Below are positions 1 to 64,000 of a DNA stretch of 64,000 bases, one piece after another; position 1 is the first letter of the stretch; each line of letters begins with the position of its first letter. This stretch comes from Acidimicrobiales bacterium. Its GTDB lineage: Bacteria > Actinomycetota > Acidimicrobiia > Acidimicrobiales > Bog-793. A model generated the notes under the pieces. It was not told the origin of the DNA, ran no database searches, and was given only the letters and a program-made list of their open reading frames with translations. The stretch covers positions 4,897-68,896 of the forward strand of contig DATGKK010000145.1 in NCBI GenBank assembly GCA_035294725.1. The letters run 5' to 3'. A program made the translations under genes and the position numbers.

Positions 1-76
1 GCAGGCGCTGCGCCACGGCGTCGCGTAGCGAGCCGATCTCAGGAACAGCCTCGGCGGCGCTCGCTTGCGCGCTCAT
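1..76 (-). CDS. N-terminal fragment of a second ABC-type gene (runs off the window)
   Basis: The ATG at 76..74 overlaps the TGA (75..73) of the upstream ABC gene (ATGA coupling). It reads MSAQASAAEAVPEIGSLRDAVAQRL with GC-rich third positions. Function is inferred only from the tandem position. Confidence 0.35.
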   Translation of the reverse strand, partial: MSAQASAAEAVPEIGSLRDAVAQRL

Positions 77-1854
77 GCCGCGGGCTGCTCCTCGCGGGCG
101 AGCACCCGCCGGTACTCGGCGGACCGCTCCAGCAGCTCCGCGTGGGTTCCCTCGGCGACCACCCTCCCCCCGGAGATGAGCGCTACCCGGTCCGCGAGGG
201 CGATCGTGGCGATGCGGTGGGCGATCAGCACCGTCGTGCGCCCCTTCATCGCTGCAGCGAGCGAGGATGCGATCTCCCGCTCCTTCTCGGGGTCGACGGC
301 CGAGGTGGCGTCGTCGAGGATGAGGACGCGCGGGTCGCCGAGCAGGGCTCGAGCGATCGCGATGCGCTGGCGCTGGCCGCCCGAGAGCGAGAGCCCCCGC
401 TCTCCGAGGGTCGTCTCGTAACCTTCGGGGAGAGCGCTGATGAATTCGTCAGCTCCGGCGAGGCGGGCTGCGGCCCGCACCTCCGCCAGGCTGGCCTTCG
501 GTTCCGCGAAGGCGATGTTCGCCCGTATCGTGTCCGAGAAGAGGAAGGTGTCCTCGAAGACGATGCCGACGGTCCGCCGAAGCTCGGCGAGGCGAAGCTG
601 GCGCACGTCCATCCCGGCGATCGTGACCCGGCCTGCATCGACGTCGTAGAAGCGGGGGATCAGCTTGGCTACCGTTGACTTTCCCGAGCCGGTCGCCCCG
701 ACAAGGGCGACCGACTGTCCGGCAGGCACGACGAGGTCGAAGCCGTCAAGCACGAGGCGGCGCGTCCCTCCGCCGTCGGCCTGGCTTTCTGCCTGGTGCT
801 CCGGGTCGCTCGCGTAGGAGAAGCGGACCTGCTCGAAGCGGATCTCCGACCCGGTTGGCGGGAGTGGCACCGGAGAGGGAGGGTCGGTGATGACCGGTGC
901 CAGCGAGAGGATCTGGTCGACCCGTTCACAGGCTGCCACGGTCCGCTGCGCCTGGCCGACGACGTAGCCGAGGTTCGTGAGGGGCGCGATCAGCATCTGA
1001 ACGTAGAAGGTGGCGGTGACGAGCGTGCCGACTTCGAGATGGTGCTCCATGACGAGGCGGCCGCCGTCGTAGAGAACACCGACGAGGCCGAGCGCCGGCA
1101 GGAGGTTGACCACGGACGCGAGGCCGGACCGGATGCGAACGGTGGTGATCGCCTTCGCCAGCACCGAGCGGGCTCGCTCCACCATGGCGTTCCCGACGAC
1201 CCGCTCCGCTCCGAGGCCCTTCACGGTCCTCATGCCGCTCACCGTCTCCTCGGCGAGGCTCGAGAGCTCTCCGAGCTCGTTCTGGAGCGACATGGCCGCC
1301 GGGTGCATGCGCAGACTGAATCGCCGGATCGTCACTCCGAGCACGAGGAGGGGCCAGAGCGCCAGGAGCGCGAGCAGCGGCTGGATGGCGAGAAGGATCG
1401 CTGTCACGACAGCGAGAAGGAGCATGCTCGCGATCGTGATCGGGCCGTTCATCAGCAGGTCCGACACCGCCTGGAGGTCGGTCGCCGAGCGGGACATGAG
1501 CTGGCCGGTCTGGGCCCGGTCGTGGAAGGCGAAGTGGAGCCGCTGCAGGTGGGCGAACAGGCGCTGGCGAAGGTCCGTCTCCACCTGGTAGGCGAGGCGC
1601 ATCGCCGAGTAGCGGCGAACGCCGGCGAAAAGAGCCTGTGCCGCCCCGACCGCCGCGATGAGGCCGGCGTAAAAGGCGACAGCCCCGAGGTCGCGTGGGT
1701 CGATGCCGCGGTCGATCCCGATACCGAGCAGCAGCGGCACCGACACCTTGCACGCCGTCCACACAAGGGCGCCGCCGAGACCCTGGAGGAGGATCTTCCG
1801 GCGCCGGAGGACGGAGCTGAGCAGCAGGCGCCAACCCGTTGCCGAGCGCGCCAC
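73..1854 (-). CDS. ABC exporter, fused permease/ATPase (MsbA/MdlB-like type I exporter)
   Basis: Six-TM region followed by Walker A GATGSGKST, signature LSGGQRQR and Walker B ILILDDATSAVD. The listed ORF extends to 2154 but overlaps the ArsR gene. A GTG at 1854 lies 8 nt after the ArsR stop and is the likely start. Confidence 0.85.
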   Translation of the reverse strand: MARSATGWRLLLSSVLRRRKILLQGLGGALVWTACKVSVPLLLGIGIDRGIDPRDLGAVAFYAGLIAAVGAAQALFAGVRRYSAMRLAYQVETDLRQRLFAHLQRLHFAFHDRAQTGQLMSRSATDLQAVSDLLMNGPITIASMLLLAVVTAILLAIQPLLALLALWPLLVLGVTIRRFSLRMHPAAMSLQNELGELSSLAEETVSGMRTVKGLGAERVVGNAMVERARSVLAKAITTVRIRSGLASVVNLLPALGLVGVLYDGGRLVMEHHLEVGTLVTATFYVQMLIAPLTNLGYVVGQAQRTVAACERVDQILSLAPVITDPPSPVPLPPTGSEIRFEQVRFSYASDPEHQAESQADGGGTRRLVLDGFDLVVPAGQSVALVGATGSGKSTVAKLIPRFYDVDAGRVTIAGMDVRQLRLAELRRTVGIVFEDTFLFSDTIRANIAFAEPKASLAEVRAAARLAGADEFISALPEGYETTLGERGLSLSGGQRQRIAIARALLGDPRVLILDDATSAVDPEKEREIASSLAAAMKGRTTVLIAHRIATIALADRVALISGGRVVAEGTHAELLERSAEYRRVLAREEQPAA

Positions 1855-1862
1855 GGGTGCCG

Positions 1863-2216
1863 TCAGGCTGAGGGCGCGAGGGCGTGCAGCTCCTGCTGGC
1901 GCTCCGTCTCGTCGCTCATGATCTCTCGCAGCAGGTCGACGGCCTGGAGCACCTTCGGGTACCTGAGCGAGTAGTAGACGCTGTTGCCCTGGCGGGTTGC
2001 GACCACGAGACCACGGTCGCGCAGGATCGCGAGGTGCTGGGAGGTGTTCGACTGCGGCGTCTCGAGTAGCTCGCTCAGCTCCGACACCGTGAGCGGTCCC
2101 TCTCGCAGCGCGTACAGGAGGGTGAGGCGCTTCGGGTCGTTCAGTGCCTTGCACATGCTCGACGCCAACTCCTCGAGCTGGAGGCGGAGCCGGGCGTCGA
2201 CGGCGGTGTCAGGCAC
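1863..2216 (-). CDS. ArsR/SmtB-family transcriptional regulator (possible sHdrR/BigR-like sulfur-responsive repressor)
   Basis: 117 aa with a winged HTH: LNDPKRLTLLYALREGPLTVSELSELLETPQSNTSQHLAILRDRGLV. It has a single Cys (SSMCKAL). It is divergent from the tusA-hdr cluster. Confidence 0.85.
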   Translation of the reverse strand: MPDTAVDARLRLQLEELASSMCKALNDPKRLTLLYALREGPLTVSELSELLETPQSNTSQHLAILRDRGLVVATRQGNSVYYSLRYPKVLQAVDLLREIMSDETERQQELHALAPSA

Positions 2217-2336
2217 AGCCCCAGGCTACGGCGTCGCCGGCACCAGCGCCAAGAACGCTCGTCGCGGGTGCCCGGGTCGCGTGCCGGAGACCCTTGACTC
2301 GCCCGACGCGTGGTGTTAGGAAAGCGGGAGCGAGCG

Positions 2337-2365
2337 TATGCAGATATGCGTGAGTCCGCATGTGC
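2337..2365. promoter_or_regulatory. Candidate operator in the arsR/tusA divergent intergenic region
   Basis: TATGCAGATATGCGTGAGTCCGCATGTGC contains a direct TATGC-N3-TATGC and an inverted ATATGCG-N6-CGCATGT (6/7 match). It is unusually AT-rich for this DNA. A TTGACT hexamer lies at 2294-2299. Confidence 0.25.
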
Positions 2366-2427
2366 TTGCGAGCGGGCGATCGAAAGAGGGCCCGAGGGAG
2401 GGAGAGCGATGCCGGGGAACCACGGCG

Positions 2428-2667
2428 ATGCCTGAGGTGACGCCAGCTTCGACGCTGGACTGCACGGGCCTCCAATGCCCCTTGCCCGTCATCAAGACCG
2501 CCCAGGCGATCAAGGAGATCGGGATCGGCGAGGTTCTCGAGCTGATCGCCACCGATCCCGGGGTCGAGCCCGACATGAAGGCCTGGAGCTCGCGCACCGG
2601 GAACGAGCTCCTCGGCATCCGTCAGGAGGGCGAGGTCTTCCACGTCCTCCTCCGCCGGAGCGTCTAG
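2428..2667 (+). CDS. tusA: TusA/SirA-family sulfur carrier
   Basis: 79 aa from the internal ATG. It carries the LDCTGLQCPLPVIK motif (CPxP active-site Cys). The upstream part of the listed ORF is Arg-rich junk. Confidence 0.85.
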   Translation: MPEVTPASTLDCTGLQCPLPVIKTAQAIKEIGIGEVLELIATDPGVEPDMKAWSSRTGNELLGIRQEGEVFHVLLRRSV

Positions 2668-2676
2668 GCGCCGGCC

Positions 2677-3060
2677 GTGTGGAGCGACGACGAGGGCGAC
2701 AAGGTCCTCTACGTGCAGACACATGGCGTGGACGACCCCGGCCGGTGCGCGACGCCCTTTTTCCTCGCGGCCTCGGCGGCGGCGATGGAGTGCGAGGTGG
2801 CGATCTATTTCACGATGTACGGACCGCAGCTGCTGCAACGGAGCGTCGTCGACAAGATCGGCCCCAAGGGCGACCGCGGTCAGCCGCTCGCCTACTTCAT
2901 CAAGCAAGCCCGCGACCTCGGTGTCCGCCTGTACGTCTGCCAGCCCTCGCTCGACCTGAACGACCTCAGCCTCGAGGACCTCATCGACGGCGTCGAGATG
3001 ATCGGCGGCGCCGCCTTCAACGACCTCGCGATCCGAGCCGATGCCGTCGTCTCCTTCTGA
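2677..3060 (+). CDS. DsrE/DsrF-family sulfurtransferase
   Basis: 127 aa with a GTG start 10 nt after the tusA stop. DsrE-like fold signature (KVLYVQTHG..., YVCQPSLD). Confidence 0.8.
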   Translation: MWSDDEGDKVLYVQTHGVDDPGRCATPFFLAASAAAMECEVAIYFTMYGPQLLQRSVVDKIGPKGDRGQPLAYFIKQARDLGVRLYVCQPSLDLNDLSLEDLIDGVEMIGGAAFNDLAIRADAVVSF

Positions 3061-3802
3061 CGTGGCCGTCGCCGCCGTCGCCGAGCGGCCCTCGGTGAGG
3101 GGAGCCGCCGTGAAGGCCGAAGCGGTCGCCGGCTTCGAAGAGGTCAGCTACGAGGAAAAGCGTCGCCTGTTCGAGGAGATCAAGTCCGACCTGCGCTTCC
3201 CCGACTACCTCTACGGCTGCTACGAGTGCGGCATCTGCGTGGCGGTGTGCCCGTCTGCCCGCTTCTACGACTTCAGCCCGCGCCGCATCGCCCAGGCTGC
3301 CGCCCGCGAGGACGTCGAGCTCGTCTACCAGCAGATGCAGGAGGACATCTGGGAGTGCTCCCAGTGCTTCTCCTGCCTCCGCTGCCCCCGGGGCAACAAC
3401 CCGGGGGGGATCATCACGATCATGCGGGAGGTCGCCGTCAACCACGGCCTTGCCTCGGCCAAGGAGGCCCTCGAGGGCTACTCCCGGATCATCTACAAGA
3501 TCATGTCGACCGGGACGCAGGTCTCCCCTGACATGCTGCAGCCGGACGCCTTCCCGGACTGGGGGCCCGAGGTAGCCGACGTCTCGAACCAGCTCGCGCT
3601 CTGGCGCCGCGCGCTCCCGCCCGAGACCCTCCACACGACGTCGACCGGTTGGGACGTGTCCGAACGGACCCTGATCGAGCTGTACCTGATCTGGCTCGAG
3701 ACCGGTGCGCTCGACATGATCCGTGACGTCGACGAAGGCCTGCACATGATCCTCGAGGAGGTCATGGAGGAGCGCCTGGAGGAGGAGGGGATCGAGAGAT
3801 GA
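3041..3802 (+). CDS. hdrC1: Heterodisulfide-reductase-like subunit C (sHdrC1), 2x[4Fe-4S] ferredoxin domain
   Basis: Carries CYECGICVAVCP and CSQCFSCLRCP motifs. The ATG at 3041 overlaps the dsrE end by 20 nt. An alternative GTG lies at 3062. Confidence 0.85.
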   Translation: MPSSPSDVAVAAVAERPSVRGAAVKAEAVAGFEEVSYEEKRRLFEEIKSDLRFPDYLYGCYECGICVAVCPSARFYDFSPRRIAQAAAREDVELVYQQMQEDIWECSQCFSCLRCPRGNNPGGIITIMREVAVNHGLASAKEALEGYSRIIYKIMSTGTQVSPDMLQPDAFPDWGPEVADVSNQLALWRRALPPETLHTTSTGWDVSERTLIELYLIWLETGALDMIRDVDEGLHMILEEVMEERLEEEGIER

Positions 3803-3869
3803 AGACCCGAGCGCCCCGGGCGCGACCCGCCTGCACGACCCCGTCGCGACGACGCCGGAGGGAGGACTG

Positions 3870-5063
3870 ATGCCGATCCCTGTCGAGGTGATGCTGAAGA
3901 AGAAGGAGCGGTTCGAGCGGGACCCCGACACCGTGCCGGCCGACTTCCACGATGAGCTGTTCCGGCTTGAGGCAGAAGGCGAGCTCGTCGTGCAGCGGGT
4001 GCCGGACGGGGTTCCCGTCGTCGAGGTCCCGACAAAGTACGGCCGCCCGAAGCTCGTGCCGAAGGGCCATCTCTGGCACCACAAGTCGTGCGGCCAGTGC
4101 GGCCACATCCCCGGCTACTCCACCTCGATCTTCTGGGTGATGCGCAAGCTTGGCTACGACTACGAGGATCCGAGGGACCAGACGTCGTGCACGGCGTGGA
4201 ACTACTACGCGAGCGCGACGTCGAACGAGGCCGCGCAGGCGGCGGTCGCGCTGCGCAACTTCGCGACGGCCTACGAGAGCGGATACTTCCCCCTCATCCA
4301 CTGCGGCACCTCCTACGGCCACTACAAGGAGGTGAGGGCCGAGCTGCTTCGTCACCCGGAGCTCCGTGCCGAGGTGCGACGGGTCATGGACAAGCTCGGG
4401 AAGCCCGTCGTGCTGCCCGAGGAGATCGTCCACTACTCGGAGTGGTTCTACGCGATGCGGGACGAGATCGCTGCCCACCAGGTCCGGGACTTCTCGGGCA
4501 TCGCCGTAACGGTGCACCCCGCCTGTCACTACTACAAGCTTGTCGAAGGTGACGCCATCTACGACCCGGACGTCTACGGAGGCCAACGGACTGCCGTCGT
4601 GACGGCCCTCGCCGAAGCGCTTGGCGCCGAGGTCCGCTCCTACTCGACGTGGTTCGACTGCTGCGGCTTCGGCTTCCGTCACATCCTCGTCCAGCGCGAC
4701 TTCACCCGGTCGTTTGCAACGATCCGCAAGATCGAGGTGATGAAGGAGGAAGCGGACCCCGACGTCGTGCTGACCCACGACACCGGCTGTGTCACCACCC
4801 TCGACAAGAGCCAGTTCGCCGCTCAGGCCCACGGCCGCAACGTCGGCGTCGCCGTCATGTCGGAGGCGCAGTTCGCGGCGCTCGCCATGGGCGCCCATCC
4901 CTACAAGGTCTGCCAGCTCCACTGGCACTCCGCCGACTACCGCCCGCTGCTCGAGAAGATGGGCATCGACTGGGAGCAGGCGTGGGCGGAGTTCGAGGCC
5001 GACGTCGCGCGTCTCGAGCGGGGGGAGAAGGAGTTTCTCAGCTGGGAGGACGTGGACGCCTGA
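3870..5063 (+). CDS. hdrB1: Heterodisulfide-reductase-like subunit B (sHdrB1), CCG domains
   Basis: Cys-rich CCG-type segments (SCGQCGH, HPACHYYK, FDCCGFGF). A GGAGGGAGG RBS lies upstream. Confidence 0.9.
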   Translation: MPIPVEVMLKKKERFERDPDTVPADFHDELFRLEAEGELVVQRVPDGVPVVEVPTKYGRPKLVPKGHLWHHKSCGQCGHIPGYSTSIFWVMRKLGYDYEDPRDQTSCTAWNYYASATSNEAAQAAVALRNFATAYESGYFPLIHCGTSYGHYKEVRAELLRHPELRAEVRRVMDKLGKPVVLPEEIVHYSEWFYAMRDEIAAHQVRDFSGIAVTVHPACHYYKLVEGDAIYDPDVYGGQRTAVVTALAEALGAEVRSYSTWFDCCGFGFRHILVQRDFTRSFATIRKIEVMKEEADPDVVLTHDTGCVTTLDKSQFAAQAHGRNVGVAVMSEAQFAALAMGAHPYKVCQLHWHSADYRPLLEKMGIDWEQAWAEFEADVARLERGEKEFLSWEDVDA

Positions 5064-5083
5064 GGGCGCCGAGCACAGCTCTC

Positions 5084-5107
5084 GGCGGGGCACGCCGTCG
5101 CCCCGCC
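5084..5107 (+). other. Intra-operon GC stem-loop between hdrB1 and hdrA
   Basis: GGCGGGGC-acgccgtc-GCCCCGCC forms a perfect 8-bp stem, followed by ACTTTC and then the hdrA RBS GGGGAG. Confidence 0.3.
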
Positions 5108-5125
5108 ACTTTCAGGGGAGAAGAG

Positions 5126-6196
5126 ATGACGACTGAGCAGGGCGCAGAGCAGGTGGTGGCCGTCATCGGCGGCGGCCCGGCCGGACTCGCCGCAGCGAGG
5201 ACGGCCGCCGACCTCGGTGCTCGGGTCGCGTTGATCGAGCGGCTCGACTTCCTCGGCGGCATGCCGATCATCGAGAACTACGCCGCCATCACGCCCAATC
5301 TCGAGCCGGCCGAGGTGGCGATGGGACGGATGACCGCCGCCGTGGAAGGCGACCCTCGCATCGAGGTGCTGCTCGGCAGCGAGGTGACGTCCTGCGAAGG
5401 TGAGGCCGGCGGGTTCACGCTCGCTCTCGCCGTCCCCGGCGGGAGCCGGCAGCTCACAGCAGGCGCGGTCGTCGTCGCGACCGGTTTCCAGCACTTCGAC
5501 CCCGGCCGCGAGACCCAGATGTACGGCTACTACGAGTTCCCCGACGTCATCGCCCTCCAGGATCTCGAGGCGATGCTGAAGGACCACCACGTGGTCCGGC
5601 CCTCGAACGGCGAGCCGCCGGCCCGGATCTGCTTCGTCCAGTGCGTGGGCAGCCGGGACCGCCAGATCGGCAACGAGTACTGCTCGAAGGTGTGCTGCGG
5701 GATCGCTTCGAAGGAGGCGATCGAGGTTCGCCAGCAGCTCCCTGGCTGCGAGGTGTTCATCTTCTACATCGACATGCGGATGTACGGCTACTGGGAGAAC
5801 CAGATCTACTGGCCGGCCCAGGAGCAGCACCACGTCCAGTACGTGAAGGGCGTCATCAGCGAGGTCCTGCCGAAGGGAGACCGCCTGCTCGTCCGCGGCG
5901 AGGACACCACGATGGGCCGGCCGATGGAGGTGTTGATGGACCTCGTCGTGCTCTCGGTGGGCATGGAGCCCTCGCCGGGAACCCGCAAGATGGCCGCCGT
6001 CCTCGGCATTCGCCAGAACCGCTACGGCTTCATCGACGCGGCCCATCCCCCGCTCGACACCGTGAGCACGAGCCGCCCCGGGGTGTTCGCGGCGGGAGCG
6101 GCCCTTGGGCCGGCCGACCTCGAGGACAGCGTCTCGACGGGCGCCGCCGCCGCGTCCCGTGCGGTCGCACTGCTGCGGAGCCCGGTCGGGGCGTGA
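5126..6196 (+). CDS. hdrA: Heterodisulfide-reductase-like subunit A (sHdrA), FAD plus [4Fe-4S]
   Basis: VAVIGGGPAGLAAA dinucleotide fold and a CVGSRDRQIGNEYCSKVCC cluster motif. Internal ATG with a GGGGAG RBS. Confidence 0.9.
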   Translation: MTTEQGAEQVVAVIGGGPAGLAAARTAADLGARVALIERLDFLGGMPIIENYAAITPNLEPAEVAMGRMTAAVEGDPRIEVLLGSEVTSCEGEAGGFTLALAVPGGSRQLTAGAVVVATGFQHFDPGRETQMYGYYEFPDVIALQDLEAMLKDHHVVRPSNGEPPARICFVQCVGSRDRQIGNEYCSKVCCGIASKEAIEVRQQLPGCEVFIFYIDMRMYGYWENQIYWPAQEQHHVQYVKGVISEVLPKGDRLLVRGEDTTMGRPMEVLMDLVVLSVGMEPSPGTRKMAAVLGIRQNRYGFIDAAHPPLDTVSTSRPGVFAAGAALGPADLEDSVSTGAAAASRAVALLRSPVGA

Positions 6197-6942
6197 GCCG
6201 AGCAGTGGCTGTCGTGCCCGGACCCACGGTCGACGTCCTTGCGGCCGGCGAGTTCATGTCCGAGGTCCTCGCCCGGGTCGAGCGGACTGTCCTCGACCAG
6301 ATCGCCGGCGAGCTCGAGGCCAAGCACCAACTGTTCTCGCGGCTGCTCGCCGACGGCCGGGCGCGTTCGCTCGACGCGGCCGGAGCGCGCGAGGTGCTGC
6401 GGGCGATCTTCGCCACTCGCCGCCGGGCGGACGGGATCGTCGCCGAGCTCGGCCCCGAGCGGCTCGCCCACGCGGTGGCGGAGCTGCTGGACGGCGAGGG
6501 TCCCCTGGCCGCGCGCTTCGCGGAGTTCGACGAGCGCCTCAGCCCCGTCGCCGATGCCGCCTTCGACCTGCCCGGGGAGTTGCTCCACTTCACCTATCCC
6601 GATCGCTACTGGCTCTGGACGCGCTGGATGTGGGACCCGCGGATCGAGACCGGCTCACTCCGGCTCGTGACGAGCGAGGAGCTCGACCTCACCGCCGAGG
6701 GCCGGGGCGAGGGCTACCTGCGCGTCGGACAGGCGGTCGCGCTCGTCCACGAGATGGGGCGTGCCGGCGGCTTCGTCACTGGCGAGGAGCTGTTCGGCAC
6801 CGACGTCTTCCTTGCCTGTGTCTACGCCATCTACATGTACACCGTCCTTCGCATGCGGATGACCCAGGAGTTCAACCGCATCGTGCCCGAGCTGCCGGAC
6901 CTCGTTCGCCGGCTGCTCGGAGTCCGTCACCTTCCCCGCTGA
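6193..6942 (+). CDS. Conserved hypothetical protein at the 'hyp' position of hdrC1B1A-hyp-hdrC2B2
   Basis: The GTG at 6193 overlaps the hdrA TGA (GTGA). About 249 aa with GC3-rich coding. No motif recognised. An alternative ATG lies at 6256. Confidence 0.7.
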   Translation: MSRAVAVVPGPTVDVLAAGEFMSEVLARVERTVLDQIAGELEAKHQLFSRLLADGRARSLDAAGAREVLRAIFATRRRADGIVAELGPERLAHAVAELLDGEGPLAARFAEFDERLSPVADAAFDLPGELLHFTYPDRYWLWTRWMWDPRIETGSLRLVTSEELDLTAEGRGEGYLRVGQAVALVHEMGRAGGFVTGEELFGTDVFLACVYAIYMYTVLRMRMTQEFNRIVPELPDLVRRLLGVRHLPR

Positions 6943-6950
6943 GGAGCGCC

Positions 6951-8255
6951 ATGCCGATCGGAGGTCGCAAGCAAGCACCCACCGTCGTGGAGGAGGAGAT
7001 GGCCGTTGTCACCTCGGCCATCTCCGGGCGGACCTCTGAGCTCCCGGCGATGTGGAACCGCATGTTGGAGCCGCGGGTCCTGCGTGACTACGCGGCCGGC
7101 GGCTTCGCCCGCCTCTCGGAGCTCGAGGGAGGGGAGTCGCTCGAGTGGTGCTACGGCTGCGGCAAGTGCGTGCCGGTCTGCCCGGTGGACCTCGTGGGCG
7201 AGTACGGCCCTCGCAAGCTCCACCGCAAGGTGCAGTCCGGCGTCGACCTGTTGGCCGACGACGACCTGTGGCTCTGCACGACCTGCATGAACTGCCTGAG
7301 GGTCTGCCCCAAGCAGGTCGACATGGTGCAGGTGATGCCGGCGGCGAGGGGAGCGGCCGTCGCCTCTGCTGCGGTGCCCGCCGAGTTGCAGGAGGTGTTC
7401 GAGAAGACCTTCCGCTACGGCAACTGCCTCGGGGAGAACCCCCGACGGCGCCACGCCTGGACCCGTGGCGCCGGCGTGCCCGTGCGCGTCCTCGCCGACG
7501 AGCCGGGGCCTGTCGACGTCCTTTTCTACGTCGAGGACTACTGGAGCTACCACCCTCGCGGGCAGCAGGCGGCCCAGGCATTCGCCCGGGTGCTCACGGC
7601 CCTCGGGGTCGACTTCGCCATCCTCGGCGCCGAGGAGAAGACGGTCGGCGATTCGCAGCGGCTTGCCGGCGAGGCGGGCCTTTTCGAAGCGCTCATGGAG
7701 GAGGTCGCCTCCACCCTCAGCCGGTACGAGTTCCGCCGGATCGTCACGCCGGACCCGCACGGCTTCAACGCCCTCGTGAAGGAGTACCCCAAGCGTGGCC
7801 ACCACTACGAGGTGCTGCACTACACGCAGCTGCTGGCGCCCCTCGTGCCGAAGATCTCGTGGGCACGGAGCCTCGATCGGGTCGTCACCTTTCACGATCC
7901 CTGCTATCTCGGGCGCCACAACGGCGAGTACGACGCGCCCCGCGCCCTCATCGAGGCGATCCCAGGCATCCGCCTCGTCGAGATGGGCCGCTGCAGGGAG
8001 AACGGCTACTGCTGCGGCGGCGGCGGCGGCGGGATGTGGCTCGACGGCTTCACCTCGAACCACACGACCGAGCGCCTGTCCGAGCGGAGGGTCCGCGAGG
8101 CGGCCGAGACCGGCGCCGAGGTCCTCGCCGTCTGCTGCCCCTACGAGGTCTCGCGCTTCGAGGACGCCGCCAAGTCGACCGGCAACGAGCAGCTCCAGGT
8201 CCGAGACATCGTCGAGCTCCTCGACGAGGCGATGGGAGCCCCCGGTGCCAGCTGA
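6951..8255 (+). CDS. Fused HdrC2-HdrB2 (HdrD-like) Fe-S/CCG protein
   Basis: N-terminal CYGCGKCVPVCP and CTTCMNCLRVCP, followed by HDPCYLGRH and YCCGGGGG CCG motifs in one 434-aa ORF. A GAGGAG RBS lies at 6941. Confidence 0.85.
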   Translation: MPIGGRKQAPTVVEEEMAVVTSAISGRTSELPAMWNRMLEPRVLRDYAAGGFARLSELEGGESLEWCYGCGKCVPVCPVDLVGEYGPRKLHRKVQSGVDLLADDDLWLCTTCMNCLRVCPKQVDMVQVMPAARGAAVASAAVPAELQEVFEKTFRYGNCLGENPRRRHAWTRGAGVPVRVLADEPGPVDVLFYVEDYWSYHPRGQQAAQAFARVLTALGVDFAILGAEEKTVGDSQRLAGEAGLFEALMEEVASTLSRYEFRRIVTPDPHGFNALVKEYPKRGHHYEVLHYTQLLAPLVPKISWARSLDRVVTFHDPCYLGRHNGEYDAPRALIEAIPGIRLVEMGRCRENGYCCGGGGGGMWLDGFTSNHTTERLSERRVREAAETGAEVLAVCCPYEVSRFEDAAKSTGNEQLQVRDIVELLDEAMGAPGAS

Positions 8256-9351
8256 GCGAGAGAGCGAGGGCCAGCCACGGCTGGAGCGGGAGACCGCCCC
8301 ACTGCGCGTGCTCCGCTTCGGGCGCGTGTCGCCGCTGCGCTCGCAGACGCTCTGGCACGCCATCGCCGAGGGGGTGTCGGCGGGAGCCTCGCCGACCCTC
8401 TCGTTCATGCGTCCCGACTCGCCGTACGTGTCGGTCGGTTACCACCACGACCTCGGGCATGTGGACCTCGAGGCCTGCGCCCGGGCGGGTGTGCCGGTCT
8501 ACCGGCGGATGGCCGGAGGCGGCGCCGTCTACCTCGACGACGCCCAGCTCTTTTTCCAGATCGCCGTTCCCGCCTCGATCCTGCCGGCCGTGCGCAGCGA
8601 GGCCGTCGCGAGGCTCCTGTCGCCGGCCCTCCCCGCATTCGAGGCTGCCGGGCTGCCGGCCCGTCTCGACGCGACGGGGGAGATCGTCGTCGGCGACCGG
8701 AAGGTGTGCGGCCACGGAGCTGCGCAGGTCGGCCGTGCCGTGGTCGTGGTGGGCAACCTCATCGAGCGCTTCGACCACGCCGCCGCCGCCGCCCTCCTGC
8801 GGGCGCCAGGAGGGGAGGCCGCGGCAGAGGCGCTCCAGCTGATGCGCCGGTACGTCGGTCCGGACCCGGCGAGCGAGGTCGACGCGGCGGCCTTCGAGAC
8901 GGCTGCGGTCCGCTCCTATGCCGATGCGCTCGGCCGCGAGCCGGTCGCCGGCGAGCTCAGCGCGCTCGAGCAGGACGCGCTCCAGCGCTGGGACGAGACC
9001 CTCGAGTCCGCCGAGTGGCGGGCAGGACCGGCGGCCCGCGCTCTGCGTGCCTGGCAGCTCAAGGTGCGCGGCGGGGTCTTCCTGGTCGCCGCCGAGGATG
9101 GCGGCACGCGGGTGCGCGCAACCGTGGTCGACGAGCGCCTTCGCGCCGTTTGTGTCGAGGATCCAGGCCTGAACGACGCCGCTGCGCTGGCGTCGGCACT
9201 CTCCGGGCACCTGCTGCCCGAGCTCCCATCCGTCCTCGCCGGTCTCGGCGAGCCCGGGAGGCGGCTGTCGGCCGCCTTCGCTGCCGCCAGCACGGGCGAG
9301 CTCGCCGCCATCGCAGGGCGCGCGACCGCGGCAGTTCGGGAGGCCTCGTGA
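8245..9351 (+). CDS. Lipoate-protein ligase paralogue 1 (sLpl(AB)-like)
   Basis: LplA-like motifs RRMAGGGAVYLD and GDRKVCGHGA. The GTG at 8245 overlaps the preceding gene by 11 nt, so the start is uncertain. Confidence 0.75.
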   Translation: MPAERESEGQPRLERETAPLRVLRFGRVSPLRSQTLWHAIAEGVSAGASPTLSFMRPDSPYVSVGYHHDLGHVDLEACARAGVPVYRRMAGGGAVYLDDAQLFFQIAVPASILPAVRSEAVARLLSPALPAFEAAGLPARLDATGEIVVGDRKVCGHGAAQVGRAVVVVGNLIERFDHAAAAALLRAPGGEAAAEALQLMRRYVGPDPASEVDAAAFETAAVRSYADALGREPVAGELSALEQDALQRWDETLESAEWRAGPAARALRAWQLKVRGGVFLVAAEDGGTRVRATVVDERLRAVCVEDPGLNDAAALASALSGHLLPELPSVLAGLGEPGRRLSAAFAAASTGELAAIAGRATAAVREAS

Positions 9352-9815
9352 GCATCCCCCGCGAGCCTGAGGTCGTCGCCGTCTCCGGCTACCCGGTGCG
9401 CCTCGACCTTTCCTACGACCCCCAGAGCGAGCTGTGGGTCGAGCTGGTCGGCGAGCACCGAGCTCGGGTCGGCCTCGACCCGCTCAGCGCGGAGACGAGC
9501 GGCACCCTCGCCCAGCTCGCTCTCGTCACCGTCGGCACGCAGGTGCGCCGTGGCGAGCCGCTCGGCTCGATCGAGGCTGAGAAGTTCGTCGGCCCCCTCC
9601 TCTCCCCGCTCACCGGCACGGTCGCGGCCAGGAACGACGCCGTGCTCTCCCGCCCCTCTGCCGTGGAGGACAATCCGTATGCGGCCTGGCTGGTGGAGAT
9701 CGAGAGCGACGCTGCCGAGGACGAGCTCGGCGGTCTTGTGACCGGGACCGAGGCGGTGTCGCACTTCGCCGCTCGTGTCGAGAGGTACCGCCGTGAGGGG
9801 GTGCTCGCCGAGTGA
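9348..9815 (+). CDS. lbpA: GcvH-like lipoate-binding protein (LbpA), Cys-free paralogue
   Basis: 155 aa with an H-protein fold pattern and a putative lipoyl-Lys in GSIEAEKFVGPLLSPLTG. GTGA overlap with the upstream gene. Confidence 0.8.
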   Translation: MSIPREPEVVAVSGYPVRLDLSYDPQSELWVELVGEHRARVGLDPLSAETSGTLAQLALVTVGTQVRRGEPLGSIEAEKFVGPLLSPLTGTVAARNDAVLSRPSAVEDNPYAAWLVEIESDAAEDELGGLVTGTEAVSHFAARVERYRREGVLAE

Positions 9816-10852
9816 CCGCTGTCTCGCCCGCCCGCGCCGGCTCGGCCGAGGCACTCGCCGTGCGCCGCGCCCACTTCCCCGACGTCATGGAGTTCTACGC
9901 ACCCGGCCTCAAGCGCTGGGAGACCACGGAGTGGAGGCCGGAGAACCCGCGCCGCTTCCTGCCGGTCTCGGTCACCGGAGCTGCCTGCGCCCTCCAGTGC
10001 GATCACTGCCAGGCCAAGGTGCTGGAGGGGATGGTCTCGGTACGGGCCGGAGCCGACCTGTACGACCTTGCTCGCTCCCTGAAGGAAAAGGGCAGCGACG
10101 GCCTGCTGGTCTCGGGCGGCTCCACCCGCTCGGGCGGTGTGCCGCTGCGCCGGCATCTCGCCCACGTGCCACGGATTCGCGACGAGCTCGGCATGAAGGT
10201 GATCGTCCACTCAGGGGTCGTCTCACCCGAGCTCGCCGCCGACCTCGCCGCGGCCGGCGTCGACGGGGTGATGCTCGACATCATCGGCGCCGACGAGACG
10301 ATCCGCGAGGTCTACCACCTCGATCTCCGGGCGGCCGACTTCGAGCGGTCGCTCTCGCTGCTGGCGTCGGCGGGGCTCAGGATCATTCCCCACATCGTCC
10401 TCGGCCTTCACTACGGCCGCTTCCTCGGCGAGCACCACGCCCTCGAGATGATCCGCCGCCACCCGGTGTCGACGCTCATCCTCGTCGTGCTCGTCCCGCT
10501 CGTCGGCACGCCGATGGCGCACTTGCCGCCGCCGCCAGTCAAGGACGTGGTGGGCTTCTTCGAGACCGCCCGCCTCGCCATGCCCGAGACGAAGGTCAAC
10601 CTGGGGTGCGCCCGCCCGATGGGCGCCATGAAGGTCGAGCTCGACGCGGCCGCGGTCGACCTCGGTCTGAACGGCATCGCCTACCCGGCCGACGGGACGA
10701 TCGCGTACGCCCGCTCGCGGGGCCTCGTGCCCCGCCTGTACGAGTGGTGCTGCTCGCTGACCTGGGCGGGCGACGAGGGCGGCGAGTACGCCGAGGTCAC
10801 CCTGGACCAGGCCGACCAGGGTGCCCTTCCGGCAGGGGCAGGGCTGCGATGA
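9812..10852 (+). CDS. Radical-SAM protein, LipS1/LipS2-type lipoyl synthase component (A)
   Basis: CALQCDHC (CX3CX2C) motif. GTGA overlap with lbpA. I could not resolve which LipS type this is. Confidence 0.8.
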   Translation: MTAVSPARAGSAEALAVRRAHFPDVMEFYAPGLKRWETTEWRPENPRRFLPVSVTGAACALQCDHCQAKVLEGMVSVRAGADLYDLARSLKEKGSDGLLVSGGSTRSGGVPLRRHLAHVPRIRDELGMKVIVHSGVVSPELAADLAAAGVDGVMLDIIGADETIREVYHLDLRAADFERSLSLLASAGLRIIPHIVLGLHYGRFLGEHHALEMIRRHPVSTLILVVLVPLVGTPMAHLPPPPVKDVVGFFETARLAMPETKVNLGCARPMGAMKVELDAAAVDLGLNGIAYPADGTIAYARSRGLVPRLYEWCCSLTWAGDEGGEYAEVTLDQADQGALPAGAGLR

Positions 10853-11973
10853 CGGCCACCTGGCGCCTTCTTGCCGACGACGGCGTCGGCGCGGCCGAGG
10901 GTCTCGCCTTCGACGAGGCGATGATGGCCGGCTACGCCCGAGACGCTGCTCCACGCCCGCCGACGCTGCGCCTCTACACCTACGCCGACCATGCCGCGCT
11001 CGTCGGTAGGTACCAGCATCTCGAGGCCGAGGTCGATCTCGACGCCTGCCGCTTGCTCGGCGTGGAGGTGAACCGCCGCCCGACGGGCGGCGGGGCCATC
11101 ATCATGGGCCGCTCTCAGCTCGGAGTCGCCGTCGCCACCCGCGCCCCCGCGGCCGAGCGGCCCCGCGAGCTGCTCGAGCGCTTCTCGAGGGGCATCATTG
11201 CCGGCCTTCGGCGCCTTGGGCTCGACGCGGGCTTCCGAGGCAAGAACGACCTCGAGGTCGGCGGCCGGAAGGTGGCAGGGCTCGGTCTCTATCTCGACGG
11301 CGCCGGAGCCCTCCTGTTCCACGCCAGCATCCTGGCCGGCCTCGACGTCGAGACGATGCTCGCTGTCCTCAAGGTCCCGGCCGCGAAGCTCGGCGACAAG
11401 GCCGTCGCCCTCGTCTCCGAACGCGTGACGACCGTCAGCCGCGAGACCGGGAAGGACTTGGACGGCCCTGCGCTGCGCGAGGCCGTCGCGGACGGGGTCG
11501 CCGAGGCCGTCGGCGCCGAGCTCGCGCCGGGGGTCGCCGAGGAAGAGGAGCGACGCCTCGCCCGCCGCCTTGTTGCCACGAAGTACTCGACGGCCGAGTG
11601 GCTCGCCCAGCGCAGCCCGCAGCTAGACGCGACGGCGACCTCGGTCTTCAAGTCGTCGGCAGGTCTCGTGCGTGTCTATCTGAGCCTTCAGGGGGAGACG
11701 ATCAAAAGCGTCCTGTTCACGGGCGACCTGAACGACCTGCCCCCCGCCCTTGTGCGCCTCGAGGCGGCCCTCACCTGGAAGCGCCTCGAGCCGCGCACGC
11801 TCTCCCGGCTCGTGGCGTCGTGCCTGGACGGCGAGACGGAGTCCGCGGGGCTCGATCCCGCGGCGCTCGTGGACGCCCTGATCGAGGCGGCGAGCCGGGC
11901 GGCCGCCCGCGAGGTCGCCGCCCCCAACCGAGTTGGCTCGTGCTACTTCCCCGAGGCGGTCACCCCACGATGA
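10849..11973 (+). CDS. Lipoate-protein ligase paralogue 2
   Basis: RRPTGGGAIIMG and GGRKVAGLGL motifs. ATGA overlap with the upstream radical-SAM gene. Confidence 0.8.
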   Translation: MTATWRLLADDGVGAAEGLAFDEAMMAGYARDAAPRPPTLRLYTYADHAALVGRYQHLEAEVDLDACRLLGVEVNRRPTGGGAIIMGRSQLGVAVATRAPAAERPRELLERFSRGIIAGLRRLGLDAGFRGKNDLEVGGRKVAGLGLYLDGAGALLFHASILAGLDVETMLAVLKVPAAKLGDKAVALVSERVTTVSRETGKDLDGPALREAVADGVAEAVGAELAPGVAEEEERRLARRLVATKYSTAEWLAQRSPQLDATATSVFKSSAGLVRVYLSLQGETIKSVLFTGDLNDLPPALVRLEAALTWKRLEPRTLSRLVASCLDGETESAGLDPAALVDALIEAASRAAAREVAAPNRVGSCYFPEAVTPR

Positions 11974-13100
11974 GCACCACCCGTCTTCCTCTCGTCGCCC
12001 CGCCTTCCGCCGTGCCCGGTGACAGGACTCCGAGTGAACCCTGCGCCGCTCCAGAGGTGAGCCCGGACTGGGTGAGGATCTCAGGGGCGAGCGCGATCGC
12101 GCTCCGCTTCCGCTCGGGCCGGTTCGGGCGCAGCTTCGAGTTCGGGGGGATCAACCTCCTCCTCAACTACGAGGACGGCTGCCGCTCCGACTGTGCCTAC
12201 TGCGGGCTTGCCCGCACCCGGCCGGGGACCTACGAGGACAAGTCCTTCATCAGGGTGGAGTGGCCCCTCGTTCGCACCGACGAGCTGACCGAGCGGATGG
12301 CTCGGTTCGAGCCGAGCCTCACGAGGCTGTGCATCTCGATGGTGACCCATCCCTTCGCCTACAGGGACACCTGTGACATCACCGAGCGGATCCGCAGAGC
12401 CGTCGACACGCCACTGTCCATCCTCGTCGCCCCGCCGACGCTCAACCGGCGCCGTCTCGAGCGCTTCCGCGAGATCGGCGTCGACATGATCGGGATCGGG
12501 CTCGACGCCGTCACCGAAGAGCTCTTCCGGTCACTGCGCAGCGACGTCCCGGCCGGCGGGGCGGGGCTCAAGTGGGACCAGTACTGGCAGGTGGTCCGTG
12601 ATGCCCGTGAGGTCTTCGGCCCGTGGAAGGTGAACTGCCACACCCTCGTCGGCCTCGGGGAGAGCGACCGCGACCTCGTCGAGATCTTCGTCCGTCTTAG
12701 GGACCAGGAGATCTTCTCCTACCTGTTCTCCTTCAACCCCGAGCCGGACTCGCGTCTCGGCGACGCGCCTCGCGCTCCGCTGCGCCGGTGGCGCCGGATC
12801 CAGCTCGTGAAGCACCTGGTCGAGACGGAGGGGTTCGGCCCCGAGGACTTCCGCTTCGAGGACGACGGCTCGCTCGCGCTCGTCGGCGCCCCGCCAGTAG
12901 TGCTCGAGCAGGTCGTCGAGACTGGCGAGCCCTTCGTCACGAACGGCTGCCCCAGCTCGAGCGGGGAGCCGGGCTGCACCCGTCCGTACGGGTCGTACCG
13001 GCCGTCGGAGCCGTTCCGCGACTTTCCCTTCCGTCCGGACCCGGCCGACCTCGCCGGGATCAGGACCGACCTCGCCCTCCACGAGATCACCGAGCCCTGA
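11970..13100 (+). CDS. Radical-SAM protein, BioB/LipS-type (B)
   Basis: CRSDCAYC (CX3CX2C) motif. ATGA overlap with the upstream ligase. Confidence 0.8.
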   Translation: MSTTRLPLVAPPSAVPGDRTPSEPCAAPEVSPDWVRISGASAIALRFRSGRFGRSFEFGGINLLLNYEDGCRSDCAYCGLARTRPGTYEDKSFIRVEWPLVRTDELTERMARFEPSLTRLCISMVTHPFAYRDTCDITERIRRAVDTPLSILVAPPTLNRRRLERFREIGVDMIGIGLDAVTEELFRSLRSDVPAGGAGLKWDQYWQVVRDAREVFGPWKVNCHTLVGLGESDRDLVEIFVRLRDQEIFSYLFSFNPEPDSRLGDAPRAPLRRWRRIQLVKHLVETEGFGPEDFRFEDDGSLALVGAPPVVLEQVVETGEPFVTNGCPSSSGEPGCTRPYGSYRPSEPFRDFPFRPDPADLAGIRTDLALHEITEP

Positions 13101-13111
13101 AGGAGCCTTCG

Positions 13112-13873
13112 ATGCGGATCGCCGTCCTCCTCAAGCAGGTCCCCGACCTCGTCGAGGACCTCGAGCTCGCCCCTGACGGGACCGACGTCGACCGCGAGTT
13201 CCTGTCCTTCGTCCTCAACGAGTACGACGACCAGGCGCTCGAGGAGGCGCTCTGTCTGAAAGAGTCCGCCGGCGCCGAGGTCGTCGCCGTCGCGCTCGAC
13301 GAGCCCGAGGTCGACCAGTGCCTCTACACCGCGCTCGCCAAGGGCGCGGACCGTGCCGTGAAGCTCGGCGGGGTCGGGGAGGGCTGGATCGACGGGCACC
13401 GGCGCTCCGCCATCTTTGCGGCCTGGCTCGCCGAGCAAGGGGCCGATCTTGTGCTCACCGGCGTGCAGGCGGCTGACGACCTCGACGGCCAGCTTGCACC
13501 GCTGCTCTCGGCTCGCCTCGGGCTGCCGCACGCCTCGGTGGTCGTCCACGTGGACCTCAACGGCGCGGTTGCCCTGGTCCGCCAGGAGCTCGGTGGCGGA
13601 GCCGCCGCCGAGGTGGAGGTGCAGCTCCCTGCGGTGCTTGGGATCCAGGCGGCACGCCAGGCTCCCCGGTACGCCTCCATCAGCCGCATCCGCCAGGTCC
13701 AGCAGGCCGGAGGGATCGAGGAGGTCGCCGCGCCGCCTGCCGAGGGTGGCCCGGGCTACCGGTTGGTCCGCCTCTACGCACCCGAGGCCGCCGGCCACGC
13801 GGAGATGCTCACCGGGTCGGCCGGAGAGGTGGCCGAGCGCATCGTCGAGCTGATCCGGGGCAAGGGCCTGTGA
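13112..13873 (+). CDS. etfB: Electron transfer flavoprotein beta subunit
   Basis: MRIAVLLKQVPDLVEDLEL... is a typical EtfB N-terminus. An AGGAG RBS lies at 13101. Confidence 0.9.
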   Translation: MRIAVLLKQVPDLVEDLELAPDGTDVDREFLSFVLNEYDDQALEEALCLKESAGAEVVAVALDEPEVDQCLYTALAKGADRAVKLGGVGEGWIDGHRRSAIFAAWLAEQGADLVLTGVQAADDLDGQLAPLLSARLGLPHASVVVHVDLNGAVALVRQELGGGAAAEVEVQLPAVLGIQAARQAPRYASISRIRQVQQAGGIEEVAAPPAEGGPGYRLVRLYAPEAAGHAEMLTGSAGEVAERIVELIRGKGL

Positions 13874-13910
13874 GTGGCCGGGGCCGGAACGAGACGAGGA
13901 GGACAGCGCA

Positions 13911-14873
13911 GTGAGCAACGACGTGCTGGTGCTGGCGGAGCACCGGGATGGTGCCGTGAGCGACATCTCCTTCGAGCTGCTCGCCAAGGCGCGTGAGCTC
14001 GCCGGAGGCTCCGGAGGCCGGGCGGTCGTGCTGCTGCTCGGCGCGACAGAGCTTGCCCGAGAGCTCGGCGGCGCCGACTTGGTGCGCTCCGTCGAGCATC
14101 CTCTGCTCGACCGCTACAACCCGGAGGCGTACGAGCGGGTGGTGCGAGCGGCGCTCGAGGAGATCGAGCCGCGCCTGTTCCTCACCTCGACGACGACGGT
14201 CGGCCTCGACCTCGCCGGAGCTCTCTCGGTGGCGAGCGACACGCCGCTCGTCTCCTATGTCTGTCGTCTCGAGGCTGCAGGCGACAACGTGGTGGCGACG
14301 GCCCAGATCTACGGCGGGAAGCTCCTCGCCGAGGTCGAGTTGCCGCGGCCCCGGGCGATCTGCGCCGTGCTGGCCGGTTCGTTCCCCGTTCCGGCAATGG
14401 ACGGCGAGCAGGCACCGCCGGTCGAGCCGCTCGAGGTCGGCGGCCTCCTCGACGACCTGCGAACGGCCGTCACCTCTGTGATCGTGCCCGAGGCCGGCGA
14501 CGTCGACATCACCTCTGCCGACCTCCTCGTCTCGGTCGGGCGGGGTATCGGGAACCAGGGCAACCTCGAGGTCGTCGAGGAGCTCGCGGAGGCGCTCGGT
14601 GCCCCGCTCGCTGCGTCACGGCCGCTCGTCGACCAGGGGTGGCTGCCAAAGTCGCGCCAGGTCGGAAAGTCCGGCCTCAAGGTCAAGCCGCGGATCTACC
14701 TCATGCTCGGCATCTCCGGTGCCCCTGAGCACCTCGAGGGGATACGGGAAGCCGAGCTCGTGATCGCCTGCAACACCGACGCCAAGGCGCCCATCTTCGA
14801 AGTCGCCGACTACGGCACGACCGTCGACCTGTTCGACCTCGTGCCGGAGCTCCTGGACCGGGTCAAGGCCTGA
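13911..14873 (+). CDS. etfA: Electron transfer flavoprotein alpha subunit
   Basis: VLVLAEHRDG... N-terminus and the C-terminal FAD motif SRQVGKSGLKVKPRIYLMLGISGAPEHLEG. Confidence 0.9.
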   Translation: MSNDVLVLAEHRDGAVSDISFELLAKARELAGGSGGRAVVLLLGATELARELGGADLVRSVEHPLLDRYNPEAYERVVRAALEEIEPRLFLTSTTTVGLDLAGALSVASDTPLVSYVCRLEAAGDNVVATAQIYGGKLLAEVELPRPRAICAVLAGSFPVPAMDGEQAPPVEPLEVGGLLDDLRTAVTSVIVPEAGDVDITSADLLVSVGRGIGNQGNLEVVEELAEALGAPLAASRPLVDQGWLPKSRQVGKSGLKVKPRIYLMLGISGAPEHLEGIREAELVIACNTDAKAPIFEVADYGTTVDLFDLVPELLDRVKA

Positions 14874-14905
14874 GCCCGGCGAAGGACAGCCGCGAAGGAG
14901 AGGCC

Positions 14906-16915
14906 GTGATCGTGCGCATTGCCATCGGAGGGGCGGTCACGGCCGTCGCGCTCGCCCTCGCGGCTCGCCGCCTCTACCGCCTCGGTCGGCTGGTCCGCTC
15001 GGGGGCTCCCGCGCCCGGCCGGACGAGCAAGGCGGCGCGCCGCCTCGGCGCCGAGATCGTCGAGGTGCTCGGCCAGCGAAAGATCCTGAGACGGCGCCAG
15101 TCGGGGATCCCGCACGCCCTCGTCTTCTGGGGCTTCCTCGTCCTTTTGTTCACCGTGGTCGAGGCGTTCGGCGACGTCTTTGCAAACCGCCGGTTCGCGA
15201 TCCCGCTGATCGGGCATGCGGCGGCGCTCGGCTTCGTCGAGGACCTCTTCATCCTCGTCGTCCTCGGCGGCGTGGTCGCCTTCACCGTGATCCGCACAAT
15301 CGACTCCCCGGCCCGGCGCGAGCGCCGTTCCCGCTTCTACGGGTCGCACACGAAAGCGGCGTGGGTCGTGCTCGCCATGATCGCCGTCGTGATGGTGAGC
15401 CTGCTCGGCTACCGGGCCGCCCAGGTGAACACCGGCGACTTCCCCTACGGGGACTGGGCCTTCGCCTCGCACGCCCTGGCGAGCCTGCTCCACCCGCTTG
15501 GCCGCGGCGTCAACTCGGTGATCGAGACGACCCTGCTCCTCGTCAACGTCGCCGCCATCATGGGCTTCCTCGTCTTTGTCACCTACTCCAAGCACCTCCA
15601 CATCTTCTTGGCACCGCTCAACATCGCCTTCTCGCGTCGCCCGCGCGCGCTCGGGGCGCTCGACGTGCCGGGCTCCACGGTCGGCGCCGAGCACATCGAG
15701 CAGCTGAGCTGGAAGCAGCTGCTCGATCTCGTCACCTGCACCGAGTGCGGCCGGTGCCAGGCGGCCTGCCCGGCGTGGACGACGAACCGGCCGCTCTCGC
15801 CCAAGCTGCTCGTGATGGACCTGCGTGACGAGCTCTTCGCCGCGTCGGGCCGTCTTCTCTCTCCCGGTAGGGACGCGCCCGCGACGAAGCTCGTCCCTGA
15901 CGTCGTCCGCGCCGAGACGGTCTGGTCGTGCACGACCTGCGGCTCCTGCGTGGAGCAGTGCCCGGTCGACATCGAGCACATCGACACGATCGTCCACCTC
16001 CGCCGGCGGCTCGTCGACGAGGGCCAGATCGAACCCGGGGTCCAAGAGGTGCTGCAGCGGATCGCCCAGCAGGGCAACTCCTTTGGGAAGTCGGATCGGA
16101 TGCGTGCGCGCTGGACCCGGGAGCTCGGCTTTCCCGTGAAGGACGCCAGGAAGGAGGCGGTCCGGTACCTGTGGTTCGTCGGGGACTTCGCCTCGTTCGA
16201 CGAGCGCCTGCAGGAGCTCTCGCGCGGCCTCGCCCACCTTCTGCACGGGGCAGGGGTCGACTTCGGCCTTCTGTACGAGGGCGAGCGCAACGCCGGCAAC
16301 GACGTTCGCAGGATCGGCGAGGAAGGTCTGTTCGAGATGCTCGTCGAGCGGAACCTCGCCTCGCTCGGAGAGGCCAGCTTCGAGGAGATCTTCACCACCG
16401 ATCCGCACACCTTCAACACCCTTCGGAACGAGTACCCCGCGTACGGCCTCGACAAGCCGGTGCTCCACTACAGCCAGCTGCTGCAGCGCCTCCTTGCGGC
16501 AGGCGACCTCGCCGTCGAGCCGCTCGGGCTTGCGGTCACCTACCACGACCCCTGCTACCTCGGCCGGCACAATCGGGTCACCGAGCCCCCTCGGGCAGTG
16601 CTGAGGGCGCTCGGCTGCTCGCTCGTCGAGATGCCCCGTCACGGCACGAACACGTTCTGCTGCGGCGCCGGAGGTGGGCGGATCTGGATGTCGGACGACC
16701 CCTCTCTCGGCGAGCGCCCGAGCGAGAACCGGATCCGCGAGGCGGTGGCGCTCGGGGTCGACTACTTCGTCGTCGCCTGCCCGAAGGACTACGTCATGTA
16801 CTCCGACGCCGTGAAGACGACCGGCAACGAGGACCGCCTAAAGGTCGTCGACCTTGTCCAGCTCACCGAGCGGGCGCTTCGCGCTCCGGCGCTCCGCGAG
16901 CCCGAGACGGTCTGA
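14906..16915 (+). CDS. Membrane-anchored Fe-S/CCG oxidoreductase (EtfD / Etf:quinone oxidoreductase-like, HdrD/DsrK-type catalytic domain)
   Basis: About 240-aa N-terminal polytopic segment with conserved His (PHALVFWGF, SKHLHIF). This is followed by CTECGRCQAACP, CTTCGSCVEQCP, HDPCYLGRH and FCCGAGGG. Confidence 0.85.
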   Translation: MIVRIAIGGAVTAVALALAARRLYRLGRLVRSGAPAPGRTSKAARRLGAEIVEVLGQRKILRRRQSGIPHALVFWGFLVLLFTVVEAFGDVFANRRFAIPLIGHAAALGFVEDLFILVVLGGVVAFTVIRTIDSPARRERRSRFYGSHTKAAWVVLAMIAVVMVSLLGYRAAQVNTGDFPYGDWAFASHALASLLHPLGRGVNSVIETTLLLVNVAAIMGFLVFVTYSKHLHIFLAPLNIAFSRRPRALGALDVPGSTVGAEHIEQLSWKQLLDLVTCTECGRCQAACPAWTTNRPLSPKLLVMDLRDELFAASGRLLSPGRDAPATKLVPDVVRAETVWSCTTCGSCVEQCPVDIEHIDTIVHLRRRLVDEGQIEPGVQEVLQRIAQQGNSFGKSDRMRARWTRELGFPVKDARKEAVRYLWFVGDFASFDERLQELSRGLAHLLHGAGVDFGLLYEGERNAGNDVRRIGEEGLFEMLVERNLASLGEASFEEIFTTDPHTFNTLRNEYPAYGLDKPVLHYSQLLQRLLAAGDLAVEPLGLAVTYHDPCYLGRHNRVTEPPRAVLRALGCSLVEMPRHGTNTFCCGAGGGRIWMSDDPSLGERPSENRIREAVALGVDYFVVACPKDYVMYSDAVKTTGNEDRLKVVDLVQLTERALRAPALREPETV

Positions 16916-16924
16916 GGCCGGGCC

Positions 16925-17245
16925 GTGCGCTGCCCCTTCTGCGAAGCCGACGCAGCGCCTCGGGCCCTCCACTCTCATCTGGAGGCGGCGCACCCCGAGG
17001 GGGTGGTCGTCACCGAGTCCCCCGGCGGCCGCCTCGCCTACAAGGTGAGCTGCCCGCGTTGCGGCGCGCACTACGAGCACGCGGTGAAGGGACGAAGCGG
17101 CACGGGTGCCTTCGTCGCGGAGCATGCCCGTGAGATCCGGCTCGTCGGCTTCGACATGCTCGTCAACCATCTCATCGCCGAGCACCCCGGTGATGAGGGC
17201 GGCGCCGAGGACCCGGCTCCGGCTCACAGCGAGGAGGAGAGTTGA
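16925..17245 (+). CDS. Small Cys/His protein (two CxxC knuckles, repeated HLxAxHP motif), unknown function
   Basis: 106 aa and GC3-rich. Motifs are CPFC-x11-HLEAAHP and CPRC...NHLIAEHP. Its stop overlaps the TTG start of the next lbpA (TTGA). Confidence 0.65.
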   Translation: MRCPFCEADAAPRALHSHLEAAHPEGVVVTESPGGRLAYKVSCPRCGAHYEHAVKGRSGTGAFVAEHAREIRLVGFDMLVNHLIAEHPGDEGGAEDPAPAHSEEES

Positions 17246-17679
17246 GCACCGTCAACCAGTGCGACATCCCCGACGACCTCTACTACCTCGTCGAGCGGCA
17301 CGTCTGGGCGCGCCTCGAGGGGGACACGGTCGTCGTCGGTCTGTCCGACGTGGCGCAGAGCTTGGCGAAGACGATCGTCTCGGTCTCGGTGAAAGACCCA
17401 GGACGCCCGGTGCGCAAGGGGAGGAGCATCGCCACGGTCGAGAGCGGGAAGTGGGTGGGCCCGGTCCCCTCGCCCGTGAGCGGCGAGATCGTCGAGGTGA
17501 ACGAGGTTCTCCGCTCGGCACCGGCCACCCTCAACGCGGACCCGTACGGGGCGGGGTGGATCGCGCGCATTCGCTGCGAGGACTGGCGGTCCGACTCGGC
17601 GGACCTCCTCACCGGGCCGGCCGCTGTCGAGGCGTACCGTGCCTTCCTCGACGCCGAAGGCATCCGCTGCGGCGAGTAG
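17242..17679 (+). CDS. lbpA: GcvH-like lipoate-binding protein (LbpA paralogue)
   Basis: 145 aa with VESGKWVGPVPSPVSGEIVEVN around the lipoyl-Lys. Cys7 and a C-terminal IRCGE. Confidence 0.85.
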   Translation: MSTVNQCDIPDDLYYLVERHVWARLEGDTVVVGLSDVAQSLAKTIVSVSVKDPGRPVRKGRSIATVESGKWVGPVPSPVSGEIVEVNEVLRSAPATLNADPYGAGWIARIRCEDWRSDSADLLTGPAAVEAYRAFLDAEGIRCGE

Positions 17680-17691
17680 GCAGGGTGAACG

Positions 17692-18141
17692 GTGGCGATC
17701 TGGCAGGGCTGCGCCGTTCCCGAGGAGCTGCTCTACGATCTCGAGCACGACGTGTGGGTCCGCTTGGATGGCGACGAGGCGGTGCTCGGCATGACCGACG
17801 TCGCCCAGACGCGCTGCGGGCGCCTCGTGCAGGTGAGCTGGAAGCAGCCCGGCGCCCGCCTGCGCAGGGGGCGTCCGGCCTGCGTGATCGAGAGCGCAAA
17901 GTGGGTAGGGCCATTCGTCTCGCCCCTGAGCGGGGAGCTCGTGGCGACGAACGAGCCGCGCTTTGCCGACGACGTGGCGATCGCGAACCGCGATCCCTAC
18001 GGCGAGGGGTGGCTAGTCCGGCTGAGGCCGGTCGACCTCGAGGGCGAGCGGCCCTTCCTCGTGGACGGCGCCGTTGCGTTCGAGCACTACCGGCGGCTCA
18101 TCGACGAGAACGACGTGAGGTGCTTCAGGTGCACAGACTGA
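17692..18141 (+). CDS. lbpA: GcvH-like lipoate-binding protein (LbpA paralogue)
   Basis: 149 aa with IESAKWVGPFVSPLSGELVATN around the lipoyl-Lys. Cys7 and a C-terminal VRCFRCTD. Confidence 0.85.
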   Translation: MAIWQGCAVPEELLYDLEHDVWVRLDGDEAVLGMTDVAQTRCGRLVQVSWKQPGARLRRGRPACVIESAKWVGPFVSPLSGELVATNEPRFADDVAIANRDPYGEGWLVRLRPVDLEGERPFLVDGAVAFEHYRRLIDENDVRCFRCTD

Positions 18142-18271
18142 GCGGTGCTTCCCGGGTCGAAGGAGGGCTCTCGTGCCCGCGGAAGAGTCGCGGGCTGCGA
18201 GCTGGCGCCCGAGCGGACCCGCCTTCTTGGCTCGGCACGGAGCCGGGTACTCCGAGGAAGGGAGAAGGACA

Positions 18272-18772
18272 ATGACAGAACCGTCCGTCGACGCTCGCCA
18301 GAAGAGGATGTGCGTCATCTGCTGGAGCGCCGATCTCGACCGGGTGTGGCCGACCCTGATCCTCTCGACGACGGCGGCCGCCTCCGGCCTCGAGGTCGAC
18401 GTGTTCTTCACCTTCTGGGGCCTGCGCGTACTGCAGCGCAATGACAAGCGTCTCACGGGCGTGAACCTGAAACAGAAGATGGAGTCGGTCTTCGACCGCG
18501 GCGGGACCGACCACCTCCACCTTGGCAAGCTGCACATGGGCGGCATGGGCACGATGATGATCAAGCAGCTGGCCAAGGAGTACAAGGTGGCGACACCGAC
18601 GGACCTGCTCGGCATGGCGAGCGACCTCGGGGTGCGGCTGCATCCGTGCCAGATGACGATGGAGCTCTACGGCCTGACCAAGGACGACTTCATCGACGGC
18701 CTCCAGCCGCCGATCGGAGCCGCGAGCTTCATCGACATGGCGGCGGACGCCGACATCACCTTGTTCATCTGA
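18272..18772 (+). CDS. DsrE/DsrF-like (COG2210-type) sulfur relay protein
   Basis: 166 aa from the ATG preceded by GGAAGGGAGAAGG. Carries MCVICWSADLD... and LHPCQMTMEL motifs typical of DsrE-related proteins. Confidence 0.75.
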   Translation: MTEPSVDARQKRMCVICWSADLDRVWPTLILSTTAAASGLEVDVFFTFWGLRVLQRNDKRLTGVNLKQKMESVFDRGGTDHLHLGKLHMGGMGTMMIKQLAKEYKVATPTDLLGMASDLGVRLHPCQMTMELYGLTKDDFIDGLQPPIGAASFIDMAADADITLFI

Positions 18773-18809
18773 CGGCGCCGGTTCCCGCACACCTCTCTCT
18801 GTCGACACC

Positions 18810-19475
18810 GTGACGCCGCCGGTGCGCTCGATCCTGCTCGTCGGCGGCGGCGCTCAGCTCGCCCGCAGGGTCGAGACGCTGGCGCGCGAGCTCGGGCTTG
18901 CCGTCACTGACGAGGTGGATCACCCGCCACCTCCGTCGCTGCTCTCCGCCGTGGTCGTCGACCTTGCGCTCCCGGGCGTCCTCGAACAGCTCGCCTCGTG
19001 GCGCGAGCGAGCGCCTGAGGCACTCCTCGTCGCCCACCTGCGGGCGCCCGACCGGGAGCTCTGGCAGGCCGCAGAGCGCGTCGGCTGCGACCTCGTCACC
19101 AACGAGGGCGCCCTCGTCGGCCGCCTCCGCCGCCTCCTTGCCGCGGGCCCGGCTGGCCGCCGCCTCTTCCCGCTCCTCGATGCGGCCGACGTGGCGGGAC
19201 GGCTCGGGCTCGTCTGCCGCGTCGAGGCGACCCCCGTCGGGCCGGTCGCGCTCTACCAGGTGGGCGGCCGGCTGCGCTGTGTGAGGGACGTCTGCCCTCA
19301 TCAGGGGGCGACTCTGTCTGCTGGCGAGCTCGACGGCGGCGTCGTGACCTGCCCCGCCCACGGAAGCCGCTTCGACGTGGCGACCGGTGAGCGGCTTCGC
19401 GGGCCGGCCGACAGCGAGCTGCAGCTCTTCGACGTCGCCGAGGTCGAAGGCAGGATCCAGCTCGTGGTCCCGTGA
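18810..19475 (+). CDS. Rieske [2Fe-2S] protein with an N-terminal receiver-like (pseudo-receiver) domain
   Basis: The C-terminus has CPHQGATL...CPAHGSRFD. The N-terminal ~110 aa show a CheY-like beta-alpha pattern (ILLVGGG, VVVDLALPG, LLVAHL, DLVTNEG) but lack the acidic pair and the Lys. Confidence 0.8.
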   Translation: MTPPVRSILLVGGGAQLARRVETLARELGLAVTDEVDHPPPPSLLSAVVVDLALPGVLEQLASWRERAPEALLVAHLRAPDRELWQAAERVGCDLVTNEGALVGRLRRLLAAGPAGRRLFPLLDAADVAGRLGLVCRVEATPVGPVALYQVGGRLRCVRDVCPHQGATLSAGELDGGVVTCPAHGSRFDVATGERLRGPADSELQLFDVAEVEGRIQLVVP

Positions 19476-19888
19476 CCGGCGCCAACAGCTGCGACGCCGG
19501 AGGAGGGAATGTGCCCGCGGCGACCCGGGTTGGTGCTGAGGTGCCCTCAAGCGACCTCCAACCCGCTCCCGGTGTCACCGTCTACTGGCGCCCGGGCTGC
19601 CCCTTCTGCTCGCGGCTCCGGCGTGGGCTGAGGCGCGCAGGCCTCCCGGTCCACGAGGTCAACATCTGGGAGGACAGCTCCGCAGCCGCCGCCGTGCGAG
19701 CACTGGCCGGTGGGAACGAGACGGTGCCGACCGTCGTCATCGGCGAGACCTCGCTCGTCAACCCGTCGGCCGCCACGGTCCTTGCCGCAGCCCGACGAGC
19801 CGGTATCGCCGCCGGGGAGCCGGCGCCGGCGGTGTCGAGACGATCGGTCGGCGCCCTGCTCGCCGCCCTGCGTGGTCGTTGGTCGTAG
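19472..19888 (+). CDS. Glutaredoxin/mycoredoxin-like thiol-disulfide oxidoreductase
   Basis: VYWRPGCPFCSRL active site and TVPTVVIG motif. GTGA overlap with the Rieske gene. The N-terminal extension makes the start uncertain. Confidence 0.7.
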   Translation: MTGANSCDAGGGNVPAATRVGAEVPSSDLQPAPGVTVYWRPGCPFCSRLRRGLRRAGLPVHEVNIWEDSSAAAAVRALAGGNETVPTVVIGETSLVNPSAATVLAAARRAGIAAGEPAPAVSRRSVGALLAALRGRWS

Positions 19889-19987
19889 AGCTGCTGGTGG
19901 CGGGCTGCTGGCTCGGAGACCGGGGCCACACCGTTGTGAGCTGGGTGCTCGAGGGGGTCGCGGTGGCCATCTGAGGGGCGGCGCGGA

Positions 19988-20015
19988 CGTTACGGCGCCA
20001 CCTCGGCGCGTAACG
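19988..20015. terminator. Stem-loop downstream of the sulfur cluster (candidate factor-independent terminator without a U-tract)
   Basis: CGTTACG(G)CGCC-acctc-GGCGCGTAACG forms an 11-bp stem with one bulge. Confidence 0.3.
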
Positions 20016-20347
20016 GTGGTCGTGAGCGTTGGAGAGGTCCACGAGCGTGATCCCCTGAGCCGCGGCCCCGAAGGGCTTCTTGCATCCTCCTCGGCCTGCG
20101 ATGCTCCTCGGAGTCGGCGCCGCTGCACCCCCGGCACTCCCTGGGCCCTGCCTTGCGTGCCGGCGCGCCGGTCAAGGTCCGAAGTGGTGGCTACGGCCCA
20201 TGGCGCCTGCGTCCTCGAGGGCGAACCGGCCCCGGTCCGCTCGCCGGATGCGAGGAGACTCGAGCAGCACCGCGATCGCACTGGGACGGTTGCGTGCCGG
20301 CGAGCCTCCTGCCTCATCCCGCCGCTGCGCGAGGCCCCGGTGCGACC

Positions 20348-21811
20348 TCAGCCTGCTCGCACCGGCCGTCCCGGCCGAGCCTGCGGAACCAGCTGTCCCT
20401 CCGCCACCACCCGTACCCCGGCGACGAGCACCTCGCTGATCCCCGAGGAGACCCGGGTGGTGTCCTCGCGGGATGCCTCGTCGCTCACCGTCGCCGGGTC
20501 GAGGACGACGAGGTCGGCATCGCAACCCACCTTCACCCTCCCCTTGCCCCGCATCGCTGCGCAGCTCCCCTCGAGCAGCTGTGCCGGCATCAGGGTGCAC
20601 CTGCGCACCACCTCGGCGAGGGGCCACCCCTCCTCGCGCGCCATGCGCAGCATCCGGGAGAAGCAGCCGGCCGTCCTCGGGTGGGTGACTGCGGCTCGCG
20701 GTGGCAGCGGCCACGTGTCGTCCCGGAAGCCGTCGCGGATCGACACGAGCGGCATGGCGTCGCTCGCCACGATGACGTCGGGGCGGGCGAGCGTCCCCAA
20801 CAGCACGGAGCGCTCGGTCGGGTCGGCCTCGTCAAGGAAGTCCAAGATGACGAGCCCGGCCGGGTCCTCCCGGCGCAGCTGGTCGAGCCTCACCTCGTCG
20901 GCGACCCGCTCGCTGGTCGGCAGGTAGGTGAGCGAGCTGGGCGCGAGCTTGCGCGCCCGCAACCCCTCGGCCGAGAGGAAGGCAGCCCCGATCACGGTGG
21001 ACGCGTATCCGTACGGGTAGGCCTCGGTGGTGACGCGGCCGCCCTCGCGCCGGCACCGGTCGACGAGATCGAGCACCCTGTCGACGTGGCGCGTCGCCGA
21101 GCTGTTCACGTGGCAGTAGTGCACGAGCCCGCCGGTCTCGGCCGCGGCCCGCACGATCTCCTCGGCTCCGTCGGCGAGCCCGTGCGGCGCCACCTCCACG
21201 AGCTCTCGGCAGTGGGTGAAGGTCGGGACGCCTCTGCTGGCCGCGAGCGCCGAGACGGCGAGGTACTCCTCGGGTGGCACCTCCGGCGCGTAGCCGAGCA
21301 GGAACCCGATGCCGATGGCGCCGTCCGCGAGGTCTCTTCCGAGAAGGTCTAGGAGCTCGCCAAGCTGGCGGGCCGAGAGGGTGCCCCGCCACTCCCGCTC
21401 GCCGAGGACTCCGAGAGCGTCCGCGAGGTGCCGTGGAGCACCGCCGCCGAGGACCCGGTGGCGCGCGAGCGCCCATGAGGCCGAGAAGCCGAAGTTGATC
21501 GGCGAACCGTCGCTCTCCCGGTCGTAGGAGGCCGCTACGGGGCTGCGACCGGCCTCGAGGTCGAACGCCGTCGTGACACCGTCGCAGGCCTGGAGTCGTC
21601 GGCCGGCGAGGCTCTGGGCATGGCTATGGAGGTCGACGAAGCCCGGAAGCACCACCTTGCCGCTCGCCTCGACGATCGTCCGCCCCTCGAGCGGCTCCTC
21701 GGACACGGCGCCGACGCAGCCTCTCTCGATCCCGACGTCGCGGACTGCGTCGAGCCCGGTCTCGGGATCGATGACCCTGCCCCCGCGGATGACGGTGTCG
21801 AAGGCGCTCAC
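20348..21811 (-). CDS. D-aminoacylase / N-acyl-D-amino-acid deacylase family amidohydrolase
   Basis: FDTVIRGGRVIDPETG...VLPGFVDLHSHA metal-binding motif. The start is uncertain (GTG at 21811 or 21832). The listed ORF extends to 21895. Confidence 0.8.
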   Translation of the reverse strand: MSAFDTVIRGGRVIDPETGLDAVRDVGIERGCVGAVSEEPLEGRTIVEASGKVVLPGFVDLHSHAQSLAGRRLQACDGVTTAFDLEAGRSPVAASYDRESDGSPINFGFSASWALARHRVLGGGAPRHLADALGVLGEREWRGTLSARQLGELLDLLGRDLADGAIGIGFLLGYAPEVPPEEYLAVSALAASRGVPTFTHCRELVEVAPHGLADGAEEIVRAAAETGGLVHYCHVNSSATRHVDRVLDLVDRCRREGGRVTTEAYPYGYASTVIGAAFLSAEGLRARKLAPSSLTYLPTSERVADEVRLDQLRREDPAGLVILDFLDEADPTERSVLLGTLARPDVIVASDAMPLVSIRDGFRDDTWPLPPRAAVTHPRTAGCFSRMLRMAREEGWPLAEVVRRCTLMPAQLLEGSCAAMRGKGRVKVGCDADLVVLDPATVSDEASREDTTRVSSGISEVLVAGVRVVAEGQLVPQARPGRPVRAG

Positions 21812-21920
21812 AGGTCGAGCATACGGAGCCACGACCAGGCCGGGCGGTGGTGGAGGGTTGCGTGCTGCGCCCGAAGCGGCCCTTCCGCACGACACAGCCG
21901 TTCTGTAGCCTCCGGGCGGA

Positions 21921-24900
21921 ATGCTGCGCGTCTACCGCTCCGAGCGTGCCGACCTCCTGGTCGGAGCGCTCGGCGATTTGCTGCTCGACCCGATCAAGGA
22001 TCCGATGGCGACCGAGGTGATCGCAGTGCCCACCCGCGGCGTGGAGCGCTGGCTCAGCCAGCGGCTGTCGCATCGCCTCGGAGCAGCTCCGAGTGGTGGC
22101 GACGGGATCTGCGCCAACGTCGAGTTTCCCTTCCCGGGCTCGCTCGTCGGGGATGCGATCTCGATCGCGTGCGGCGTCGATCCCGAGGCCGACCCGTGGC
22201 CGCCGGACCGTTCGGTCTGGACCCTCCTCGAGCTCGTGGACGAGCACCTCGGCGAGAAGTGGCTCGAGCCGCTGGCAGACCACCTGAGAGCCGGGTCACC
22301 AGAGAGCGCCCGCAATTCGGGGCATCTGCGCAGGTTCGCAACGGTTCGGCATCTCGCCGACCTCTACGACCGCTATGCCGTCCACCGCCCCGACCTGGTG
22401 CGCGGCTGGGCGAATCCGACCGCCTCGGGCGAGGTGGACGACCACTGGCAGGCCGAGCTGTGGCGCCGGCTGAGAGGGCGCATAGGGTCACCCGGCCCGG
22501 CTGAGCGGCTCGAGACGGCGGCCGCCCGCATCGCCGAGAGCCCCGAATTGCTCGACCTCCCCTCCCGGCTCTCGTTGTTCGGGTTGACCCGTCTCCCGGC
22601 GAGCCACCTCCGAATCCTCGAGGCGATCGCCCGGAACCGGGACGTGCACCTGTTCCTGCTGCATCCTTCCGACCAGCTCTGGAGCTCGGTGGCCGAGGCG
22701 CTCGATTCCGTGGCCGTCCCACCTGTGGCGCGCAGCGACGACCCGACTGCCACCCTGGGGGTCAACCCTCTCCTGCGCTCATGGGGCCGCGACTCGCGAG
22801 AGATGCAGCTCGTGCTCCATGCGCATGGCGTGACGCGAAGCGAGCATCGGCCGGTGCCGGAGCCGCCAGGCGGAGCGCGCACGCTGCTCGCGCGGCTCCA
22901 GTCGGACATCCGGGCGGACAGGTGCCCTCCCGGCGCCCCGGCGCTTGGCACCGAGGCTGACGAGCGGCCGGTCCTCGACCCGGACGACGACAGCCTCCGG
23001 GTCCACTCCTGTCACGGGCACCTGCGCCAGGTGGAGGTGATGCGGGATGCGATCCTTCACCTGCTCGCAGCAGATGCGACGCTCGAGCCGCGTGACGTCA
23101 TCGTGATGTGCCCGGACATCGAGTCGTTCGCACCGCTCATCCACGCCGTGTTCGGTGCGAGCAGCGGGCAGCTTGCGACCGGGAGCGTGGATGAGCCGCC
23201 GGTCGAGCCCGAGCCGGGCACCCCGCAGATCCGCATCCGGCTCGCCGACCGGTCGATCCGACAGACCAATCCGGTGCTCGGCGTGGCGGCGCAGCTGCTC
23301 GAGCTCGCAGCCGGTCGTGTCACGGCCTCCGAGGTGCTCGACCTCGCGGGCCGGGAGCCGGTGGCCCGCCGTTTCCTCCTGAGCGAGCAGGATCTCGGCC
23401 AGCTGGCGCAGTGGATCGCAGTGACTGGGATCCGTTGGGGGCTGGATGCCGAGCACCGCCGGCAGTGGCACCTCGAGCAGGTACGCGACGGCACGTTCGA
23501 CGCTGGTCTCGACCGCCTCCTGCTCGGCGTCGCCATGGCGGAGGAAGATCACCGCCTCTTCGAGGGGGTGCTCCCCGTCGACGACGTGTCGAGCGGAGCG
23601 GTGGAGCTGGCTGGCCGTTTTGCCGAGCTCGTCGCACGGCTCCACGTCGCGATCACAAGGCTCGAGGGGTGCCACCCGATCGCCGAGTGGGCGACGGCGC
23701 TGATCGAGGCAACCGAGAGCCTCGCACTCGCGGGACCGCACGAGCAGTGGCAACACGAGCAGCTCCGCTCCCTCCTCGCCGACGTCACCGAGGCGGCCGC
23801 CACCGCCGGCAAGAGGTCGTCCGCCGCCATCGCGTCCGACGGCGCTCGTCGGGAGGCCGGAGCGCTGCTCGACCTCTCCGAGCTCCGGTCGCTGCTCGAC
23901 GACCGCCTCCGGGGGCGCCCGACTCGGGCGAACTTCCGCACTGGCGACCTCACGATCTGCACGCTCGTGCCGATGCGCTCAGTTCCCCATCGGGTCGTCG
24001 GGCTGCTCGGTCTCGACGACGGGGCCTTCCCCCGCCACCTCGTCGCCGACGGCGACGACCTCCTGCTCGCCGATCCCCACATCGGGGATCGAGATGCCCG
24101 CTCCGAGGACCGTCAGCTTCTCCTCGACGCCCTCCTCGCCGCGACCGAGCACCTCGTGGTCACCTACGAGGGCAGGGATCCTCGCACGAACCAAGAACGC
24201 TCTCCGTGCGTCCCGATCGCCGAGTTGCTCGACGTCGTCGACCGCACCGTGCGCCCACCGGAGGGCTCCGCGTGCAGCAGGGCACGTGAGCTCGTCGTGG
24301 TCGAGCACCCACTGCAGTCCTTCGACGTCCGCAACTTCCAGCCAGGTGAGCTCGCCGGCAAGGGCCCGTGGAGCTTCGACCCCGTTGGCCTGCACGGCGC
24401 CCGCGCCCGCTCGGCGCCGCCGGAGGACCCGCCGCCGTTCCTCTCGACGCCGCTCGACCGCCTCGACGACCAGGTGGTCCAGCTCGACTCGCTCGTCCGC
24501 TTCGTCGAATCGCCCGTGGCGGCCTTCTGTCGGGAGCGGCTCGGATGGTATCCACACGGCGGCAGCGACGACGTGAGGGACTCCCTGCCGGTCCAGCTCG
24601 AGGCGCTCGAGACATGGGATATCGGGGATCACCTCCTCGGCGCTCGCCTGTCGGGAGCGACGCCCGAGCAGGCGCGAGCCGCCGAGAGGGCGAGAGGGCT
24701 CCTGCCGCCGGGAGCCCTCGCTGACGCGGTGCTGTCGCCGGTCGAGGAGACGGTGGAAGCGCTCGTCGCCGCTGTCGAGCGCACGGTGTCCGCCGCCGCC
24801 ACGCCGAGGTCGGTCGAGGTCAACGTCCGCCTCCCCGACGGCCGCAGCCTGGTCGGCACCGTCCCCGACGTCTACGAGATCAACCGAGGGGCCGATAGCG

Positions 24901-25478
24901 AGAGGCGGTCGAGGATCGTCCGCTGCCTCTACTCCGCTCTCGGGCCGAAGCACCGGCTCGCCGCCTGGGTCCGCTTCCTCGCGCTCAGCGCTGCCCATCC
25001 CGACCGGGAGGTCTCGGCGACCACGGTCGGACGCGGGCAGGGCACCGCCGGGTCTGGCCCGCTCATCTCGAGGGCGTCGCTCCCACCGCTCGGAGCAAGC
25101 CCGGACGAACGCCGGCAGCTGTCCCTCGCACAGCTCGGGGTGCTCGTCGACCTCTACGACCGCGGGATGCGCGAGCCGTTGCCGATCTTTCCGAAGACCT
25201 CGGAAGCCTTCGTCGACGCTCTGCGACACGAAGAGCCGGTCGTCGCCCGCTGCCAGAAGAGATGGCAGACGACGAGGCAGACCAGGGGTGAGGACCTCGA
25301 GGCGGCTCACCTGCTGGTCCTCGGAGGCAGGCGGAGCTTCGCGGAGCTGCTGGCCGAGCCGCCGCGACCGGATGAGTCGGGCCCGGGCTGGTCGACGGAG
25401 CGCTCCCGTCTCGGTCGCCTCGCGCGCCGGTTGTGGGAGCCGCTCCTCGCCCACGAGACCCAGGAGCATGGGCGGTGA
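21921..25478 (+). CDS. recC: Exodeoxyribonuclease V gamma subunit
   Basis: 1185 aa with the typical RecC N-terminus MLRVYRSERADLL...VPTRGVERWLSQRL. Confidence 0.9.
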   Translation: MLRVYRSERADLLVGALGDLLLDPIKDPMATEVIAVPTRGVERWLSQRLSHRLGAAPSGGDGICANVEFPFPGSLVGDAISIACGVDPEADPWPPDRSVWTLLELVDEHLGEKWLEPLADHLRAGSPESARNSGHLRRFATVRHLADLYDRYAVHRPDLVRGWANPTASGEVDDHWQAELWRRLRGRIGSPGPAERLETAAARIAESPELLDLPSRLSLFGLTRLPASHLRILEAIARNRDVHLFLLHPSDQLWSSVAEALDSVAVPPVARSDDPTATLGVNPLLRSWGRDSREMQLVLHAHGVTRSEHRPVPEPPGGARTLLARLQSDIRADRCPPGAPALGTEADERPVLDPDDDSLRVHSCHGHLRQVEVMRDAILHLLAADATLEPRDVIVMCPDIESFAPLIHAVFGASSGQLATGSVDEPPVEPEPGTPQIRIRLADRSIRQTNPVLGVAAQLLELAAGRVTASEVLDLAGREPVARRFLLSEQDLGQLAQWIAVTGIRWGLDAEHRRQWHLEQVRDGTFDAGLDRLLLGVAMAEEDHRLFEGVLPVDDVSSGAVELAGRFAELVARLHVAITRLEGCHPIAEWATALIEATESLALAGPHEQWQHEQLRSLLADVTEAAATAGKRSSAAIASDGARREAGALLDLSELRSLLDDRLRGRPTRANFRTGDLTICTLVPMRSVPHRVVGLLGLDDGAFPRHLVADGDDLLLADPHIGDRDARSEDRQLLLDALLAATEHLVVTYEGRDPRTNQERSPCVPIAELLDVVDRTVRPPEGSACSRARELVVVEHPLQSFDVRNFQPGELAGKGPWSFDPVGLHGARARSAPPEDPPPFLSTPLDRLDDQVVQLDSLVRFVESPVAAFCRERLGWYPHGGSDDVRDSLPVQLEALETWDIGDHLLGARLSGATPEQARAAERARGLLPPGALADAVLSPVEETVEALVAAVERTVSAAATPRSVEVNVRLPDGRSLVGTVPDVYEINRGADSERRSRIVRCLYSALGPKHRLAAWVRFLALSAAHPDREVSATTVGRGQGTAGSGPLISRASLPPLGASPDERRQLSLAQLGVLVDLYDRGMREPLPIFPKTSEAFVDALRHEEPVVARCQKRWQTTRQTRGEDLEAAHLLVLGGRRSFAELLAEPPRPDESGPGWSTERSRLGRLARRLWEPLLAHETQEHGR

Positions 25479-28400
25479 CGGCGCCGACCACTCCCGCTGC
25501 CGCCTGCCACGAGGTGGAGCCCGCCCGCTTCGACCTCGGCGGTCCGCTGCCCGGACCGGGCGTCACGGTGCTCGAGGCAAGCGCCGGGACGGGAAAGACC
25601 TTCACGATCGCAGGGCTCGTGGCGAGGTTCGTCGCCGAGGGAACACCGATCTCCGACGTCCTCGCGGTCACGTTCACGCGCCTTGCTACCGGTGAGCTGC
25701 GCGACCGCGTCCGGGCGCGGCTCGTCTCGGCAGAAGACGGGCTCTCTCGCCTCCTCGCGACGGGTCAGCCGCCGCCACCGGACGACACTGTCCTCGGCCT
25801 TCTCTCGCGCGGCAGCCCGGACGAGGTGGAGGTGAGGCGAGAGCGGCTGGCGGGGGCCCTCACGTCGTTTGACGAGGCGACGATCACGACGACGCACGGC
25901 TTCTGCCAGCTCATGCTGACCGGGCTCGGCGTGGCCGGCGACGTGGCGACTGGGGCGACTCTGCTCGAGGACCCACGCGACGTCGTGGAGGAGGTCGTGG
26001 ATGACCTCTATATCCGCTGGACGCTCCTCCACGGGCAGGCCCCGCCGTTCACTCGCCGCGAGGCACTCGAGATCGCAAGGGCGGCCGTGGCCAATCCCGA
26101 CACGCCGCTCGAGCCTGCATCGGACGAGAGCAGCGCTGGCCTTCGCCGTCGCCTCGCCGAAGGCGTGAGGAAGGAGGTCCGCCGCCGGCTCCTCGATGCC
26201 AACCACCTCACCTTCGACGACCTCCTCGTCCGCCTGCGGGACGTCTTGACGGACCCGACCCGCGGCGGAGCGGCGGCGAACCGCCTACGGGGCCGCTTCT
26301 CGGTCGTGCTCGTGGACGAGTTCCAGGACACGGACCCGATCCAGTGGCAGGTGGTGCGCACCGCCTTTGGGTCCGGCCAGACGACGCTCGTGCTCATCGG
26401 CGACCCGAAGCAGGCGATCTACGCCTTCCGCGGGGCCGATGTGCATGCCTACCTGGAGGCCGCGCGGATCGCTTCTTCGCGCTTCACCCTCGGGGAGAAC
26501 TGGCGCAGCGATGGGGACCTGCTTACTGCGCTCGACGCGCTCCTCGATCCGCTCCGCCTCGGCCATCCGGAGATCCGCTACCGGCAGGTGCGGGCTGCAC
26601 CTGCTCATCTGCGCCCCGGCCTCGTCGGCGCACCGTCGTCCGCATGCCTGCGGGCCCGGCTCGTGCCGGTGAACGCCAGTGGAACCACCAGAACGAACCT
26701 CGGGGACGTGGTCAAGCAGTCGGCGGTGGCCTACATCGCCGCCGACCTGGCTGCCGACGTCGTGGCGCTCCTCGACTCGAACGCCGAGGTCGTCGCGTAC
26801 GCGGACGACGGCAGCGAGCGTTCCCGGCGCCGTGTGGCTCCGGGCGACGTGGCGGTCCTCGTCGCAACGAACGAGCAGACGCGCATCGTCCAGCAGGGGC
26901 TGCGCGCGGCTGGCGTGCCGGCCGTCGTGGCAGGCGCCGGGAGCGTGCTCGCCACGACGGCCGGCGACGAGTGGCTCCGCCTCCTCGAGGCGATGGAGCA
27001 GCCGGCCGACCGGGGACGGGCCGTGGCCCTCGCCCTCACTCCCTTCCTCGGTCTTGCCGCCGACGAGGTCGCGGCGGCGGACGACGAGGAGTGGGAGCGC
27101 ATCCACGCGAAGCTCCACCGCTGGAGCGACATCCTGCGCCACCGCGGAGTGGCGGCGCTGTTCCGGTCCGTTCTGGCGTCCGAGGACGTGCCAGGTCGGC
27201 TGCTTCGGCGTCCGGACGGCGAACGCCAGCTCACCGACCTCGGCCACATCGCTCAGCTGCTCCACGCAGAGGCCTCCGAGGGCAAGCACGGACCGCCGGC
27301 ACTGCGTGTCTGGCTGGCCCGGCGGATCGAGGAGGCCGGCAAGGGTCGCGAGGGCGCCGAGGCCGAGGAGCGGAGCCGTTGGCTTGACTCCGACGCCGAC
27401 GCCGTGCAGGTGCTCACGGTCCATCGGTCGAAGGGGCTCGAATTCCCGGTCGTCTATGCCCCGTTCCTCTGGGACGGGTATTTCGGCACCTCGGGCAGCC
27501 CGGTCGTGTACCACGACCCCGTCGATGGCGTGCGCAGGCTCGACGTCGGAGGCAAGGATGCTCCGGGCTACCAGCAGCACTTCGAGCTGGCGAAGGACGA
27601 GGAGCGAGGTGAGGCCCTCCGCGAGCTCTACGTGGCCTTGACTCGCGCACGCCACCAGGCCGTCATCTGGTGGGTACGGGTGAAAGACGCCCGGCACTCG
27701 CCGCTCGGGAGGCTGCTGCTCGCCCGCGACGAGGTGGGCAACGTGGCGACGAGCGGACCTCACCAGCCAAAGGACGAGGAGATGCGCGAGCTGTTCGATG
27801 CCGTCGCCCGGCGTGCGCCCGAGGGGCTCGTCGCTGTCGAGCAGGCGACGATGGGCGAAGGCTCGCCCTGGTCCGGCAGGATCGGGCAGGGGGTGGGGCC
27901 GCTGGCTCTCGCCGAGCTCGGCCGGCCGCTCGACCTGCGCTGGCGGCGCACCTCCTACTCCGGCATCACCGCCTCGGTCCACGGCGGCCCGGCGGTGGGG
28001 AGCGAGCCCGAGGAGCCGGGCACCACCGACGAGCCGCTTTCCGGCGCACCGGTCGAGTGGCTGTCCGGTCCCCGAACGACGAGCGACGGGGAGGAGGCGG
28101 ATCTGCGAGCTGTGGGATCGCTCTGGTCGGAGCTCCCCGGCGGCACGGAGATGGGCACGTTCGTCCACAAGGTGCTGGAGGAGGTGGACTTCGCGGCCCC
28201 CGAGCTTGACGCCGAGATCAGGCGGGCGGCCGCCACCACGCGCACGCACGTCGCACGCTCGCTCGGGTCGACGGACGCTCTGGTGAGCGCCCTCCATGCT
28301 GCTATCACGACTCCGCTCGGACCCCTGGCTGGTGGGATCGCGCTGAGCCGGATCAGGCGGGAAGACCGGCTCGACGAGATGGGCTTCGAACTGCCGGTGG

Positions 28401-28957
28401 CTGGCGGGGACCGGTCCGACCGCGCCGGCACGGTGGCGACCGCCGATATCGCCCGCCTCTTCGAGCAGTACCAGCCGAGCGGCGGTCAGCTGGCCGGGTA
28501 CGCCGAGCGGTTGCGGGATCCCCTCCTCGGCACGGACCTGCGCGGCTACCTGACGGGCAGCCTCGACCTCGTGTTCCGCACCAGAGCCGGCTCGGAGGGG
28601 TCCGCGGAGTCGCCTCGCTACTTCGTCGTGGACTACAAGACGAACTGGATCGGTGCAGAAGGCGAGCCGCTGTCGGCGTGGCAGTACCGGCCTGCGGTCC
28701 TCGAGCTGGAGATGGAACGGATGCACTACCCGCTCCAGGCGATCCTCTACATGGTCGCCCTCCACCGATACCTGCGGTGGCGGCTGCCCGGTTACCAGCC
28801 CGAGACCCACCTCGGCGGGGTTCTCTATCTCTTCCTGCGCGGCATGTCGGGCCCGGCTACCCCGGCGGTCGGCGGCGCTCCCTGCGGCGTGTTCTCGTGG
28901 CGGCCGCCGACAGGACTTGGCACTGCACTGTCGGAGCTGTTGGAGGCCGGGTCATGA
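25475..28957 (+). CDS. recB: Exodeoxyribonuclease V beta subunit (UvrD-like helicase plus PD-(D/E)XK nuclease)
   Basis: EASAGTGKTFTI Walker A, VDEFQDTD, and the C-terminal nuclease region GSLDLVF...VVDYKTN. GTGA overlap with recC. Confidence 0.9.
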   Translation: MTAPTTPAAACHEVEPARFDLGGPLPGPGVTVLEASAGTGKTFTIAGLVARFVAEGTPISDVLAVTFTRLATGELRDRVRARLVSAEDGLSRLLATGQPPPPDDTVLGLLSRGSPDEVEVRRERLAGALTSFDEATITTTHGFCQLMLTGLGVAGDVATGATLLEDPRDVVEEVVDDLYIRWTLLHGQAPPFTRREALEIARAAVANPDTPLEPASDESSAGLRRRLAEGVRKEVRRRLLDANHLTFDDLLVRLRDVLTDPTRGGAAANRLRGRFSVVLVDEFQDTDPIQWQVVRTAFGSGQTTLVLIGDPKQAIYAFRGADVHAYLEAARIASSRFTLGENWRSDGDLLTALDALLDPLRLGHPEIRYRQVRAAPAHLRPGLVGAPSSACLRARLVPVNASGTTRTNLGDVVKQSAVAYIAADLAADVVALLDSNAEVVAYADDGSERSRRRVAPGDVAVLVATNEQTRIVQQGLRAAGVPAVVAGAGSVLATTAGDEWLRLLEAMEQPADRGRAVALALTPFLGLAADEVAAADDEEWERIHAKLHRWSDILRHRGVAALFRSVLASEDVPGRLLRRPDGERQLTDLGHIAQLLHAEASEGKHGPPALRVWLARRIEEAGKGREGAEAEERSRWLDSDADAVQVLTVHRSKGLEFPVVYAPFLWDGYFGTSGSPVVYHDPVDGVRRLDVGGKDAPGYQQHFELAKDEERGEALRELYVALTRARHQAVIWWVRVKDARHSPLGRLLLARDEVGNVATSGPHQPKDEEMRELFDAVARRAPEGLVAVEQATMGEGSPWSGRIGQGVGPLALAELGRPLDLRWRRTSYSGITASVHGGPAVGSEPEEPGTTDEPLSGAPVEWLSGPRTTSDGEEADLRAVGSLWSELPGGTEMGTFVHKVLEEVDFAAPELDAEIRRAAATTRTHVARSLGSTDALVSALHAAITTPLGPLAGGIALSRIRREDRLDEMGFELPVAGGDRSDRAGTVATADIARLFEQYQPSGGQLAGYAERLRDPLLGTDLRGYLTGSLDLVFRTRAGSEGSAESPRYFVVDYKTNWIGAEGEPLSAWQYRPAVLELEMERMHYPLQAILYMVALHRYLRWRLPGYQPETHLGGVLYLFLRGMSGPATPAVGGAPCGVFSWRPPTGLGTALSELLEAGS

Positions 28958-30888
28958 CGGCGACCCTCGATGCCGGACTCGTGCTCGGCGTGCCCGAGGA
29001 GTCACTCCTCGGCGCGCTCAACCGGCACCGCGTCCTTGCTCCGGCCGACATCCACGTCGCCCGCCGCCTCGCCCGCCTTGCCGACGAGTCCGACGAGCTC
29101 GTCCTCCTCGCGACCGCCTTCGCCGTCCGGGCCCCGCGCCTCGGGCATGTCTGGGCCGACCTCGGCTCGCTGCGCGAGACGGCCGAAGAGGAGATCGAGG
29201 ACGAGGCGGATCTTGGGGCACTGCCCTGGCCGGAGCCTGGGGCATGGCTGGAACGGGTCGAGGCGAGCCCGCTCGTTGCCGTCGGTGAGGCGGAGTCCGA
29301 GGTTGCGCCACTCCGCCTGGTCGGTTCCTCGCTGTATCTCGACCGCTACTGGCGCGACGAGCGAGCAGTCGCCGCCGATCTGCTCGCCCGTTCGGCTGAG
29401 GTCCCCCCCGGCGACGCCTCCGGAGGGACGGCGGTGTCGTCGCTGCGGGAGGCGATCTCACAACTGTTCGGCGCCGAGGACGACGCGGAGCAGCGCTGGG
29501 CGGTGGCGGTGTCGGCTCTTCGCGGGCTCGCCGTTGTCGCCGGAGGTCCCGGCACTGGGAAGACCACCACGGTGGCGCGGCTGATCGGCCTGCTTGCGGA
29601 GCAGTCGGCGACGGCGGGGAGCGAGCCTCCCCTCGTGGCGCTCGCAGCGCCGACCGGCAAGGCGGCGAACCGCATGCAAGAGGCGGTGCGCGCGGCCGCA
29701 GTGCAGCTGCCGGTGAGTGAAGCGGTGCGCCGGCAACTGCTCGCTCTCGAGGCCTCGACCGTCCACCGTCTGCTCCGGCCGTACTCCTACACCTCGAGCC
29801 GCTTCCGCTATCACCGCCGCAACCGGCTCCCTCACGACGTCGTCGTCGTCGACGAGACCTCGATGCTGTCGCTGTGGCTGATGGCCCGGCTCGTCGAGGC
29901 TGTTCGCGAGGACGCCCGCCTCGTGTTCGTCGGCGACCCGGAGCAGCTGGTCTCCGTCGAGGCCGGCGCGGTGCTCGGCGACATCGTCGGCCCGGCCTCC
30001 TCGGGCCTGCGCATGCACGCCCGCGCGCGACGACAGGTGCGCGAGGCGACGGGAGCCGACCTTTCGGTAGTGGACCTGCCAGAGGAGTCCTCGGCGATCG
30101 GCGACGGGGTCGTCCTGCTCAGCACGAACCACCGTTTCGGCGGGGTGCTGGCCCGGCTCGCCGAGGCCGTCCGCCGCGGGGACGCCGACGAGGTGATCGG
30201 CGTGCTTCGGGACCCCGCCGGCGACAAGGGCGGAGGAACCGTGGACTGGCTGCCCGTCGACGCCGCCGAGGCCGGAGAGCACGAGCTTGCGCCGATCCGC
30301 CTGCTCGCCTGCGACGCGGGCAGGAGCATCGTGGACGCGGCCAGGCTGGGTGACGGGGCCGGAGCGTTGGCGGCGCTCGGCTCGTGGCGGATCCTCTGCG
30401 CGCACCGCCGCGGGCCGGCCGGCGTGTCGGCGTGGAACGAGCGGGTGGAGCGCTGGCTCTCAGCGGAGATCGAGGCCTTCTCCACCGGCGGCGAGTGGTA
30501 CGTCGGGCGGCCGGTTATCGTCACGGCGAACGACTACGGCCTTCGCCTGTTCAACGGGGACACCGGCGTGCTCGTCGCACGCGACCCGGTCGGAGTGGAA
30601 GTCGCCTTCGAACGAGGCCCGATCAGCCCATCACGGCTGTCGGAGGTGGACACGGTCTACTCGATGACCGTCCATAAAGCCCAGGGCTCAGAGTTCGACT
30701 CGGTGGCCGTCGTGCTGCCGCAGCCAAGCTCACGCCTGCTCACTCGGCAGCTCCTCTACACGGCCGTGACGCGGGCTCGGAACCGGCTGCTCATCGCCAG
30801 CACGGAGGAGTCGCTGCGAGCCGCCGTTGAGCGCCCGATCGCCCGGGCCTCGGGTCTCACCGAGCGGCTCTGGGGCGCCAGCCGCTGA
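28954..30888 (+). CDS. recD: Exodeoxyribonuclease V alpha subunit
   Basis: GGPGTGKTTT Walker A, VVVDETSML and SMTVHKAQGSEF motifs. ATGA overlap with recB. Confidence 0.9.
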   Translation: MTATLDAGLVLGVPEESLLGALNRHRVLAPADIHVARRLARLADESDELVLLATAFAVRAPRLGHVWADLGSLRETAEEEIEDEADLGALPWPEPGAWLERVEASPLVAVGEAESEVAPLRLVGSSLYLDRYWRDERAVAADLLARSAEVPPGDASGGTAVSSLREAISQLFGAEDDAEQRWAVAVSALRGLAVVAGGPGTGKTTTVARLIGLLAEQSATAGSEPPLVALAAPTGKAANRMQEAVRAAAVQLPVSEAVRRQLLALEASTVHRLLRPYSYTSSRFRYHRRNRLPHDVVVVDETSMLSLWLMARLVEAVREDARLVFVGDPEQLVSVEAGAVLGDIVGPASSGLRMHARARRQVREATGADLSVVDLPEESSAIGDGVVLLSTNHRFGGVLARLAEAVRRGDADEVIGVLRDPAGDKGGGTVDWLPVDAAEAGEHELAPIRLLACDAGRSIVDAARLGDGAGALAALGSWRILCAHRRGPAGVSAWNERVERWLSAEIEAFSTGGEWYVGRPVIVTANDYGLRLFNGDTGVLVARDPVGVEVAFERGPISPSRLSEVDTVYSMTVHKAQGSEFDSVAVVLPQPSSRLLTRQLLYTAVTRARNRLLIASTEESLRAAVERPIARASGLTERLWGASR

Positions 30889-30947
30889 TCACGCTGTCGT
30901 CCGGCGACGCCACTGGGCCCGGAGGGGGTCCAGCCGATGCGACGGCG

Positions 30948-32147
30948 TCAGGACCCCGACCGCGCTGCCTCGGCCAACACGCCGGCGCTCGGGCGCACCT
31001 TCCGGTCCATGTCGAGGAGCCCGAAGCTCACGTCGTAGCCGTGCAGCCACTCGTAGTTGTCCACCGCGGTCCAGTGGAACAGGCCCCGCAGGTCGACTCC
31101 ACGCTTGAGGGCGTCGTGGGCGACCTCGAGGCACCGGCGGAGGTAGGCAGCCCGCTCGTCATCGTCGTCGGTGCCGATGCCGAGCTCCGCAACAAGGAGC
31201 GGGGTGCCGGGTAGCTCCTGGTGGAGCCGGTTGAGGACGAGACCGAGCCCGTCGGCCCAGATGCCGTAGCCGAGAGGTGAGCGGGGTGCTCCGGGGGGAT
31301 GGACCGTGAGCTGTCCCGCCGCCACCCCCATCGTGGCGTAGTAGGAGAAGCCGAACAGGTCAAAGGATCGGGCCAGGTCCGGGCGGTCGAGCGGCTCGGC
31401 ATCTCCGACCCGGAGCACACCGTCCCGGAACAGCTCGAGCCCCGGGCGCCAGAAGCGGTCGTAGAGGGACTCCACCCTTCGCGCCGTCTCCGGGAGGTCG
31501 TCCTGGGCGACGACGTCAGAGAGGCCAAAGATCGAGGCGACCGGGCGACCGGTCTCGCGTAGCCGGACCGCGGCCTCGGCGGTCGCAAGCTGGATGTTGC
31601 GCTCTGCGGCGGCGGCGAGGGCGGCGTCGTTCGCGCCCGGCGGCCAGCCTCCCCCGCCGTAGGTGAGGTGGGCGTAGTAGTTCGTCTCGTTGACGGGTTG
31701 CCACCCGGCGACGAGATGCCCGAACCGCTCCGCGACGAACTCGACGTGACGCGCCCAGGCGCCCGTGCGGTTGCCGTCCTCGAGGAAACCTCCCTCGGCG
31801 GCGAACCATGCCGGCAGGGTGAAGTGGTGCAGGCAGACCCACGGCTCGATGCCCGCGTCCCGTGCGGCGAGAAGGACCTCCTCGTAGTGGGCGACGGCGG
31901 CCCCGTCACGGCGTCCGGGCTCCGGCTCGAGACGGGCCCACTCCACCGAGAGACGGTGGTGCCTGAGGCCGAGCCCGGCGAGGAGGGCGAAGTCCCCGGC
32001 GTACCGTCGCCCGAACCCGTTGCCCTCGCCCGACACAGGTGCGCGGCCGGCGCGCTCCCAGCCCCCCCAGTCCGATGCCGGTGCCGCTCCCTCGCACTGG
32101 GTCGAGGAGGCCGCCGTCCCCCACCAGAACCCATCGGGCCAGCCCAT
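30948..32147 (-). CDS. Glycoside hydrolase family 1 (beta-glucosidase-like)
   Basis: FWWGTAASSTQCEG, HHRLSVEWARLEP, PVNETN and VAELGIG (catalytic Glu positions), and WTAVDNYEW. Confidence 0.85.
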   Translation of the reverse strand: MGWPDGFWWGTAASSTQCEGAAPASDWGGWERAGRAPVSGEGNGFGRRYAGDFALLAGLGLRHHRLSVEWARLEPEPGRRDGAAVAHYEEVLLAARDAGIEPWVCLHHFTLPAWFAAEGGFLEDGNRTGAWARHVEFVAERFGHLVAGWQPVNETNYYAHLTYGGGGWPPGANDAALAAAAERNIQLATAEAAVRLRETGRPVASIFGLSDVVAQDDLPETARRVESLYDRFWRPGLELFRDGVLRVGDAEPLDRPDLARSFDLFGFSYYATMGVAAGQLTVHPPGAPRSPLGYGIWADGLGLVLNRLHQELPGTPLLVAELGIGTDDDDERAAYLRRCLEVAHDALKRGVDLRGLFHWTAVDNYEWLHGYDVSFGLLDMDRKVRPSAGVLAEAARSGS

Positions 32148-32722
32148 GACGAGAGCGTATGGCCCCGAGCTCCCAAGCGACAGACCGAGGAGGAGTCGAC
32201 GGAGGTCCTCCCACTTCCGTCCGGCTCTTCACCGGTGAGGCCCTTCTCAAGCGGGCAAGTCCATGGTCGGCTCTCCGGCGGGATCCCCCTCGGCACGGGG
32301 ATCGCCGATCGATCCCTGCGTTCGGAGCCACCTCCCGGGTCGGCGGCCGGATCGGGTTCGCACTGACCGAGCGCTGGCTCGACCTGGCGTGATGCCGAGA
32401 GACGACTCCGTGCGATCCATCGTCGAGTTTGGCGCTGGCGACGAGCTCGTCACGTCCGCCCCCGCCACGAGCGCCGCCCTGATCAGGACCCATGGTGAGA
32501 CCGACGCACCCGGCCGCCTCGAAGGCGCGCCCGAGACGATCCGCCTTCATGCAACCGCATGTCGCTCGGGCCGGCACCCGAGCGCGGCGCGGCACCGCCT
32601 CACGGGGCCGACCTTGCTCGTGGTGGCATCCGCTGAAGCGCCTTTCGCTTCGTCGTCCTCGATCAGGCCTTCAAGAGGGCAAGCGACGAGCAGCCTCGCC
32701 GCCCGCGCGGTACAACTGCGGC

Positions 32723-33550
32723 ATGCCCACGACTGCGAACGGCGACGTCACGATCTACTACGAGACGTTCGGCTCGGAGGAGGATCCCGTGCTGCTGCTC
32801 GTGAACGGGCTCGGCAGCCAGTGCATCAACTACAAGCCGGAGCTCTGTCAGAAGTTCGTCAACCGGGGGCTTCGCGTGGTCCGCTTCGACAACCGCGACG
32901 TTGGCCTGTCGAGCCATCTGAAGGGCGGGCCGAAGTACACGATCGAGGACATGGCCACGGACGGCATCGCCGTGCTCGATGCCGTCGGCGCGGACCGAGC
33001 CCACCTCGCCGGATGGTCCATGGGCGGCATGATCGTCCAGGCGATGGCCATCCACCACCCGGACAGGGTGCTCTCGATGACGTCGGTGATGTCGGCGCCG
33101 GGACCACTCACCGGCGAGCGGGATCCCGCCGTCGTTGCCGCCTTCACAGCTCCACCGGCGGTCACGCGCGACCAGGCCGCCGAGCAGGCCCTCGCCGGGC
33201 TGCGAGCGTGGGGCAGCCCAGCGTGCTACGACGTCGACCGCATCACGGCCGACGCCTACGCCGCATTCGACCGAGCGTGGGACCCGGAGGGACGCGCTCG
33301 TCAGGCGATGGCCATCGCTTCCTCGCCGTCGCGCGTGGAGCTGCTCGGCTCGCTCCGGGTCCCGGCGCTGGTGATCCACGGGGACGCCGACCGGCTTGTG
33401 CCGCTCGAGCTCGGCCGGGCAACGGCGGCAGCCATCCCGGGAGCCCGGCTGGAGATCATCGAGGGAATGGGGCACGACTACCCGCCGGCGTACTGGGACC
33501 GGCTCGTCGATCTCATCGCGACTCACGCCGAATCGGTGCAAGGTGGGTGA
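32723..33550 (+). CDS. Alpha/beta-fold hydrolase
   Basis: 275 aa from the internal ATG. Carries PVLLLVNGLGS, a nucleophile elbow GWSMGG, and a C-terminal GMGHD. Confidence 0.85.
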   Translation: MPTTANGDVTIYYETFGSEEDPVLLLVNGLGSQCINYKPELCQKFVNRGLRVVRFDNRDVGLSSHLKGGPKYTIEDMATDGIAVLDAVGADRAHLAGWSMGGMIVQAMAIHHPDRVLSMTSVMSAPGPLTGERDPAVVAAFTAPPAVTRDQAAEQALAGLRAWGSPACYDVDRITADAYAAFDRAWDPEGRARQAMAIASSPSRVELLGSLRVPALVIHGDADRLVPLELGRATAAAIPGARLEIIEGMGHDYPPAYWDRLVDLIATHAESVQGG

Positions 33551-33637
33551 GGCGCCCTGGATCCGGCGGCCCACGCCGCGGTGGACTGGCTGGCTCGTGA
33601 TACCCGGCAAGGCCTCTGTCTGAACTACGGTTCATGA

Positions 33638-34999
33638 ATGGCCGGGGCCCTGCTCGGCAGCGCTGGCACTCACGATGTCACTCTTGCTGCCATTGCCGTC
33701 ACGACTGGCCCGGTGCGCCACACCCACTTCCGCATCGGCTTCCTCGTCGTCATCCTCGTCGTGCTCGCAGTGATCGTGTACCTCGTCGTCCGCTCCCGGG
33801 AGCGGCGCAGCCACCATCACGGCCAGGGCGACGACTCCTGGGCACGACAGCCTCCTCCTGGCTACGGCGACCCGCCGAGCGTCGGTGGCGCGCCCCTCTC
33901 CGGGGACGGGGCGAGACCGCCAGCTCCGCCTGGGGGTGAGGCGCCCCCCTTCACGCGCGGGGCGGACGGCACCGCGCCGGCACCGGTTGGGTCTCCGCTC
34001 CCTTCCTCACCCCCGGTGGCGGCTCCGCGCCCGCGCCGGCAGGTTCGGCTCGAAGGCGAGCCGGCGGAGGGCTGGGCCGTCGAGACGACGGGTCTCACGA
34101 AGCGCTTCGGTTCCAATGTCGCCGTCGACCACGTCGACCTTCGCGTCCCTCGCGGGGTGGCCTTCGGCTATCTCGGCCCGAACGGCGCCGGGAAGACGAC
34201 ACTCATCCGGACGCTGCTCGGCCTGACGAAGGCGGACGGAGGGACGATGTCGCTGCTTGGTGAGCCCGTGCCGGCTAGGCGCCGCGAGGCGCTCGCGAAG
34301 GTTGGGGCGATCGTCGATGAGCCGCGCTTCTTCGGGCATCTCACGGGGCGGGAGAACCTGCTCATGCTTGCGGCTGCTCGAGGCGGTGGGGCCGAAGCCC
34401 GGATCGTGCCCTCGCTCGAGCGGGTCGGGCTCGCCGGACGCGCTGATGACAAGGTGCGCCAGTACTCGATGGGGATGCGCCAGCGTCTCGGCGTCGCAGC
34501 CTGCCTCCTCGGCGACCCGGAGTTGCTCATCCTGGACGAGCCGATGAACGGGCTCGATCCTGCCGGGATGCACGAGATGCGGGCTCTCATCTTGAGTTTC
34601 GTGGACGAGGGACGGACCGTCGTGCTCTCCTCCCATCTGCTCGACGAGGTGGAGCGAACCTGCGACGCCGTCGCCATCGTCGACCGTGGCCACATCGTCC
34701 GTCAGGGGCCGATCGACGAGCTGGTCCGGGGGGCCGGCTCCAGCGTGCTCCGGGTCGAGTGCGCCGAGCCGGAGGAGGCCGCTCGTCTCCTGCGAGCGGC
34801 CGGCGTCTCAGGCGACGCCACTCCGACTGGGATCGGGGTCGACGTCGCGCTCCCGCCCGATGCCGGGCGGGAGTTCATCGCCGAGGTGAACCGGATCCTT
34901 GTCGAGGGCCGCATCCCCGTCTACGGCCTCCAGGAGATGCGCACCTCCCTTGAAGAGTGGTTCCTCTCGGTCACGAGCCGCCTCGGAGCACCCCAGTGA
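33638..34999 (+). CDS. ABC transporter ATP-binding protein with N-terminal TM helix plus Pro-rich extension
   Basis: GPNGAGKTT, YSMGMRQR and LLILDEP motifs. They are preceded by about 170 aa containing FRIGFLVVILVVLAVIVYLVV and a P/G-rich linker, all in a GC3-rich coding frame. Confidence 0.8.
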   Translation: MAGALLGSAGTHDVTLAAIAVTTGPVRHTHFRIGFLVVILVVLAVIVYLVVRSRERRSHHHGQGDDSWARQPPPGYGDPPSVGGAPLSGDGARPPAPPGGEAPPFTRGADGTAPAPVGSPLPSSPPVAAPRPRRQVRLEGEPAEGWAVETTGLTKRFGSNVAVDHVDLRVPRGVAFGYLGPNGAGKTTLIRTLLGLTKADGGTMSLLGEPVPARRREALAKVGAIVDEPRFFGHLTGRENLLMLAAARGGGAEARIVPSLERVGLAGRADDKVRQYSMGMRQRLGVAACLLGDPELLILDEPMNGLDPAGMHEMRALILSFVDEGRTVVLSSHLLDEVERTCDAVAIVDRGHIVRQGPIDELVRGAGSSVLRVECAEPEEAARLLRAAGVSGDATPTGIGVDVALPPDAGREFIAEVNRILVEGRIPVYGLQEMRTSLEEWFLSVTSRLGAPQ

Positions 35000-36051
35000 C
35001 CTGGGCGCTCGTCAGGACAAAGCTCTTAGAGCTCCGCCGGCGCCGTGGGCTCATGGTGGTGACGGCGCTGCTGACGATCGGTCTTCCCGTCATCGTCCTC
35101 GGGCTCCGCCTCGCATTCCATGCCGCCGACCCGAAGAGCTACGGACCGGCAGGCAGTCCGGGAGTCTTCACGGCACTCGTAGAGGTCATGGCCGAGTTCG
35201 GCTTCATCATCGCCGCCGTCGTCGGTGCCACCGCCAGCACGTCGGACCTGAGCGAGGGCATGTTCCGCCACCTCGTCATCACCGGCCGCTCCCGACTCGC
35301 GCTCTACTTCAGCAGGCTCCCGTCCGCCTCGGTGATCGTGCTGCCGCTCGTGGCAGTCGGGTTCGCCGCCCTCAGCTTCGTCACCGCGTACGCCGGGACC
35401 CCGCAGCCGGCAACGGTCAGCATCAATGGCGTCAACATCCCGGCTCACTTGAACGAGCCAGAGCTGGTGCAGTGGGCTGCCGCACATCCCGTGCAAGCGG
35501 CGCTCGCAACGGGGAGCGTCTCGGTCAGTTCGGCGAGCGCTAGTTCGGGCGGGCAGGCAGTGTCCGTCCGTCCGGGCCGGCTCGGCAAGGGGGGGCTCCA
35601 CGCCCTTTACGCCGCGTACCTCACCCTCGAGGCGACGCAGGGCAATCCCACAGCCAGCGACATGACGAAGATCGGGCTCTGGCTCGAGCTCGACGTCTTC
35701 GTCGGCCTCGTGGTCGGTCTCGGTGTCGGCTCCGTGCTCGGCCAGCGCACCCTCTCCACGGTGCTGATCATCGTGCTCCAGATCATCATCACACCGATCT
35801 TTGCTGCGCACGTCATCCCCTACTTCCTGAACGGGCAGCGCATCGTCGTCGGAGTGGCCCTCGACCAGCTGCGTCCTGCATTTCTCAACCCACCGACCTT
35901 CATCGGCCACCGCGTGCGGGGCGCCATTCTCGGCAGGTCAGGGCTGGAGATCCCCCCGATGCCGACGTGGGCGATGGTCCTCGTCATCGTGGGCTGGGTC
36001 GTCGGCTGGACTGGGCTCGGTGCCTGGAGGATGGCCACCCGCGACGCCTGA
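34996..36051 (+). CDS. ABC-2-type transporter permease
   Basis: Multiple hydrophobic helices. The GTG at 34996 overlaps the ATPase TGA (GTGA). Confidence 0.7.
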   Translation: MTWALVRTKLLELRRRRGLMVVTALLTIGLPVIVLGLRLAFHAADPKSYGPAGSPGVFTALVEVMAEFGFIIAAVVGATASTSDLSEGMFRHLVITGRSRLALYFSRLPSASVIVLPLVAVGFAALSFVTAYAGTPQPATVSINGVNIPAHLNEPELVQWAAAHPVQAALATGSVSVSSASASSGGQAVSVRPGRLGKGGLHALYAAYLTLEATQGNPTASDMTKIGLWLELDVFVGLVVGLGVGSVLGQRTLSTVLIIVLQIIITPIFAAHVIPYFLNGQRIVVGVALDQLRPAFLNPPTFIGHRVRGAILGRSGLEIPPMPTWAMVLVIVGWVVGWTGLGAWRMATRDA

Positions 36052-36160
36052 GTGAGGCAGCCGAGGTCCGACGAGTTGGCACCGAGCACGGTGAGCGCGC
36101 CTTCGCGGTCGTCACACGCACGACGTGGTGGAGCCTTACTGTCGCCACCCGCCGAGATGC

Positions 36161-36463
36161 TCACTGTTGTTGCAGTTGCCGCTCCAGCGACTCGACTTTC
36201 GAGTGCAGCGCGTCGGTCGCCGAGGGCCGGTAGTCGATCTTGATCACGACGCCCACTCTCGGTGCCCTCTCGCCGACCTTCATCACGCAGGCCTTCACGA
36301 GCGACATCACCTCGTCCCATTCGCCCTCGACGTTGGTGAACATGGCGTTGGTCTCGTTGGGCAGGCCGCTCTCACGCACGAGCCGCACCGCGTCGGCGAC
36401 GTAGGGTGCGACCGACTCGCCGACGCCATCTCCGCTCGGAGTGATGGAAAAGGCTGCGATCAT
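36161..36463 (-). CDS. MTH1187/YkoF-like (UPF0045) small protein
   Basis: 100 aa from the internal ATG: MIAAFSITPSGDG...VAPYVADAVRLVRESGLPNETNAMFTNVEGEWDEVM. Confidence 0.7.
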   Translation of the reverse strand: MIAAFSITPSGDGVGESVAPYVADAVRLVRESGLPNETNAMFTNVEGEWDEVMSLVKACVMKVGERAPRVGVVIKIDYRPSATDALHSKVESLERQLQQQ

Positions 36464-36512
36464 GCCTGCATTCTTGCCGCCTGGCGCTGCTCCGGCGTGA
36501 CAGGCTGTCGAG

Positions 36513-37316
36513 GTGACCGCGAGCTCGCCCGGATCGCCTGCCGCTCCGCTCTTTCGAGGAGTCGGAGTGGCCCTCGTCACTTTGTTCAACGAGGACGGGA
36601 GCGTCGACGCGGCCGCCACGGCGGCGCTCGCCGAGCGGCTCGTCGGCCTCGGAGTGCGGGCGGTTCTCGTCGCCGGTTCGACCGGCGAAGCCGCCACTCT
36701 CGCGCCCGAGGAGCGGACGGCCCTTGTTCAGGCGGTGCGAGCGGTCCTACCCCCAAGCTCGGGAGTGCCGCTCCTCGCCGGCACTGGCGCTCCTAGCGCG
36801 AAGCAGGCTGCGGAGCTGAGCCGCCGCGCAAAGGGAGACGGCGCCGACGCAGTTCTCGCGCTCTCTCCGCCGGGGAGCGAGGACCTCCCCGGCTACTACG
36901 AGACGGTCGCGAGCGCAGCGACACCGCTCCCGGTCCTCGGGTACCACTTCCCCTCTGTGTCCAGCCCCGGCATCCCGATCGAGTTGCTCGACCGTCTTCC
37001 AATCGACGGCCTGAAGGATTCGACCGCCGATGCCGACCGGCTCTTCCGGACGGCGACCTGCTGGGACCGGCCTCTTTACACGGGCTCGTCAGCTCTCGTC
37101 GCCCTCGCTGGCGCGGTCGGTGTAGCTGGGGCCATCCTCGCGCTCGCCAACGCCCGCCCCGAGCTCTGCCAGCAGGGTTTCGCGGGCTCGCTCGAGGCGC
37201 AGCGTGAGCTTGTGGCGGACCACCTTGCTGCAAAAGCTGCCTTCCCTGCTGGCATCAAGGGCCTCACGTCCGAACGCTTCGGCACCTCGCGAGCGGCTCG
37301 TTTAGCAGGTCCCTGA
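36513..37316 (+). CDS. Dihydrodipicolinate synthase/N-acetylneuraminate lyase family protein
   Basis: GVGVALVTLFNEDGSVD, VAGSTGEAATL, YHFP and GLKDST (Schiff-base Lys). Confidence 0.8.
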   Translation: MTASSPGSPAAPLFRGVGVALVTLFNEDGSVDAAATAALAERLVGLGVRAVLVAGSTGEAATLAPEERTALVQAVRAVLPPSSGVPLLAGTGAPSAKQAAELSRRAKGDGADAVLALSPPGSEDLPGYYETVASAATPLPVLGYHFPSVSSPGIPIELLDRLPIDGLKDSTADADRLFRTATCWDRPLYTGSSALVALAGAVGVAGAILALANARPELCQQGFAGSLEAQRELVADHLAAKAAFPAGIKGLTSERFGTSRAARLAGP

Positions 37317-37357
37317 GGTAGTCGCGACCTCAGGTGCCTACTGGTGCACCTCAGGTG
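37312..37357. terminator. Overlapping alternative hairpins between convergent genes
   Basis: CCTGAGGT-agtcgcg-ACCTCAGG forms a perfect 8-bp stem. AGGTGC-N8-GCACCT is an alternative. ACCTCAGGTG occurs twice (37327-36 and 37348-57). There is no U-tract. Confidence 0.4.
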
Positions 37358-38253
37358 TAGAAGTAGCGATCCGCGCTCGCCGCGGCCGAGGTGCCGCCGG
37401 CCGCCGTCACGGTCACGTACACCGTGCCCGAGACGGCCGGGGCGGTCACCTTGATCTCGGTCGAAGAGGCCCGGTCGTCGATCTTCGCGAGGTGGCTCCC
37501 GAAGTGGACGGGGACGTAGGTGTGCTCGTTGGAGCTACGACGTGGCCGAGGTGCCGGCCGGTGTCCTCACCGGCGCGGTCCCTGCCGGGCTCGTCGCGCA
37601 GGAGGTCTGCGTGCACGAGACGCCGGCCGCCGGGCTCGTCCCGAAGTCGACCGCGGTTGCCCCTTAAGGTTCTCCCCGCTGATCGTGGCGCCGGTGCCCC
37701 CAGACGCCGGTCCAGAGGTCGGGCTGATCGAGGTGACGACGGGGGGATCGAGCTCGAGGGCGTTCCGACCATCACCTGCCCTTCGGAGCTGAGGGCGGCA
37801 CAGAAGGTCGCCGAGGGGCACGAGACCGAGACGATGCCGCGACCGTTCGAGTCGATCGCCACCGGGGTCGACCAGGTCGATCCGTTGAAGGTGAGTGCGT
37901 TGCCGCTCCCGTCGATCGCGGCCGAGAGGGCGGTCGAGGGACAAGAGACCGAGCTCAGGGCTACCGAGGTGTCGACCCTCACAGGCTGCGACCATGCCGC
38001 ACCGTCGTAGGTGACCACGTTGCCGGCGCGATCCACCGCGCCGCAGACGTTTGCGGAGGCAGACGAGTCGAGTCCAGCCCGCTGTTCGGGTCGATGCTCG
38101 CTGACGCCGACCACGAGAGCCAGTGGAGGTGAGGGTGTTTAGGTCAATGCCGGCGGCTTCGGATCACTCAGATCCGCCCTGGGTGTCCATATCGCTGCCG
38201 AACACGGCGCCTGGAGAGGCTCTCGAATCAGTACGAGGGCTGGTCGTGGCCGG
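37351..38253 (-). pseudogene. Frameshifted continuation of the Cys-pair repeat lipoprotein: about 4 more repeats plus two IPT/TIG domains
   Basis: Repeat units and IPT-like sequences are readable only by switching frames. Examples are PPVVTSISPTSGPASGGTGATISGENLKG, GATAVDFGTSPAAGVSCTQTSCATSPAG, and VHFGSHLAKIDDRASSTEIKVTAPAVSGTVYVTVTAAGGTSAAASADRYFYT* ending at 37351. There are in-frame stops at 38254 and 38179 on the coding strand. Confidence 0.6.
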
Positions 38254-39873
38254 TCATTGTGTCGATGAGCGCCGCGACAGGTGGCTGCCGAGGTGGAGGG
38301 CAATGGTTTGACCGGATCGGTCGACAGCGGAGCAGAAGTTCGGCGACACGCAAGAGACCGATGTGATGGCTCCACTTGGGTCGACCGCCCTGGGGCGCGA
38401 CCACGCCCTTCCGTTGTAGGTCAGGACGTGACCGGAACCGTCGGCTGCGACGCAGGTGCTCGCCGCCGGGACGCAGGAGAGTGCGCTGAGGCCCCTGCCG
38501 TTGGAGTCGATGCTCACCGGCGTCGACCATCCCGTCCCCTTGTCGGTGACCACGTTCCCGGAACCGTCGACCGCGGTGCAGAGGCTCGTTGAGGCGCAGG
38601 CAACCGTGAGATCGAAGCTGCCGGGGTCGACACTCACGGGAGCTGTCCAACGGCTGCCATCGAACGTGACGGCGTGTCCGGATTCGTCCACTGCGACGCA
38701 GAAGGTCGCAGACGGGCACGAGACGGAAGTGAGAAAGCCGTTCGCGTCGACCGCGACCGGCTTCGACCATCGCGACCTGGTATCGGTGAGGGCAGCGCCC
38801 TCCCCGTCCACTGCGACGCAGAAGCTCACGGAGGCGCACGACACCGAGCTGAGGCCCTGCCCGTGGGGATCGATCAGTACCGGATTCGACCACGCGTGCC
38901 CGTCGTAATGGAGCGCATGCCCGGAGTGGTCCACTGCGACGCAGAAGCTCAAGGAGGCGCACGACACCGAGCTGAGGCCCTGCCCGTTCGGGTCGATGCT
39001 CACCGGCTTCGACCATGCCCTCCCGTTGTAGGTGACCGCTCGTCCTGCTCCATCCACTGCCACACAGAAGCTGATCGTGTGGCACGAGACCGAGCGAAGT
39101 CCCTGGCTCGTCGGGTCGATGCTTGACGGGATACTCCAGGATGTACCGCTGAGGGTCAGGTAGGCGCCCGCTCCGTCCACGGCCACGCAAGAGCCCACGG
39201 CCACGCACGCGACAGAGGTGAGGCCCCGGTTCGGGTCGACAGTCGCGCTGGACCACCGTGACCCGCTGTAGGTGAGAGCGTCGCCCTCCCTGTCGACAGC
39301 CACGCAGAACGACGACGAAGCACACGAGACCGACGTGAGCCCGCCACCGTTCGGGTCGACGTTCGCGCCGGACCAGCTTGACCCGTTGAAGGTGAGCGCG
39401 TCGCCTGCTCCGTCCACGGCGGCGCAGAAGGTTGTGGAGGTGCACGAGACGGAAGTCAGGCCCTGCGCCCTCGGCTCGACCCTCACCGGATCGGACCACT
39501 CCGACCCCTTGTAAGCGACCGCGTCGCCGGCGAGGTCCACGGCGACGCAGAAACCGGGGTTCTCCGTGGCGCACGAGACCGCGTCGAGCGGAGTGGAGTC
39601 GATCCTCACCGGGCTCGACCAGCTCGATCCGTCAAACGTCAGTGCGCGGCCGGCGTCATCGACGGCCACGCAGAAGCTGGTCGAGCCGCACGACACGTCG
39701 AACACGGAGCCGCTCGATGCGATCCTCACCGGGCTCGACCAGTCCATTCCGTCGAACCTGAGCGCCCTGCCGGAGTCGTCGACCGCCACGCAGAAGCTTG
39801 CCGAGGCACAGGAGATCGAGTCGAGGGTGCGTGAAGGATCGATCTCCAATGGGCTGCTCCAGCTCAGGCTGGC
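37770..39873 (-). repeat. Tandem coding repeats with a period of about 120-129 bp
   Basis: For example, 38807-38865 and 38930-38988 (period 123 bp) differ at 1 of about 59 nt. Confidence 0.8.
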
Positions 39874-40083
39874 ACCGCTGCTGCCAAACGGGTTCGATCT
39901 GGCTCGAGGTGAGTCCTGCCGGTGAGCTTCGTGAGCGGGCCGGCCGATCTGGATCGATCCGGCGAGGTTGCGGGTCCCACTGCACGCGCCGAGCAACACC
40001 GCGCCGACCAGGAACGCCAAGAGCGGTCGCGTCCTCTTCAAGGGGGCTCGGAGTGGCGGCGGACCGATGTGATGACACGTCAT
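38254..40083 (-). CDS. Lipoprotein made of 13 tandem 41-43-aa Cys-pair repeats (probable beta-propeller; Asp-box-like DG-x2-WS)
   Basis: Signal peptide with lipobox LLGAC. Repeated unit is SVSC-x3-4-FCVAVD-x-G-x-A-x-T(Y/F)-x-G-x2-WS-x-P-x2-(I/V)D-x3-5-GL. The 609-aa ORF ends inside a repeat, so it may be truncated. Confidence 0.75.
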   Translation of the reverse strand: MTCHHIGPPPLRAPLKRTRPLLAFLVGAVLLGACSGTRNLAGSIQIGRPAHEAHRQDSPRARSNPFGSSGASLSWSSPLEIDPSRTLDSISCASASFCVAVDDSGRALRFDGMDWSSPVRIASSGSVFDVSCGSTSFCVAVDDAGRALTFDGSSWSSPVRIDSTPLDAVSCATENPGFCVAVDLAGDAVAYKGSEWSDPVRVEPRAQGLTSVSCTSTTFCAAVDGAGDALTFNGSSWSGANVDPNGGGLTSVSCASSSFCVAVDREGDALTYSGSRWSSATVDPNRGLTSVACVAVGSCVAVDGAGAYLTLSGTSWSIPSSIDPTSQGLRSVSCHTISFCVAVDGAGRAVTYNGRAWSKPVSIDPNGQGLSSVSCASLSFCVAVDHSGHALHYDGHAWSNPVLIDPHGQGLSSVSCASVSFCVAVDGEGAALTDTRSRWSKPVAVDANGFLTSVSCPSATFCVAVDESGHAVTFDGSRWTAPVSVDPGSFDLTVACASTSLCTAVDGSGNVVTDKGTGWSTPVSIDSNGRGLSALSCVPAASTCVAADGSGHVLTYNGRAWSRPRAVDPSGAITSVSCVSPNFCSAVDRSGQTIALHLGSHLSRRSSTQ

Positions 40084-40204
40084 CTGCCGTCCTCTCCGAG
40101 GGAGTGCTAGTCGGCAAGCACCGCCGTTGAGTCACCAGTGTGACGACGATCTCGGCGCGTTTCAACGCGCGCCATTGCGATCGACGTGCCTCGTACTCCG
40201 GACT

Positions 40205-41248
40205 TCAGAGCCGGGCAGCCCGGCCGATGGCGTCGAGGAGACGGTCGACGTCCTCGGCGGTCGTGGCGAACGAGCACATGAAGCGCACCTCGCCCGTGCG
40301 GCGGTCCCAGTCGTAGAAGCTGAAGCGCTTCCGCACCTCGCTCGCGACACTCCTCGGCAGCATGGCGAAGACTCCGTTCGCCTCGGTCGGATGGGTGATG
40401 CGGACGCCTGGCACAGTGGCGAGCCCGGAGGCGAGGCGGTCGGCCATGTCGTTCGCGTGGCGGGCTGCGCGCAGCCAGAGGTCACCCTCGTACAGCGCCG
40501 TCAGCTGGGCGGACAAGAAACGCATCTTCGAGGCGAGCTGACCGTCCATCTTCCGCAGGTACTTCACGCCCGGAGCGCCTGCAGGGTTGACGACGACGAC
40601 GGCTTCGGCGCATACGCCGCCGTTCTTCGTCGCGCCGAGCGACACGACGTCCACTCCCACGTCGGTGGTGAGCTCCCGCAGGGATGTCCCGAGGCGCGCG
40701 GCGGCGTTCGCGAGGCGAGCGCCGTCGACGTGCACCCGCATGCCGAGCTCGTGGGCGTGGTCGGCGAGAGCTCGCAGCTCTGCGGGGCGGTAGACGGTGC
40801 CGACCTCGGTTGCCTGCGTGAGCGAGACCGCCGCCGGTTGCGCGCGGTGCTCGTCGCCGAACCCCCACGCCTCAGTGTCGACGAGCTCCGGTGTGAGCTT
40901 GCCATCCGAGGTCGGGATGGTGAGCAGCTTGACGGCTGCCACCCGCTCCGGTGCGCCTCCCTCATCGGTGGCGATGTGGGCGCCCTCGGCGCAGATGACC
41001 CCGCCCCACTTCGGCAGCAACGCCTGCAGTGCGACGACGTTGGCGCCGGTCCCGTTGAACACGGGGTAGGCCTCACACTGCTCCCCGAAGTGCCGCCGCG
41101 CGACCTCGCCGAAGCGAGCCGTCCACTCGTCCTCCCCGTAGGACACGGCGTACCCGCGGTTCGCCGCAGCCATGGCTGCCAGCACCTCCTCGTGAGCGCC
41201 GGCGTAGTTGTCGGAGGCGAAGCGATGATCGACCGACTCGTCGGCCAT
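40205..41248 (-). CDS. ltaE: Low-specificity L-threonine aldolase (beta-eliminating lyase family, PLP)
   Basis: FASDNYAG, VFNGTGANVVAL and SLGATKNG (PLP Lys). Confidence 0.85.
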   Translation of the reverse strand: MADESVDHRFASDNYAGAHEEVLAAMAAANRGYAVSYGEDEWTARFGEVARRHFGEQCEAYPVFNGTGANVVALQALLPKWGGVICAEGAHIATDEGGAPERVAAVKLLTIPTSDGKLTPELVDTEAWGFGDEHRAQPAAVSLTQATEVGTVYRPAELRALADHAHELGMRVHVDGARLANAAARLGTSLRELTTDVGVDVVSLGATKNGGVCAEAVVVVNPAGAPGVKYLRKMDGQLASKMRFLSAQLTALYEGDLWLRAARHANDMADRLASGLATVPGVRITHPTEANGVFAMLPRSVASEVRKRFSFYDWDRRTGEVRFMCSFATTAEDVDRLLDAIGRAARL

Positions 41249-41296
41249 CGGCGTCAGCAGCGAACTGCTACGGCGTTCTCGGCCGCAGCAGTTGTC

Positions 41297-41722
41297 TCAG
41301 CCGGCAGAGCGCGCCTCGGCGTCCCGCACTCGCTGCACCATCAGCTCGAGCAGCGCCCACATCGTCTCCGGATGGGACATCGCGAAAGGGCGGAAGACCG
41401 GCTGGGTGAGCATGAGACACCTCAGGTCGGTGGCCGCCGTCACGGTCGCCGAGCGGGGGGAGCGGTCGATCAGCGCCATCTCGCCGAAGTAGTCGCCGGG
41501 CTTCAGCGTGCGGACCGGCTTGCCGTTCACCGAGACCGTGGCCTGACCCTCCGCGATCATCATGAAGATCGTGCCGAAGCCCTCCTGCTCGCTCAGCACC
41601 GAGCCGGCAGGGAAGGTCCGGTCGTGCACGTCGCGTGCCAGTCGGGCGATCTCGCGCTTGGAGAGCATGGCAAACAGCGGCACCTTCGCGAGCACTTCTT
41701 CCGCGGTGGACATGCCGGTCAT
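41297..41722 (-). CDS. Cyclic-nucleotide-binding domain protein (no DNA-binding domain)
   Basis: 141 aa with VPLFAMLSKREIARLA...GDYFGEMALIDRSPRSATVTA. Confidence 0.8.
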   Translation of the reverse strand: MTGMSTAEEVLAKVPLFAMLSKREIARLARDVHDRTFPAGSVLSEQEGFGTIFMMIAEGQATVSVNGKPVRTLKPGDYFGEMALIDRSPRSATVTAATDLRCLMLTQPVFRPFAMSHPETMWALLELMVQRVRDAEARSAG

Positions 41723-42404
41723 CGTACGCGGCAGGACGGCGAGCAGCTAGGAGGAACGAGCCCGCGCGAGAAGTTCGAACTCGACGGCCGGTACCCGCTC
41801 GCGGGTCCGCTCGTGGGCCCCCCTGCCGGTGCCGCTGTGCGCGCAGCTCAGTGCCGACCGCGTGGCAGAGCACCCCGTCTCAGCGCGACCTCCCCGCCCA
41901 TTTCGGCAGCCCCGGCTCTCGGGGGGACGTGCGGCCGCGGCTCGCATGCTGCAGGCCTACCGCGACGTGCGCCTGTCCCCTGGGCGGGTCAGCAGCCGGG
42001 GCGCGGTCTGGTCAGGGCAGCAGGCAGGACGTTGCGTGCACCCGATCAGGCTGCCAGCCGCCACCGCGAGATCGTCGGGGCAGACTCGCCTCGGCAGTTG
42101 CGACCGAGATCGGGCGTACGGGTAGGAAGGGAGGTGTATCCGGACAAGAAGGCGGTGGTGAACAGCCGAGCAAACGGAGGAGCGTCTGCTTCTCACTTGA
42201 GGTGAGGTCGTCGCCGCCATCACGCGTGCGGAGGCGCGATCATCGATTCGCTCTCGCCGTGGGTGGGCCTTTTCGTTGCTGACGGGGCCGGCGCTGTGGC
42301 CGGTGGCGTTCTGCGCTAGCGCCGGATCCGGCGGCACCCTCGCGCCAGGCGGGCCGCTCCGGCGGTCGGCTGAGTGCGAGGAGGCGGCGGCCTAGGCTCC
42401 TGCC

Positions 42405-43292
42405 ATGTCGCGCGCGCTCGTGCTCGGTGGTGGTGGTCCAGTCGGGATCGGATGGGAGAGCGGGCTCGTCGCGGGCCTTCGCCGGGAGGGGGTCGACCTC
42501 GGCGAAGCCGATGCCGTGATCGGCACCTCGGCCGGTTCCTTCGTCGGGGCGCTCCTCACCTCGGGCCTCGATCCCGGCGAGACGGTCCGTGAGCTCTCCG
42601 GCGTCCGTCCCGACCTAACCGCTCCGTCCCGAGACGGCACCACGATGGCCGAGCGAATGCAGCGGCTCATGGACGCGATCATGCGGCTCGCCACGAGCGG
42701 CATGGACGAGGACGAGGGCCGCCGCGAGATCGGCCGCCTCGCGCTCGAGGCGCCGGGCATCCCCGAAGAGGCCTTCCTTGCGTTCTTCAGCGTGCTCAGG
42801 GGCTTGGAGTGGCCGGACCGCTTCGCCTGCACGGCCGTCGATGCCGAGAGTGGTCAGTTCGTGGTCTGGCGCAAAGGGGGCGAGGCCGACCTGCAGCACG
42901 GGGTGGCGTCGAGCTGTGCCGTGCCGGCGGTCTACTCGCCGGTCACGATCGGAGGGCGGCGGTATGTCGACGGCGGCATGCGGGACGCCCTCAACGCCGA
43001 CGTGGCAAGCGGGCACGACCGGGTCCTCCTCGTCTCGGTGATGGCGCTGGCGCTCCCAGAGGGGATGTCGAACCCGATGTTCGACGCCCTCGTCGGGCGC
43101 ACGCACGCCGCCATCGACGGCCTGCGGGCAGAGGGGGCGCAGGTTGCGGTCATCGAGCCGGACGCAGAGCTCCTCGATCTGAGCGGAGGGGGGACGGCGC
43201 TCATGGACGCCGGCAGGGCGGAGGCCGCCTACGAAGCCGGCATGAGGCTCGCAAGCGCGGAGGCTCCACGCATCGCCGAGCTCTGGAATTAG
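42405..43292 (+). CDS. Patatin-like phospholipase
   Basis: VLGGGGPVGIGWESG oxyanion motif, GTSAGS nucleophile and YVDGGMRD Asp motif. Confidence 0.85.
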   Translation: MSRALVLGGGGPVGIGWESGLVAGLRREGVDLGEADAVIGTSAGSFVGALLTSGLDPGETVRELSGVRPDLTAPSRDGTTMAERMQRLMDAIMRLATSGMDEDEGRREIGRLALEAPGIPEEAFLAFFSVLRGLEWPDRFACTAVDAESGQFVVWRKGGEADLQHGVASSCAVPAVYSPVTIGGRRYVDGGMRDALNADVASGHDRVLLVSVMALALPEGMSNPMFDALVGRTHAAIDGLRAEGAQVAVIEPDAELLDLSGGGTALMDAGRAEAAYEAGMRLASAEAPRIAELWN

Positions 43293-43320
43293 CGCTCCCG
43301 CGGCCGGATGAGGCGGCCGG

Positions 43321-44679
43321 TCAGCCGGTCACTGCCTCGTCGGTGATGGCGAGCGCCTCGTCGATGACGGCGATGCCCTCGGCGAGCTCGTCCTCGGTGA
43401 TGCACAGCGGCGGGTTCGTCATGAGCTGGTTCCAGTGTGCGAAGGCGTAGACGCCGTGGTCGAGCAGGTAGCGGCTGAGCGCCTGCATCTCGGGGCTCGT
43501 ACCGTTGAACGGAGCCATCGGCTCTCCAGTCGTGCGGTCCCGCACGAGCTCGAGGCAGCCGAAGAGCCCGATGCTCCGGTGCCAGCCCACCGAGGGGTGC
43601 CTCGACGCCAGGCGCTCGTGGTGGGAGCGGAGGACCGCGCCCATCTTGGCGGCGTGCTCGATGAGGCCGTCCTCCTCGTAGGCCTCGATCGTGGCGAGGG
43701 CGGCAGCGCACGCGACAGGGTGGGAGTTGTAGGTGAGGCCTCCGGCGAAGGGGTGGTCCTCGAAGAACTCGGCGATGTGGGCGCGCATGCCGACGGCGCC
43801 GAGCGGCAGGTAGCTCGAGGTGAGCCCCTTCGCGCACGTGAGCAGGTCAGGCACGATGCCGAAGTGGTCGACGGCGAACCACCGGCCCGTCCGGCCGAAG
43901 CCGCTCATCACCTCGTCGGCGATCATCATGATGCCGTGGCGGTCGCAGAGCTCCCGGACGCCCTGGAGGTAGCCGTCGGGCGGGATGAGGATCCCGTTCG
44001 TGCCGGTGACCGGCTCCAGGATGAGCGCGGCAATCGTCGCCGGGCCTTCGAGCTCGATCGTCTCCTCCAGAGCGGCGAGTGCCACCTCGGCAGAGTCCTG
44101 CTGCCTCATCGTCCCGTGGTAGAAGTCGAGCACGTGCACGACGCCCGGGATGCCGGGCTCGTTCGGCCAACGGCGTGGCTCCCCGGTGAGGGTGATCGCG
44201 CCCGCCGTGGCCCCGTGGTACGAGCGGTAGCGGGCGATCACCTTCTGGCGGCCGGTCACGGCACGGGCGATCCGGATCGCGTTCTCGTTCGCCTCCGCCC
44301 CGCCGAGGGTGAAGAAGGTCTTCTCGATGTCGCCGGGGAAGAGCTCGGCGAGCTTGCGCCCGAGGCGGGCGCGAACCTCGGTGGTCATCGTGGCCGAGTT
44401 GACGTAGGCGACCTGCTCGGCCTGGCGGCGGATGGCGTCGACCACCCGGCGATCGCCGTGCCCGAGGTTGACGCTCATGAGCTGGGAGTTGAAGTCCAGG
44501 TAGCGCTTGCCGTCGGCGTCGTAGAAGTAGACGCCCTCCGCGCGGGCGACCGGGATCGGCGCCACCTTGGACTGGATCGCCCAGTCGAAGAGGGTGTAGC
44601 GCCGCGACCATTCCACGATCTCGTCGGCGGGCATCGGGCCTTGGTTCGTCATGGGGCCATCATCGCGTCGGGGCGCCAC
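43321..44679 (-). CDS. Class-III (omega) aminotransferase
   Basis: LGGAEANENAIRIAR, RYRSYHGAT, IADEVMSGFGRTG and TCAKGLTSSY (PLP Lys). The start is either the GTG at 44679 or the ATG at 44652. Confidence 0.85.
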   Translation of the reverse strand: MAPRRDDGPMTNQGPMPADEIVEWSRRYTLFDWAIQSKVAPIPVARAEGVYFYDADGKRYLDFNSQLMSVNLGHGDRRVVDAIRRQAEQVAYVNSATMTTEVRARLGRKLAELFPGDIEKTFFTLGGAEANENAIRIARAVTGRQKVIARYRSYHGATAGAITLTGEPRRWPNEPGIPGVVHVLDFYHGTMRQQDSAEVALAALEETIELEGPATIAALILEPVTGTNGILIPPDGYLQGVRELCDRHGIMMIADEVMSGFGRTGRWFAVDHFGIVPDLLTCAKGLTSSYLPLGAVGMRAHIAEFFEDHPFAGGLTYNSHPVACAAALATIEAYEEDGLIEHAAKMGAVLRSHHERLASRHPSVGWHRSIGLFGCLELVRDRTTGEPMAPFNGTSPEMQALSRYLLDHGVYAFAHWNQLMTNPPLCITEDELAEGIAVIDEALAITDEAVTG

Positions 44680-44772
44680 TCCGGCCCAGTCGACATGGCG
44701 CGGAGGACCGGGCCGGAGTTGCGCGGAGCGGCAGATGCCGGGGGCGCCCGTCTCGCTCTACCTGGCAAGCCG

Positions 44773-45279
44773 CTACTCCCAGGTCGAGAACCGACCGGGA
44801 TTCTCGAGGAACTCCTCCACGCTCACCGGGGAGACCCACTCGAGGTCCCACTCGTGGCCGGACTGGGCGAGCTGGATGAGGGTTCCGCCCGTGCTCTTTG
44901 GATGAAGGAACATCTCCTTCCAGTACGGGTTCTCGAGATAGACGCCGAACGGCTCGATGCCGGCTGCCCGGACGGCATCGATCGCCTGGTGGATGTCGGG
45001 GACCTTGAAGGTGAGGTGGTGCAGGCCGCCGGTGGGATGCTTGCGGAGGAAGCTCTCCAAGAAGCCCGAGCCGTCGAGCTCCTCGATGAGCTCGATCCGA
45101 CCACCGCCCGGGTACCGGAGCTGGATCGCGCGAAAGCCGGTCAGGGGATTGTTGCCGCCTCCGACGAACTGCCCGCCGAGCAGGTCGCGGAAGATCGCGA
45201 GCGACCCCTTGATCGAGGGTGTCGCATGGGCTACGTGGTCGAAGGTGGCGTCGAGTCCGTCGATGTCGAGCATCTCCAC
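44773..45279 (-). CDS. VOC (glyoxalase/dioxygenase/epimerase) family protein
   Basis: FDHVAHATPSI...GGLHHLTFKVPDI metal-ligand pattern. Confidence 0.75.
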   Translation of the reverse strand: MEMLDIDGLDATFDHVAHATPSIKGSLAIFRDLLGGQFVGGGNNPLTGFRAIQLRYPGGGRIELIEELDGSGFLESFLRKHPTGGLHHLTFKVPDIHQAIDAVRAAGIEPFGVYLENPYWKEMFLHPKSTGGTLIQLAQSGHEWDLEWVSPVSVEEFLENPGRFSTWE

Positions 45280-45354
45280 TCCTTACCACGTGCCGCCTCC
45301 CCGCTAGGGTGCTGGGTGCTGGAGGCGGCTCGACCCAGGTGAGCGAGGTGGACA

Positions 45355-46320
45355 ATGGCTGACGACGCTGGGGCACTGGTGAGCGCGCAGCCGGTCTTGA
45401 CGCCGCTGACGAGGAGCGCCATCTTCCTCGTCCTCACGATCGACGAGGCCGGAGAGGACGCCGTGCGCGACCTGTTGGAAAGCCTCCCTGCACTGCAGCG
45501 CACCGTCGGCTTCCGAGTGCCCGAGGGCCGCCTTGCCGTCGTGGCCGGCATCGGCTCTGTTGCCTGGGATCGCCTCTTCTCTGGGCCCCGTCCGGCCGAT
45601 CTCCACTCCTTCCAGGAGATCGAGGGCCCCGTGCACCGGGCCGTGGCGACGCCGGGAGACCTCCTGTTCCACATCCGGGCGGAGGCGATGGACCTCTGCT
45701 TCGAGCTGGCGAGCCAGGTCATGGACCGGTTGACGGGGGCGGCCACCGTGGTCGACGAGGTGCACGGTTTCAAGTACTTCGAGATGCGAGACCTGCTCGG
45801 CTTCGTCGACGGGACGGAGAACCCCGCCGGCGTTGCGGCCGAGGCGGCCGTCACCGTCGGCGACGAGGATCCGTCCTTCGCGGGTTCGAGCTACGTCATG
45901 GTGCAGAAATACCTCCACGACCTGGACTCCTGGAACGCACTGTCCGTCGAGGAGCAGGAGCGGGCGGTGGGGCGCACGAAGCTGAGCAACGCCGAGCTGC
46001 ACGACGACCTCAAGCCTCCGAATGCCCACGTCGCCCTCACCGTCATCGAGGACGAGCAGGGTGAGCAGCTCCAGATCGTGCGTGCCAACATGCCGTTCGG
46101 CACGATCGGGAGCCGCGAGCTCGGCACGTACTTCATCGGCTACGCCCGCTCGCCGGCCGTCATCGAGCGGATGCTCGAACGAATGTTCCTTGGCGACCCG
46201 CCAGCGAGCCACGACCGCATCCTCGACTTCTCCCGGGCGGTCACCGGCTCGCTGTTCTTCGTGCCGACGGTCGGCTTCCTCGAGCGGCAGCCAGAGCGCC
46301 CGACGTACTCTCCGGCGTAA
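45355..46320 (+). CDS. Dye-decolorizing (DyP-type) peroxidase
   Basis: GFVDGTENP (GXXDG), HV proximal His region AHVALT, and RANMPFG. Confidence 0.9.
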   Translation: MADDAGALVSAQPVLTPLTRSAIFLVLTIDEAGEDAVRDLLESLPALQRTVGFRVPEGRLAVVAGIGSVAWDRLFSGPRPADLHSFQEIEGPVHRAVATPGDLLFHIRAEAMDLCFELASQVMDRLTGAATVVDEVHGFKYFEMRDLLGFVDGTENPAGVAAEAAVTVGDEDPSFAGSSYVMVQKYLHDLDSWNALSVEEQERAVGRTKLSNAELHDDLKPPNAHVALTVIEDEQGEQLQIVRANMPFGTIGSRELGTYFIGYARSPAVIERMLERMFLGDPPASHDRILDFSRAVTGSLFFVPTVGFLERQPERPTYSPA

Positions 46321-46329
46321 CCTCGGCCG

Positions 46330-47532
46330 ATGACCGCCAGCGGCCCTAGGCGCGACGTCGATGTCGCGACGCTGGGTGCGGTGCTCGCCCGGCTGATCGA
46401 GCAGGCGCACACCATCCCTCCGGACCAGCTCTCGCTGTTGGCCCGAGCCGACGAGCTCCCCGGCGTGGTCGCCGTGCGCCTCTGGCTCGTGGACTACGGC
46501 GGACGCGAGCTGATCCCCTACGGCCACGACGACACCGGCAGGCTCTCAGTGGATGGCACGGCGCCCGGACGGGTGTTCGCCACCGGTGAGCCGATCGAGC
46601 TCCGCCACGACGACCGCACCTCGTTGTGGGCGCCTCTCGTCGACGGCATCGATCGGATGGGTGTGGCCGAGTTCGAGCTCGCCGCTTCGGACGAACGCCT
46701 TGTGCCCGTGCTCGCCAAGCTGGCGTCGCTCATGGCGACCGAGCTCGTCACGCGGGGCCAGTACACCGATGCCGTGACCCTCAGCCGGCGGGTCCGTCCG
46801 ATGACGCTCGCTGCCGAGCTCCAGTGGGGCCTGCTCGTGCCGGGCGCGTTCGCGACCCCGGAGGTGAGCGTCGCCGCTGCGCTGGAGCCCTCGTACGCGG
46901 TGGCCGGGGATGCCTACGACTTCGCCGAGAACGCAGGCGTGCTGCACGCGGCCATCTTCGACGCCATGGGCCACGACTTGGCCGCCACCCTCATTTGTGG
47001 GCTCGTGGTCGGGGCCTACCGGAACCTCCGCCGCAGCGGCCGGGAGCTCACCGAGATCACTGCCGCGCTCGATTCACTGCTCCGCCAGCAGGTGGCCGAC
47101 GATGGCTTCGCGACCGGCGTCATGCTCGAGCTCGACACCCGGGACGGCCAGGTGAGGTACGTCAACACGGGCCACCCGCCCCCGCTGCTGCTGCGGGAGG
47201 GTCGCCTCGTCGGCCGCCTCGAGGAGGGACGGAGCCTGCCCTTCGGCCTAGGTGACCTCGGCAAGGGGGGGGTCGAAGTGGGATCGGTCCGCCTCCAGCC
47301 CGGCGATCGGCTGATGCTCTACTCCGACGGGATGGTCGAGGCCCACTCGGCAGGGGGAGCCGGCTTCGGGGTGGAGCGCCTCGTCGACTTCGTGCGCGTG
47401 GAGCTCGCCTCCGGCCTGCCCGACACCGAGGTCGTCCGCCGGCTCATCCACGCACTGGTGGACCACTTCGGTGGCCGGCTCGGGGACGATGCGACGGTCA
47501 TGACGATCCACTGGCGGCCCCTCGCAGCCTGA
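46330..47532 (+). CDS. PP2C/SpoIIE-family serine phosphatase with N-terminal sensor (GAF-like) region
   Basis: VAGDAYDF, FDAMGHDL and MLYSDGMVEA motifs. Confidence 0.8.
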   Translation: MTASGPRRDVDVATLGAVLARLIEQAHTIPPDQLSLLARADELPGVVAVRLWLVDYGGRELIPYGHDDTGRLSVDGTAPGRVFATGEPIELRHDDRTSLWAPLVDGIDRMGVAEFELAASDERLVPVLAKLASLMATELVTRGQYTDAVTLSRRVRPMTLAAELQWGLLVPGAFATPEVSVAAALEPSYAVAGDAYDFAENAGVLHAAIFDAMGHDLAATLICGLVVGAYRNLRRSGRELTEITAALDSLLRQQVADDGFATGVMLELDTRDGQVRYVNTGHPPPLLLREGRLVGRLEEGRSLPFGLGDLGKGGVEVGSVRLQPGDRLMLYSDGMVEAHSAGGAGFGVERLVDFVRVELASGLPDTEVVRRLIHALVDHFGGRLGDDATVMTIHWRPLAA

Positions 47533-47618
47533 CCACCCGAGCCGGTCTGGTCCAGGTCGCGGCCCTGGCGGGCTCCGAGCGGGCCATCGAGGTCGGCTGG
47601 CGCCCGCCTGGACGAGGA

Positions 47619-48152
47619 TCAGTCGCCGGTCGTTCCGTCGATCCGCTCGCGGATGAGGTCGGCGTGGCCGTTGTGGCGGGCGTACTCCTCGATCATGTGG
47701 AGGTAGATCCAGCGCAGGTTCCGGACCCGCTCGGGGTGGTGCCCAGGGCTCTCGAAGGTGTCGTCGAGCAAGAGGCCGTCGGCCACCCGTCGTGCCGCCT
47801 CGACTTCCTCGTCGTAGGCCTGCAGGCAGGTGGCGGCGTCGGCATCCTCGAGGTCATCGAAGTCGGCATCTCGCAGCTCGTCGGTCGAGTAGGGCCCGCT
47901 GACCTCCTCCCGCCCGGCCACCCGGCGAAACCACCACCTCTCCACCTCTGTCATGTGCCGCACGAGGCCGAGAAGGGACAAGGAGGAAGGCGGTACGGAG
48001 CGCTCCTTCAGCTGGGCATCACTGAGCCCGGCGCACTTGTGGAGCAGTGTGAGCCGGTGGTAGTCGAGCCACGACTCGAGCGCCTCGCGCTCGGGCTCGA
48101 TGAGGGGCGGCTCCTCCCGCTCGACAGAAGGCGCTCGCCATTCGATGGTCAT
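47619..48152 (-). CDS. DinB/DUF664 (mycothiol-dependent-like) family protein
   Basis: 177 aa from the ATG at 48152. Carries LVRHMTEVERWWF and IEEYARHNGHADLIRERIDG. Confidence 0.8.
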   Translation of the reverse strand: MTIEWRAPSVEREEPPLIEPEREALESWLDYHRLTLLHKCAGLSDAQLKERSVPPSSLSLLGLVRHMTEVERWWFRRVAGREEVSGPYSTDELRDADFDDLEDADAATCLQAYDEEVEAARRVADGLLLDDTFESPGHHPERVRNLRWIYLHMIEEYARHNGHADLIRERIDGTTGD

Positions 48153-48274
48153 GGGACGAACGTACTCCTCGAGCAGGCGCCTGTTTCGCGTGGCGGACAG
48201 AGCGCGGTGGCCGGTCGTGTGTGGCCCTTCGAGGGCGGTCGGCGCGATGATCCCCCGGGACGGAGGAGGACGAG

Positions 48275-50062
48275 ATGCTCCCGGACTATGCCGAGTACGA
48301 CGAAGCGATCGGCCTCGACTGGTACGAGGTTGACCCGAACCTGCGCTTCCTGCTCGACAAGACGCTGCCGGACCCGACCGACCGCGATCTTGCCGAGAAG
48401 GTGGTCTCGGAGTACGGCGGTCTGGTCGGCCGCACGGTGGCGGCACGGGCCGAGGTGACCGACCGGCACGGACCCGTCCTCGAGCGCTACGACCGGTGGG
48501 GGCAGGACGTCGGCGAGGTCGTCCACCACCCGACCTGGCTCGAGAACAAAGCGGACCTGATCAGGGCCGGCTTCGCCGGGGGGCTCACGGCACATGCGGG
48601 CCGACCCGTGCCGGCCGTCATCACGGCGGCGATCTCCTACCTCGTCTCGCAGGCTGAGACGGCCGTCTATTGCGCCCTCGGGATGACGAGCGGTGCCGCC
48701 GACATCGTCGAGCGCTACGCCCCGAGCCACGTCCGCGACGAGCTGGTCCGGCGGCTCACCTCCCTCGACCCGCACGAGTCCTTCGAGGGCGGCATGTTCC
48801 TCACCGAGCGCCAGGGCGGGAGCGACGTCGGTGCGAACACGACGAGGGCCGTCCAGGACGGCTCGGAGTGGCGGCTGTTCGGAGAGAAGCACTTCTGCTC
48901 GAACGTCGATGCGGACGTGTTCATCGTCCTCGCCCGCCCCGAGGGCGCCCCGAGTGGCAGCCGCGGCCTTGCCACTTTCATCGTCCCCCGTCGCCTGGAG
49001 GACGGCTCACCGAACGGCTTTCGGATCAAGCGACTGAAGCCGAAGCTCGGCACCGTCGGCGTGCCGACTGGCGAGGTGAGCCTCGAGGGCGCCCGGGCCT
49101 GGCTCGCCGGAGACGAGCCGGCACCGGACGGCCCGCGGGCACCGCGCGACGCCGCTCGGGACGGCAAGGGCATCAACCGGATGATGGAGATGGTGAACGG
49201 GAGCCGGTTCGGTGTCGCCCTCATGAGCCTTGGCATCCACCGCCGCTCCTTCCTCGAGGCGGCGATCTATGCCGCCCACCGTGAGCAGTTCGGCAAGCGC
49301 ATCGACTCCTACCCGCTCGTGCGCGAGACCCTCGTCGACCTGCTCGTCGACCTCGAAGCCGGTCTCGCGCTCTCCTTCGAGTGCGCCGCTGCCGCCCGCA
49401 GCGCGACCTCGGCAGAGGAAGGGGCGCTGCTGCGCCGGATCGCGATCCCTCTCTCGAAGATCCGCTCGTGCCGGGTCGGGCTCGACTCGACCATCCAGGC
49501 GCTCGAGCTCTTCGGCGGCAACGGCTACATGCACGACTGGCCGATCTCCCGCCAGCTCCGGGATGCCCAGTGCCACACGATCTGGGAGGGGACGGAGAAC
49601 ATCTGCGCCATCGATGTGCTGAGGGCCATGCGCTCGACCGGTGCCGAGCAGGCGGTGGTGCGCCGCGTCGACCGCGCGCTCGACACCTCAGCCGGCGGCG
49701 GCGTGGTCGAGGCTCCGGTCGCGGCCGTGCGCGCCGGGCGGGACGAGCTCGTCGAGGCGATCTCCTACCTCCGGACGGCCCCGGACGACCTGGCGCTGTT
49801 GCAGCTTCGGCGCTTCTCCTACCTCATGGCGGACGTGCTCGAGGGAGCGCTCCTGTGCGAGGAGGCTGCCTGGCAGCTCCGGCGGGGTGGTGACGCGAGG
49901 AAGGCAGCGGTGGCTCGACGCTTTGCCGCCCGCAGGCTCGCCTCCCGCCCGGTGCGGGGCATCACCGACCCCGACCGGTCCGTGATCGACCTCTACGAGC
50001 CCCTCGTTCGTTACGGCCCGATCGCACCGGCCGAGCTCGACGCGGCGGCCGGATCGAGGTGA
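48275..50062 (+). CDS. Acyl-CoA dehydrogenase family protein (AidB-like)
   Basis: 595 aa with GMFLTERQGGSDVG and FGEKHFCSN motifs and a long C-terminal helical domain. Confidence 0.85.
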   Translation: MLPDYAEYDEAIGLDWYEVDPNLRFLLDKTLPDPTDRDLAEKVVSEYGGLVGRTVAARAEVTDRHGPVLERYDRWGQDVGEVVHHPTWLENKADLIRAGFAGGLTAHAGRPVPAVITAAISYLVSQAETAVYCALGMTSGAADIVERYAPSHVRDELVRRLTSLDPHESFEGGMFLTERQGGSDVGANTTRAVQDGSEWRLFGEKHFCSNVDADVFIVLARPEGAPSGSRGLATFIVPRRLEDGSPNGFRIKRLKPKLGTVGVPTGEVSLEGARAWLAGDEPAPDGPRAPRDAARDGKGINRMMEMVNGSRFGVALMSLGIHRRSFLEAAIYAAHREQFGKRIDSYPLVRETLVDLLVDLEAGLALSFECAAAARSATSAEEGALLRRIAIPLSKIRSCRVGLDSTIQALELFGGNGYMHDWPISRQLRDAQCHTIWEGTENICAIDVLRAMRSTGAEQAVVRRVDRALDTSAGGGVVEAPVAAVRAGRDELVEAISYLRTAPDDLALLQLRRFSYLMADVLEGALLCEEAAWQLRRGGDARKAAVARRFAARRLASRPVRGITDPDRSVIDLYEPLVRYGPIAPAELDAAAGSR

Positions 50063-50126
50063 CCGCCTCACACACCCGGGACCGGCCCGAAGGCCGATCC
50101 CGGGTGGGACTGCCCGAGGTGAGAGG

Positions 50127-50800
50127 TCAGTCCGCGGGGATGCCCACGACCGCCGTCTTCGGGTGGGACACCGACCTGAGCTTGGTCGCCGACCCGAAGT
50201 TGTAGACCGCCCCGTTCGATCCGACGAGCCAGTAGCCGGCGCCGCCCCGCGGGCCGATCGCCATCCCTACGACCGGGTAGGTCGGGGCCGGCGCTCGTCG
50301 CCGTAGAACTTCGCCGACCCGAAGCGGTACACCTTGCCTTCGCTGGTCGTGATCCAGTAGCCGGTCTCGGACAGGCCGCGTCCGCCACGATCTCGACCAC
50401 CTTGCCGGGCAACGGTGCGCGGCGAGCTGTAGGACTTCACCGAGCCGAAGTGGTAGACGGCGCCGTCAGCGGGCCACGAGCCAGTAGCCACGTCCGCTTG
50501 CGCCGCCGTGATCCCGACGATGGGCGACTTCGGCTTCGTCGTGAGGTGACCATGGGACTTCGCGGTCCCGCAGGCGTCGACCATCCCGGCAGCGGTGGCG
50601 AGCCAGTAGCCGTCCCCCTTCGGGGCTGCGGCGATGGCGACAACCGGCGTGGCGAGCTTGGTGGAGTGCCCCGCGTCCTTGCTGCGTCGAAGGCGTCGAC
50701 CATCCCGGTCGTCGTGGCGGTGAAGTAGCCGTCACTCGCAGCGCCTCGAGGCGGTGCGAGTGACGGCGATGCCGACGACCTCTCATGCCGCATGACCTGG
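50127..50800 (-). pseudogene. Degenerate GYW-(L/I)...DG-x-VY-x-FG repeat (beta-propeller-like) gene with multiple frameshifts
   Basis: Five repeat units are readable only across alternating frames: EVVGIAV.. / DGYFTATTTGMVDAFD / PVVAIAAAPKGDGYWLATAAGMVDACG / PIVGITAA..GRGYWLVAR / DGAVYHFGSVKSY / PGKVVEIVADAA / GYWITTSEGKVYRFGSAKFYG / YPVVGMAIGPRGGAGYWLVGSNGAVYNFG. The stop is at 50127. Confidence 0.6.
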
Positions 50801-50887
50801 TCGTTGTCGACGACGGCAGTGCCCGTCGCCGCCCAGCTCGCGGGCTTCAGCGTCGTCGAGGGCGCAGGTCGTCGGTGGTGCCGGGTG

Positions 50888-51685
50888 CTACAGCATCGAA
50901 CGCGTCTCCCAGAGGACAGGGAAGAAACGGGTCCCGAGCGTTCGCGCGAGGTACTCCACTCCGAGGCTGCCACCTGTGCCGGGCCGCCGACCGATCTCGC
51001 GTGCCGCCATCAGCATGTGGTGGTGCCGCCATCGCGCGATCGCCTCGTCGTGGTCGAGGAGTGCCTCGAACAGCTCGTGCAAGGCTGCTCGCTCGGATGC
51101 CTCGTGCGAGCGGTAGATCGCCGTGACGGCCTCGATGACGTCGCTGTCGCTCGGGGTGCCGGTGTGCCCGCTTAAAAGCCCGTGCTGGGAGAGGCACGAC
51201 ACGACGGCGTCCCAGAGCGTTGGCTCGGATGCCCGGCGGGCCAGTCGAGAGCGCGCCGCCTCGCCGTGCGCAGCGACGGCGCCCGGCGACGCTTCGACCC
51301 CTCCCGAGATGAGCTCGATCTCACGGAACTGGACCGACTCGAAGCCGGAGGCGGGTGCGAGCGGGTCCCGGAACTCGAAGAACCGGTCCGGGCTCATCGT
51401 CTCGAGCACGTCGAGATGGTGGAGCAAGAGCCGGTCGACCGCCACGGCACGGCGAACTCGGGGGGTGGCTGCCCACGGCTTCCCCGCGAAGAGCGCGCTC
51501 CTAGCACCCTCGAGCTCGTGCAGCACCAGCTTGAACCAGAGCTCGTAGGACTGGTGGACGATGATGAACAGCAACTCGTCGGCCGCGCCCTCGGTGAGCG
51601 GGCGCTGCAGTTGCAGCAGGTCGTCGATGAGGAGGTAGCCCGAGTAGTCGGTGCCCCCGCCGCTGTCGCCGGGCAGGTTGTTCAG
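50888..51685 (-). CDS. kynA: Tryptophan 2,3-dioxygenase
   Basis: DYSGYLLIDDLLQLQRP...LLFIIVHQSYELWFK...HHHMLMAAREIG...GTGGS. The start is unresolved: a CTG at 51685/51676, or the only ATG at 51856, which overlaps the upstream ATPase by 174 nt. Confidence 0.8.
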   Translation of the reverse strand: MNNLPGDSGGGTDYSGYLLIDDLLQLQRPLTEGAADELLFIIVHQSYELWFKLVLHELEGARSALFAGKPWAATPRVRRAVAVDRLLLHHLDVLETMSPDRFFEFRDPLAPASGFESVQFREIELISGGVEASPGAVAAHGEAARSRLARRASEPTLWDAVVSCLSQHGLLSGHTGTPSDSDVIEAVTAIYRSHEASERAALHELFEALLDHDEAIARWRHHHMLMAAREIGRRPGTGGSLGVEYLARTLGTRFFPVLWETRSML

Positions 51686-53883
51686 CTGCCCGTCCCGGCT
51701 CCGTTGGCGGGCCCTGCGCCGACGCTGGCGCCGGCCATCGGATCGGCTCCCTCGATCGGCTCCTCGAGAGGGAAGTGGCAGGCAGCGATATGACCCGGAC
51801 CGAACAGACGAAGGGGCGGCTCCGCCTCGGCACAGATGTCCTGGGCGGCGGGGCACCGAGTGCGGAATCGGCAGCCCGACGGCGGGTCGACGGGGCTCGG
51901 CAGCTCGCCTTTGATGCCGACGTTGCCCTTCTGTCTTTCCACGCTCGGGTCTGGCACCGGCACCGTCGCGATGAGACCGGCCGTGTAGTGGTGGACCGGA
52001 TGGCGGTAGATGTCCTCGCCCGAGCCCATCTCGACGAGCTTGCCGAGGTACATGACCCCGATGCGGTCGGAGAGGTACTTCACGACCGCAAGGTCATGCG
52101 AGATGACGACGTAGGTGAGGCCGTGGGTCTGCTGGAGCCGCTTCATCAAGTTGAGCACCTGGGAGCGGATGGAGACGTCGAGAGCGCTCACCGGTTCGTC
52201 GGCCACGATCACCTGGGGGTTGAGGGTGAGCGCCCTGGCGAGGCCGATGCGCTGGCGCTGGCCGCCGGAGAACTCGTGCGGGAAGCGCTCGACGGCGTTC
52301 GGGGGGAGTCCCACCTCGTGGAGAAGCTCCGCGATCACCTGGTCCTGCTCCCGTTTCGAGCCGACTCCCTGGATCCGCATCGGCTCTCGCAGCACCGCGC
52401 CCACGCGCATACGCGGGTCGAGGGAGGCAATCGGGTCCTGGAACATCATCTGGAGGTCGCGGCGGAAGCGGCGGAGCTCGTGCTGGCGCATCTTCGTGAT
52501 GTCGTGGCCGTGGAGCGTGACCCTCCCCCGATCGGCCTTCTCGAGGCCGACGATGACCTTGCCGAGCGTCGTCTTGCCACAGCCGGACTCGCCGACGAGG
52601 CCGAAGGTCTCCGCTCTCCCGACCGTGAACGAGACGCCGCTCACTGCCTTCACCGAGTTGACCTTGCGCTGCAGGATCATGCCGGAGGTGACCGGGTACT
52701 CGCGGACGACGTCGTCGATCACGAGAAGGTCCGCGTCGTCGGCGGCCGCCACCCACTCGCGCTCGGCCGCGGCAGGAGCCGCCGCCCCGCCGTCGGCGGA
52801 GGTCGGTGCGACGCCGTTGCCGCTGACGCGCACGTCCGTGGCACCGGCGAGGGCACTCTTGTCTCGGATCGGAGCTGCCGATGCGCCGCCACCGTCTCGG
52901 GTTCGCACGATTGGCCCGTCCACCGGGTGCCAGCTGGCGAAGTAGTGCTCGCCGCCCGCCGGCTCGAGCATGGGCTCCTCGTTGTGGCAGCGTTCGGTTG
53001 CCCTCGCGCAGCGCGGAGCGAACCGGCAGCCCGGAGGCGGATTGGTGAGGTCGGGCGGGAGCCCGGGGATGCTGTACAGGCGCTGTTCGCGGTCCTGGGT
53101 GAGGAGCGGGATCGAGCCGAGGAGCGCCTGGGTGTAGGGGTGGTGCATGTGGGCGAAGAGCTCGCGGGTCGTCGCCGTCTCGACGATGCGCCCCGCGTAC
53201 ATGACGTTCACCCGGTCGGCCCGTCCGGCGACGACTCCCATGTCGTGGGTCACGAGCAGCACCGCCATGCCGAGCCGCTCTTTCAGGTCGTCGAGCAGGC
53301 CGAGGATCTGCGCCTGGATCGTGACGTCGAGAGCGGTCGTCGGCTCGTCCGCGATGAGCAGCTTGGGGTCGCAGCTGAGCGCGATCGCGATCATCACCCG
53401 CTGGCGCTGGCCCCCGGACATCTGGTGGGGATAGTTTCCGAGCCGCTCCGCCGGCCGGGGGAAGCCGACGATGCCGAGCATCTCCGCGGCCCTGTCCATC
53501 GCCGCCTGCTTGCTCACGTGCCGGTGGCGTCGCACCTGCTCGGCGATCTGGCGACCCACCGTCATCGTCGGGTTGAGCGAGGTGAGCGAGTCCTGGAAGA
53601 TCATCGCGACCTCGTTGCCACGCACGTCGCGCATCTCGCGCTCGGAGAGCTTGACGATGTCGACACCGTCGACGTCGATGGACCCGCCGACGATGTGGCC
53701 CCCGTTCGGGAGGAGGCGCATGATGGAGTACCCCGTCATCGACTTCCCGCAGCCGGACTCGCCGACGAGGCCGAGCGTCTCGCCTGGGCCGATGGAGAAG
53801 CTGACGTTCCCTACGGCCTGAACCGTCGAGCGGGAGAGCTTGATGTGGGTGGAGAGGTCGTGAACGTCGAGGATGGGCGGCAT
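51682..53883 (-). CDS. Peptide/nickel ABC transporter, fused double ATPase (OppD-OppF type)
   Basis: Two complete NBDs ([11 protein letters not shown] / MSGGQRQR and [11 protein letters not shown] / FSGGQRQR), each with a C-terminal oligopeptide-type Cys motif (PPGCRF, PSGCRF). Confidence 0.9.
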
Positions 53884-53911
53884 GGGCTCTTGTGGTTCTT
53901 TCGGATTCGGC

Positions 53912-54850
53912 TCAGCGCTGGCGGAGGCGGACGTCGACCGTGTCCCGCAGGGCGTCCCCGATGAAGTTGAAGGCCATCACGAGGAGCACGAGGCAGATGC
54001 CGACCGGGTAGACGACCCACCAGTACCCGTCCTGCAGGTAGTTGAGCGCGCTCGAGAGCATGTCGCCCCAGCTGAAGGCCGGGTAGTTGAGCCCGTAGCC
54101 GAGGAAGCCAAGGATGGCGAGGAGGTTGATGGCGTCGGCCACCTGGAAGGTGATGTTGACGATCACGACCCCGAGGGCGTTCGGGATGAGGTGCTTGTAG
54201 ATGAGGTGCGACTTGCTGGCACCCATCGTCTGGGAGGCATAGACGAAATCTCGGGTCCGAAGCGTGAGGACCTCGCCGCGGACGAGGCGGGCGGAGACGA
54301 GCCAGGAGAAGGCTCCGATGATGATCGAGAGGCTGAACACCGTCGCGCCGTTGTAGCTGTCGCTCACGATCAGGATGACGAAGAGGAGGGGGATGGAGAG
54401 GAGGACGTCGACGATCCGCATCAGGATCGCGTCGATGATGCCGCCGACGAGGCCGGCGACGGCACCGACGAGCGTGCCGATCACCGTCGCGATGAGCGAG
54501 GAGAACAAGCCGATCTCGATCGCGGCCTGTCCGCCTTCCATGATCCTGCCAAGCTCGTCGAAGCCGTTGCCGTCGGTCCCGAGCAGGTGCTGCGCGCTCG
54601 GCGCCTGGAAGGCGGCGAGCGGGTTGAGCGTGACCTGGTTCGTCTTGTAGATGAGCGGGCCGATGTAGCAGAACAGGATGAAGAAGATGACGATCCCGGC
54701 TCCGACCACGGCGAGCCGGTTCTCGACGAACGACTGGAGGGCGAGGCGCCACCCTGCTCGCGGCCCTTGGATCTCGCCGCCCTCGGCGACGGTGCTCGGG
54801 AGGCTCTCGAACTCTTCGACGAACTCGCCGACGCTGGTCGATACTGCCAT
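53912..54850 (-). CDS. Peptide ABC transporter permease (OppC/DppC type)
   Basis: 312 aa from the internal ATG, with HLLGTDGNGFD and the EAA-loop region. Confidence 0.85.
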   Translation of the reverse strand: MAVSTSVGEFVEEFESLPSTVAEGGEIQGPRAGWRLALQSFVENRLAVVGAGIVIFFILFCYIGPLIYKTNQVTLNPLAAFQAPSAQHLLGTDGNGFDELGRIMEGGQAAIEIGLFSSLIATVIGTLVGAVAGLVGGIIDAILMRIVDVLLSIPLLFVILIVSDSYNGATVFSLSIIIGAFSWLVSARLVRGEVLTLRTRDFVYASQTMGASKSHLIYKHLIPNALGVVIVNITFQVADAINLLAILGFLGYGLNYPAFSWGDMLSSALNYLQDGYWWVVYPVGICLVLLVMAFNFIGDALRDTVDVRLRQR

Positions 54851-54861
54851 CACGCAGCCTT

Positions 54862-55809
54862 TCAGTTGATCCGGATCCGCGGGTCGGCCACGGTCAGCGC
54901 AACGTCGGCGATGAAGTTGCCTACCACGGTTGCGATGCCGCCGAGCAGTGTGAGGGCGATCACAGTGGGGAAGTCCTCGTTGCCGAGCTCGTTGATGAAC
55001 AGCAGCCCGAGTCCGTGTGAGTTGAACAGGTACTCGACGATGAGGTTCCCTCCGAGCAGCACCGGGATGGAGAGCCCGATGAGGGTCACCATCGGGAGGA
55101 TCGCATTGCGCAGCAGGTGACGCCGGAGGACCCGCCCGTTGCTGAGTCCTTTGGCCTTGGCGAGGCGGATGTAGTCCTGGGCGAGGGCGTCGAGGCCGGA
55201 CGACCGCATGTAGCGGGAGTAGCCCGCCACAGCCGTGATCGTGAGGGTGGCGATCGGGAGGAAGTTCGCCCGGAAGGCGAGCATGTACGGGACGATCCCC
55301 TCGCTCTGGCTCGCCTCTGCCGGGAAGATGTGGAGCGTGGTGGCAAAGACCCCGAGCAGGATGATGCCGAGGAAGTTCTGAGGCATCGAGTACGCGGTGA
55401 AGGCGGCGGCGGTGGCGGCCTGGTCCCCGATCGAGTTGCGCTTCACGGCCTGGAAGACCCCGAGCGGGATCGCGATCAGGATGCTCAGCACGAGAGCAGA
55501 GCCCGACAGCCACATGCTGTGAGGCGCGTTCTCGGCGATGAGCGAGTCGACGCTCTGGTTGAGCTTGTAGGACTGGCCGAGGTTGCCGTGGAGTAGCTGC
55601 CAGATGTAGGAGGCGAACTGGTCCCACACCGGCCGGTCGTAGCCGTGCGCCTTGTTGAAGGCGTTCACAGCCGCGATCGAGGCGCGGTCGCCGAGGATCG
55701 AGCGCCCCGGCGAGGGAGCGATGATGTGGGTCATCCCGAAGGTGACGAAGGCGATCCCGAGGATCACGATCAACGAGGTGACAAAACGGCGGATGAGGTA
55801 AGCGGTCAT
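54862..55809 (-). CDS. Peptide ABC transporter permease (OppB/DppB type)
   Basis: 315 aa from MTAYLIRRFVTSLIVILGI, with YIRLAKAKGLS (EAA loop). Confidence 0.85.
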   Translation of the reverse strand: MTAYLIRRFVTSLIVILGIAFVTFGMTHIIAPSPGRSILGDRASIAAVNAFNKAHGYDRPVWDQFASYIWQLLHGNLGQSYKLNQSVDSLIAENAPHSMWLSGSALVLSILIAIPLGVFQAVKRNSIGDQAATAAAFTAYSMPQNFLGIILLGVFATTLHIFPAEASQSEGIVPYMLAFRANFLPIATLTITAVAGYSRYMRSSGLDALAQDYIRLAKAKGLSNGRVLRRHLLRNAILPMVTLIGLSIPVLLGGNLIVEYLFNSHGLGLLFINELGNEDFPTVIALTLLGGIATVVGNFIADVALTVADPRIRIN

Positions 55810-55947
55810 CTCTGCATCACTCCCTCCGACGACGCCGACCGCACGTCCGCACGGGAAGGATGCTAGGCCGAACCGGACGGTCCGTGCCCAGCACCCTTCC
55901 CGGCGGGTCACCCACGCCCTAGCGGGCGGGGTGCTCGTGCTCCCCGG

Positions 55948-57858
55948 TTACTTGATGAAGTACCAGTACTCGGGGGTGATGACGTACTGGGACATGTTCT
56001 CGAAGTCGGCCGGCGGACCGGAGATCTTCTTCGAGATGGCGAACACGAGGTCCGCGTTCGGCTGGAACAGCCCCGGCTGCTGAGCGGTGACGAGGGCGAT
56101 CTCCTTTTGCACCGCGCTGCTGCTGAGCGAGGTGAGGGAGTTCTGGATGTCCTTGTTCACCTGCGGGTTGCTGTAGCCGCCGAGGTTGTACGAGCCGGTC
56201 GTGTTGAACAGCTCGTTCGTCGTCGGGTACAGGCTGTTGGTGAAGCCACCGAAGTCCTGCACGGCCCAGAGCTTGTCGTTCGACGGGTTCGAGACGTCCG
56301 ACAGGTTGTCGATCATGTAGTTGAACGTCTTCTGCGAGAGCGACATCTTGATGCCGACCTTGGCCGCGTTGGAGGCCCAGGCCTCGATCTGCGAGCCGAT
56401 GACCGCCGGCGAGTTGCCGTAGATCACGTTGAAGCTCAGCGTCTGGCCCTTCGGGATGCCCGGACCGCACTCGTTGCTCCCCGAGCCGGCCTTCTCACAG
56501 ACCGACACACCGCCCGGGTTGACCTTCCAACCGTGGGAGGTGAGCAGGTTCTTCGCGGCAGAGATCGAGAACGGGTACGGGTTCGTCAGGGCGTTCGCCG
56601 GGGCGAACGGGCTCTTCGGGATGGCCGGGACCGGGCCGTAGGCCTGTCCTGCCGCACCGTCGAAGATGCCCTTCGACTGGATCACCGCTGGCTCGTCCTG
56701 CAGGTGCGCGAGCGCCTGACGGATGTAGAGCTGCTTGATGACGTTGTCGAAGTTGTTCGTCGGGTCCTTGAAGTTGTAGTCGGCGTAGGAGAACCCGAAG
56801 TCCGGGTAGCCCCACACGTAGTAGTTGCTGGTGAGGGAGCTCACCTTGGCGAGGTCGCTGAAGTCGACGAAGCCGACGTCGAGGCTGCCGTTGAGCAGCT
56901 GCTCGAACTCGGCCGAGGTCGACGTGAACGCCACGAGCTGGACGCCCGAGATGGCCGGCTTGTGGCCGGAGTACTTCGGGTTCGTCGTGAACGAGGCGCC
57001 GTCGGTCGCCGGGTCGAAGGACGAGATGACGAACGGACCGTCGACGACCTTCCAGAGCGGGTTCGTCGCGTACGTGTGCAGGATCCCCGACTGGGCGTTC
57101 AGGAACTTGTAGATCGCCTCGGCGTTCGCCAGGTTCATCCAACCAGACTTCGTCGCCGGCATGATCGAGCCGTTTGCGCTCGTCTTCGCCCAGGCCTGCG
57201 CCGGAAGCGGCGTGATCAGGCCGAGCTGGTTGTAGAAGAGGAAGTTCTGGTTGTAGGTCTTGTTGAGGTGCAAGACGAGGGTCGTCGCGTTCGGCGTCGA
57301 CATGCTCGTGATGAAGTCCGGGAACAGGCCGGGCGTGTAGTTGCCGTAGTTCGCCGGGCTGATCTTCACGGCCGCTTCGATGAGCTCGATGTCGAACTCG
57401 GCGTCGGTCGAGGTGACCGGGGCGCCGTCGGACCACTTCCACCCCGACTTCATGTGGATGGTGATGGTCTTGTTGTTGTTCGAGAAGGTCGGCTTCGTGG
57501 CGAGGCTGTCGGTGTAGTCGATGGTGGGGACGTCGCCCTGGGGCGACCACCACAGCGGCCGCCAGGAGAGGTCCTGGAACTGGTTGATCGTGTAGACCGA
57601 CGAGTTGTTCGCAGGGGTGACCGGGAAGATGTAGTTCGGCCCGGCCCCTGGCGACTCGGCGATCGTGACGACCCCGCCGGCCTTCGGCGTGCCGTGCTCG
57701 GCCGGCATGCTCCCGTAGGCTCCCGGCGTCGAGACGGTGCCCGGCGTGTGGGTCGACGTTGTTTTCGTGGATGATGGTGAGCTGCCGCAGGCGGCTAGGA
57801 GGACCGCGCCGGTCGCAAGGACTGCTCCGGTACGTATCCCCTTACTGAGTGCCCTCAT
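55948..57858 (-). CDS. Family-5 extracellular solute-binding lipoprotein (OppA/DppA type)
   Basis: ATG at 57858 with a GGGGGAG RBS. Signal peptide with lipobox LLAAC. About 636 aa, typical SBP_bac_5 length. Confidence 0.85.
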   Translation of the reverse strand: MRALSKGIRTGAVLATGAVLLAACGSSPSSTKTTSTHTPGTVSTPGAYGSMPAEHGTPKAGGVVTIAESPGAGPNYIFPVTPANNSSVYTINQFQDLSWRPLWWSPQGDVPTIDYTDSLATKPTFSNNNKTITIHMKSGWKWSDGAPVTSTDAEFDIELIEAAVKISPANYGNYTPGLFPDFITSMSTPNATTLVLHLNKTYNQNFLFYNQLGLITPLPAQAWAKTSANGSIMPATKSGWMNLANAEAIYKFLNAQSGILHTYATNPLWKVVDGPFVISSFDPATDGASFTTNPKYSGHKPAISGVQLVAFTSTSAEFEQLLNGSLDVGFVDFSDLAKVSSLTSNYYVWGYPDFGFSYADYNFKDPTNNFDNVIKQLYIRQALAHLQDEPAVIQSKGIFDGAAGQAYGPVPAIPKSPFAPANALTNPYPFSISAAKNLLTSHGWKVNPGGVSVCEKAGSGSNECGPGIPKGQTLSFNVIYGNSPAVIGSQIEAWASNAAKVGIKMSLSQKTFNYMIDNLSDVSNPSNDKLWAVQDFGGFTNSLYPTTNELFNTTGSYNLGGYSNPQVNKDIQNSLTSLSSSAVQKEIALVTAQQPGLFQPNADLVFAISKKISGPPADFENMSQYVITPEYWYFIK

Positions 57859-57873
57859 AGGGCTCCCCCTTTC

Positions 57874-57941
57874 GGGTCGGGTGCCCGACCCTGGATCAGG
57901 CCGGACGTTACGCAACCGTCATACTAGCTACGCGCAACCGT
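57874..57941 (-). promoter_or_regulatory. Candidate opp promoter/operator and 5'-UTR hairpin
   Basis: Direct repeats CGCAACCGT at 57911-19 and 57933-41 (22-bp phasing) flank a minus-strand TAGTAT (57921-26). A perfect hairpin GGGTCGGG-tg-CCCGACCC at 57874-91 lies just upstream of the RBS. Confidence 0.3.
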
Positions 57942-58119
57942 AAGATAGTGGTCTCTCATCCCGCCCGCCAGACCCACCGCAGATTTTTCTCACCCATTCG
58001 GCTGGGACCGAAACCTCCCGAGGGCCACGCTCCCTCCACCCGGGGCGTGCTGAGGCGCCGGCCAGCCACGCACCGCCCGCCGCGAGCCCGGAGCCGTTCC
58101 CTTCGGGGTCGGTGCTCGA

Positions 58120-59151
58120 ATGGGGCTCGGGGTGGTGGAGAATGTCTGCGTGGCGCGGATCGGACTCGTCCTCGGCGCGGGAGGGGTAGTCGGCGAGGCA
58201 TTCCACGCCGGCGTGCTGGCGGCGCTCTGCGAGGTGACCGGCTTCGACGCGCGCACCGCCCACTACCTGGTGGGAACCTCCGCGGGCTCGGTCGTGGCCG
58301 CCTCGTTGCGTGCGGGAGTGAGCGCCGGCGACCTCTATGCCCGTGCCACGGGGCGCCCGCTCTCGCCCGAGGGCCGCGCCCTGTTCGAGGCGCCGCGGGC
58401 GACGGTTCCGTCGCCGGCGCCGTCCGGGGGCGAGCTCGGCGGTGTCGGTCCTGCTCGGATCGGACCTGCCTCGCCCGAGCTGCTTGGCCGGCTCGTCGCC
58501 CGACCGCAGGCGCTGCGGCCGGCACTCGCCGCAGCTGCCCTCCTCCCCGAGGGCCGCCGGGACGCCGCGTCGTGGTTCCGCGGGTTCGACAGCTGGTTCA
58601 GCAGCTGGCCCTCGGACGAGAGATCCGAGCTGTGGATCTGTGCCGTCGACCTCGGGAACGGCGAGCGGGTCGTGTTCGGCCGCAGCGGCTCCCCTGCGGT
58701 CGCGGTCTCCCAGGCGGTCCAGGCCTCCTGCGCCATCCCGGCGGTGTTCCAGCCGGTGAGGATCGCGGGCCGCCGGTACGTCGACGGCGGGGTGCACTCG
58801 CCGACGAACGCGGACCTCTGCGCTGGTGAGCCACTCGACGCCGTCGTCGTGAGCTCGCCGATGTCAGCCGTGCGCCTCGCCGGCGCGCCGGCGTTCTCGG
58901 CCGACCGGCTCCGGGTCGCGGCGCGCCTCCCGGCCCGGCGCGTGCTGCAGCGCGAACTGGTGGCACTGGCGGGAGCAGGGACACCCGTGCTCGCCGTCGA
59001 GCCGACGCTCGAGGTGATCGACGCCATGGGCCTCCAGCCGATGGACGTGCGCCGGCGCGAGCCGGTTGCCGAGGCGGCGTTCCAGGCCGCGCGGCGGCTT
59101 GTGGACGGACCCGCCGGCCGCGAGATCGGTCGGGTGCTGTGCCGGCGGTAG
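58120..59151 (+). CDS. Patatin-like phospholipase (second copy)
   Basis: GLVLGAGGVVGEAFHAG, GTSAGS and YVDGGVHS motifs. The start is uncertain (ATG at 58120 or a downstream GTG). Confidence 0.8.
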   Translation: MGLGVVENVCVARIGLVLGAGGVVGEAFHAGVLAALCEVTGFDARTAHYLVGTSAGSVVAASLRAGVSAGDLYARATGRPLSPEGRALFEAPRATVPSPAPSGGELGGVGPARIGPASPELLGRLVARPQALRPALAAAALLPEGRRDAASWFRGFDSWFSSWPSDERSELWICAVDLGNGERVVFGRSGSPAVAVSQAVQASCAIPAVFQPVRIAGRRYVDGGVHSPTNADLCAGEPLDAVVVSSPMSAVRLAGAPAFSADRLRVAARLPARRVLQRELVALAGAGTPVLAVEPTLEVIDAMGLQPMDVRRREPVAEAAFQAARRLVDGPAGREIGRVLCRR

Positions 59152-59202
59152 ACGGACGCCGCAACGGCGGGGCGGTTGTCGGGCGTCGGCGCAGCCCGGT
59201 TC

Positions 59203-60099
59203 TCAGAACAGCTCAGCGGCGAGCTCCCGGTACTCCTCGAGGGGGAAGTCGCGGCCGCCCTCTCGCACCACCTGGACGCTGACATGGTCGGCACCGGCTT
59301 CGAGGTGCTCGCGTAGGCGCCGGGCGACCGCCGCGGCGTTGCCGTGGGGGACGATGGCGTCGACAAGGCGGTCGCTCCCCCCGTGCGGGAGGTCGTCGTG
59401 CGGCCATCCGAGCGCGACGAGGTTGTTGGCGTAGTTCTCGAGGCCGAGATAGCCGGTGGTGTGGCTGCGGGCGGCGGAGCGCGCTCGCTCGGCGTCGGCG
59501 TCGAGGACGACGGCGACCTCCGGGGCGAGGACGGGGCCCGGCCCGAGCAGCTCGCGAGCGCGAGCGGTGTGCTCGACCGGGACGAAGTACGGATGAGCCC
59601 CGAGCGACTCCTCGGCGGCGAGTCGGAGCATCTTCGGCCTGAGGGCGGCCACGATCCGCCGGTCGTTCACGACGGCCGGCGTCGCCGCCCCGAGCCCTCG
59701 GAGGAACTCCCGCACCTTTGTGAGGGGGCGTGCGTAGCGCTGCCCAGTCGGCTCCACCACGGGGGCGTGGCTCGCGCCGATGCCGAGGAGGAAGCGCTCT
59801 CCCCGGGCGCCGAAGCTCTCGACCTGCGCCGCAACGGCGGCGGGGTCGTTGATCCAGACCGAGAGGATCCCCGTCGCCACGACGGCGTGGTCGGTCCCGG
59901 CGAGCAGCTCGCTAAAGAGCGGGTGGATGCCCGGCTGGAAACGGCCTGAGCTCCACAGCGCCGAGTACCCGAGCTGCTCCATCTCGTGGGCCACCTCGCC
60001 CGCCGAGCGATCCTCGGCCCGCCAGGAGCCGCTCCACCAGATGCCGTACCGTCCGAGCTGCACTCCTGAGACGCTATTGATGCGCCGCAGATGCCGCAC
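59203..60099 (-). CDS. Luciferase-like (LLM class) F420-dependent oxidoreductase
   Basis: LGRYGIWW...LGYSALWSS...FLLGIGASH is typical of the TIGR03620-like LLM family. The start is either 60099 or the GTG at 60063. Confidence 0.8.
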   Translation of the reverse strand: MRHLRRINSVSGVQLGRYGIWWSGSWRAEDRSAGEVAHEMEQLGYSALWSSGRFQPGIHPLFSELLAGTDHAVVATGILSVWINDPAAVAAQVESFGARGERFLLGIGASHAPVVEPTGQRYARPLTKVREFLRGLGAATPAVVNDRRIVAALRPKMLRLAAEESLGAHPYFVPVEHTARARELLGPGPVLAPEVAVVLDADAERARSAARSHTTGYLGLENYANNLVALGWPHDDLPHGGSDRLVDAIVPHGNAAAVARRLREHLEAGADHVSVQVVREGGRDFPLEEYRELAAELF

Positions 60100-60135
60100 G
60101 CTGAGGGTCGCGCGGCACGCTGCCCTGAGCGTGCG

Positions 60136-62470
<2,335 letters not shown>

Positions 62471-62637
62471 GCCGCCAAGCTACCTGCGCCACGAGCGCCC
62501 ACTTTGGGAAGGCAGCGGCCGGCCTTGGCCGCCGGAGCCTCGGGACCTCCCCCGGCGACGCGCGCTCGGCCCAATGGGCCACCCGGCGGCAGCCCCGCCG
62601 CCAGTGCCGGAGCGGGGCTCAGGTACTCTGTCGGGCC

Positions 62638-63480
62638 GTGCCCACGGAGAAGCGAGCCAGGCAGCGCGCGGCGCGCTACCAGAAGCAGGCGAAGCTCGAG
62701 CAGCAGCGGCGCCGCCGCAAGCTGATGCGGCGTGGCCTCAGCTTCCTCGTCCTTCTTGCGCTGATCGTCCTCGTGGTCTTCCTCGTCTCGGGCGGCAGCC
62801 CGAAGAAGCTGCACGCGGCGACGAAGAGCACCACGACCACGACGACGCTGCCGATCGCGAAGCCCCAGGACGGCGGCACGATCGTGAAGTGGGTCTGCCC
62901 GAACCTGAACGGCTCCTCCTCCCACATTCTTCACTTCCCGAAGACGCAGCCGCCGATGTGCATCAACCCGGCGAAGACCTACACCGCGACCTTTTACACC
63001 TCCGAGGGCGACGTCAAGGTGGTCCTTGACACGACCCGCACCCCGCTCACGGCCGACAACTTCGTCGTGCTCGCCCTGTACCACTACTACGACGGCACGA
63101 GCATCGACCGCATCGACCCGAGCATCGACATCCTCCAGGGCGGCTCGCCGGACACCCAGACGATCGACGACCCTGGTCCCGGCTACACGATCAAGGACGA
63201 GGGGTCGGGCTACAAGTACGTGCCCGGCGACCTCGTGATGGCGAGGAGCAGCAGCCCCAACAGCGGAGCCGCCCAGTACTTCTTCGTCTACGGAACGAAG
63301 GCGTCGGTGCTCGACTCCCAGGGCACCTACGTGGTCTTCGGCCACGTCGTCTCCGGGATGTCGGTGCTGCGGAAGATCGCGGCGCTCTACGAGCCGTGCC
63401 CTGCGTCCGACTCGAGCTGTCTCGGCGGGCTGCCGAGGAAGGTCGTCCTTGTGAAGAAGGTGACGATCGCGGTCTCCTAG
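62638..63480 (+). CDS. Membrane-anchored cyclophilin-type peptidyl-prolyl isomerase
   Basis: GTG start. Basic N-terminus plus the TM helix LSFLVLLALIVLVVFLV, a T-rich linker and a cyclophilin core (NFVVLALYHYYDG, MARSSSPNSGAAQYFF, VFGHVVSGMSVL). Confidence 0.8.
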   Translation: MPTEKRARQRAARYQKQAKLEQQRRRRKLMRRGLSFLVLLALIVLVVFLVSGGSPKKLHAATKSTTTTTTLPIAKPQDGGTIVKWVCPNLNGSSSHILHFPKTQPPMCINPAKTYTATFYTSEGDVKVVLDTTRTPLTADNFVVLALYHYYDGTSIDRIDPSIDILQGGSPDTQTIDDPGPGYTIKDEGSGYKYVPGDLVMARSSSPNSGAAQYFFVYGTKASVLDSQGTYVVFGHVVSGMSVLRKIAALYEPCPASDSSCLGGLPRKVVLVKKVTIAVS

Positions 63481-63642
63481 GGCTCGCCGGCGAGCACCGC
63501 AGGGCCGGCGCACGACGGGTCGAGCGCGTCGAGCCCGCCGGGCTAACGTCCTCGAGCAGGCGAACCCGGAACCGGAGATCCGGCACAGCATCTCGGGCCG
63601 TCCGGCCCGTACAAGCGGACCAGCCAAAGGAACGGAGCGACG

Positions 63643-64000
63643 ATGGCGATCGAGTGCCCTGCCGAGGACGGCTCCTCGGAGAGGCGGCAGCACTTCCCGC
63701 AGCAGCCGCCGATGTGCATCGACCTGACGAAGCGCTACAGCGCGGAGATGGTCACGACGAAGGGGTCGATGACCTTCTCCCTCGACGTGCTCGGCGCGCC
63801 GAGGACGGTCAACAACTTCGTCTTCCTGGCCCGGTACCACTTCTACGACGGCATCTTCTTCCATCGTGTGATCCCTGGCTTCGTCGTCCAGGGGGGCGAC
63901 CCCGAAGGCACGGGCGCCGGTGGCCCGGGTTACCGGTTCGAGGACGAGCTCCCCAAGCCGGGCCGCTACGAGATCGGCTCGCTCGCGATGGCGAACGCAG
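63643..64000 (+). CDS. Cyclophilin-type peptidyl-prolyl isomerase (5' part, runs off the window)
   Basis: ATG at 63643. Reads MAIECPAEDG...TVNNFVFLARYHFYDGIFFHRVIPGFVVQGGDPEGTGAGGPGYRFEDE. It is absent from the ORF track because no stop falls inside the window. Confidence 0.8.
   Translation, partial: MAIECPAEDGSSERRQHFPQQPPMCIDLTKRYSAEMVTTKGSMTFSLDVLGAPRTVNNFVFLARYHFYDGIFFHRVIPGFVVQGGDPEGTGAGGPGYRFEDELPKPGRYEIGSLAMANA

What the first reader, a model, noticed from the sequence alone, without database searches (positions are those of the whole stretch)
2428..19888. 21-gene sHdr-LbpA sulfur-oxidation supercluster of the Etf-containing type in an actinobacterium-like genome
Seen: 21 same-strand genes in this order:
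- tusA (CPLP)
- dsrE
- hdrC1
- hdrB1
- hdrA
- hyp
- fused hdrC2B2
- lplA-like
- gcvH-like
- radical SAM
- lplA-like
- radical SAM
- etfB
- etfA
- membrane Fe-S/CCG protein
- small Cys/His protein
- gcvH-like x2
- dsrE-like
- Rieske
- Grx-like

Seven junctions are 4-nt ATGA/GTGA/TTGA overlaps (6193, 9348, 9812, 10849, 11970, 17242, 19472), which implies tight translational coupling.

Established: hdrC1B1A-hyp-hdrC2B2 with lbpA and dedicated lipoate-maturation genes is the sHdr-LbpA pathway that oxidises protein-bound sulfane sulfur to sulfite in the cytoplasm (genetics in Hyphomicrobium denitrificans). As far as I recall, a 'type II' variant with a fused HdrB3 and etfAB-emo has been defined by comparative genomics but is not biochemically characterised.

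Inference: this locus is a very complete type-II-like version. It carries extra genes (a second ligase, a third LbpA, a Cys/His protein, a pseudo-receiver-Rieske fusion, a Grx-like protein) whose roles are undescribed to my knowledge.
Basis: partly seen in the sequence, partly recalled or inferred. Interest (0 to 1): 0.8.

Follow-up and report, generated by a model that had tools for sequence, protein, structure and literature searches.

The report
Known actinobacterial type II sHdr sulfur-oxidation operon
This is a real, correctly read 21-gene operon for the "type II" heterodisulfide-reductase-like (sHdr) sulfur-oxidation pathway; the same layout recurs in dozens of Actinomycetota genomes, so it is a new example of a described system, with a few conserved accessory genes whose roles are still unknown.

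Summary
Twenty-one same-strand genes lie at 2428-19888 in the stated order, and all seven 4-nt start/stop overlaps are present.

The locus meets the published definition of a type II sHdr-LbpA cluster (shdrC1B1AH-B3 plus etfAB-emo):
- HdrA is the short sHdrA type; its best solved relative is H. denitrificans sHdrA (6TJR).
- The membrane Fe-S protein is an EMO/EtfD homologue (M. smegmatis EMO, 9OJN).
- The two radical-SAM genes are LipS1/LipS2-like.

The locus is not unusual. HdrB3 relatives occur in at least 209 species genomes. Of 65 related loci, 51 carry the same hdrB3-lpl-lbpA-lipS1-lpl-lipS2-etfBA order. Of 12 loci with enough downstream sequence, 11 carry the same CysHis-lbpA-lbpA-dsrE2-Rieske tail. 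So most "extra" genes belong to the standard actinobacterial layout. Only the mycoredoxin-like last gene is restricted to the window's own lineage.

Papers from 2018, 2019 and 2024 already describe such clusters in Actinobacteria. What stays open is the biochemistry of type II and the roles of four accessory proteins. Interest 0.3; new member of a known kind.

The parts
1863..2216 (-). ArsR/SmtB-family transcriptional regulator, divergent from tusA. It has one cysteine (C22), not the two-cysteine sHdrR/SoxR type.
   Evidence: Pfam HTH_5 62 bits. NCBIfam HTH_metalloreg 89.7 bits (cut-off 55); BigR model 51 bits, below its cut-off of 155. Homologues lie next to the cluster in about 30 related loci, upstream of tusA or after the Rieske gene, often in two copies.
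2344..2363 (.). Operator-like inverted repeat ATATGCG-N6-CGCATGT between the regulator gene and tusA.
   Evidence: One match in the window with 1 mismatch; 0.01 expected by chance. The motif lies within 250 nt upstream of tusA in 14 of 63 related loci, against 4 matches in 1.16 Mb of the rest of those loci. Aligned upstream regions are shown. Binding by the ArsR protein is inferred.
2428..2667 (+). tusA, sulfur carrier (79 aa; CPxP cysteine C17 and C12 conserved).
   Evidence: Pfam TusA 76.7 bits. C12 and C17 are conserved in 70 sequences (the window's plus orthologues).
2677..3060 (+). dsrE3A-type sulfur transferase (127 aa; conserved C88).
   Evidence: Pfam DsrE and DrsE_2. Best solved relative is 3MC3, 82.7 bits over the full length; Tanabe 2024 names 3MC3 as a DsrE3A. 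C88 is conserved.
3041..3802 (+). shdrC1, ferredoxin-like subunit with two [4Fe-4S] motifs. Start uncertain (3041 or 3062).
   Evidence: Fer4_8. HdrC models are the best NCBIfam hits, below cut-off. Eight conserved Cys: 60/63/66/70 and 106/109/112/115.
3870..5063 (+). shdrB1, CCG-domain subunit proposed as the catalytic subunit.
   Evidence: Pfam CCG 44.8 bits. HdrB models are the best NCBIfam hits, below cut-off. Conserved Cys include C219, C264, C265, C307 and C348.
5126..6196 (+). shdrA, short (356 aa) FAD/[4Fe-4S] flavoprotein.
   Evidence: PDB 6TJR (H. denitrificans sHdrA) 284 bits, residues 11-352 against 4-342. Methanogen HdrA about 199 bits over residues 109-347 only. Conserved C169, C173, C186, C190, C191.
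6193..6942 (+). shdrH, the conserved 'hyp' between shdrA and shdrB3 (249 aa, no family model).
   Evidence: No Pfam or NCBIfam hit. Present at this position in 79 related loci. No conserved Cys, His or Lys. 4-nt overlap with shdrA.
6951..8255 (+). shdrB3, a fusion of an HdrC2-like di-cluster domain with a single CCG domain.
   Evidence: Fer4_8/Fer4_9 at residues 64-123 plus CCG at 312-397. Conserved Cys 67/70/73/77, 109/112/115/119, and 318/348/354/355/395/396. 209 relatives were found in species genomes.
8245..9351 (+). Divergent LplA-family paralogue ('second ligase'). Start uncertain (8245 or 8308).
   Evidence: LplA-B_cat 71.8 bits. TIGR00545 only 43.5 bits. 29% identical to g11 over 173 residues. 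Aligns with T. acidophilum LplA 2ARS, including the catalytic-lysine position. RRxxGGGAVY and K153-x-C155-G-H157 are conserved across 65 sequences. Present in 51 of 65 loci.
9348..9815 (+). lbpA copy inside the maturation block (155 aa; lipoyl-lysine K79; no terminal cysteines).
   Evidence: GCV_H 71.2 bits. K79 is conserved across 64 sequences.
9812..10852 (+). lipS1-like radical-SAM lipoyl synthase.
   Evidence: NCBIfam LipS1 NF053742 223.7 bits over the full-length profile (cut-off 230). CxxxCxxC at C59/C63/C66 is conserved.
10849..11973 (+). Lipoate:protein ligase, the more canonical of the two (sLpl(AB)-like).
   Evidence: LplA-B_cat 121 bits. TIGR00545 132 bits over residues 33-330. R140-K141 are conserved.
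11970..13100 (+). lipS2-like radical-SAM lipoyl synthase.
   Evidence: NCBIfam LipS2 NF053743 180.5 bits over the full-length profile (cut-off 270). C71/C75/C78 are conserved.
13112..13873 (+). etfB, electron-transfer flavoprotein beta subunit.
   Evidence: Pfam ETF 78.4 bits. PDB 1O94_C 134.5 bits.
13911..14873 (+). etfA, electron-transfer flavoprotein alpha subunit.
   Evidence: ETF plus ETF_alpha. PDB 6FAH_A 189 bits and 1O94_D 160 bits.
14906..16915 (+). emo (EtfD-like ETF:menaquinone oxidoreductase), the only membrane protein of the cluster.
   Evidence: PDB 9OJN (named as M. smegmatis EMO in the preprint read) 484.9 bits over residues 3-663. About five hydrophobic segments in residues 1-230. 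Conserved H70 and H232, eight cubane Cys, and C550/571/585/586/625.
16925..17245 (+). Conserved 106-aa protein with two CxxC...HxxxxH motifs. Function unknown.
   Evidence: Nine Cys/His (C3, C6, H16, H18, H23, C43, C46, H82, H87) are at least 85% conserved across 44 sequences and invariant in a separate 13-sequence alignment. Only a sub-threshold zf-Di19 hit. AF2 model pLDDT 84. No Foldseek PDB match better than E 0.2. Databases call it 'hypothetical protein'.
17242..17679 (+). lbpA (145 aa; lipoyl-lysine K70; conserved C7 and C143).
   Evidence: GCV_H 115 bits. Conserved residues.
17692..18141 (+). lbpA (149 aa; lipoyl-lysine K70; conserved C7, C144, C147).
   Evidence: GCV_H 89.7 bits. Conserved residues.
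18272..18772 (+). dsrE2-type soluble sulfur transferase (166 aa from ATG 18272; the longest ORF starts at 18173).
   Evidence: DrsE_2 139.7 bits. PDB 3PNX and 2QS7 about 69 bits over the full length; Tanabe 2024 names 2QS7 as a DsrE2B. C50 and C159 are conserved (numbering from 18173).
18810..19475 (+). Fusion of a receiver-like N-terminal domain with a Rieske [2Fe-2S] ferredoxin domain.
   Evidence: Rieske 54 bits at residues 145-206. C162-P-H164 and C181-P-x-H184 are invariant. AF2 model pLDDT 94. Foldseek: dioxygenase Rieske ferredoxins at TM 0.8-0.89 of the target, plus NarL receiver 1A04 at E 4e-6. 218 homologues at E <= 0.001; coverage is 77-100% among the 120 listed.
19472..19888 (+). 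Mycoredoxin/glutaredoxin-like protein (CPFC motif). A lineage-restricted appendage to the operon.
   Evidence: Glutaredoxin 57.3 bits. TIGR02200 mycoredoxin 79.6 bits (cut-off 89.5). 4-nt overlap with g20. A Grx gene follows the Rieske gene only in the closest metagenome contig, L165. None was detected (tblastn) downstream of the Rieske gene in any related genome locus, including the closest MAGs (L081, L141).

Best explanation
The locus is a type II sHdr-LbpA sulfur-oxidation operon in its standard actinobacterial form, together with its own cofactor-maturation genes and a divergent ArsR-type regulator.

Proposed working (all steps inferred from homology and from work on type I systems; nothing here was measured):
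1. Sulfane sulfur, from thiosulfate or from persulfides, is picked up as a protein persulfide or thiosulfonate. It is passed between DsrE3A (g2), DsrE2 (g19) and TusA (g1).
2. The sulfur is handed to the cytoplasmic sHdr complex: sHdrA flavoprotein, sHdrC1, the proposed catalytic sHdrB1, sHdrH, and sHdrB3 in place of C2+B2. This complex works with lipoylated LbpA proteins (g9, g17, g18) and oxidises the sulfur to sulfite.
3. The electrons leave through the dedicated EtfAB (g13, g14) to the membrane haem-b/Fe-S protein EMO (g15), which reduces menaquinone and so feeds the respiratory chain.
4. The LbpA proteins are made functional by the block g8-g12. An LplA-type ligase attaches octanoate or lipoate to the conserved lysine, and LipS1 and LipS2 insert the two sulfurs.
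5. The ArsR-type protein probably represses the operon by binding the ATATGCG-N6-CGCATAT repeat just upstream of tusA.

Four proteins are conserved or linked accessories with no assignable step: the double CxxC/HxxxxH protein (g16), the receiver-like-Rieske ferredoxin (g20), the divergent ligase paralogue (g8) and the mycoredoxin-like protein (g21).
For: Shown by tools:
- Gene content and order.
- sHdrA identity (6TJR).
- sHdrB3 is a Fer4 plus single-CCG fusion with the expected conserved cysteines.
- EMO identity (9OJN, 485 bits), about five hydrophobic segments and conserved H70/H232. These His align with the 'GIAHF' and 'SKHLHI' motifs of MsEMO; I infer that they correspond to the proximal haem ligands His87/His251 described for SaEMO.
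- LipS1 and LipS2 are the best, full-length NCBIfam matches of the two radical-SAM genes.
- The lipoyl-lysine is conserved in all three LbpA.
- DsrE3A and DsrE2B are the best solved relatives of g2 and g19.
- Synteny is conserved in 51 of 65 and 11 of 12 informative loci.
- An ArsR gene is linked in about 30 loci, and the operator-like repeat is enriched upstream of tusA.

From the literature:
- Definition and distribution of type II, and the proposal that EtfAB-EMO passes electrons to menaquinone (PMC11094781).
- 'Group III' clusters in Actinobacteria and Firmicutes (PMC6067878).
- sLpl(AB)-LipS1/S2 assembly of LbpA shown in bacteria (PMC10332631).
- 45-fold induction of the equivalent T. roseum cluster (PMC6776052).
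Against: - No type II system has been characterised biochemically or genetically (no later paper was found). Substrate, product and electron route are therefore extrapolated from type I.
- The rest of the window holds no sox, sqr, sulfite-oxidising or sulfur-import genes.
- Many carriers of the same cluster belong to genera (Streptomyces, Amycolatopsis, Mycolicibacterium) that, from my own knowledge, are not recognised sulfur lithotrophs.
- LipS1 and LipS2 score below NCBI's curated cut-offs.
- LipT, the proposed electron donor for LipS1/S2, is absent from the cluster.
- The regulator lacks the second cysteine that sulfane-sulfur sensing by sHdrR/SoxR requires.
- The PDB comparison does not say whether the Etf is of the bifurcating kind.
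Confidence: 0.75

Rival explanations
1. Same machinery, different physiology. In heterotrophic Actinomycetota the cluster is not a lithotrophic energy pathway. It would instead oxidise endogenous or exogenous thiols and persulfides (reactive sulfur species), either as a supplementary electron source during starvation or as detoxification. Electrons would still go to menaquinone.
For: - The equivalent 19-gene cluster of Thermomicrobium roseum is the most strongly induced locus (about 45-fold) in nutrient-limited stationary phase, and its authors proposed thiol oxidation (PMC6776052).
- Carriers include Streptomyces, Amycolatopsis and Mycolicibacterium.
- No further sulfur-oxidation genes lie in the window.
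- A thiol-disulfide mycoredoxin-like gene is translationally coupled to the operon end.
Against: - All core proteins are orthologous in type to the system that genetics showed to oxidise thiosulfate-derived sulfane sulfur in Hyphomicrobium.
- Known type II carriers such as Sulfobacillus are sulfur oxidisers.
- The two roles are not mutually exclusive.
- The mycoredoxin-like gene is absent from nearly all related loci.
Confidence: 0.2
2. The Hdr-like genes belong to a reductive methanogen-type, Flx-Hdr or Qmo-type complex. The association with LbpA, TusA and DsrE would then be incidental.
For: NCBIfam's closest named models for g3, g4 and g5 are methanogen HdrC, HdrB and HdrA, because that library returned no sHdr-specific model.
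Against: - All those hits are far below their curated cut-offs, for example HdrA2 at 250 bits against 1100.
- HdrA is 356 aa. It matches sHdrA 6TJR end to end, better than it matches any methanogen HdrA, which aligns only with residues 109-347.
- The gene order with tusA, dsrE and lbpA is conserved in dozens of genomes.
Confidence: 0.02
3. EtfAB (with or without EMO) is not the electron exit of sHdr. It would instead supply electrons to the radical-SAM lipoyl synthases LipS1/LipS2, replacing the missing LipT.
For: - etfB follows lipS2 directly, with an 11-nt gap, in 51 of 65 loci.
- lipT is absent from the cluster, and only about 53% of LipS1/S2 bacteria have lipT (PMC10332631).
Against: - In the 14 of 65 loci that lack the whole maturation block, etfBA-emo still directly follows shdrB3. 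Etf therefore travels with sHdr, not with lipS.
- EMO is a menaquinone-linked enzyme.
Confidence: 0.05

Closest known systems
Type II sHdr-LbpA system (shdrC1B1AHB3-etfAB-emo), as defined by Tanabe et al. 2024 (PMC11094781). The same arrangement is 'Group III' of Cao et al. 2018 (PMC6067878).
   Same: Same core genes in the same order. It has the fused sHdrB3 with one CCG set, etfAB and emo in the cluster, tusA and dsrE3A at the front, two to three lbpA, and an Actinomycetota host.
   Different: Nothing essential differs. The term look-ups I ran in these papers returned nothing on the double CxxC/HxxxxH protein, the receiver-Rieske fusion, the second LplA paralogue or the mycoredoxin-like gene ('Rieske' 0 occurrences in both Cao 2018 and Tanabe 2024; 'glutaredoxin' 0 in Cao 2018). 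Figures and supplementary tables were not available to me.
Type I sHdr-LbpA system of Hyphomicrobium denitrificans, Thioalkalivibrio and Aquifex (shdrC1B1AHC2B2). This is the only version with genetic and biochemical proof.
   Same: It shares sHdrA (6TJR-like), C1, B1, H, LbpA, TusA and DsrE-type transferases, the sLpl(AB)-LipS1/S2 maturation genes, and an ArsR-type regulator nearby.
   Different: In the window C2 and B2 are fused into B3 with only one non-cubane cluster site. EtfAB-EMO is present. LipT is absent. The regulator has one cysteine instead of the Cys50/Cys116 pair.
Thermomicrobium roseum 19-gene cluster trd_0160-0142 (Islam et al. 2019, PMC6776052).
   Same: hdrABC-like genes, etfAB, tusA, dsrE1, dsrE2, three lbpA and hypotheticals in one cluster. 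Transcription is strongly regulated.
   Different: The host is a Chloroflexota. I did not compare the sequences, so whether its 'hypotheticals' include homologues of g16 or g20 is untested.
Mycobacterial and syntrophic EtfAB-EMO (EtfD) electron path from acyl-CoA dehydrogenases to (methyl)menaquinone (PDB 9OJN; PMC8805022; bioRxiv 10.64898/2026.08.18.745454).
   Same: g15 is a clear EMO homologue: about five hydrophobic N-terminal segments, His residues aligning with conserved His motifs of MsEMO, two cubane clusters and a CCG domain. It sits next to its own EtfAB.
   Different: Here the presumed electron source is the sHdr complex, not an acyl-CoA dehydrogenase. g15 is 669 aa against 1042 aa for the M. 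smegmatis protein.

Membership tests
Type II sHdr system (Tanabe et al. 2024 definition) | shdrC1, shdrB1, shdrA, shdrH and shdrB3 adjacent in this order in one syntenic cluster | tested here: met
   Genes at 3041-8255 in this order. The same order is seen in 60+ related loci.
Type II sHdr system (Tanabe et al. 2024 definition) | etfAB in the same cluster (emo usually too) | tested here: met
   etfB 13112-13873, etfA 13911-14873 and emo 14906-16915.
Type II sHdr system (Tanabe et al. 2024 definition) | sHdrB3 is a fusion of C2 and B2 that can bind only one non-cubane cluster | tested here: met
   Fer4 di-cluster domain at 64-123 plus a single CCG domain at 312-397. Conserved Cys pattern: 8 + 6. 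Cluster content itself is not testable here.
Type II sHdr system (Tanabe et al. 2024 definition) | sHdrA is the short (about 350 aa) flavoprotein type, not the methanogen HdrA of about 650 aa | tested here: met
   356 aa. 6TJR 284 bits end to end; methanogen HdrA about 199 bits, partial.
Type II sHdr system (Tanabe et al. 2024 definition) | Recognition by the HMSS2 sulfur HMM set used in the defining paper | not testable with these tools
   HMSS2 is not among the libraries available.
Type II sHdr system (Tanabe et al. 2024 definition) | Function: oxidation of protein-bound sulfane sulfur to sulfite | not testable with these tools
   Needs genetics or biochemistry. Not yet shown for any type II system.
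LbpA lipoate-binding proteins | GcvH fold with the conserved lipoyl-lysine, encoded with shdr genes rather than with gcvT/gcvP | tested here: met
   GCV_H in g9, g17 and g18. K79, K70 and K70 are conserved. No glycine-cleavage genes were found among the window genes scanned. Phylogenetic separation from true GcvH was not tested.
sLpl(AB)-LipS1/LipS2 lipoate assembly pathway | LipS1-family radical-SAM lipoyl synthase | tested here: inconclusive
   NF053742 223.7 bits over the full-length profile, 6 bits under the cut-off of 230. It is the best hit by far.
sLpl(AB)-LipS1/LipS2 lipoate assembly pathway | LipS2-family radical-SAM lipoyl synthase | tested here: inconclusive
   NF053743 180.5 bits over the full-length profile; cut-off 270. 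It is the best hit by far.
sLpl(AB)-LipS1/LipS2 lipoate assembly pathway | Lipoate:protein ligase with the catalytic lysine | tested here: met
   g11: LplA-B_cat 121 bits, with R140-K141 conserved. g8 is a divergent second copy that keeps K153. Placement in the sLpl(AB) clade was not tested.
sLpl(AB)-LipS1/LipS2 lipoate assembly pathway | LipT FAD oxidoreductase next to lipS1/S2 (frequent but not obligatory; about 53% of bacteria with LipS1/S2) | tested here: not met
   None of the 21 genes is a LipT-like flavoprotein.
EMO / EtfD (ETF:menaquinone oxidoreductase) | NarI-like five-helix haem-b membrane domain fused to HdrC-like and HdrB-like Fe-S domains | tested here: met
   9OJN 485 bits over residues 3-663. 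About five hydrophobic segments. H70, H232 and the Cys sets are conserved. Architecture as described.
sHdrR/SoxR-type sulfane-sulfur-responsive ArsR repressors | Two conserved cysteines (Cys50 and Cys116 in H. denitrificans sHdrR) that form the sulfur bridge | tested here: not met
   The 117-aa protein has a single Cys (C22, in 'SSMCKAL') and none near the C-terminus. The two relatives examined (L083, L017) keep a Cys at this position, and L083 likewise has no second Cys. PMC12423496 notes that many shdr-linked ArsR proteins lack the pair.
Methanogen-type HdrABC, Flx-Hdr or Qmo | Scores above the curated equivalog cut-offs; long multi-domain HdrA | tested here: not met
   HdrA2 250 bits against 1100; HdrB 134 against 450; HdrC 79 against 350; QmoC 39-51 against 300. 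HdrA is 356 aa.

The most novel reading that the evidence does not exclude
The accessory genes would be real, so far undescribed components of the actinobacterial type II pathway. They are the double CxxC/HxxxxH protein, the receiver-like-Rieske ferredoxin that travels with DsrE2, and the divergent LplA paralogue paired with its own LbpA. They might, for example, provide a second electron or sulfur entry route, or a dedicated lipoyl relay. In addition, the single-cysteine ArsR protein with the ATATGCG-N6-CGCATAT operator would represent a sensing mode different from the two-cysteine sHdrR/SoxR mechanism.
Probability: 0.35. Interest if true: 0.5.

Novelty: new member of a known kind. Interest (0 to 1): 0.3.

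Why it matters
Type II sHdr is the version of the cytoplasmic sulfur-oxidation pathway found in Actinomycetota, Chloroflexota and Bacillota, and it has not been studied biochemically. This locus adds no new kind of system.

The comparison made here is still useful in three ways:
- It shows that a fixed 20-gene layout plus an ArsR regulator is shared by many soil, peat and acid-site Actinomycetota, including cultivable Amycolatopsis, Streptomyces, Mycolicibacterium, Ferrimicrobium and Ferrithrix.
- It gives a concrete list of four conserved or linked proteins and one operator motif that any mechanistic study of type II would have to explain.
- It names tractable organisms in which to test them.

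Tried and rejected
- Plain ORF listing was useless at 70% G+C. I replaced it with GC3 frame analysis.
- A pattern-based search for g20 relatives mostly returned unrelated Rieske proteins. Only L081-L083 were full-length. The word-indexed protein search worked better.
- I looked for the Grx gene after the Rieske gene in nine loci and in the closest MAGs and did not find it. It turned up only in one metagenome contig. I therefore rejected it as a conserved member of the cluster.
- Foldseek of the g16 model against the PDB gave no match better than E 0.2, and only a sub-threshold zf-Di19 hit exists. No fold family is assigned.
- PDB comparison of EtfA and EtfB could not decide between bifurcating and non-bifurcating types. 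CarE is best for EtfA, and the M. methylotrophus ETF is best for EtfB.
- The sigma-70 scan found no promoter. The TTGAC box seen in the upstream alignment is only suggestive.
- The exact-sequence look-up of the window's own Rieske protein found nothing, so the source sample is unknown.
- The upstream ABC transporter (73 to about 1866, minus strand) was considered as part of the system and rejected. It has a homologue in only one related locus, far from the cluster.
- One paper search failed on a syntax error. Kuempel et al. 2024, the paper that proposed the Etf-EMO route, could not be located in the library, so it is cited only through PMC11094781.

Full report

Yes. The window is about 70% G+C, so ORF lists are crowded with spurious frames. 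A third-position GC plot shows an unbroken succession of + strand coding frames from about 2300 to 19900.

All seven 4-nt overlaps are present: 6193, 9348, 9812, 10849, 11970, 17242 and 19472. The remaining junctions are gaps of 8-67 nt (up to 130 nt before g19), plus two apparent overlaps that depend on uncertain start codons. Terminator-like sites are not more frequent than in shuffled sequence.

Small corrections:
- g19 most likely starts at 18272.
- The starts of g3 and g8 are uncertain.

**2. What each part is**

*The sHdr core*
- g5 is a 356-aa flavoprotein. It aligns end to end with the crystal structure of Hyphomicrobium denitrificans sHdrA (6TJR, 284 bits). Methanogen HdrA chains align only with residues 109-347, at about 199 bits.
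- NCBIfam's methanogen HdrA/B/C and QmoC models all score far below their cut-offs.
- g3 has the eight cysteines of two cubane clusters. g4 has a CCG domain. g7 is a fusion of a di-cluster domain with a single CCG domain. All the relevant cysteines are conserved in 70-84 aligned sequences.
- g6 has no family model, but it sits between shdrA and shdrB3 in 79 related loci.

*The electron exit*
- g13 and g14 are EtfB and EtfA.
- g15 matches the solved Mycobacterium smegmatis EMO (9OJN) at 485 bits over residues 3-663.
- g15 has about five hydrophobic segments in its first 230 residues.
- It keeps two conserved His (H70, H232) that align with conserved His motifs of MsEMO. I infer that these correspond to the proximal haem ligands described for SaEMO.

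*Cofactor maturation*
- g10 and g12 are best matched, over the full profile length, by NCBI's LipS1 and LipS2 models. Both score below the cut-offs: 223.7 against 230, and 180.5 against 270.
- g11 is a fairly canonical lipoate:protein ligase.
- g8 is a divergent paralogue, 29% identical to g11. It still keeps the RRxxGGGAVY motif and the catalytic-lysine position.

*Carriers*
- g9, g17 and g18 are GcvH-fold proteins with the lipoyl-lysine conserved.
- g1 is TusA.
- g2 is closest to the DsrE3A structure 3MC3, and g19 to the DsrE2B structures 2QS7 and 3PNX (names).

**3. The 'extra' genes**

*g16.* This 106-aa protein has nine Cys/His residues at least 85% conserved across 44 sequences and invariant in a second, 13-sequence alignment. 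They form two CxxC...HxxxxH motifs. Its AlphaFold model is confident (pLDDT 84), but it has no significant structural neighbour in the PDB. Databases call it 'hypothetical'.

*g20.* This is modelled with pLDDT 94. Its C-terminal half superposes on Rieske ferredoxins of dioxygenases, and its N-terminal half on the NarL receiver domain. It keeps an aspartate at the phospho-acceptor position (D51), but by my reading of the alignment it lacks the conserved receiver lysine. It has 218 homologues at E <= 0.001 (coverage 77-100% among the 120 listed), annotated only as Rieske proteins.

*g21.* This is mycoredoxin-like, with a CPFC motif.

**4. Comparison with other genomes**

A scan of one genome per species with sHdrB3 found 209 relatives. 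The best 80 (72-91% identity) are almost all Actinomycetota:
- many Acidimicrobiia MAGs;
- Amycolatopsis acididurans and A. alkalitolerans;
- Streptomyces caeni;
- Mycolicibacterium moriokaense;
- Ferrithrix thermotolerans and Ferrimicrobium acidiphilum.

Mapping the 21 window proteins on these loci shows the same order throughout:
- Of 65 loci holding both shdrB3 and etfB, 51 carry the g8-g12 maturation block between them. In the other 14, shdrB3 is followed directly by etfB.
- Of 12 loci with enough sequence after emo, 11 carry g16-g17-g18-g19-g20, two of them with g19-g20 inverted. Further loci fetched with g16 show the same tail.

So g8, g9, g16, g18, g19 and g20 belong to the standard actinobacterial layout.

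g21 is different. tblastn found no g21 homologue in any related genome locus, including the closest MAGs, which have 1.7-3.2 kb of sequence after the Rieske gene. It is present, again with a 4-nt overlap, only in the closest metagenome contig (86% identical Rieske protein).

**5.

A divergent ArsR/SmtB regulator gene lies at 1863-2216 on the minus strand. Homologues are adjacent to the cluster in about 30 loci, often in two copies.

Between it and tusA lies an inverted repeat, ATATGCG-N6-CGCATGT, at 2344-2363:
- It has one match in the window, where 0.01 is expected.
- The motif occurs within 250 nt upstream of tusA in 14 of 63 related loci. There are only 4 matches in the remaining 1.16 Mb of those loci.

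The protein has only one cysteine. It is therefore not a two-cysteine sHdrR/SoxR-type sensor. A 2025 paper notes that this is common among shdr-linked ArsR proteins (PMC12423496).

The rest of the window carries no further sulfur genes. It holds an ABC transporter, an amidohydrolase, recC, a recB-like gene and assorted metabolic genes.

**6. How it most likely works**

By homology with the genetically proven type I system, and following the proposal cited in PMC11094781:
1. Sulfane sulfur is carried by DsrE3A, DsrE2 and TusA to the sHdr complex and lipoylated LbpA.
2. There it is oxidised to sulfite.
3. Electrons pass through EtfAB to EMO and menaquinone.
4. LbpA is matured by the ligase(s) and LipS1/LipS2 (PMC10332631).
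5. The ArsR protein probably represses the operon at the repeat.

Shown here: gene identities, conserved ligands, synteny and motif enrichment. Inferred: every functional step.

The synteny gives one useful discrimination. Because etfBA-emo stays attached to shdrB3 in the 14 loci that lack the maturation block, Etf belongs to the sHdr module. It is unlikely to be a LipT substitute for the lipoyl synthases.

**7. Comparison with what is known, and novelty**

- Cao et al. 2018 described 'Group III' clusters in Actinobacteria and Firmicutes, with Hdr-like genes, two or three LbpA and EtfBA.
- Islam et al. 2019 described a 19-gene equivalent in T. roseum, with three lbpA, tusA, dsrE1, dsrE2 and hypotheticals, induced 45-fold in stationary phase.
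- Tanabe et al. 2024 defined type II and counted 130 assemblies, mainly Chloroflexota, Actinobacteriota and Bacillota, mostly with TusA and DsrE3A.

The locus meets that definition feature by feature. It is a new member of a known kind.

I found no paper that characterises type II biochemically. My term look-ups in the papers I consulted returned nothing on g8, g16, g20 or g21. Figures and supplements were not seen, and Kuempel et al. 2024 was not available.

**8. Verdict**

The residual interest lies in the conserved accessory proteins, the single-cysteine regulator with its operator, and the physiological role in heterotrophic Actinomycetota. Interest 0.3.

Noticed in passing
window 2396-2435: The strong Shine-Dalgarno GGGAGGGAGAG is followed by an out-of-frame ATG at 2409. 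That ATG opens an 8-codon mini-ORF ending at TGA 2433-2435, which overlaps the tusA ATG at 2428. 'GCGATGCC' occurs twice, 19 nt apart. Removing 2414-2432 would restore the SD-ATG-CCT-GAG-GTG arrangement seen in relatives. This is either a 19-nt duplication, which would leave tusA dependent on reinitiation, or an assembly error.
   Followed up: partly
window 17242-17679 and 17692-18141 (g17, g18), compared with 9348-9815 (g9): The two tail LbpA proteins carry conserved cysteines at both termini (C7 and C143 in g17; C7, C144 and C147 in g18). The LbpA inside the maturation block has none and evolves faster, at 40-63% identity against about 60-88%. This suggests two functional classes of LbpA.
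   Followed up: partly
window 54000-58000: G+C drops to 0.64-0.65 and GC skew rises over genes for an oligopeptide-type ABC transporter: a permease at 54862-55947 and a solute-binding protein at 55948-57918, both on the minus strand.
   Followed up: no
window 21921-28957: recC (21921-25478) and a UvrD/RecB-like helicase gene lie just downstream. The helicase's stop-to-stop frame opens at 25376, so the two frames overlap by about 100 nt.
   Followed up: no
L010 (MAG YF2.bin99), upstream of tusA: This locus has additional HdrA-like (30-36% identity) and HdrB3-like (57%) genes directly upstream of the type II cluster, so a second Hdr-like set sits next to the first.
   Followed up: no
L151 and L161; L152; L039, L040 and L160: Layout variants. 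In L151 and L161, emo is missing between etfA and g16 and lies inverted downstream. In L152, tusA-dsrE lies inverted after the Rieske gene. In L039, L040 and L160, dsrE2-Rieske is inverted as a pair. DsrE2 and the Rieske fusion move together.
   Followed up: partly
window 73-2208, minus strand: The long minus-strand ORF overlaps the ArsR gene in another frame. The ABC_membrane domain starts only at residue 147 of the 711-aa stop-to-stop translation. The ABC exporter gene therefore probably starts near 1866 and forms an arsR-ABC operon. The transporter is not conserved next to the cluster in relatives.
   Followed up: partly

Follow-up and report, generated by a model that had tools for sequence, protein, structure and literature searches.

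The stretch of DNA analysed here (64,000 nt, called the window) raises the question of why the genes for LbpA maturation in a sulfur-oxidation operon should include two LplA-like ligases, and of how three lipoyl acceptors are then served. The pathway from which the original prediction started, in which the dedicated ligase sLpl(AB) and the radical-SAM enzymes LipS1 and LipS2 lipoylate LbpA, with the FAD protein LipT as proposed electron donor, agrees with the published description (Tanabe 2023, PMC10332631).

The cassette and its operon

Five genes occupy positions 8245-13100 of the + strand, as predicted; their limits were set from GC3 frame plots and start-codon mapping, and Pfam and NCBIfam matches bear out their identities, those of the two radical-SAM proteins scoring below the curated cutoffs. 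The first encodes the second LplA-family lipoate:protein ligase paralogue, ligase 1 (lig1; 8245..9351, 368 aa), with a catalytic and a C-terminal accessory domain. It is followed by a GcvH/LbpA-like lipoyl acceptor, LbpAa (9348..9815, 155 aa; Pfam GCV_H, E = 1e-19), whose lipoyl-lysine lies in EAEKFVGP. The LipS1-like radical-SAM lipoyl synthase subunit (rSAM-1; 9812..10852, 346 aa; NCBIfam NF053742) and its LipS2-like counterpart (rSAM-2; 11970..13100, 376 aa; NCBIfam NF053743) flank the LplA-family ligase 2 (lig2; 10849..11973, 374 aa). The four internal junctions are indeed 4-nt overlaps (GTGA/ATGA), and the 5' end of lig1 overlaps the stop of the upstream shdrB3 by 11 nt. All four motifs named beforehand are present in the translations: GDRKVCGHGA and GGRKVAGLGL in the ligases, CALQCDHC and CRSDCAYC in the radical-SAM proteins.

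The cassette is part of a sulfur-oxidation operon of the type II sHdr kind with 21 genes (tusA-dsrE-shdrC1B1AHB3 ... etfBA-emo-lbpA-lbpA), all on the + strand. Upstream, Pfam and NCBIfam matches identify tusA (2338-2667), dsrE3 (2677-3060), shdrC1 (3062-3802), shdrB1 (3870-5063), shdrA (5126-6196), shdrH (6193-6942) and shdrB3, an HdrC+CCG fusion (6951-8255). This block (2338..8255) is the type II sHdr core, and its gene order is kept in related loci. Downstream follow etfB (13112-13873; Pfam ETF), etfA (13911-14873; Pfam ETF_alpha), emo (14906-16915; Pfam Fer4 and CCG), a gene for a small CxxC protein (16925-17245) and, by Pfam, the genes of LbpAb (17242-17679), LbpAc (17692-18141), a DsrE-like protein (18173-18772), a Rieske protein (18810-19475) and a glutaredoxin-like protein (19472-19888). 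The gene of an ArsR-type regulator (sHdrR-like; 1863..2216, - strand; Pfam HTH_5, E = 4e-17) is divergently transcribed, and such a gene adjoins the cluster repeatedly among related loci.

A type II sHdr system is defined by the synteny of shdrC1B1AHB3 with etfAB within one cluster (PMC11094781). Here, the shdr genes (3062-8255) are accompanied by etfBA (13112-14873) and then emo. There is thus little doubt that the five genes make up the cassette for LbpA maturation in a type II sHdr operon ("Group III" in Cao 2018) of an actinomycete, and the gene identities and the architecture are assigned with high confidence.

The relatives used for comparison come from 80 species-level genomes, mostly Actinomycetota, with 62 complete loci and 18 cut by contig ends. 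The order lig1-LbpAa-lipS1-lig2-lipS2 is intact in 62/62 complete loci, an arrangement far beyond chance, and the partial loci are consistent with it. The position of the cassette varies: it lies between shdrB3 and etfB in 50 of the complete loci, after lbpAc in 10 and divergently in 2. These three variants indicate that the cassette is one unit, separable from etfBA.

The layout has largely been documented before. The overall cluster is shared with the Group III/type II clusters of Actinobacteria and Firmicutes, for example in Saccharomonospora marina, Sulfobacillus acidophilus and Kyrpidia tusciae (Cao 2018 Fig. 2-source data 1, PMC6067878; Tanabe 2024, PMC11094781), for which three lbpA, radSAM1-lplA-radSAM2, "no GGred" and the linkage to etfBA are already tabulated (PMC6067878). 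The Firmicutes order in that table is lplA-lbpA-lplA-radSAM-radSAM, in contrast to lig1-lbpA-lipS1-lig2-lipS2, placed between shdrB3 and etfB, in the window. The table apparently omits the actinobacterial lig1: the second lplA is given as "no" for Gordonia rhizosphera, yet lig1 is present in its locus (L083). Cao 2018 does not discuss a role for the second ligase in the main text, nor do the other papers found and searched. With the sLpl(AB)-LipS1/LipS2(-LipT) pathway (PMC6067878; PMC10332631), the cassette shares an LplA-family ligase flanked by lipS1 and lipS2 and linked to lbpA and shdr genes; it differs in lacking lipT, in its extra LplA paralogue and Cys-less acceptor, and in being one five-gene, translationally coupled unit. 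New are the observations that the partner of lig1 is, without exception, an LbpA-like protein devoid of the two hallmark LbpA cysteines, and that this pair is seen only in type II sHdr loci.

Two ligases and three acceptors

The module had been described as duplicated. This label is misleading, because lig1 and lig2 are only 29% identical (over 173 aa). Judged by this identity, and by the strongly conserved family to which each belongs, a recent duplication is not the origin of the two ligases; the layout is better read as a lig1-LbpAa pair joined to a lipS1-ligase-lipS2 trio.

Ligase 2 matches Pfam LplA-B_cat (PF21948; E = 8e-35), TIGR00545 at full length (residues 33-330, C-terminal domain included) and PDB entry 2ARS (E = 2.5e-24). 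Its catalytic lysine is found in GGRKVAGLG, the C-terminal tail GSCYFPE is conserved, and Y37, N121, D122 and H149 are retained as in Thermoplasma acidophilum. The loop reads (I/V)MG instead of (F/Y)HD; a precedent for it was looked for in proven ligases and none was found. In proteobacterial clusters, sLpl(AB) occupies the same position between lipS1 and lipS2, and lig2 is presumably its equivalent.

For lig1, the original prediction had considered a degenerate or regulatory copy, with loss of the catalytic lysine in one paralogue as the proposed sign. Some features would suit a protein that has decayed or that only regulates or serves as a scaffold: the match to PF21948 is weaker (E = 1e-19) and covers residues 37-186 only, and the equivalents of His79 and His149 are lost in the family. 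However, the equivalent of E. coli K133 (Lys153 in lig1) is kept in both families, by every lig1 sequence (100%) and by 98% of those of lig2; R70, G73 and G75 are 100% conserved in both, and D80 is 100% conserved in lig1. The lipoate-binding loop of lig1 reads RRMAGGGAVYLD. For lig1, 408 homologues were found. An alignment of 33 sequences with 48-70% identity to the window protein has 68 invariant columns, and lig1 is fixed in all related loci. The AF2 model (pLDDT 91.2) has a two-domain LplA fold with a TM score of 0.84-0.86 to T. acidophilum LplA, and LplA structures rank above the LipB entries 2qhs and 1w66 (Foldseek). Moreover, Mhp-Lpl of Mycoplasma hyopneumoniae (PDB 6JOM), a proven active ligase (PMC7186572), has the same substitutions, with the loop RRxxGGGA(I/V)YLD and a residue other than His at the His149 position, although its identity to lig1 is 12% in the Foldseek alignment and its biological context differs. 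A decayed lig1 was rejected, since both ligases keep the lysine and the RRxxGGG loop and lig1 folds confidently as an LplA; a pseudo-ligase is considered most improbable. From its conservation and its model, lig1 is probably an active enzyme.

Both proteins are two-domain LplA-type enzymes, lig1 by PF21948 and the AF2 model, lig2 by PF21948 and the extension of the TIGR00545 match over the C-terminal domain. Among the NCBIfam models, those of LipM, LipL and LipB gave no match to either at E <= 0.01; LplA-type models alone did.

The three predicted LbpA paralogues were found by Pfam (9348-9815, 17242-17679 and 17692-18141), and all keep the lipoyl-lysine. The hallmarks of LbpA are this strict lysine and two conserved cysteines, near the N- and the C-terminus (Cao 2018, PMC6067878). 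Both cysteines are present in 57/57 LbpAb and 35/35 LbpAc sequences. LbpAa of the window, in contrast, contains no cysteine at all, and neither do 60 of the 73 members of its family, in which an N-terminal cysteine occurs once and a C-terminal one never (0/73). LbpAa is 28-34% identical to LbpAb and LbpAc and also stays below the GcvH cutoffs (75.2 bits vs. 117 for NF002270; 63.1 vs. 115.85 for TIGR00527).

In a mirror-tree analysis on two locus sets, lig1 and LbpAa showed residual co-variation (r 0.60-0.70; p 0.001 by permutation). Ligase 2 co-varies with LbpAa as well (partial r 0.45-0.59), and neither ligase does so with LbpAb or LbpAc. The LipS1 terms of this analysis were not robust between the two sets.

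Sulfur insertion and the electron donor

The best NCBIfam match of rSAM-1 is LipS1 (NF053742; E = 3e-66, 223.7 bits vs. a cutoff of 230), the next being BioB at ~35 bits. For rSAM-2 it is LipS2 (NF053743; E = 5e-53, 180.5 bits vs. a cutoff of 270), followed by the MSMEG_0568 family at ~53 bits. The CX3CX2C motif lies at C59/C63/C66 in rSAM-1, with C266, C313 and C314 also conserved, and at C71/C75/C78 in rSAM-2, with C121, C327 and C336.

The lack of a lipT gene, pointed out in the original prediction, holds: no geranylgeranyl-reductase-like FAD protein was found by Pfam among the predicted genes of the window. Nor is LipT among the ten most recurrent unassigned flanking families of the 80 related loci, none of which occurs in more than 7 loci. 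The absence is unremarkable, though, since about half of the bacteria with LipS1/S2 are without LipT (present in only ~53%; Tanabe 2023, PMC10332631) and the lineage is already tabulated as LipT-free: LipT = 0 for the sHdr-positive Acidimicrobiia in the table of Tanabe, and "no GGred" for the Actinobacteria and most Firmicutes with this type of cluster (Cao 2018, PMC6067878).

That EtfBA might replace LipT as the electron donor of LipS1/LipS2, a question separate from that of the ligases, was proposed from adjacency only. The adjacency is real: etfB (at 13112, etfA following at 13911) starts 11 nt past lipS2, and it also follows lipS2 in 50/62 loci. The Etf genes are in the same gene cluster without exception, the bifurcating CarE is the closest match of EtfA among the PDB entries compared, and LipT is absent. 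Nevertheless, in the 12 of 62 complete loci with the cassette elsewhere, etfBA directly follows shdrB3; the Etf genes therefore track sHdr and Emo, not the radical-SAM genes. EtfB, in which a bifurcating FAD would sit, has its nearest match in the non-bifurcating ETF of M. methylotrophus (E = 4e-38, vs. 7e-25 for CarD). A non-bifurcating ETF has far too positive a potential to reduce radical-SAM clusters. Furthermore, etfAB and emo belong to the definition of type II sHdr, where EtfAB-EMO is proposed to pass electrons of sHdr on to menaquinone (PMC11094781). Etf as radical-SAM reductant is hence disfavoured and regarded as highly improbable.

Possible division of work between the ligases

The preferred explanation, also an option in the original prediction, is that the two ligases would share the work by acceptor. 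The cassette consists of the known lipS1-ligase-lipS2 trio, without lipT, preceded by an anciently diverged lig1 that is translationally coupled to LbpAa. In an ATP-dependent reaction, lig2 would load acceptor lysines with octanoate or lipoate, after which LipS1/LipS2 would insert the two sulfurs. Ligase 1 would be dedicated to its neighbour LbpAa, which may be too divergent in identity and too different in its lack of cysteines to be served by lig2. A general low-potential carrier, the gene of which lies elsewhere, would supply LipS1/LipS2 with electrons, whereas EtfBA-Emo would pass those of sHdr to menaquinone. Taken as a whole, with gene identities and architecture included, this explanation is somewhat probable; its strictly parallel, acceptor-specific version is slightly less probable than not. 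Against the explanation stand the co-variation of lig2 with LbpAa and not with LbpAb or LbpAc, the unprecedented lig2 loop, and the LipS1 and LipS2 scores below the curated NCBIfam cutoffs. Moreover, in the Firmicutes of the Cao 2018 table, a third ligase-like gene adjoins the Cys-bearing lbpA genes and two ligases accompany the third lbpA; acceptor specificity alone is thus insufficient as an explanation.

The pattern of lig2 co-variation fits better with a lipoyl relay than with strictly parallel ligases. In GcvH-dependent relays, a lipoyl synthase and a GcvH-like carrier cooperate with two enzymes of the PF03099 superfamily, and human LIPT1, a two-domain LplA homologue, works there as a transferase. 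The composition of B. subtilis LipM-GcvH-LipA-LipL and of human LIPT2-GCSH-LIAS-LIPT1 is matched one to one by the parts of the fixed cassette. LbpAa would be an assembly platform and not a sulfur carrier: lig2 would octanoylate it, LipS1/LipS2 would convert it to lipoyl-LbpAa, and lig1, as an amidotransferase in the manner of LipL or LIPT1, would move the lipoyl group to LbpAb and LbpAc, the roles of the two ligases being possibly swapped. The Cys pair that presumably binds sulfur substrate in LbpAs is missing from LbpAa, both ligases co-vary with it and not with the other acceptors, and in Firmicutes the unit of two ligases, lbpA and two radical-SAM genes is separate from the shdr operon (Cao 2018 table). 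However, in type I systems LbpA is matured directly by sLpl(AB) and LipS1/S2, with no carrier in between (Tanabe 2023, PMC10332631). Both cassette enzymes are of the two-domain LplA type, not LipM or LipL (nor does either match LipB), and the synthase is LipS1/S2, not LipA. In addition, the accessory domain of lig1 is strongly conserved, as is typical of adenylating ligases, and the mirror-tree signal, with its LipS1 terms not robust, may reflect only the shared history of the cassette. The relay is therefore a minority possibility, and the role of LbpAa as a dedicated Cys-free carrier, loaded by one LplA-type enzyme, sulfurated by LipS1/LipS2 and relayed by lig1 to the sulfur-carrying LbpAs, is slightly more doubtful still.

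The ligases could also differ in the acid that they activate instead of the acceptor, with lig1, for example, using octanoate in de novo synthesis and lig2 scavenging lipoate. In E. coli LplA, positions 20, 37, 147 and 149 line the dithiolane end of the pocket and are familiar from LplA engineering. In lig1, these positions are remodelled, with W for E20 (99%), V or M for W37, V for F147 and V or C for H149, whereas lig2 is T. acidophilum-like, with D, Y, L and H. This pocket is a weak guide, being read from an alignment; the characterised sLpl(AB) and most LplAs take both octanoate and lipoate (PMC10332631), and the strict pairing of lig1 with LbpAa would stay unexplained. Such a specialisation is improbable.

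The sHdr-LbpA system is a widespread cytoplasmic route of sulfur oxidation, with very few experiments so far on its type II form. In type II systems, the maturation genes form one invariant five-gene cassette. Two appealing but weak proposals, decay of a ligase gene and reduction of the radical-SAM enzymes by Etf, can be set aside. For annotation, the lig1 subfamily can be separated from sLpl(AB) by the motifs LRSQTLWH and K(V/I)CGHGA(G/A)Q, and the Cys-less LbpAa subfamily from LbpA1/LbpA2. If true, the relay would represent an independent bacterial invention of GcvH-type lipoyl transfer, built from two-domain LplA ligases and an archaeal-type lipoyl synthase. With three different lipoyl acceptors in one operon, how each of them is served becomes a concrete, testable question.

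A maturation cassette within a type II sHdr operon

Third-position GC and start-codon mapping place five genes at 8245-13100 of the window, whose G+C content is ~70%. The LplA-like ligase gene lig1 (8245-9351, +, 368 aa) is followed by the gene of the GcvH-like acceptor LbpAa (9348-9815, +, 155 aa), radical-SAM 1 (9812-10852, +), a second ligase gene, lig2 (10849-11973, +, 374 aa), and radical-SAM 2 (11970-13100, +). All four junctions within the cassette are 4-nt GTGA/ATGA overlaps, and lig1 overlaps the stop of the gene upstream by 11 nt. Pfam LplA-B_cat is matched by lig1 with an E-value of 1e-19, over residues 37-186 only, and by lig2 with 8e-35; TIGR00545 spans most of lig2. In the family search, LbpAa matches GCV_H. 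The best match of the first radical-SAM protein is LipS1 (NF053742, 223.7 bits, cutoff 230), the next family being BioB at ~35 bits; for the second it is LipS2 (NF053743, 180.5 bits, cutoff 270), followed by the MSMEG_0568 family at ~53 bits. The motifs cited in the original prediction, which described here two ligases interleaved with one acceptor and two radical-SAM proteins, are all found in the sequence. Gene placement, overlaps, motifs and family matches therefore confirm that observation.

The cassette sits within a co-directional array of 21 genes, with intergenic gaps of -11 to 67 nt. It is preceded by tusA, dsrE, shdrC1, shdrB1, shdrA, shdrH and shdrB3 (an HdrC+CCG fusion), and followed by etfB, etfA, emo (Fer4+CCG), a small CxxC protein, two lbpA copies (LbpAb and LbpAc), and DsrE-like, Rieske and glutaredoxin-like genes. 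An ArsR-type regulator gene lies upstream of the array on the opposite strand. A promoter and terminator scan of positions 1800-20400 gave no signal exceeding the shuffled expectation. The array is the type II sHdr arrangement as published, shdrC1B1AHB3-etfAB-emo (PMC11094781). In the classification of Cao et al. 2018 (PMC6067878), it falls in Group III, in which Actinobacteria and Firmicutes have hdr-like genes, two to three lbpA and linkage to etfBA.

The small protein between emo and lbpAb (16925-17245, +, 106 aa) has two CxxC pairs and a weak zf-Di19 match; its gene overlaps lbpAb by 4 nt, a position kept in at least 36 related loci. The glutaredoxin-like gene (19472-19888, +), which shares 4 nt with the end of the Rieske gene, is probably the final gene of the sHdr operon. 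In another part of the window, a mycothiol S-transferase gene is consistent with an actinomycete host. The region of ~36.5-40.2 kb has a slightly lower G+C content and almost no family matches; its 609-aa ORF (38254-40083, - strand) has only a weak CBM_5_12 match.

In Cao et al. 2018 (Figure 2-source data 1, PMC6067878), Saccharomonospora marina is listed with three lbpA, radSAM1-lplA-radSAM2 and 'no GGred', with etfBA and genes of Lbp biosynthesis linked to the cluster. For Sulfobacillus and Kyrpidia, the entry is lplA-lbpA-lplA-radSAM-radSAM, with a third ligase-like gene adjoining the other two lbpA, and the column '2. lplA gene' has entries for many Proteobacteria (PMC6067878). LipT, the FAD protein proposed as electron donor of LipS1/LipS2, is encoded by only ~53% of LipS1/S2-containing bacteria (Tanabe 2023, PMC10332631); Acidimicrobium ferrooxidans and a related genome are scored LipS1=1, LipS2=1, LipT=0 and sHdr=1 (S2 table, PMC10332631). 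The presence of two ligases and three acceptors and the lack of LipT have thus been recorded before for this cluster type, of which this locus is a further example. Cao et al. 2018 do not discuss the second ligase in their main text, nor is it taken up in the other papers found by literature search. Gordonia rhizosphera is marked 'no' for a second lplA gene (PMC6067878), yet the locus of strain NBRC 16068 (L083) has a lig1 homologue (match 10001-10828) between shdrB3 and lbpAa. Hence, the table seems to miss lig1 in Actinobacteria, and the family to have been overlooked there.

Divergence and active sites of the two ligases

The two ligases are 29% identical over 173 residues, and so are ancient paralogues. 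A recent tandem duplication is ruled out by this identity and by their separate conserved families. An alignment of 33 lig1 proteins, 48-70% identical to that of the window, has 68 invariant columns; Lys153 and the RRM-GGG loop are among them, as are residues in the C-terminal domain. The AlphaFold2 model of lig1 is a confident two-domain structure (pLDDT 91.2, pTM 0.88). Its catalytic domain superposes on Thermoplasma acidophilum LplA with a TM of 0.84-0.86. Full-length LplAs align over ~360 columns, and the interdomain orientation fits poorly to any solved full-length LplA (TM ~0.5, rmsd 11-14 Å).

Both families were mapped on E. coli LplA, percentages referring to the members with a given residue. 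The catalytic K133 is kept in 100% of lig1 and 98% of lig2, so that the suggestion of a degenerate or decayed copy fails the test set for it in the original prediction; R70, G73 and G75 are present in 100% of both. H79 is replaced by L in lig1 and by M in lig2, and D80 is D and G, respectively. The N121-D122 pair reads (L/G)E in lig1 and ND in lig2, and H149 is V/C in lig1 and H in lig2. The pocket residues E20, W37 and F147 become W, V/M and V in lig1, and D, Y and L in lig2. Departures comparable to those of lig1 in the loop and at the His149 position occur in Mhp-Lpl, itself an active ligase, whose loop reads RRDTGGGAIYLD and which has Gly in place of His149 (PMC7186572); the lig1 deviations are therefore compatible with catalysis. 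Both LplA-type enzymes are conserved and probably active.

T. acidophilum LplA is matched by lig2 with an E-value of 2.5e-24, versus 1.3e-06 for lig1. Like sLpl(AB) of Proteobacteria, lig2 lies between lipS1 and lipS2 (PMC10332631). From this position and its closeness to T. acidophilum LplA, we infer that lig2 would be the sLpl(AB) equivalent. A C-terminal tail, GSCYFPE (residues 363-369, window 11935-11955), is 60-90% conserved among 63 lig2 family members; it is present neither in E. coli LplA nor in lig1.

Conservation of the cassette and its acceptor

The database contains 408 relatives of lig1 at E<=1e-3. The best 120 of these are mostly 50-60% identical and ~335-340 aa long, the four closest reaching 68-74%. 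The full operon was repeated in all three distant members checked (a Gemmatimonadota MAG, an Acidimicrobiia MAG and a metagenome contig). When a single genome of each species was scanned with the alignment of lig1, 109 genomes were recovered, mostly of Acidimicrobiia and Actinomycetes (best identity 68%), including Streptomyces caeni, two Amycolatopsis species and Gordonia rhizosphera.

The window proteins were mapped onto 80 retained loci, 18 of which end at contig ends. The exact order lig1-LbpAa-LipS1-lig2-LipS2 is found in 62/62 loci of sufficient extent; the other 18 are compatible with it, and none of the 80 breaks the order. Among the 62 complete loci, the cassette occupies the shdrB3/etfB interval in 50. 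It follows the last lbpA, lbpAc, at the operon end in 10 (L014, L021, L027, L031, L036, L048, L061, L065, L071 and L072), and is transcribed divergently from the shdr operon in two (L078 and L082). In the latter two layouts, etfB adjoins shdrB3 directly. These layouts make the cassette a mobile unit and group etfBA with shdrB3 and emo. One locus, L061, has an additional lig1-like match 3' of lipS2. A type 2A encapsulin shell gene (SrpI-like, Pfam E 2e-102) lies just 3' of the sHdr cluster in L028 (19930-20958) and in four other Acidimicrobiia loci.

The most conspicuous feature of LbpA is a strictly conserved cysteine near each terminus (Cao 2018, PMC6067878). Both are present in LbpAb (17242-17679; 57/57) and LbpAc (17692-18141; 35/35). 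LbpAa of the window has no Cys at all; its family is Cys-free in 60/73 members, and the C-terminal Cys is found in 0/73. The lipoyl-lysine is retained. LbpAa is 28-34% identical to LbpAb and LbpAc, versus 43% between these two, and scores under the curated GcvH cutoffs. By sequence, it is thus atypical both as an LbpA and as a GcvH. In every related locus where the contig extends, it directly follows lig1.

Co-variation was computed from pairwise distances after subtraction of the sHdr and Etf background distance, in sets of 37 and 20 loci. The partial r was 0.70 and 0.60 for lig1-LbpAa (permutation p 0.001) and 0.59 and 0.45 for lig2-LbpAa (p 0.002), values based on non-independent pairs and on cassette genes that may have a common history. 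Either ligase against LbpAb or LbpAc gave -0.25 to 0.18, and the LipS1 terms were unstable, shifting between the two sets. Co-variation weakly suggests a link of LbpAa with each of the two ligases.

Electron supply and roles of the ligases

As predicted, the window encodes no LipT: its genes gave no Pfam match to a geranylgeranyl-reductase-type flavoprotein. Unassigned families at the 80 related loci each occur in at most seven loci, and the ten most recurrent are all unrelated to LipT. The original prediction proposed Etf as the reductant of the radical-SAM pair. EtfAB-EMO has been proposed as the route of sHdr electrons to menaquinone (PMC11094781). The etfBA genes (13112-14873) encode an EtfB closest to the non-bifurcating Methylophilus ETF beta subunit (1O94, E 4e-38; bifurcating CarD, 7e-25) and an EtfA closest to the bifurcating CarE (6FAH, E 1e-54). 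Non-bifurcating ETFs have positive potentials. Because of these potentials, the EtfAB-EMO proposal and the position of etfB, which stays with shdrB3 when the cassette is elsewhere, Etf is unlikely to reduce LipS1/LipS2 and is retained as a minor alternative.

The ligases may divide their labour by acceptor: lig1 would serve LbpAa, and lig2, sLpl(AB)-like, would work with LipS1/LipS2. This reading is preferred tentatively, at somewhat under an even chance. Its main rival, a GcvH-style lipoyl relay via LbpAa, agrees with the set of genes present, with the co-variation and with the layout in Firmicutes. Type I systems do without a relay, and lig1 and lig2 both fall outside the LipM/LipL families; the relay is somewhat less probable than a division by acceptor. 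Specialisation of the ligases by acyl substrate is a minor possibility, as is lig1 acting as a pseudo-ligase.

The type II sHdr operon thus contains a fixed five-gene maturation cassette whose acceptor, the third of the operon, has no Cys; LipT is absent. Its remaining interest lies in the strictly conserved pairing of lig1 with LbpAa, a feature confined to type II sHdr systems.
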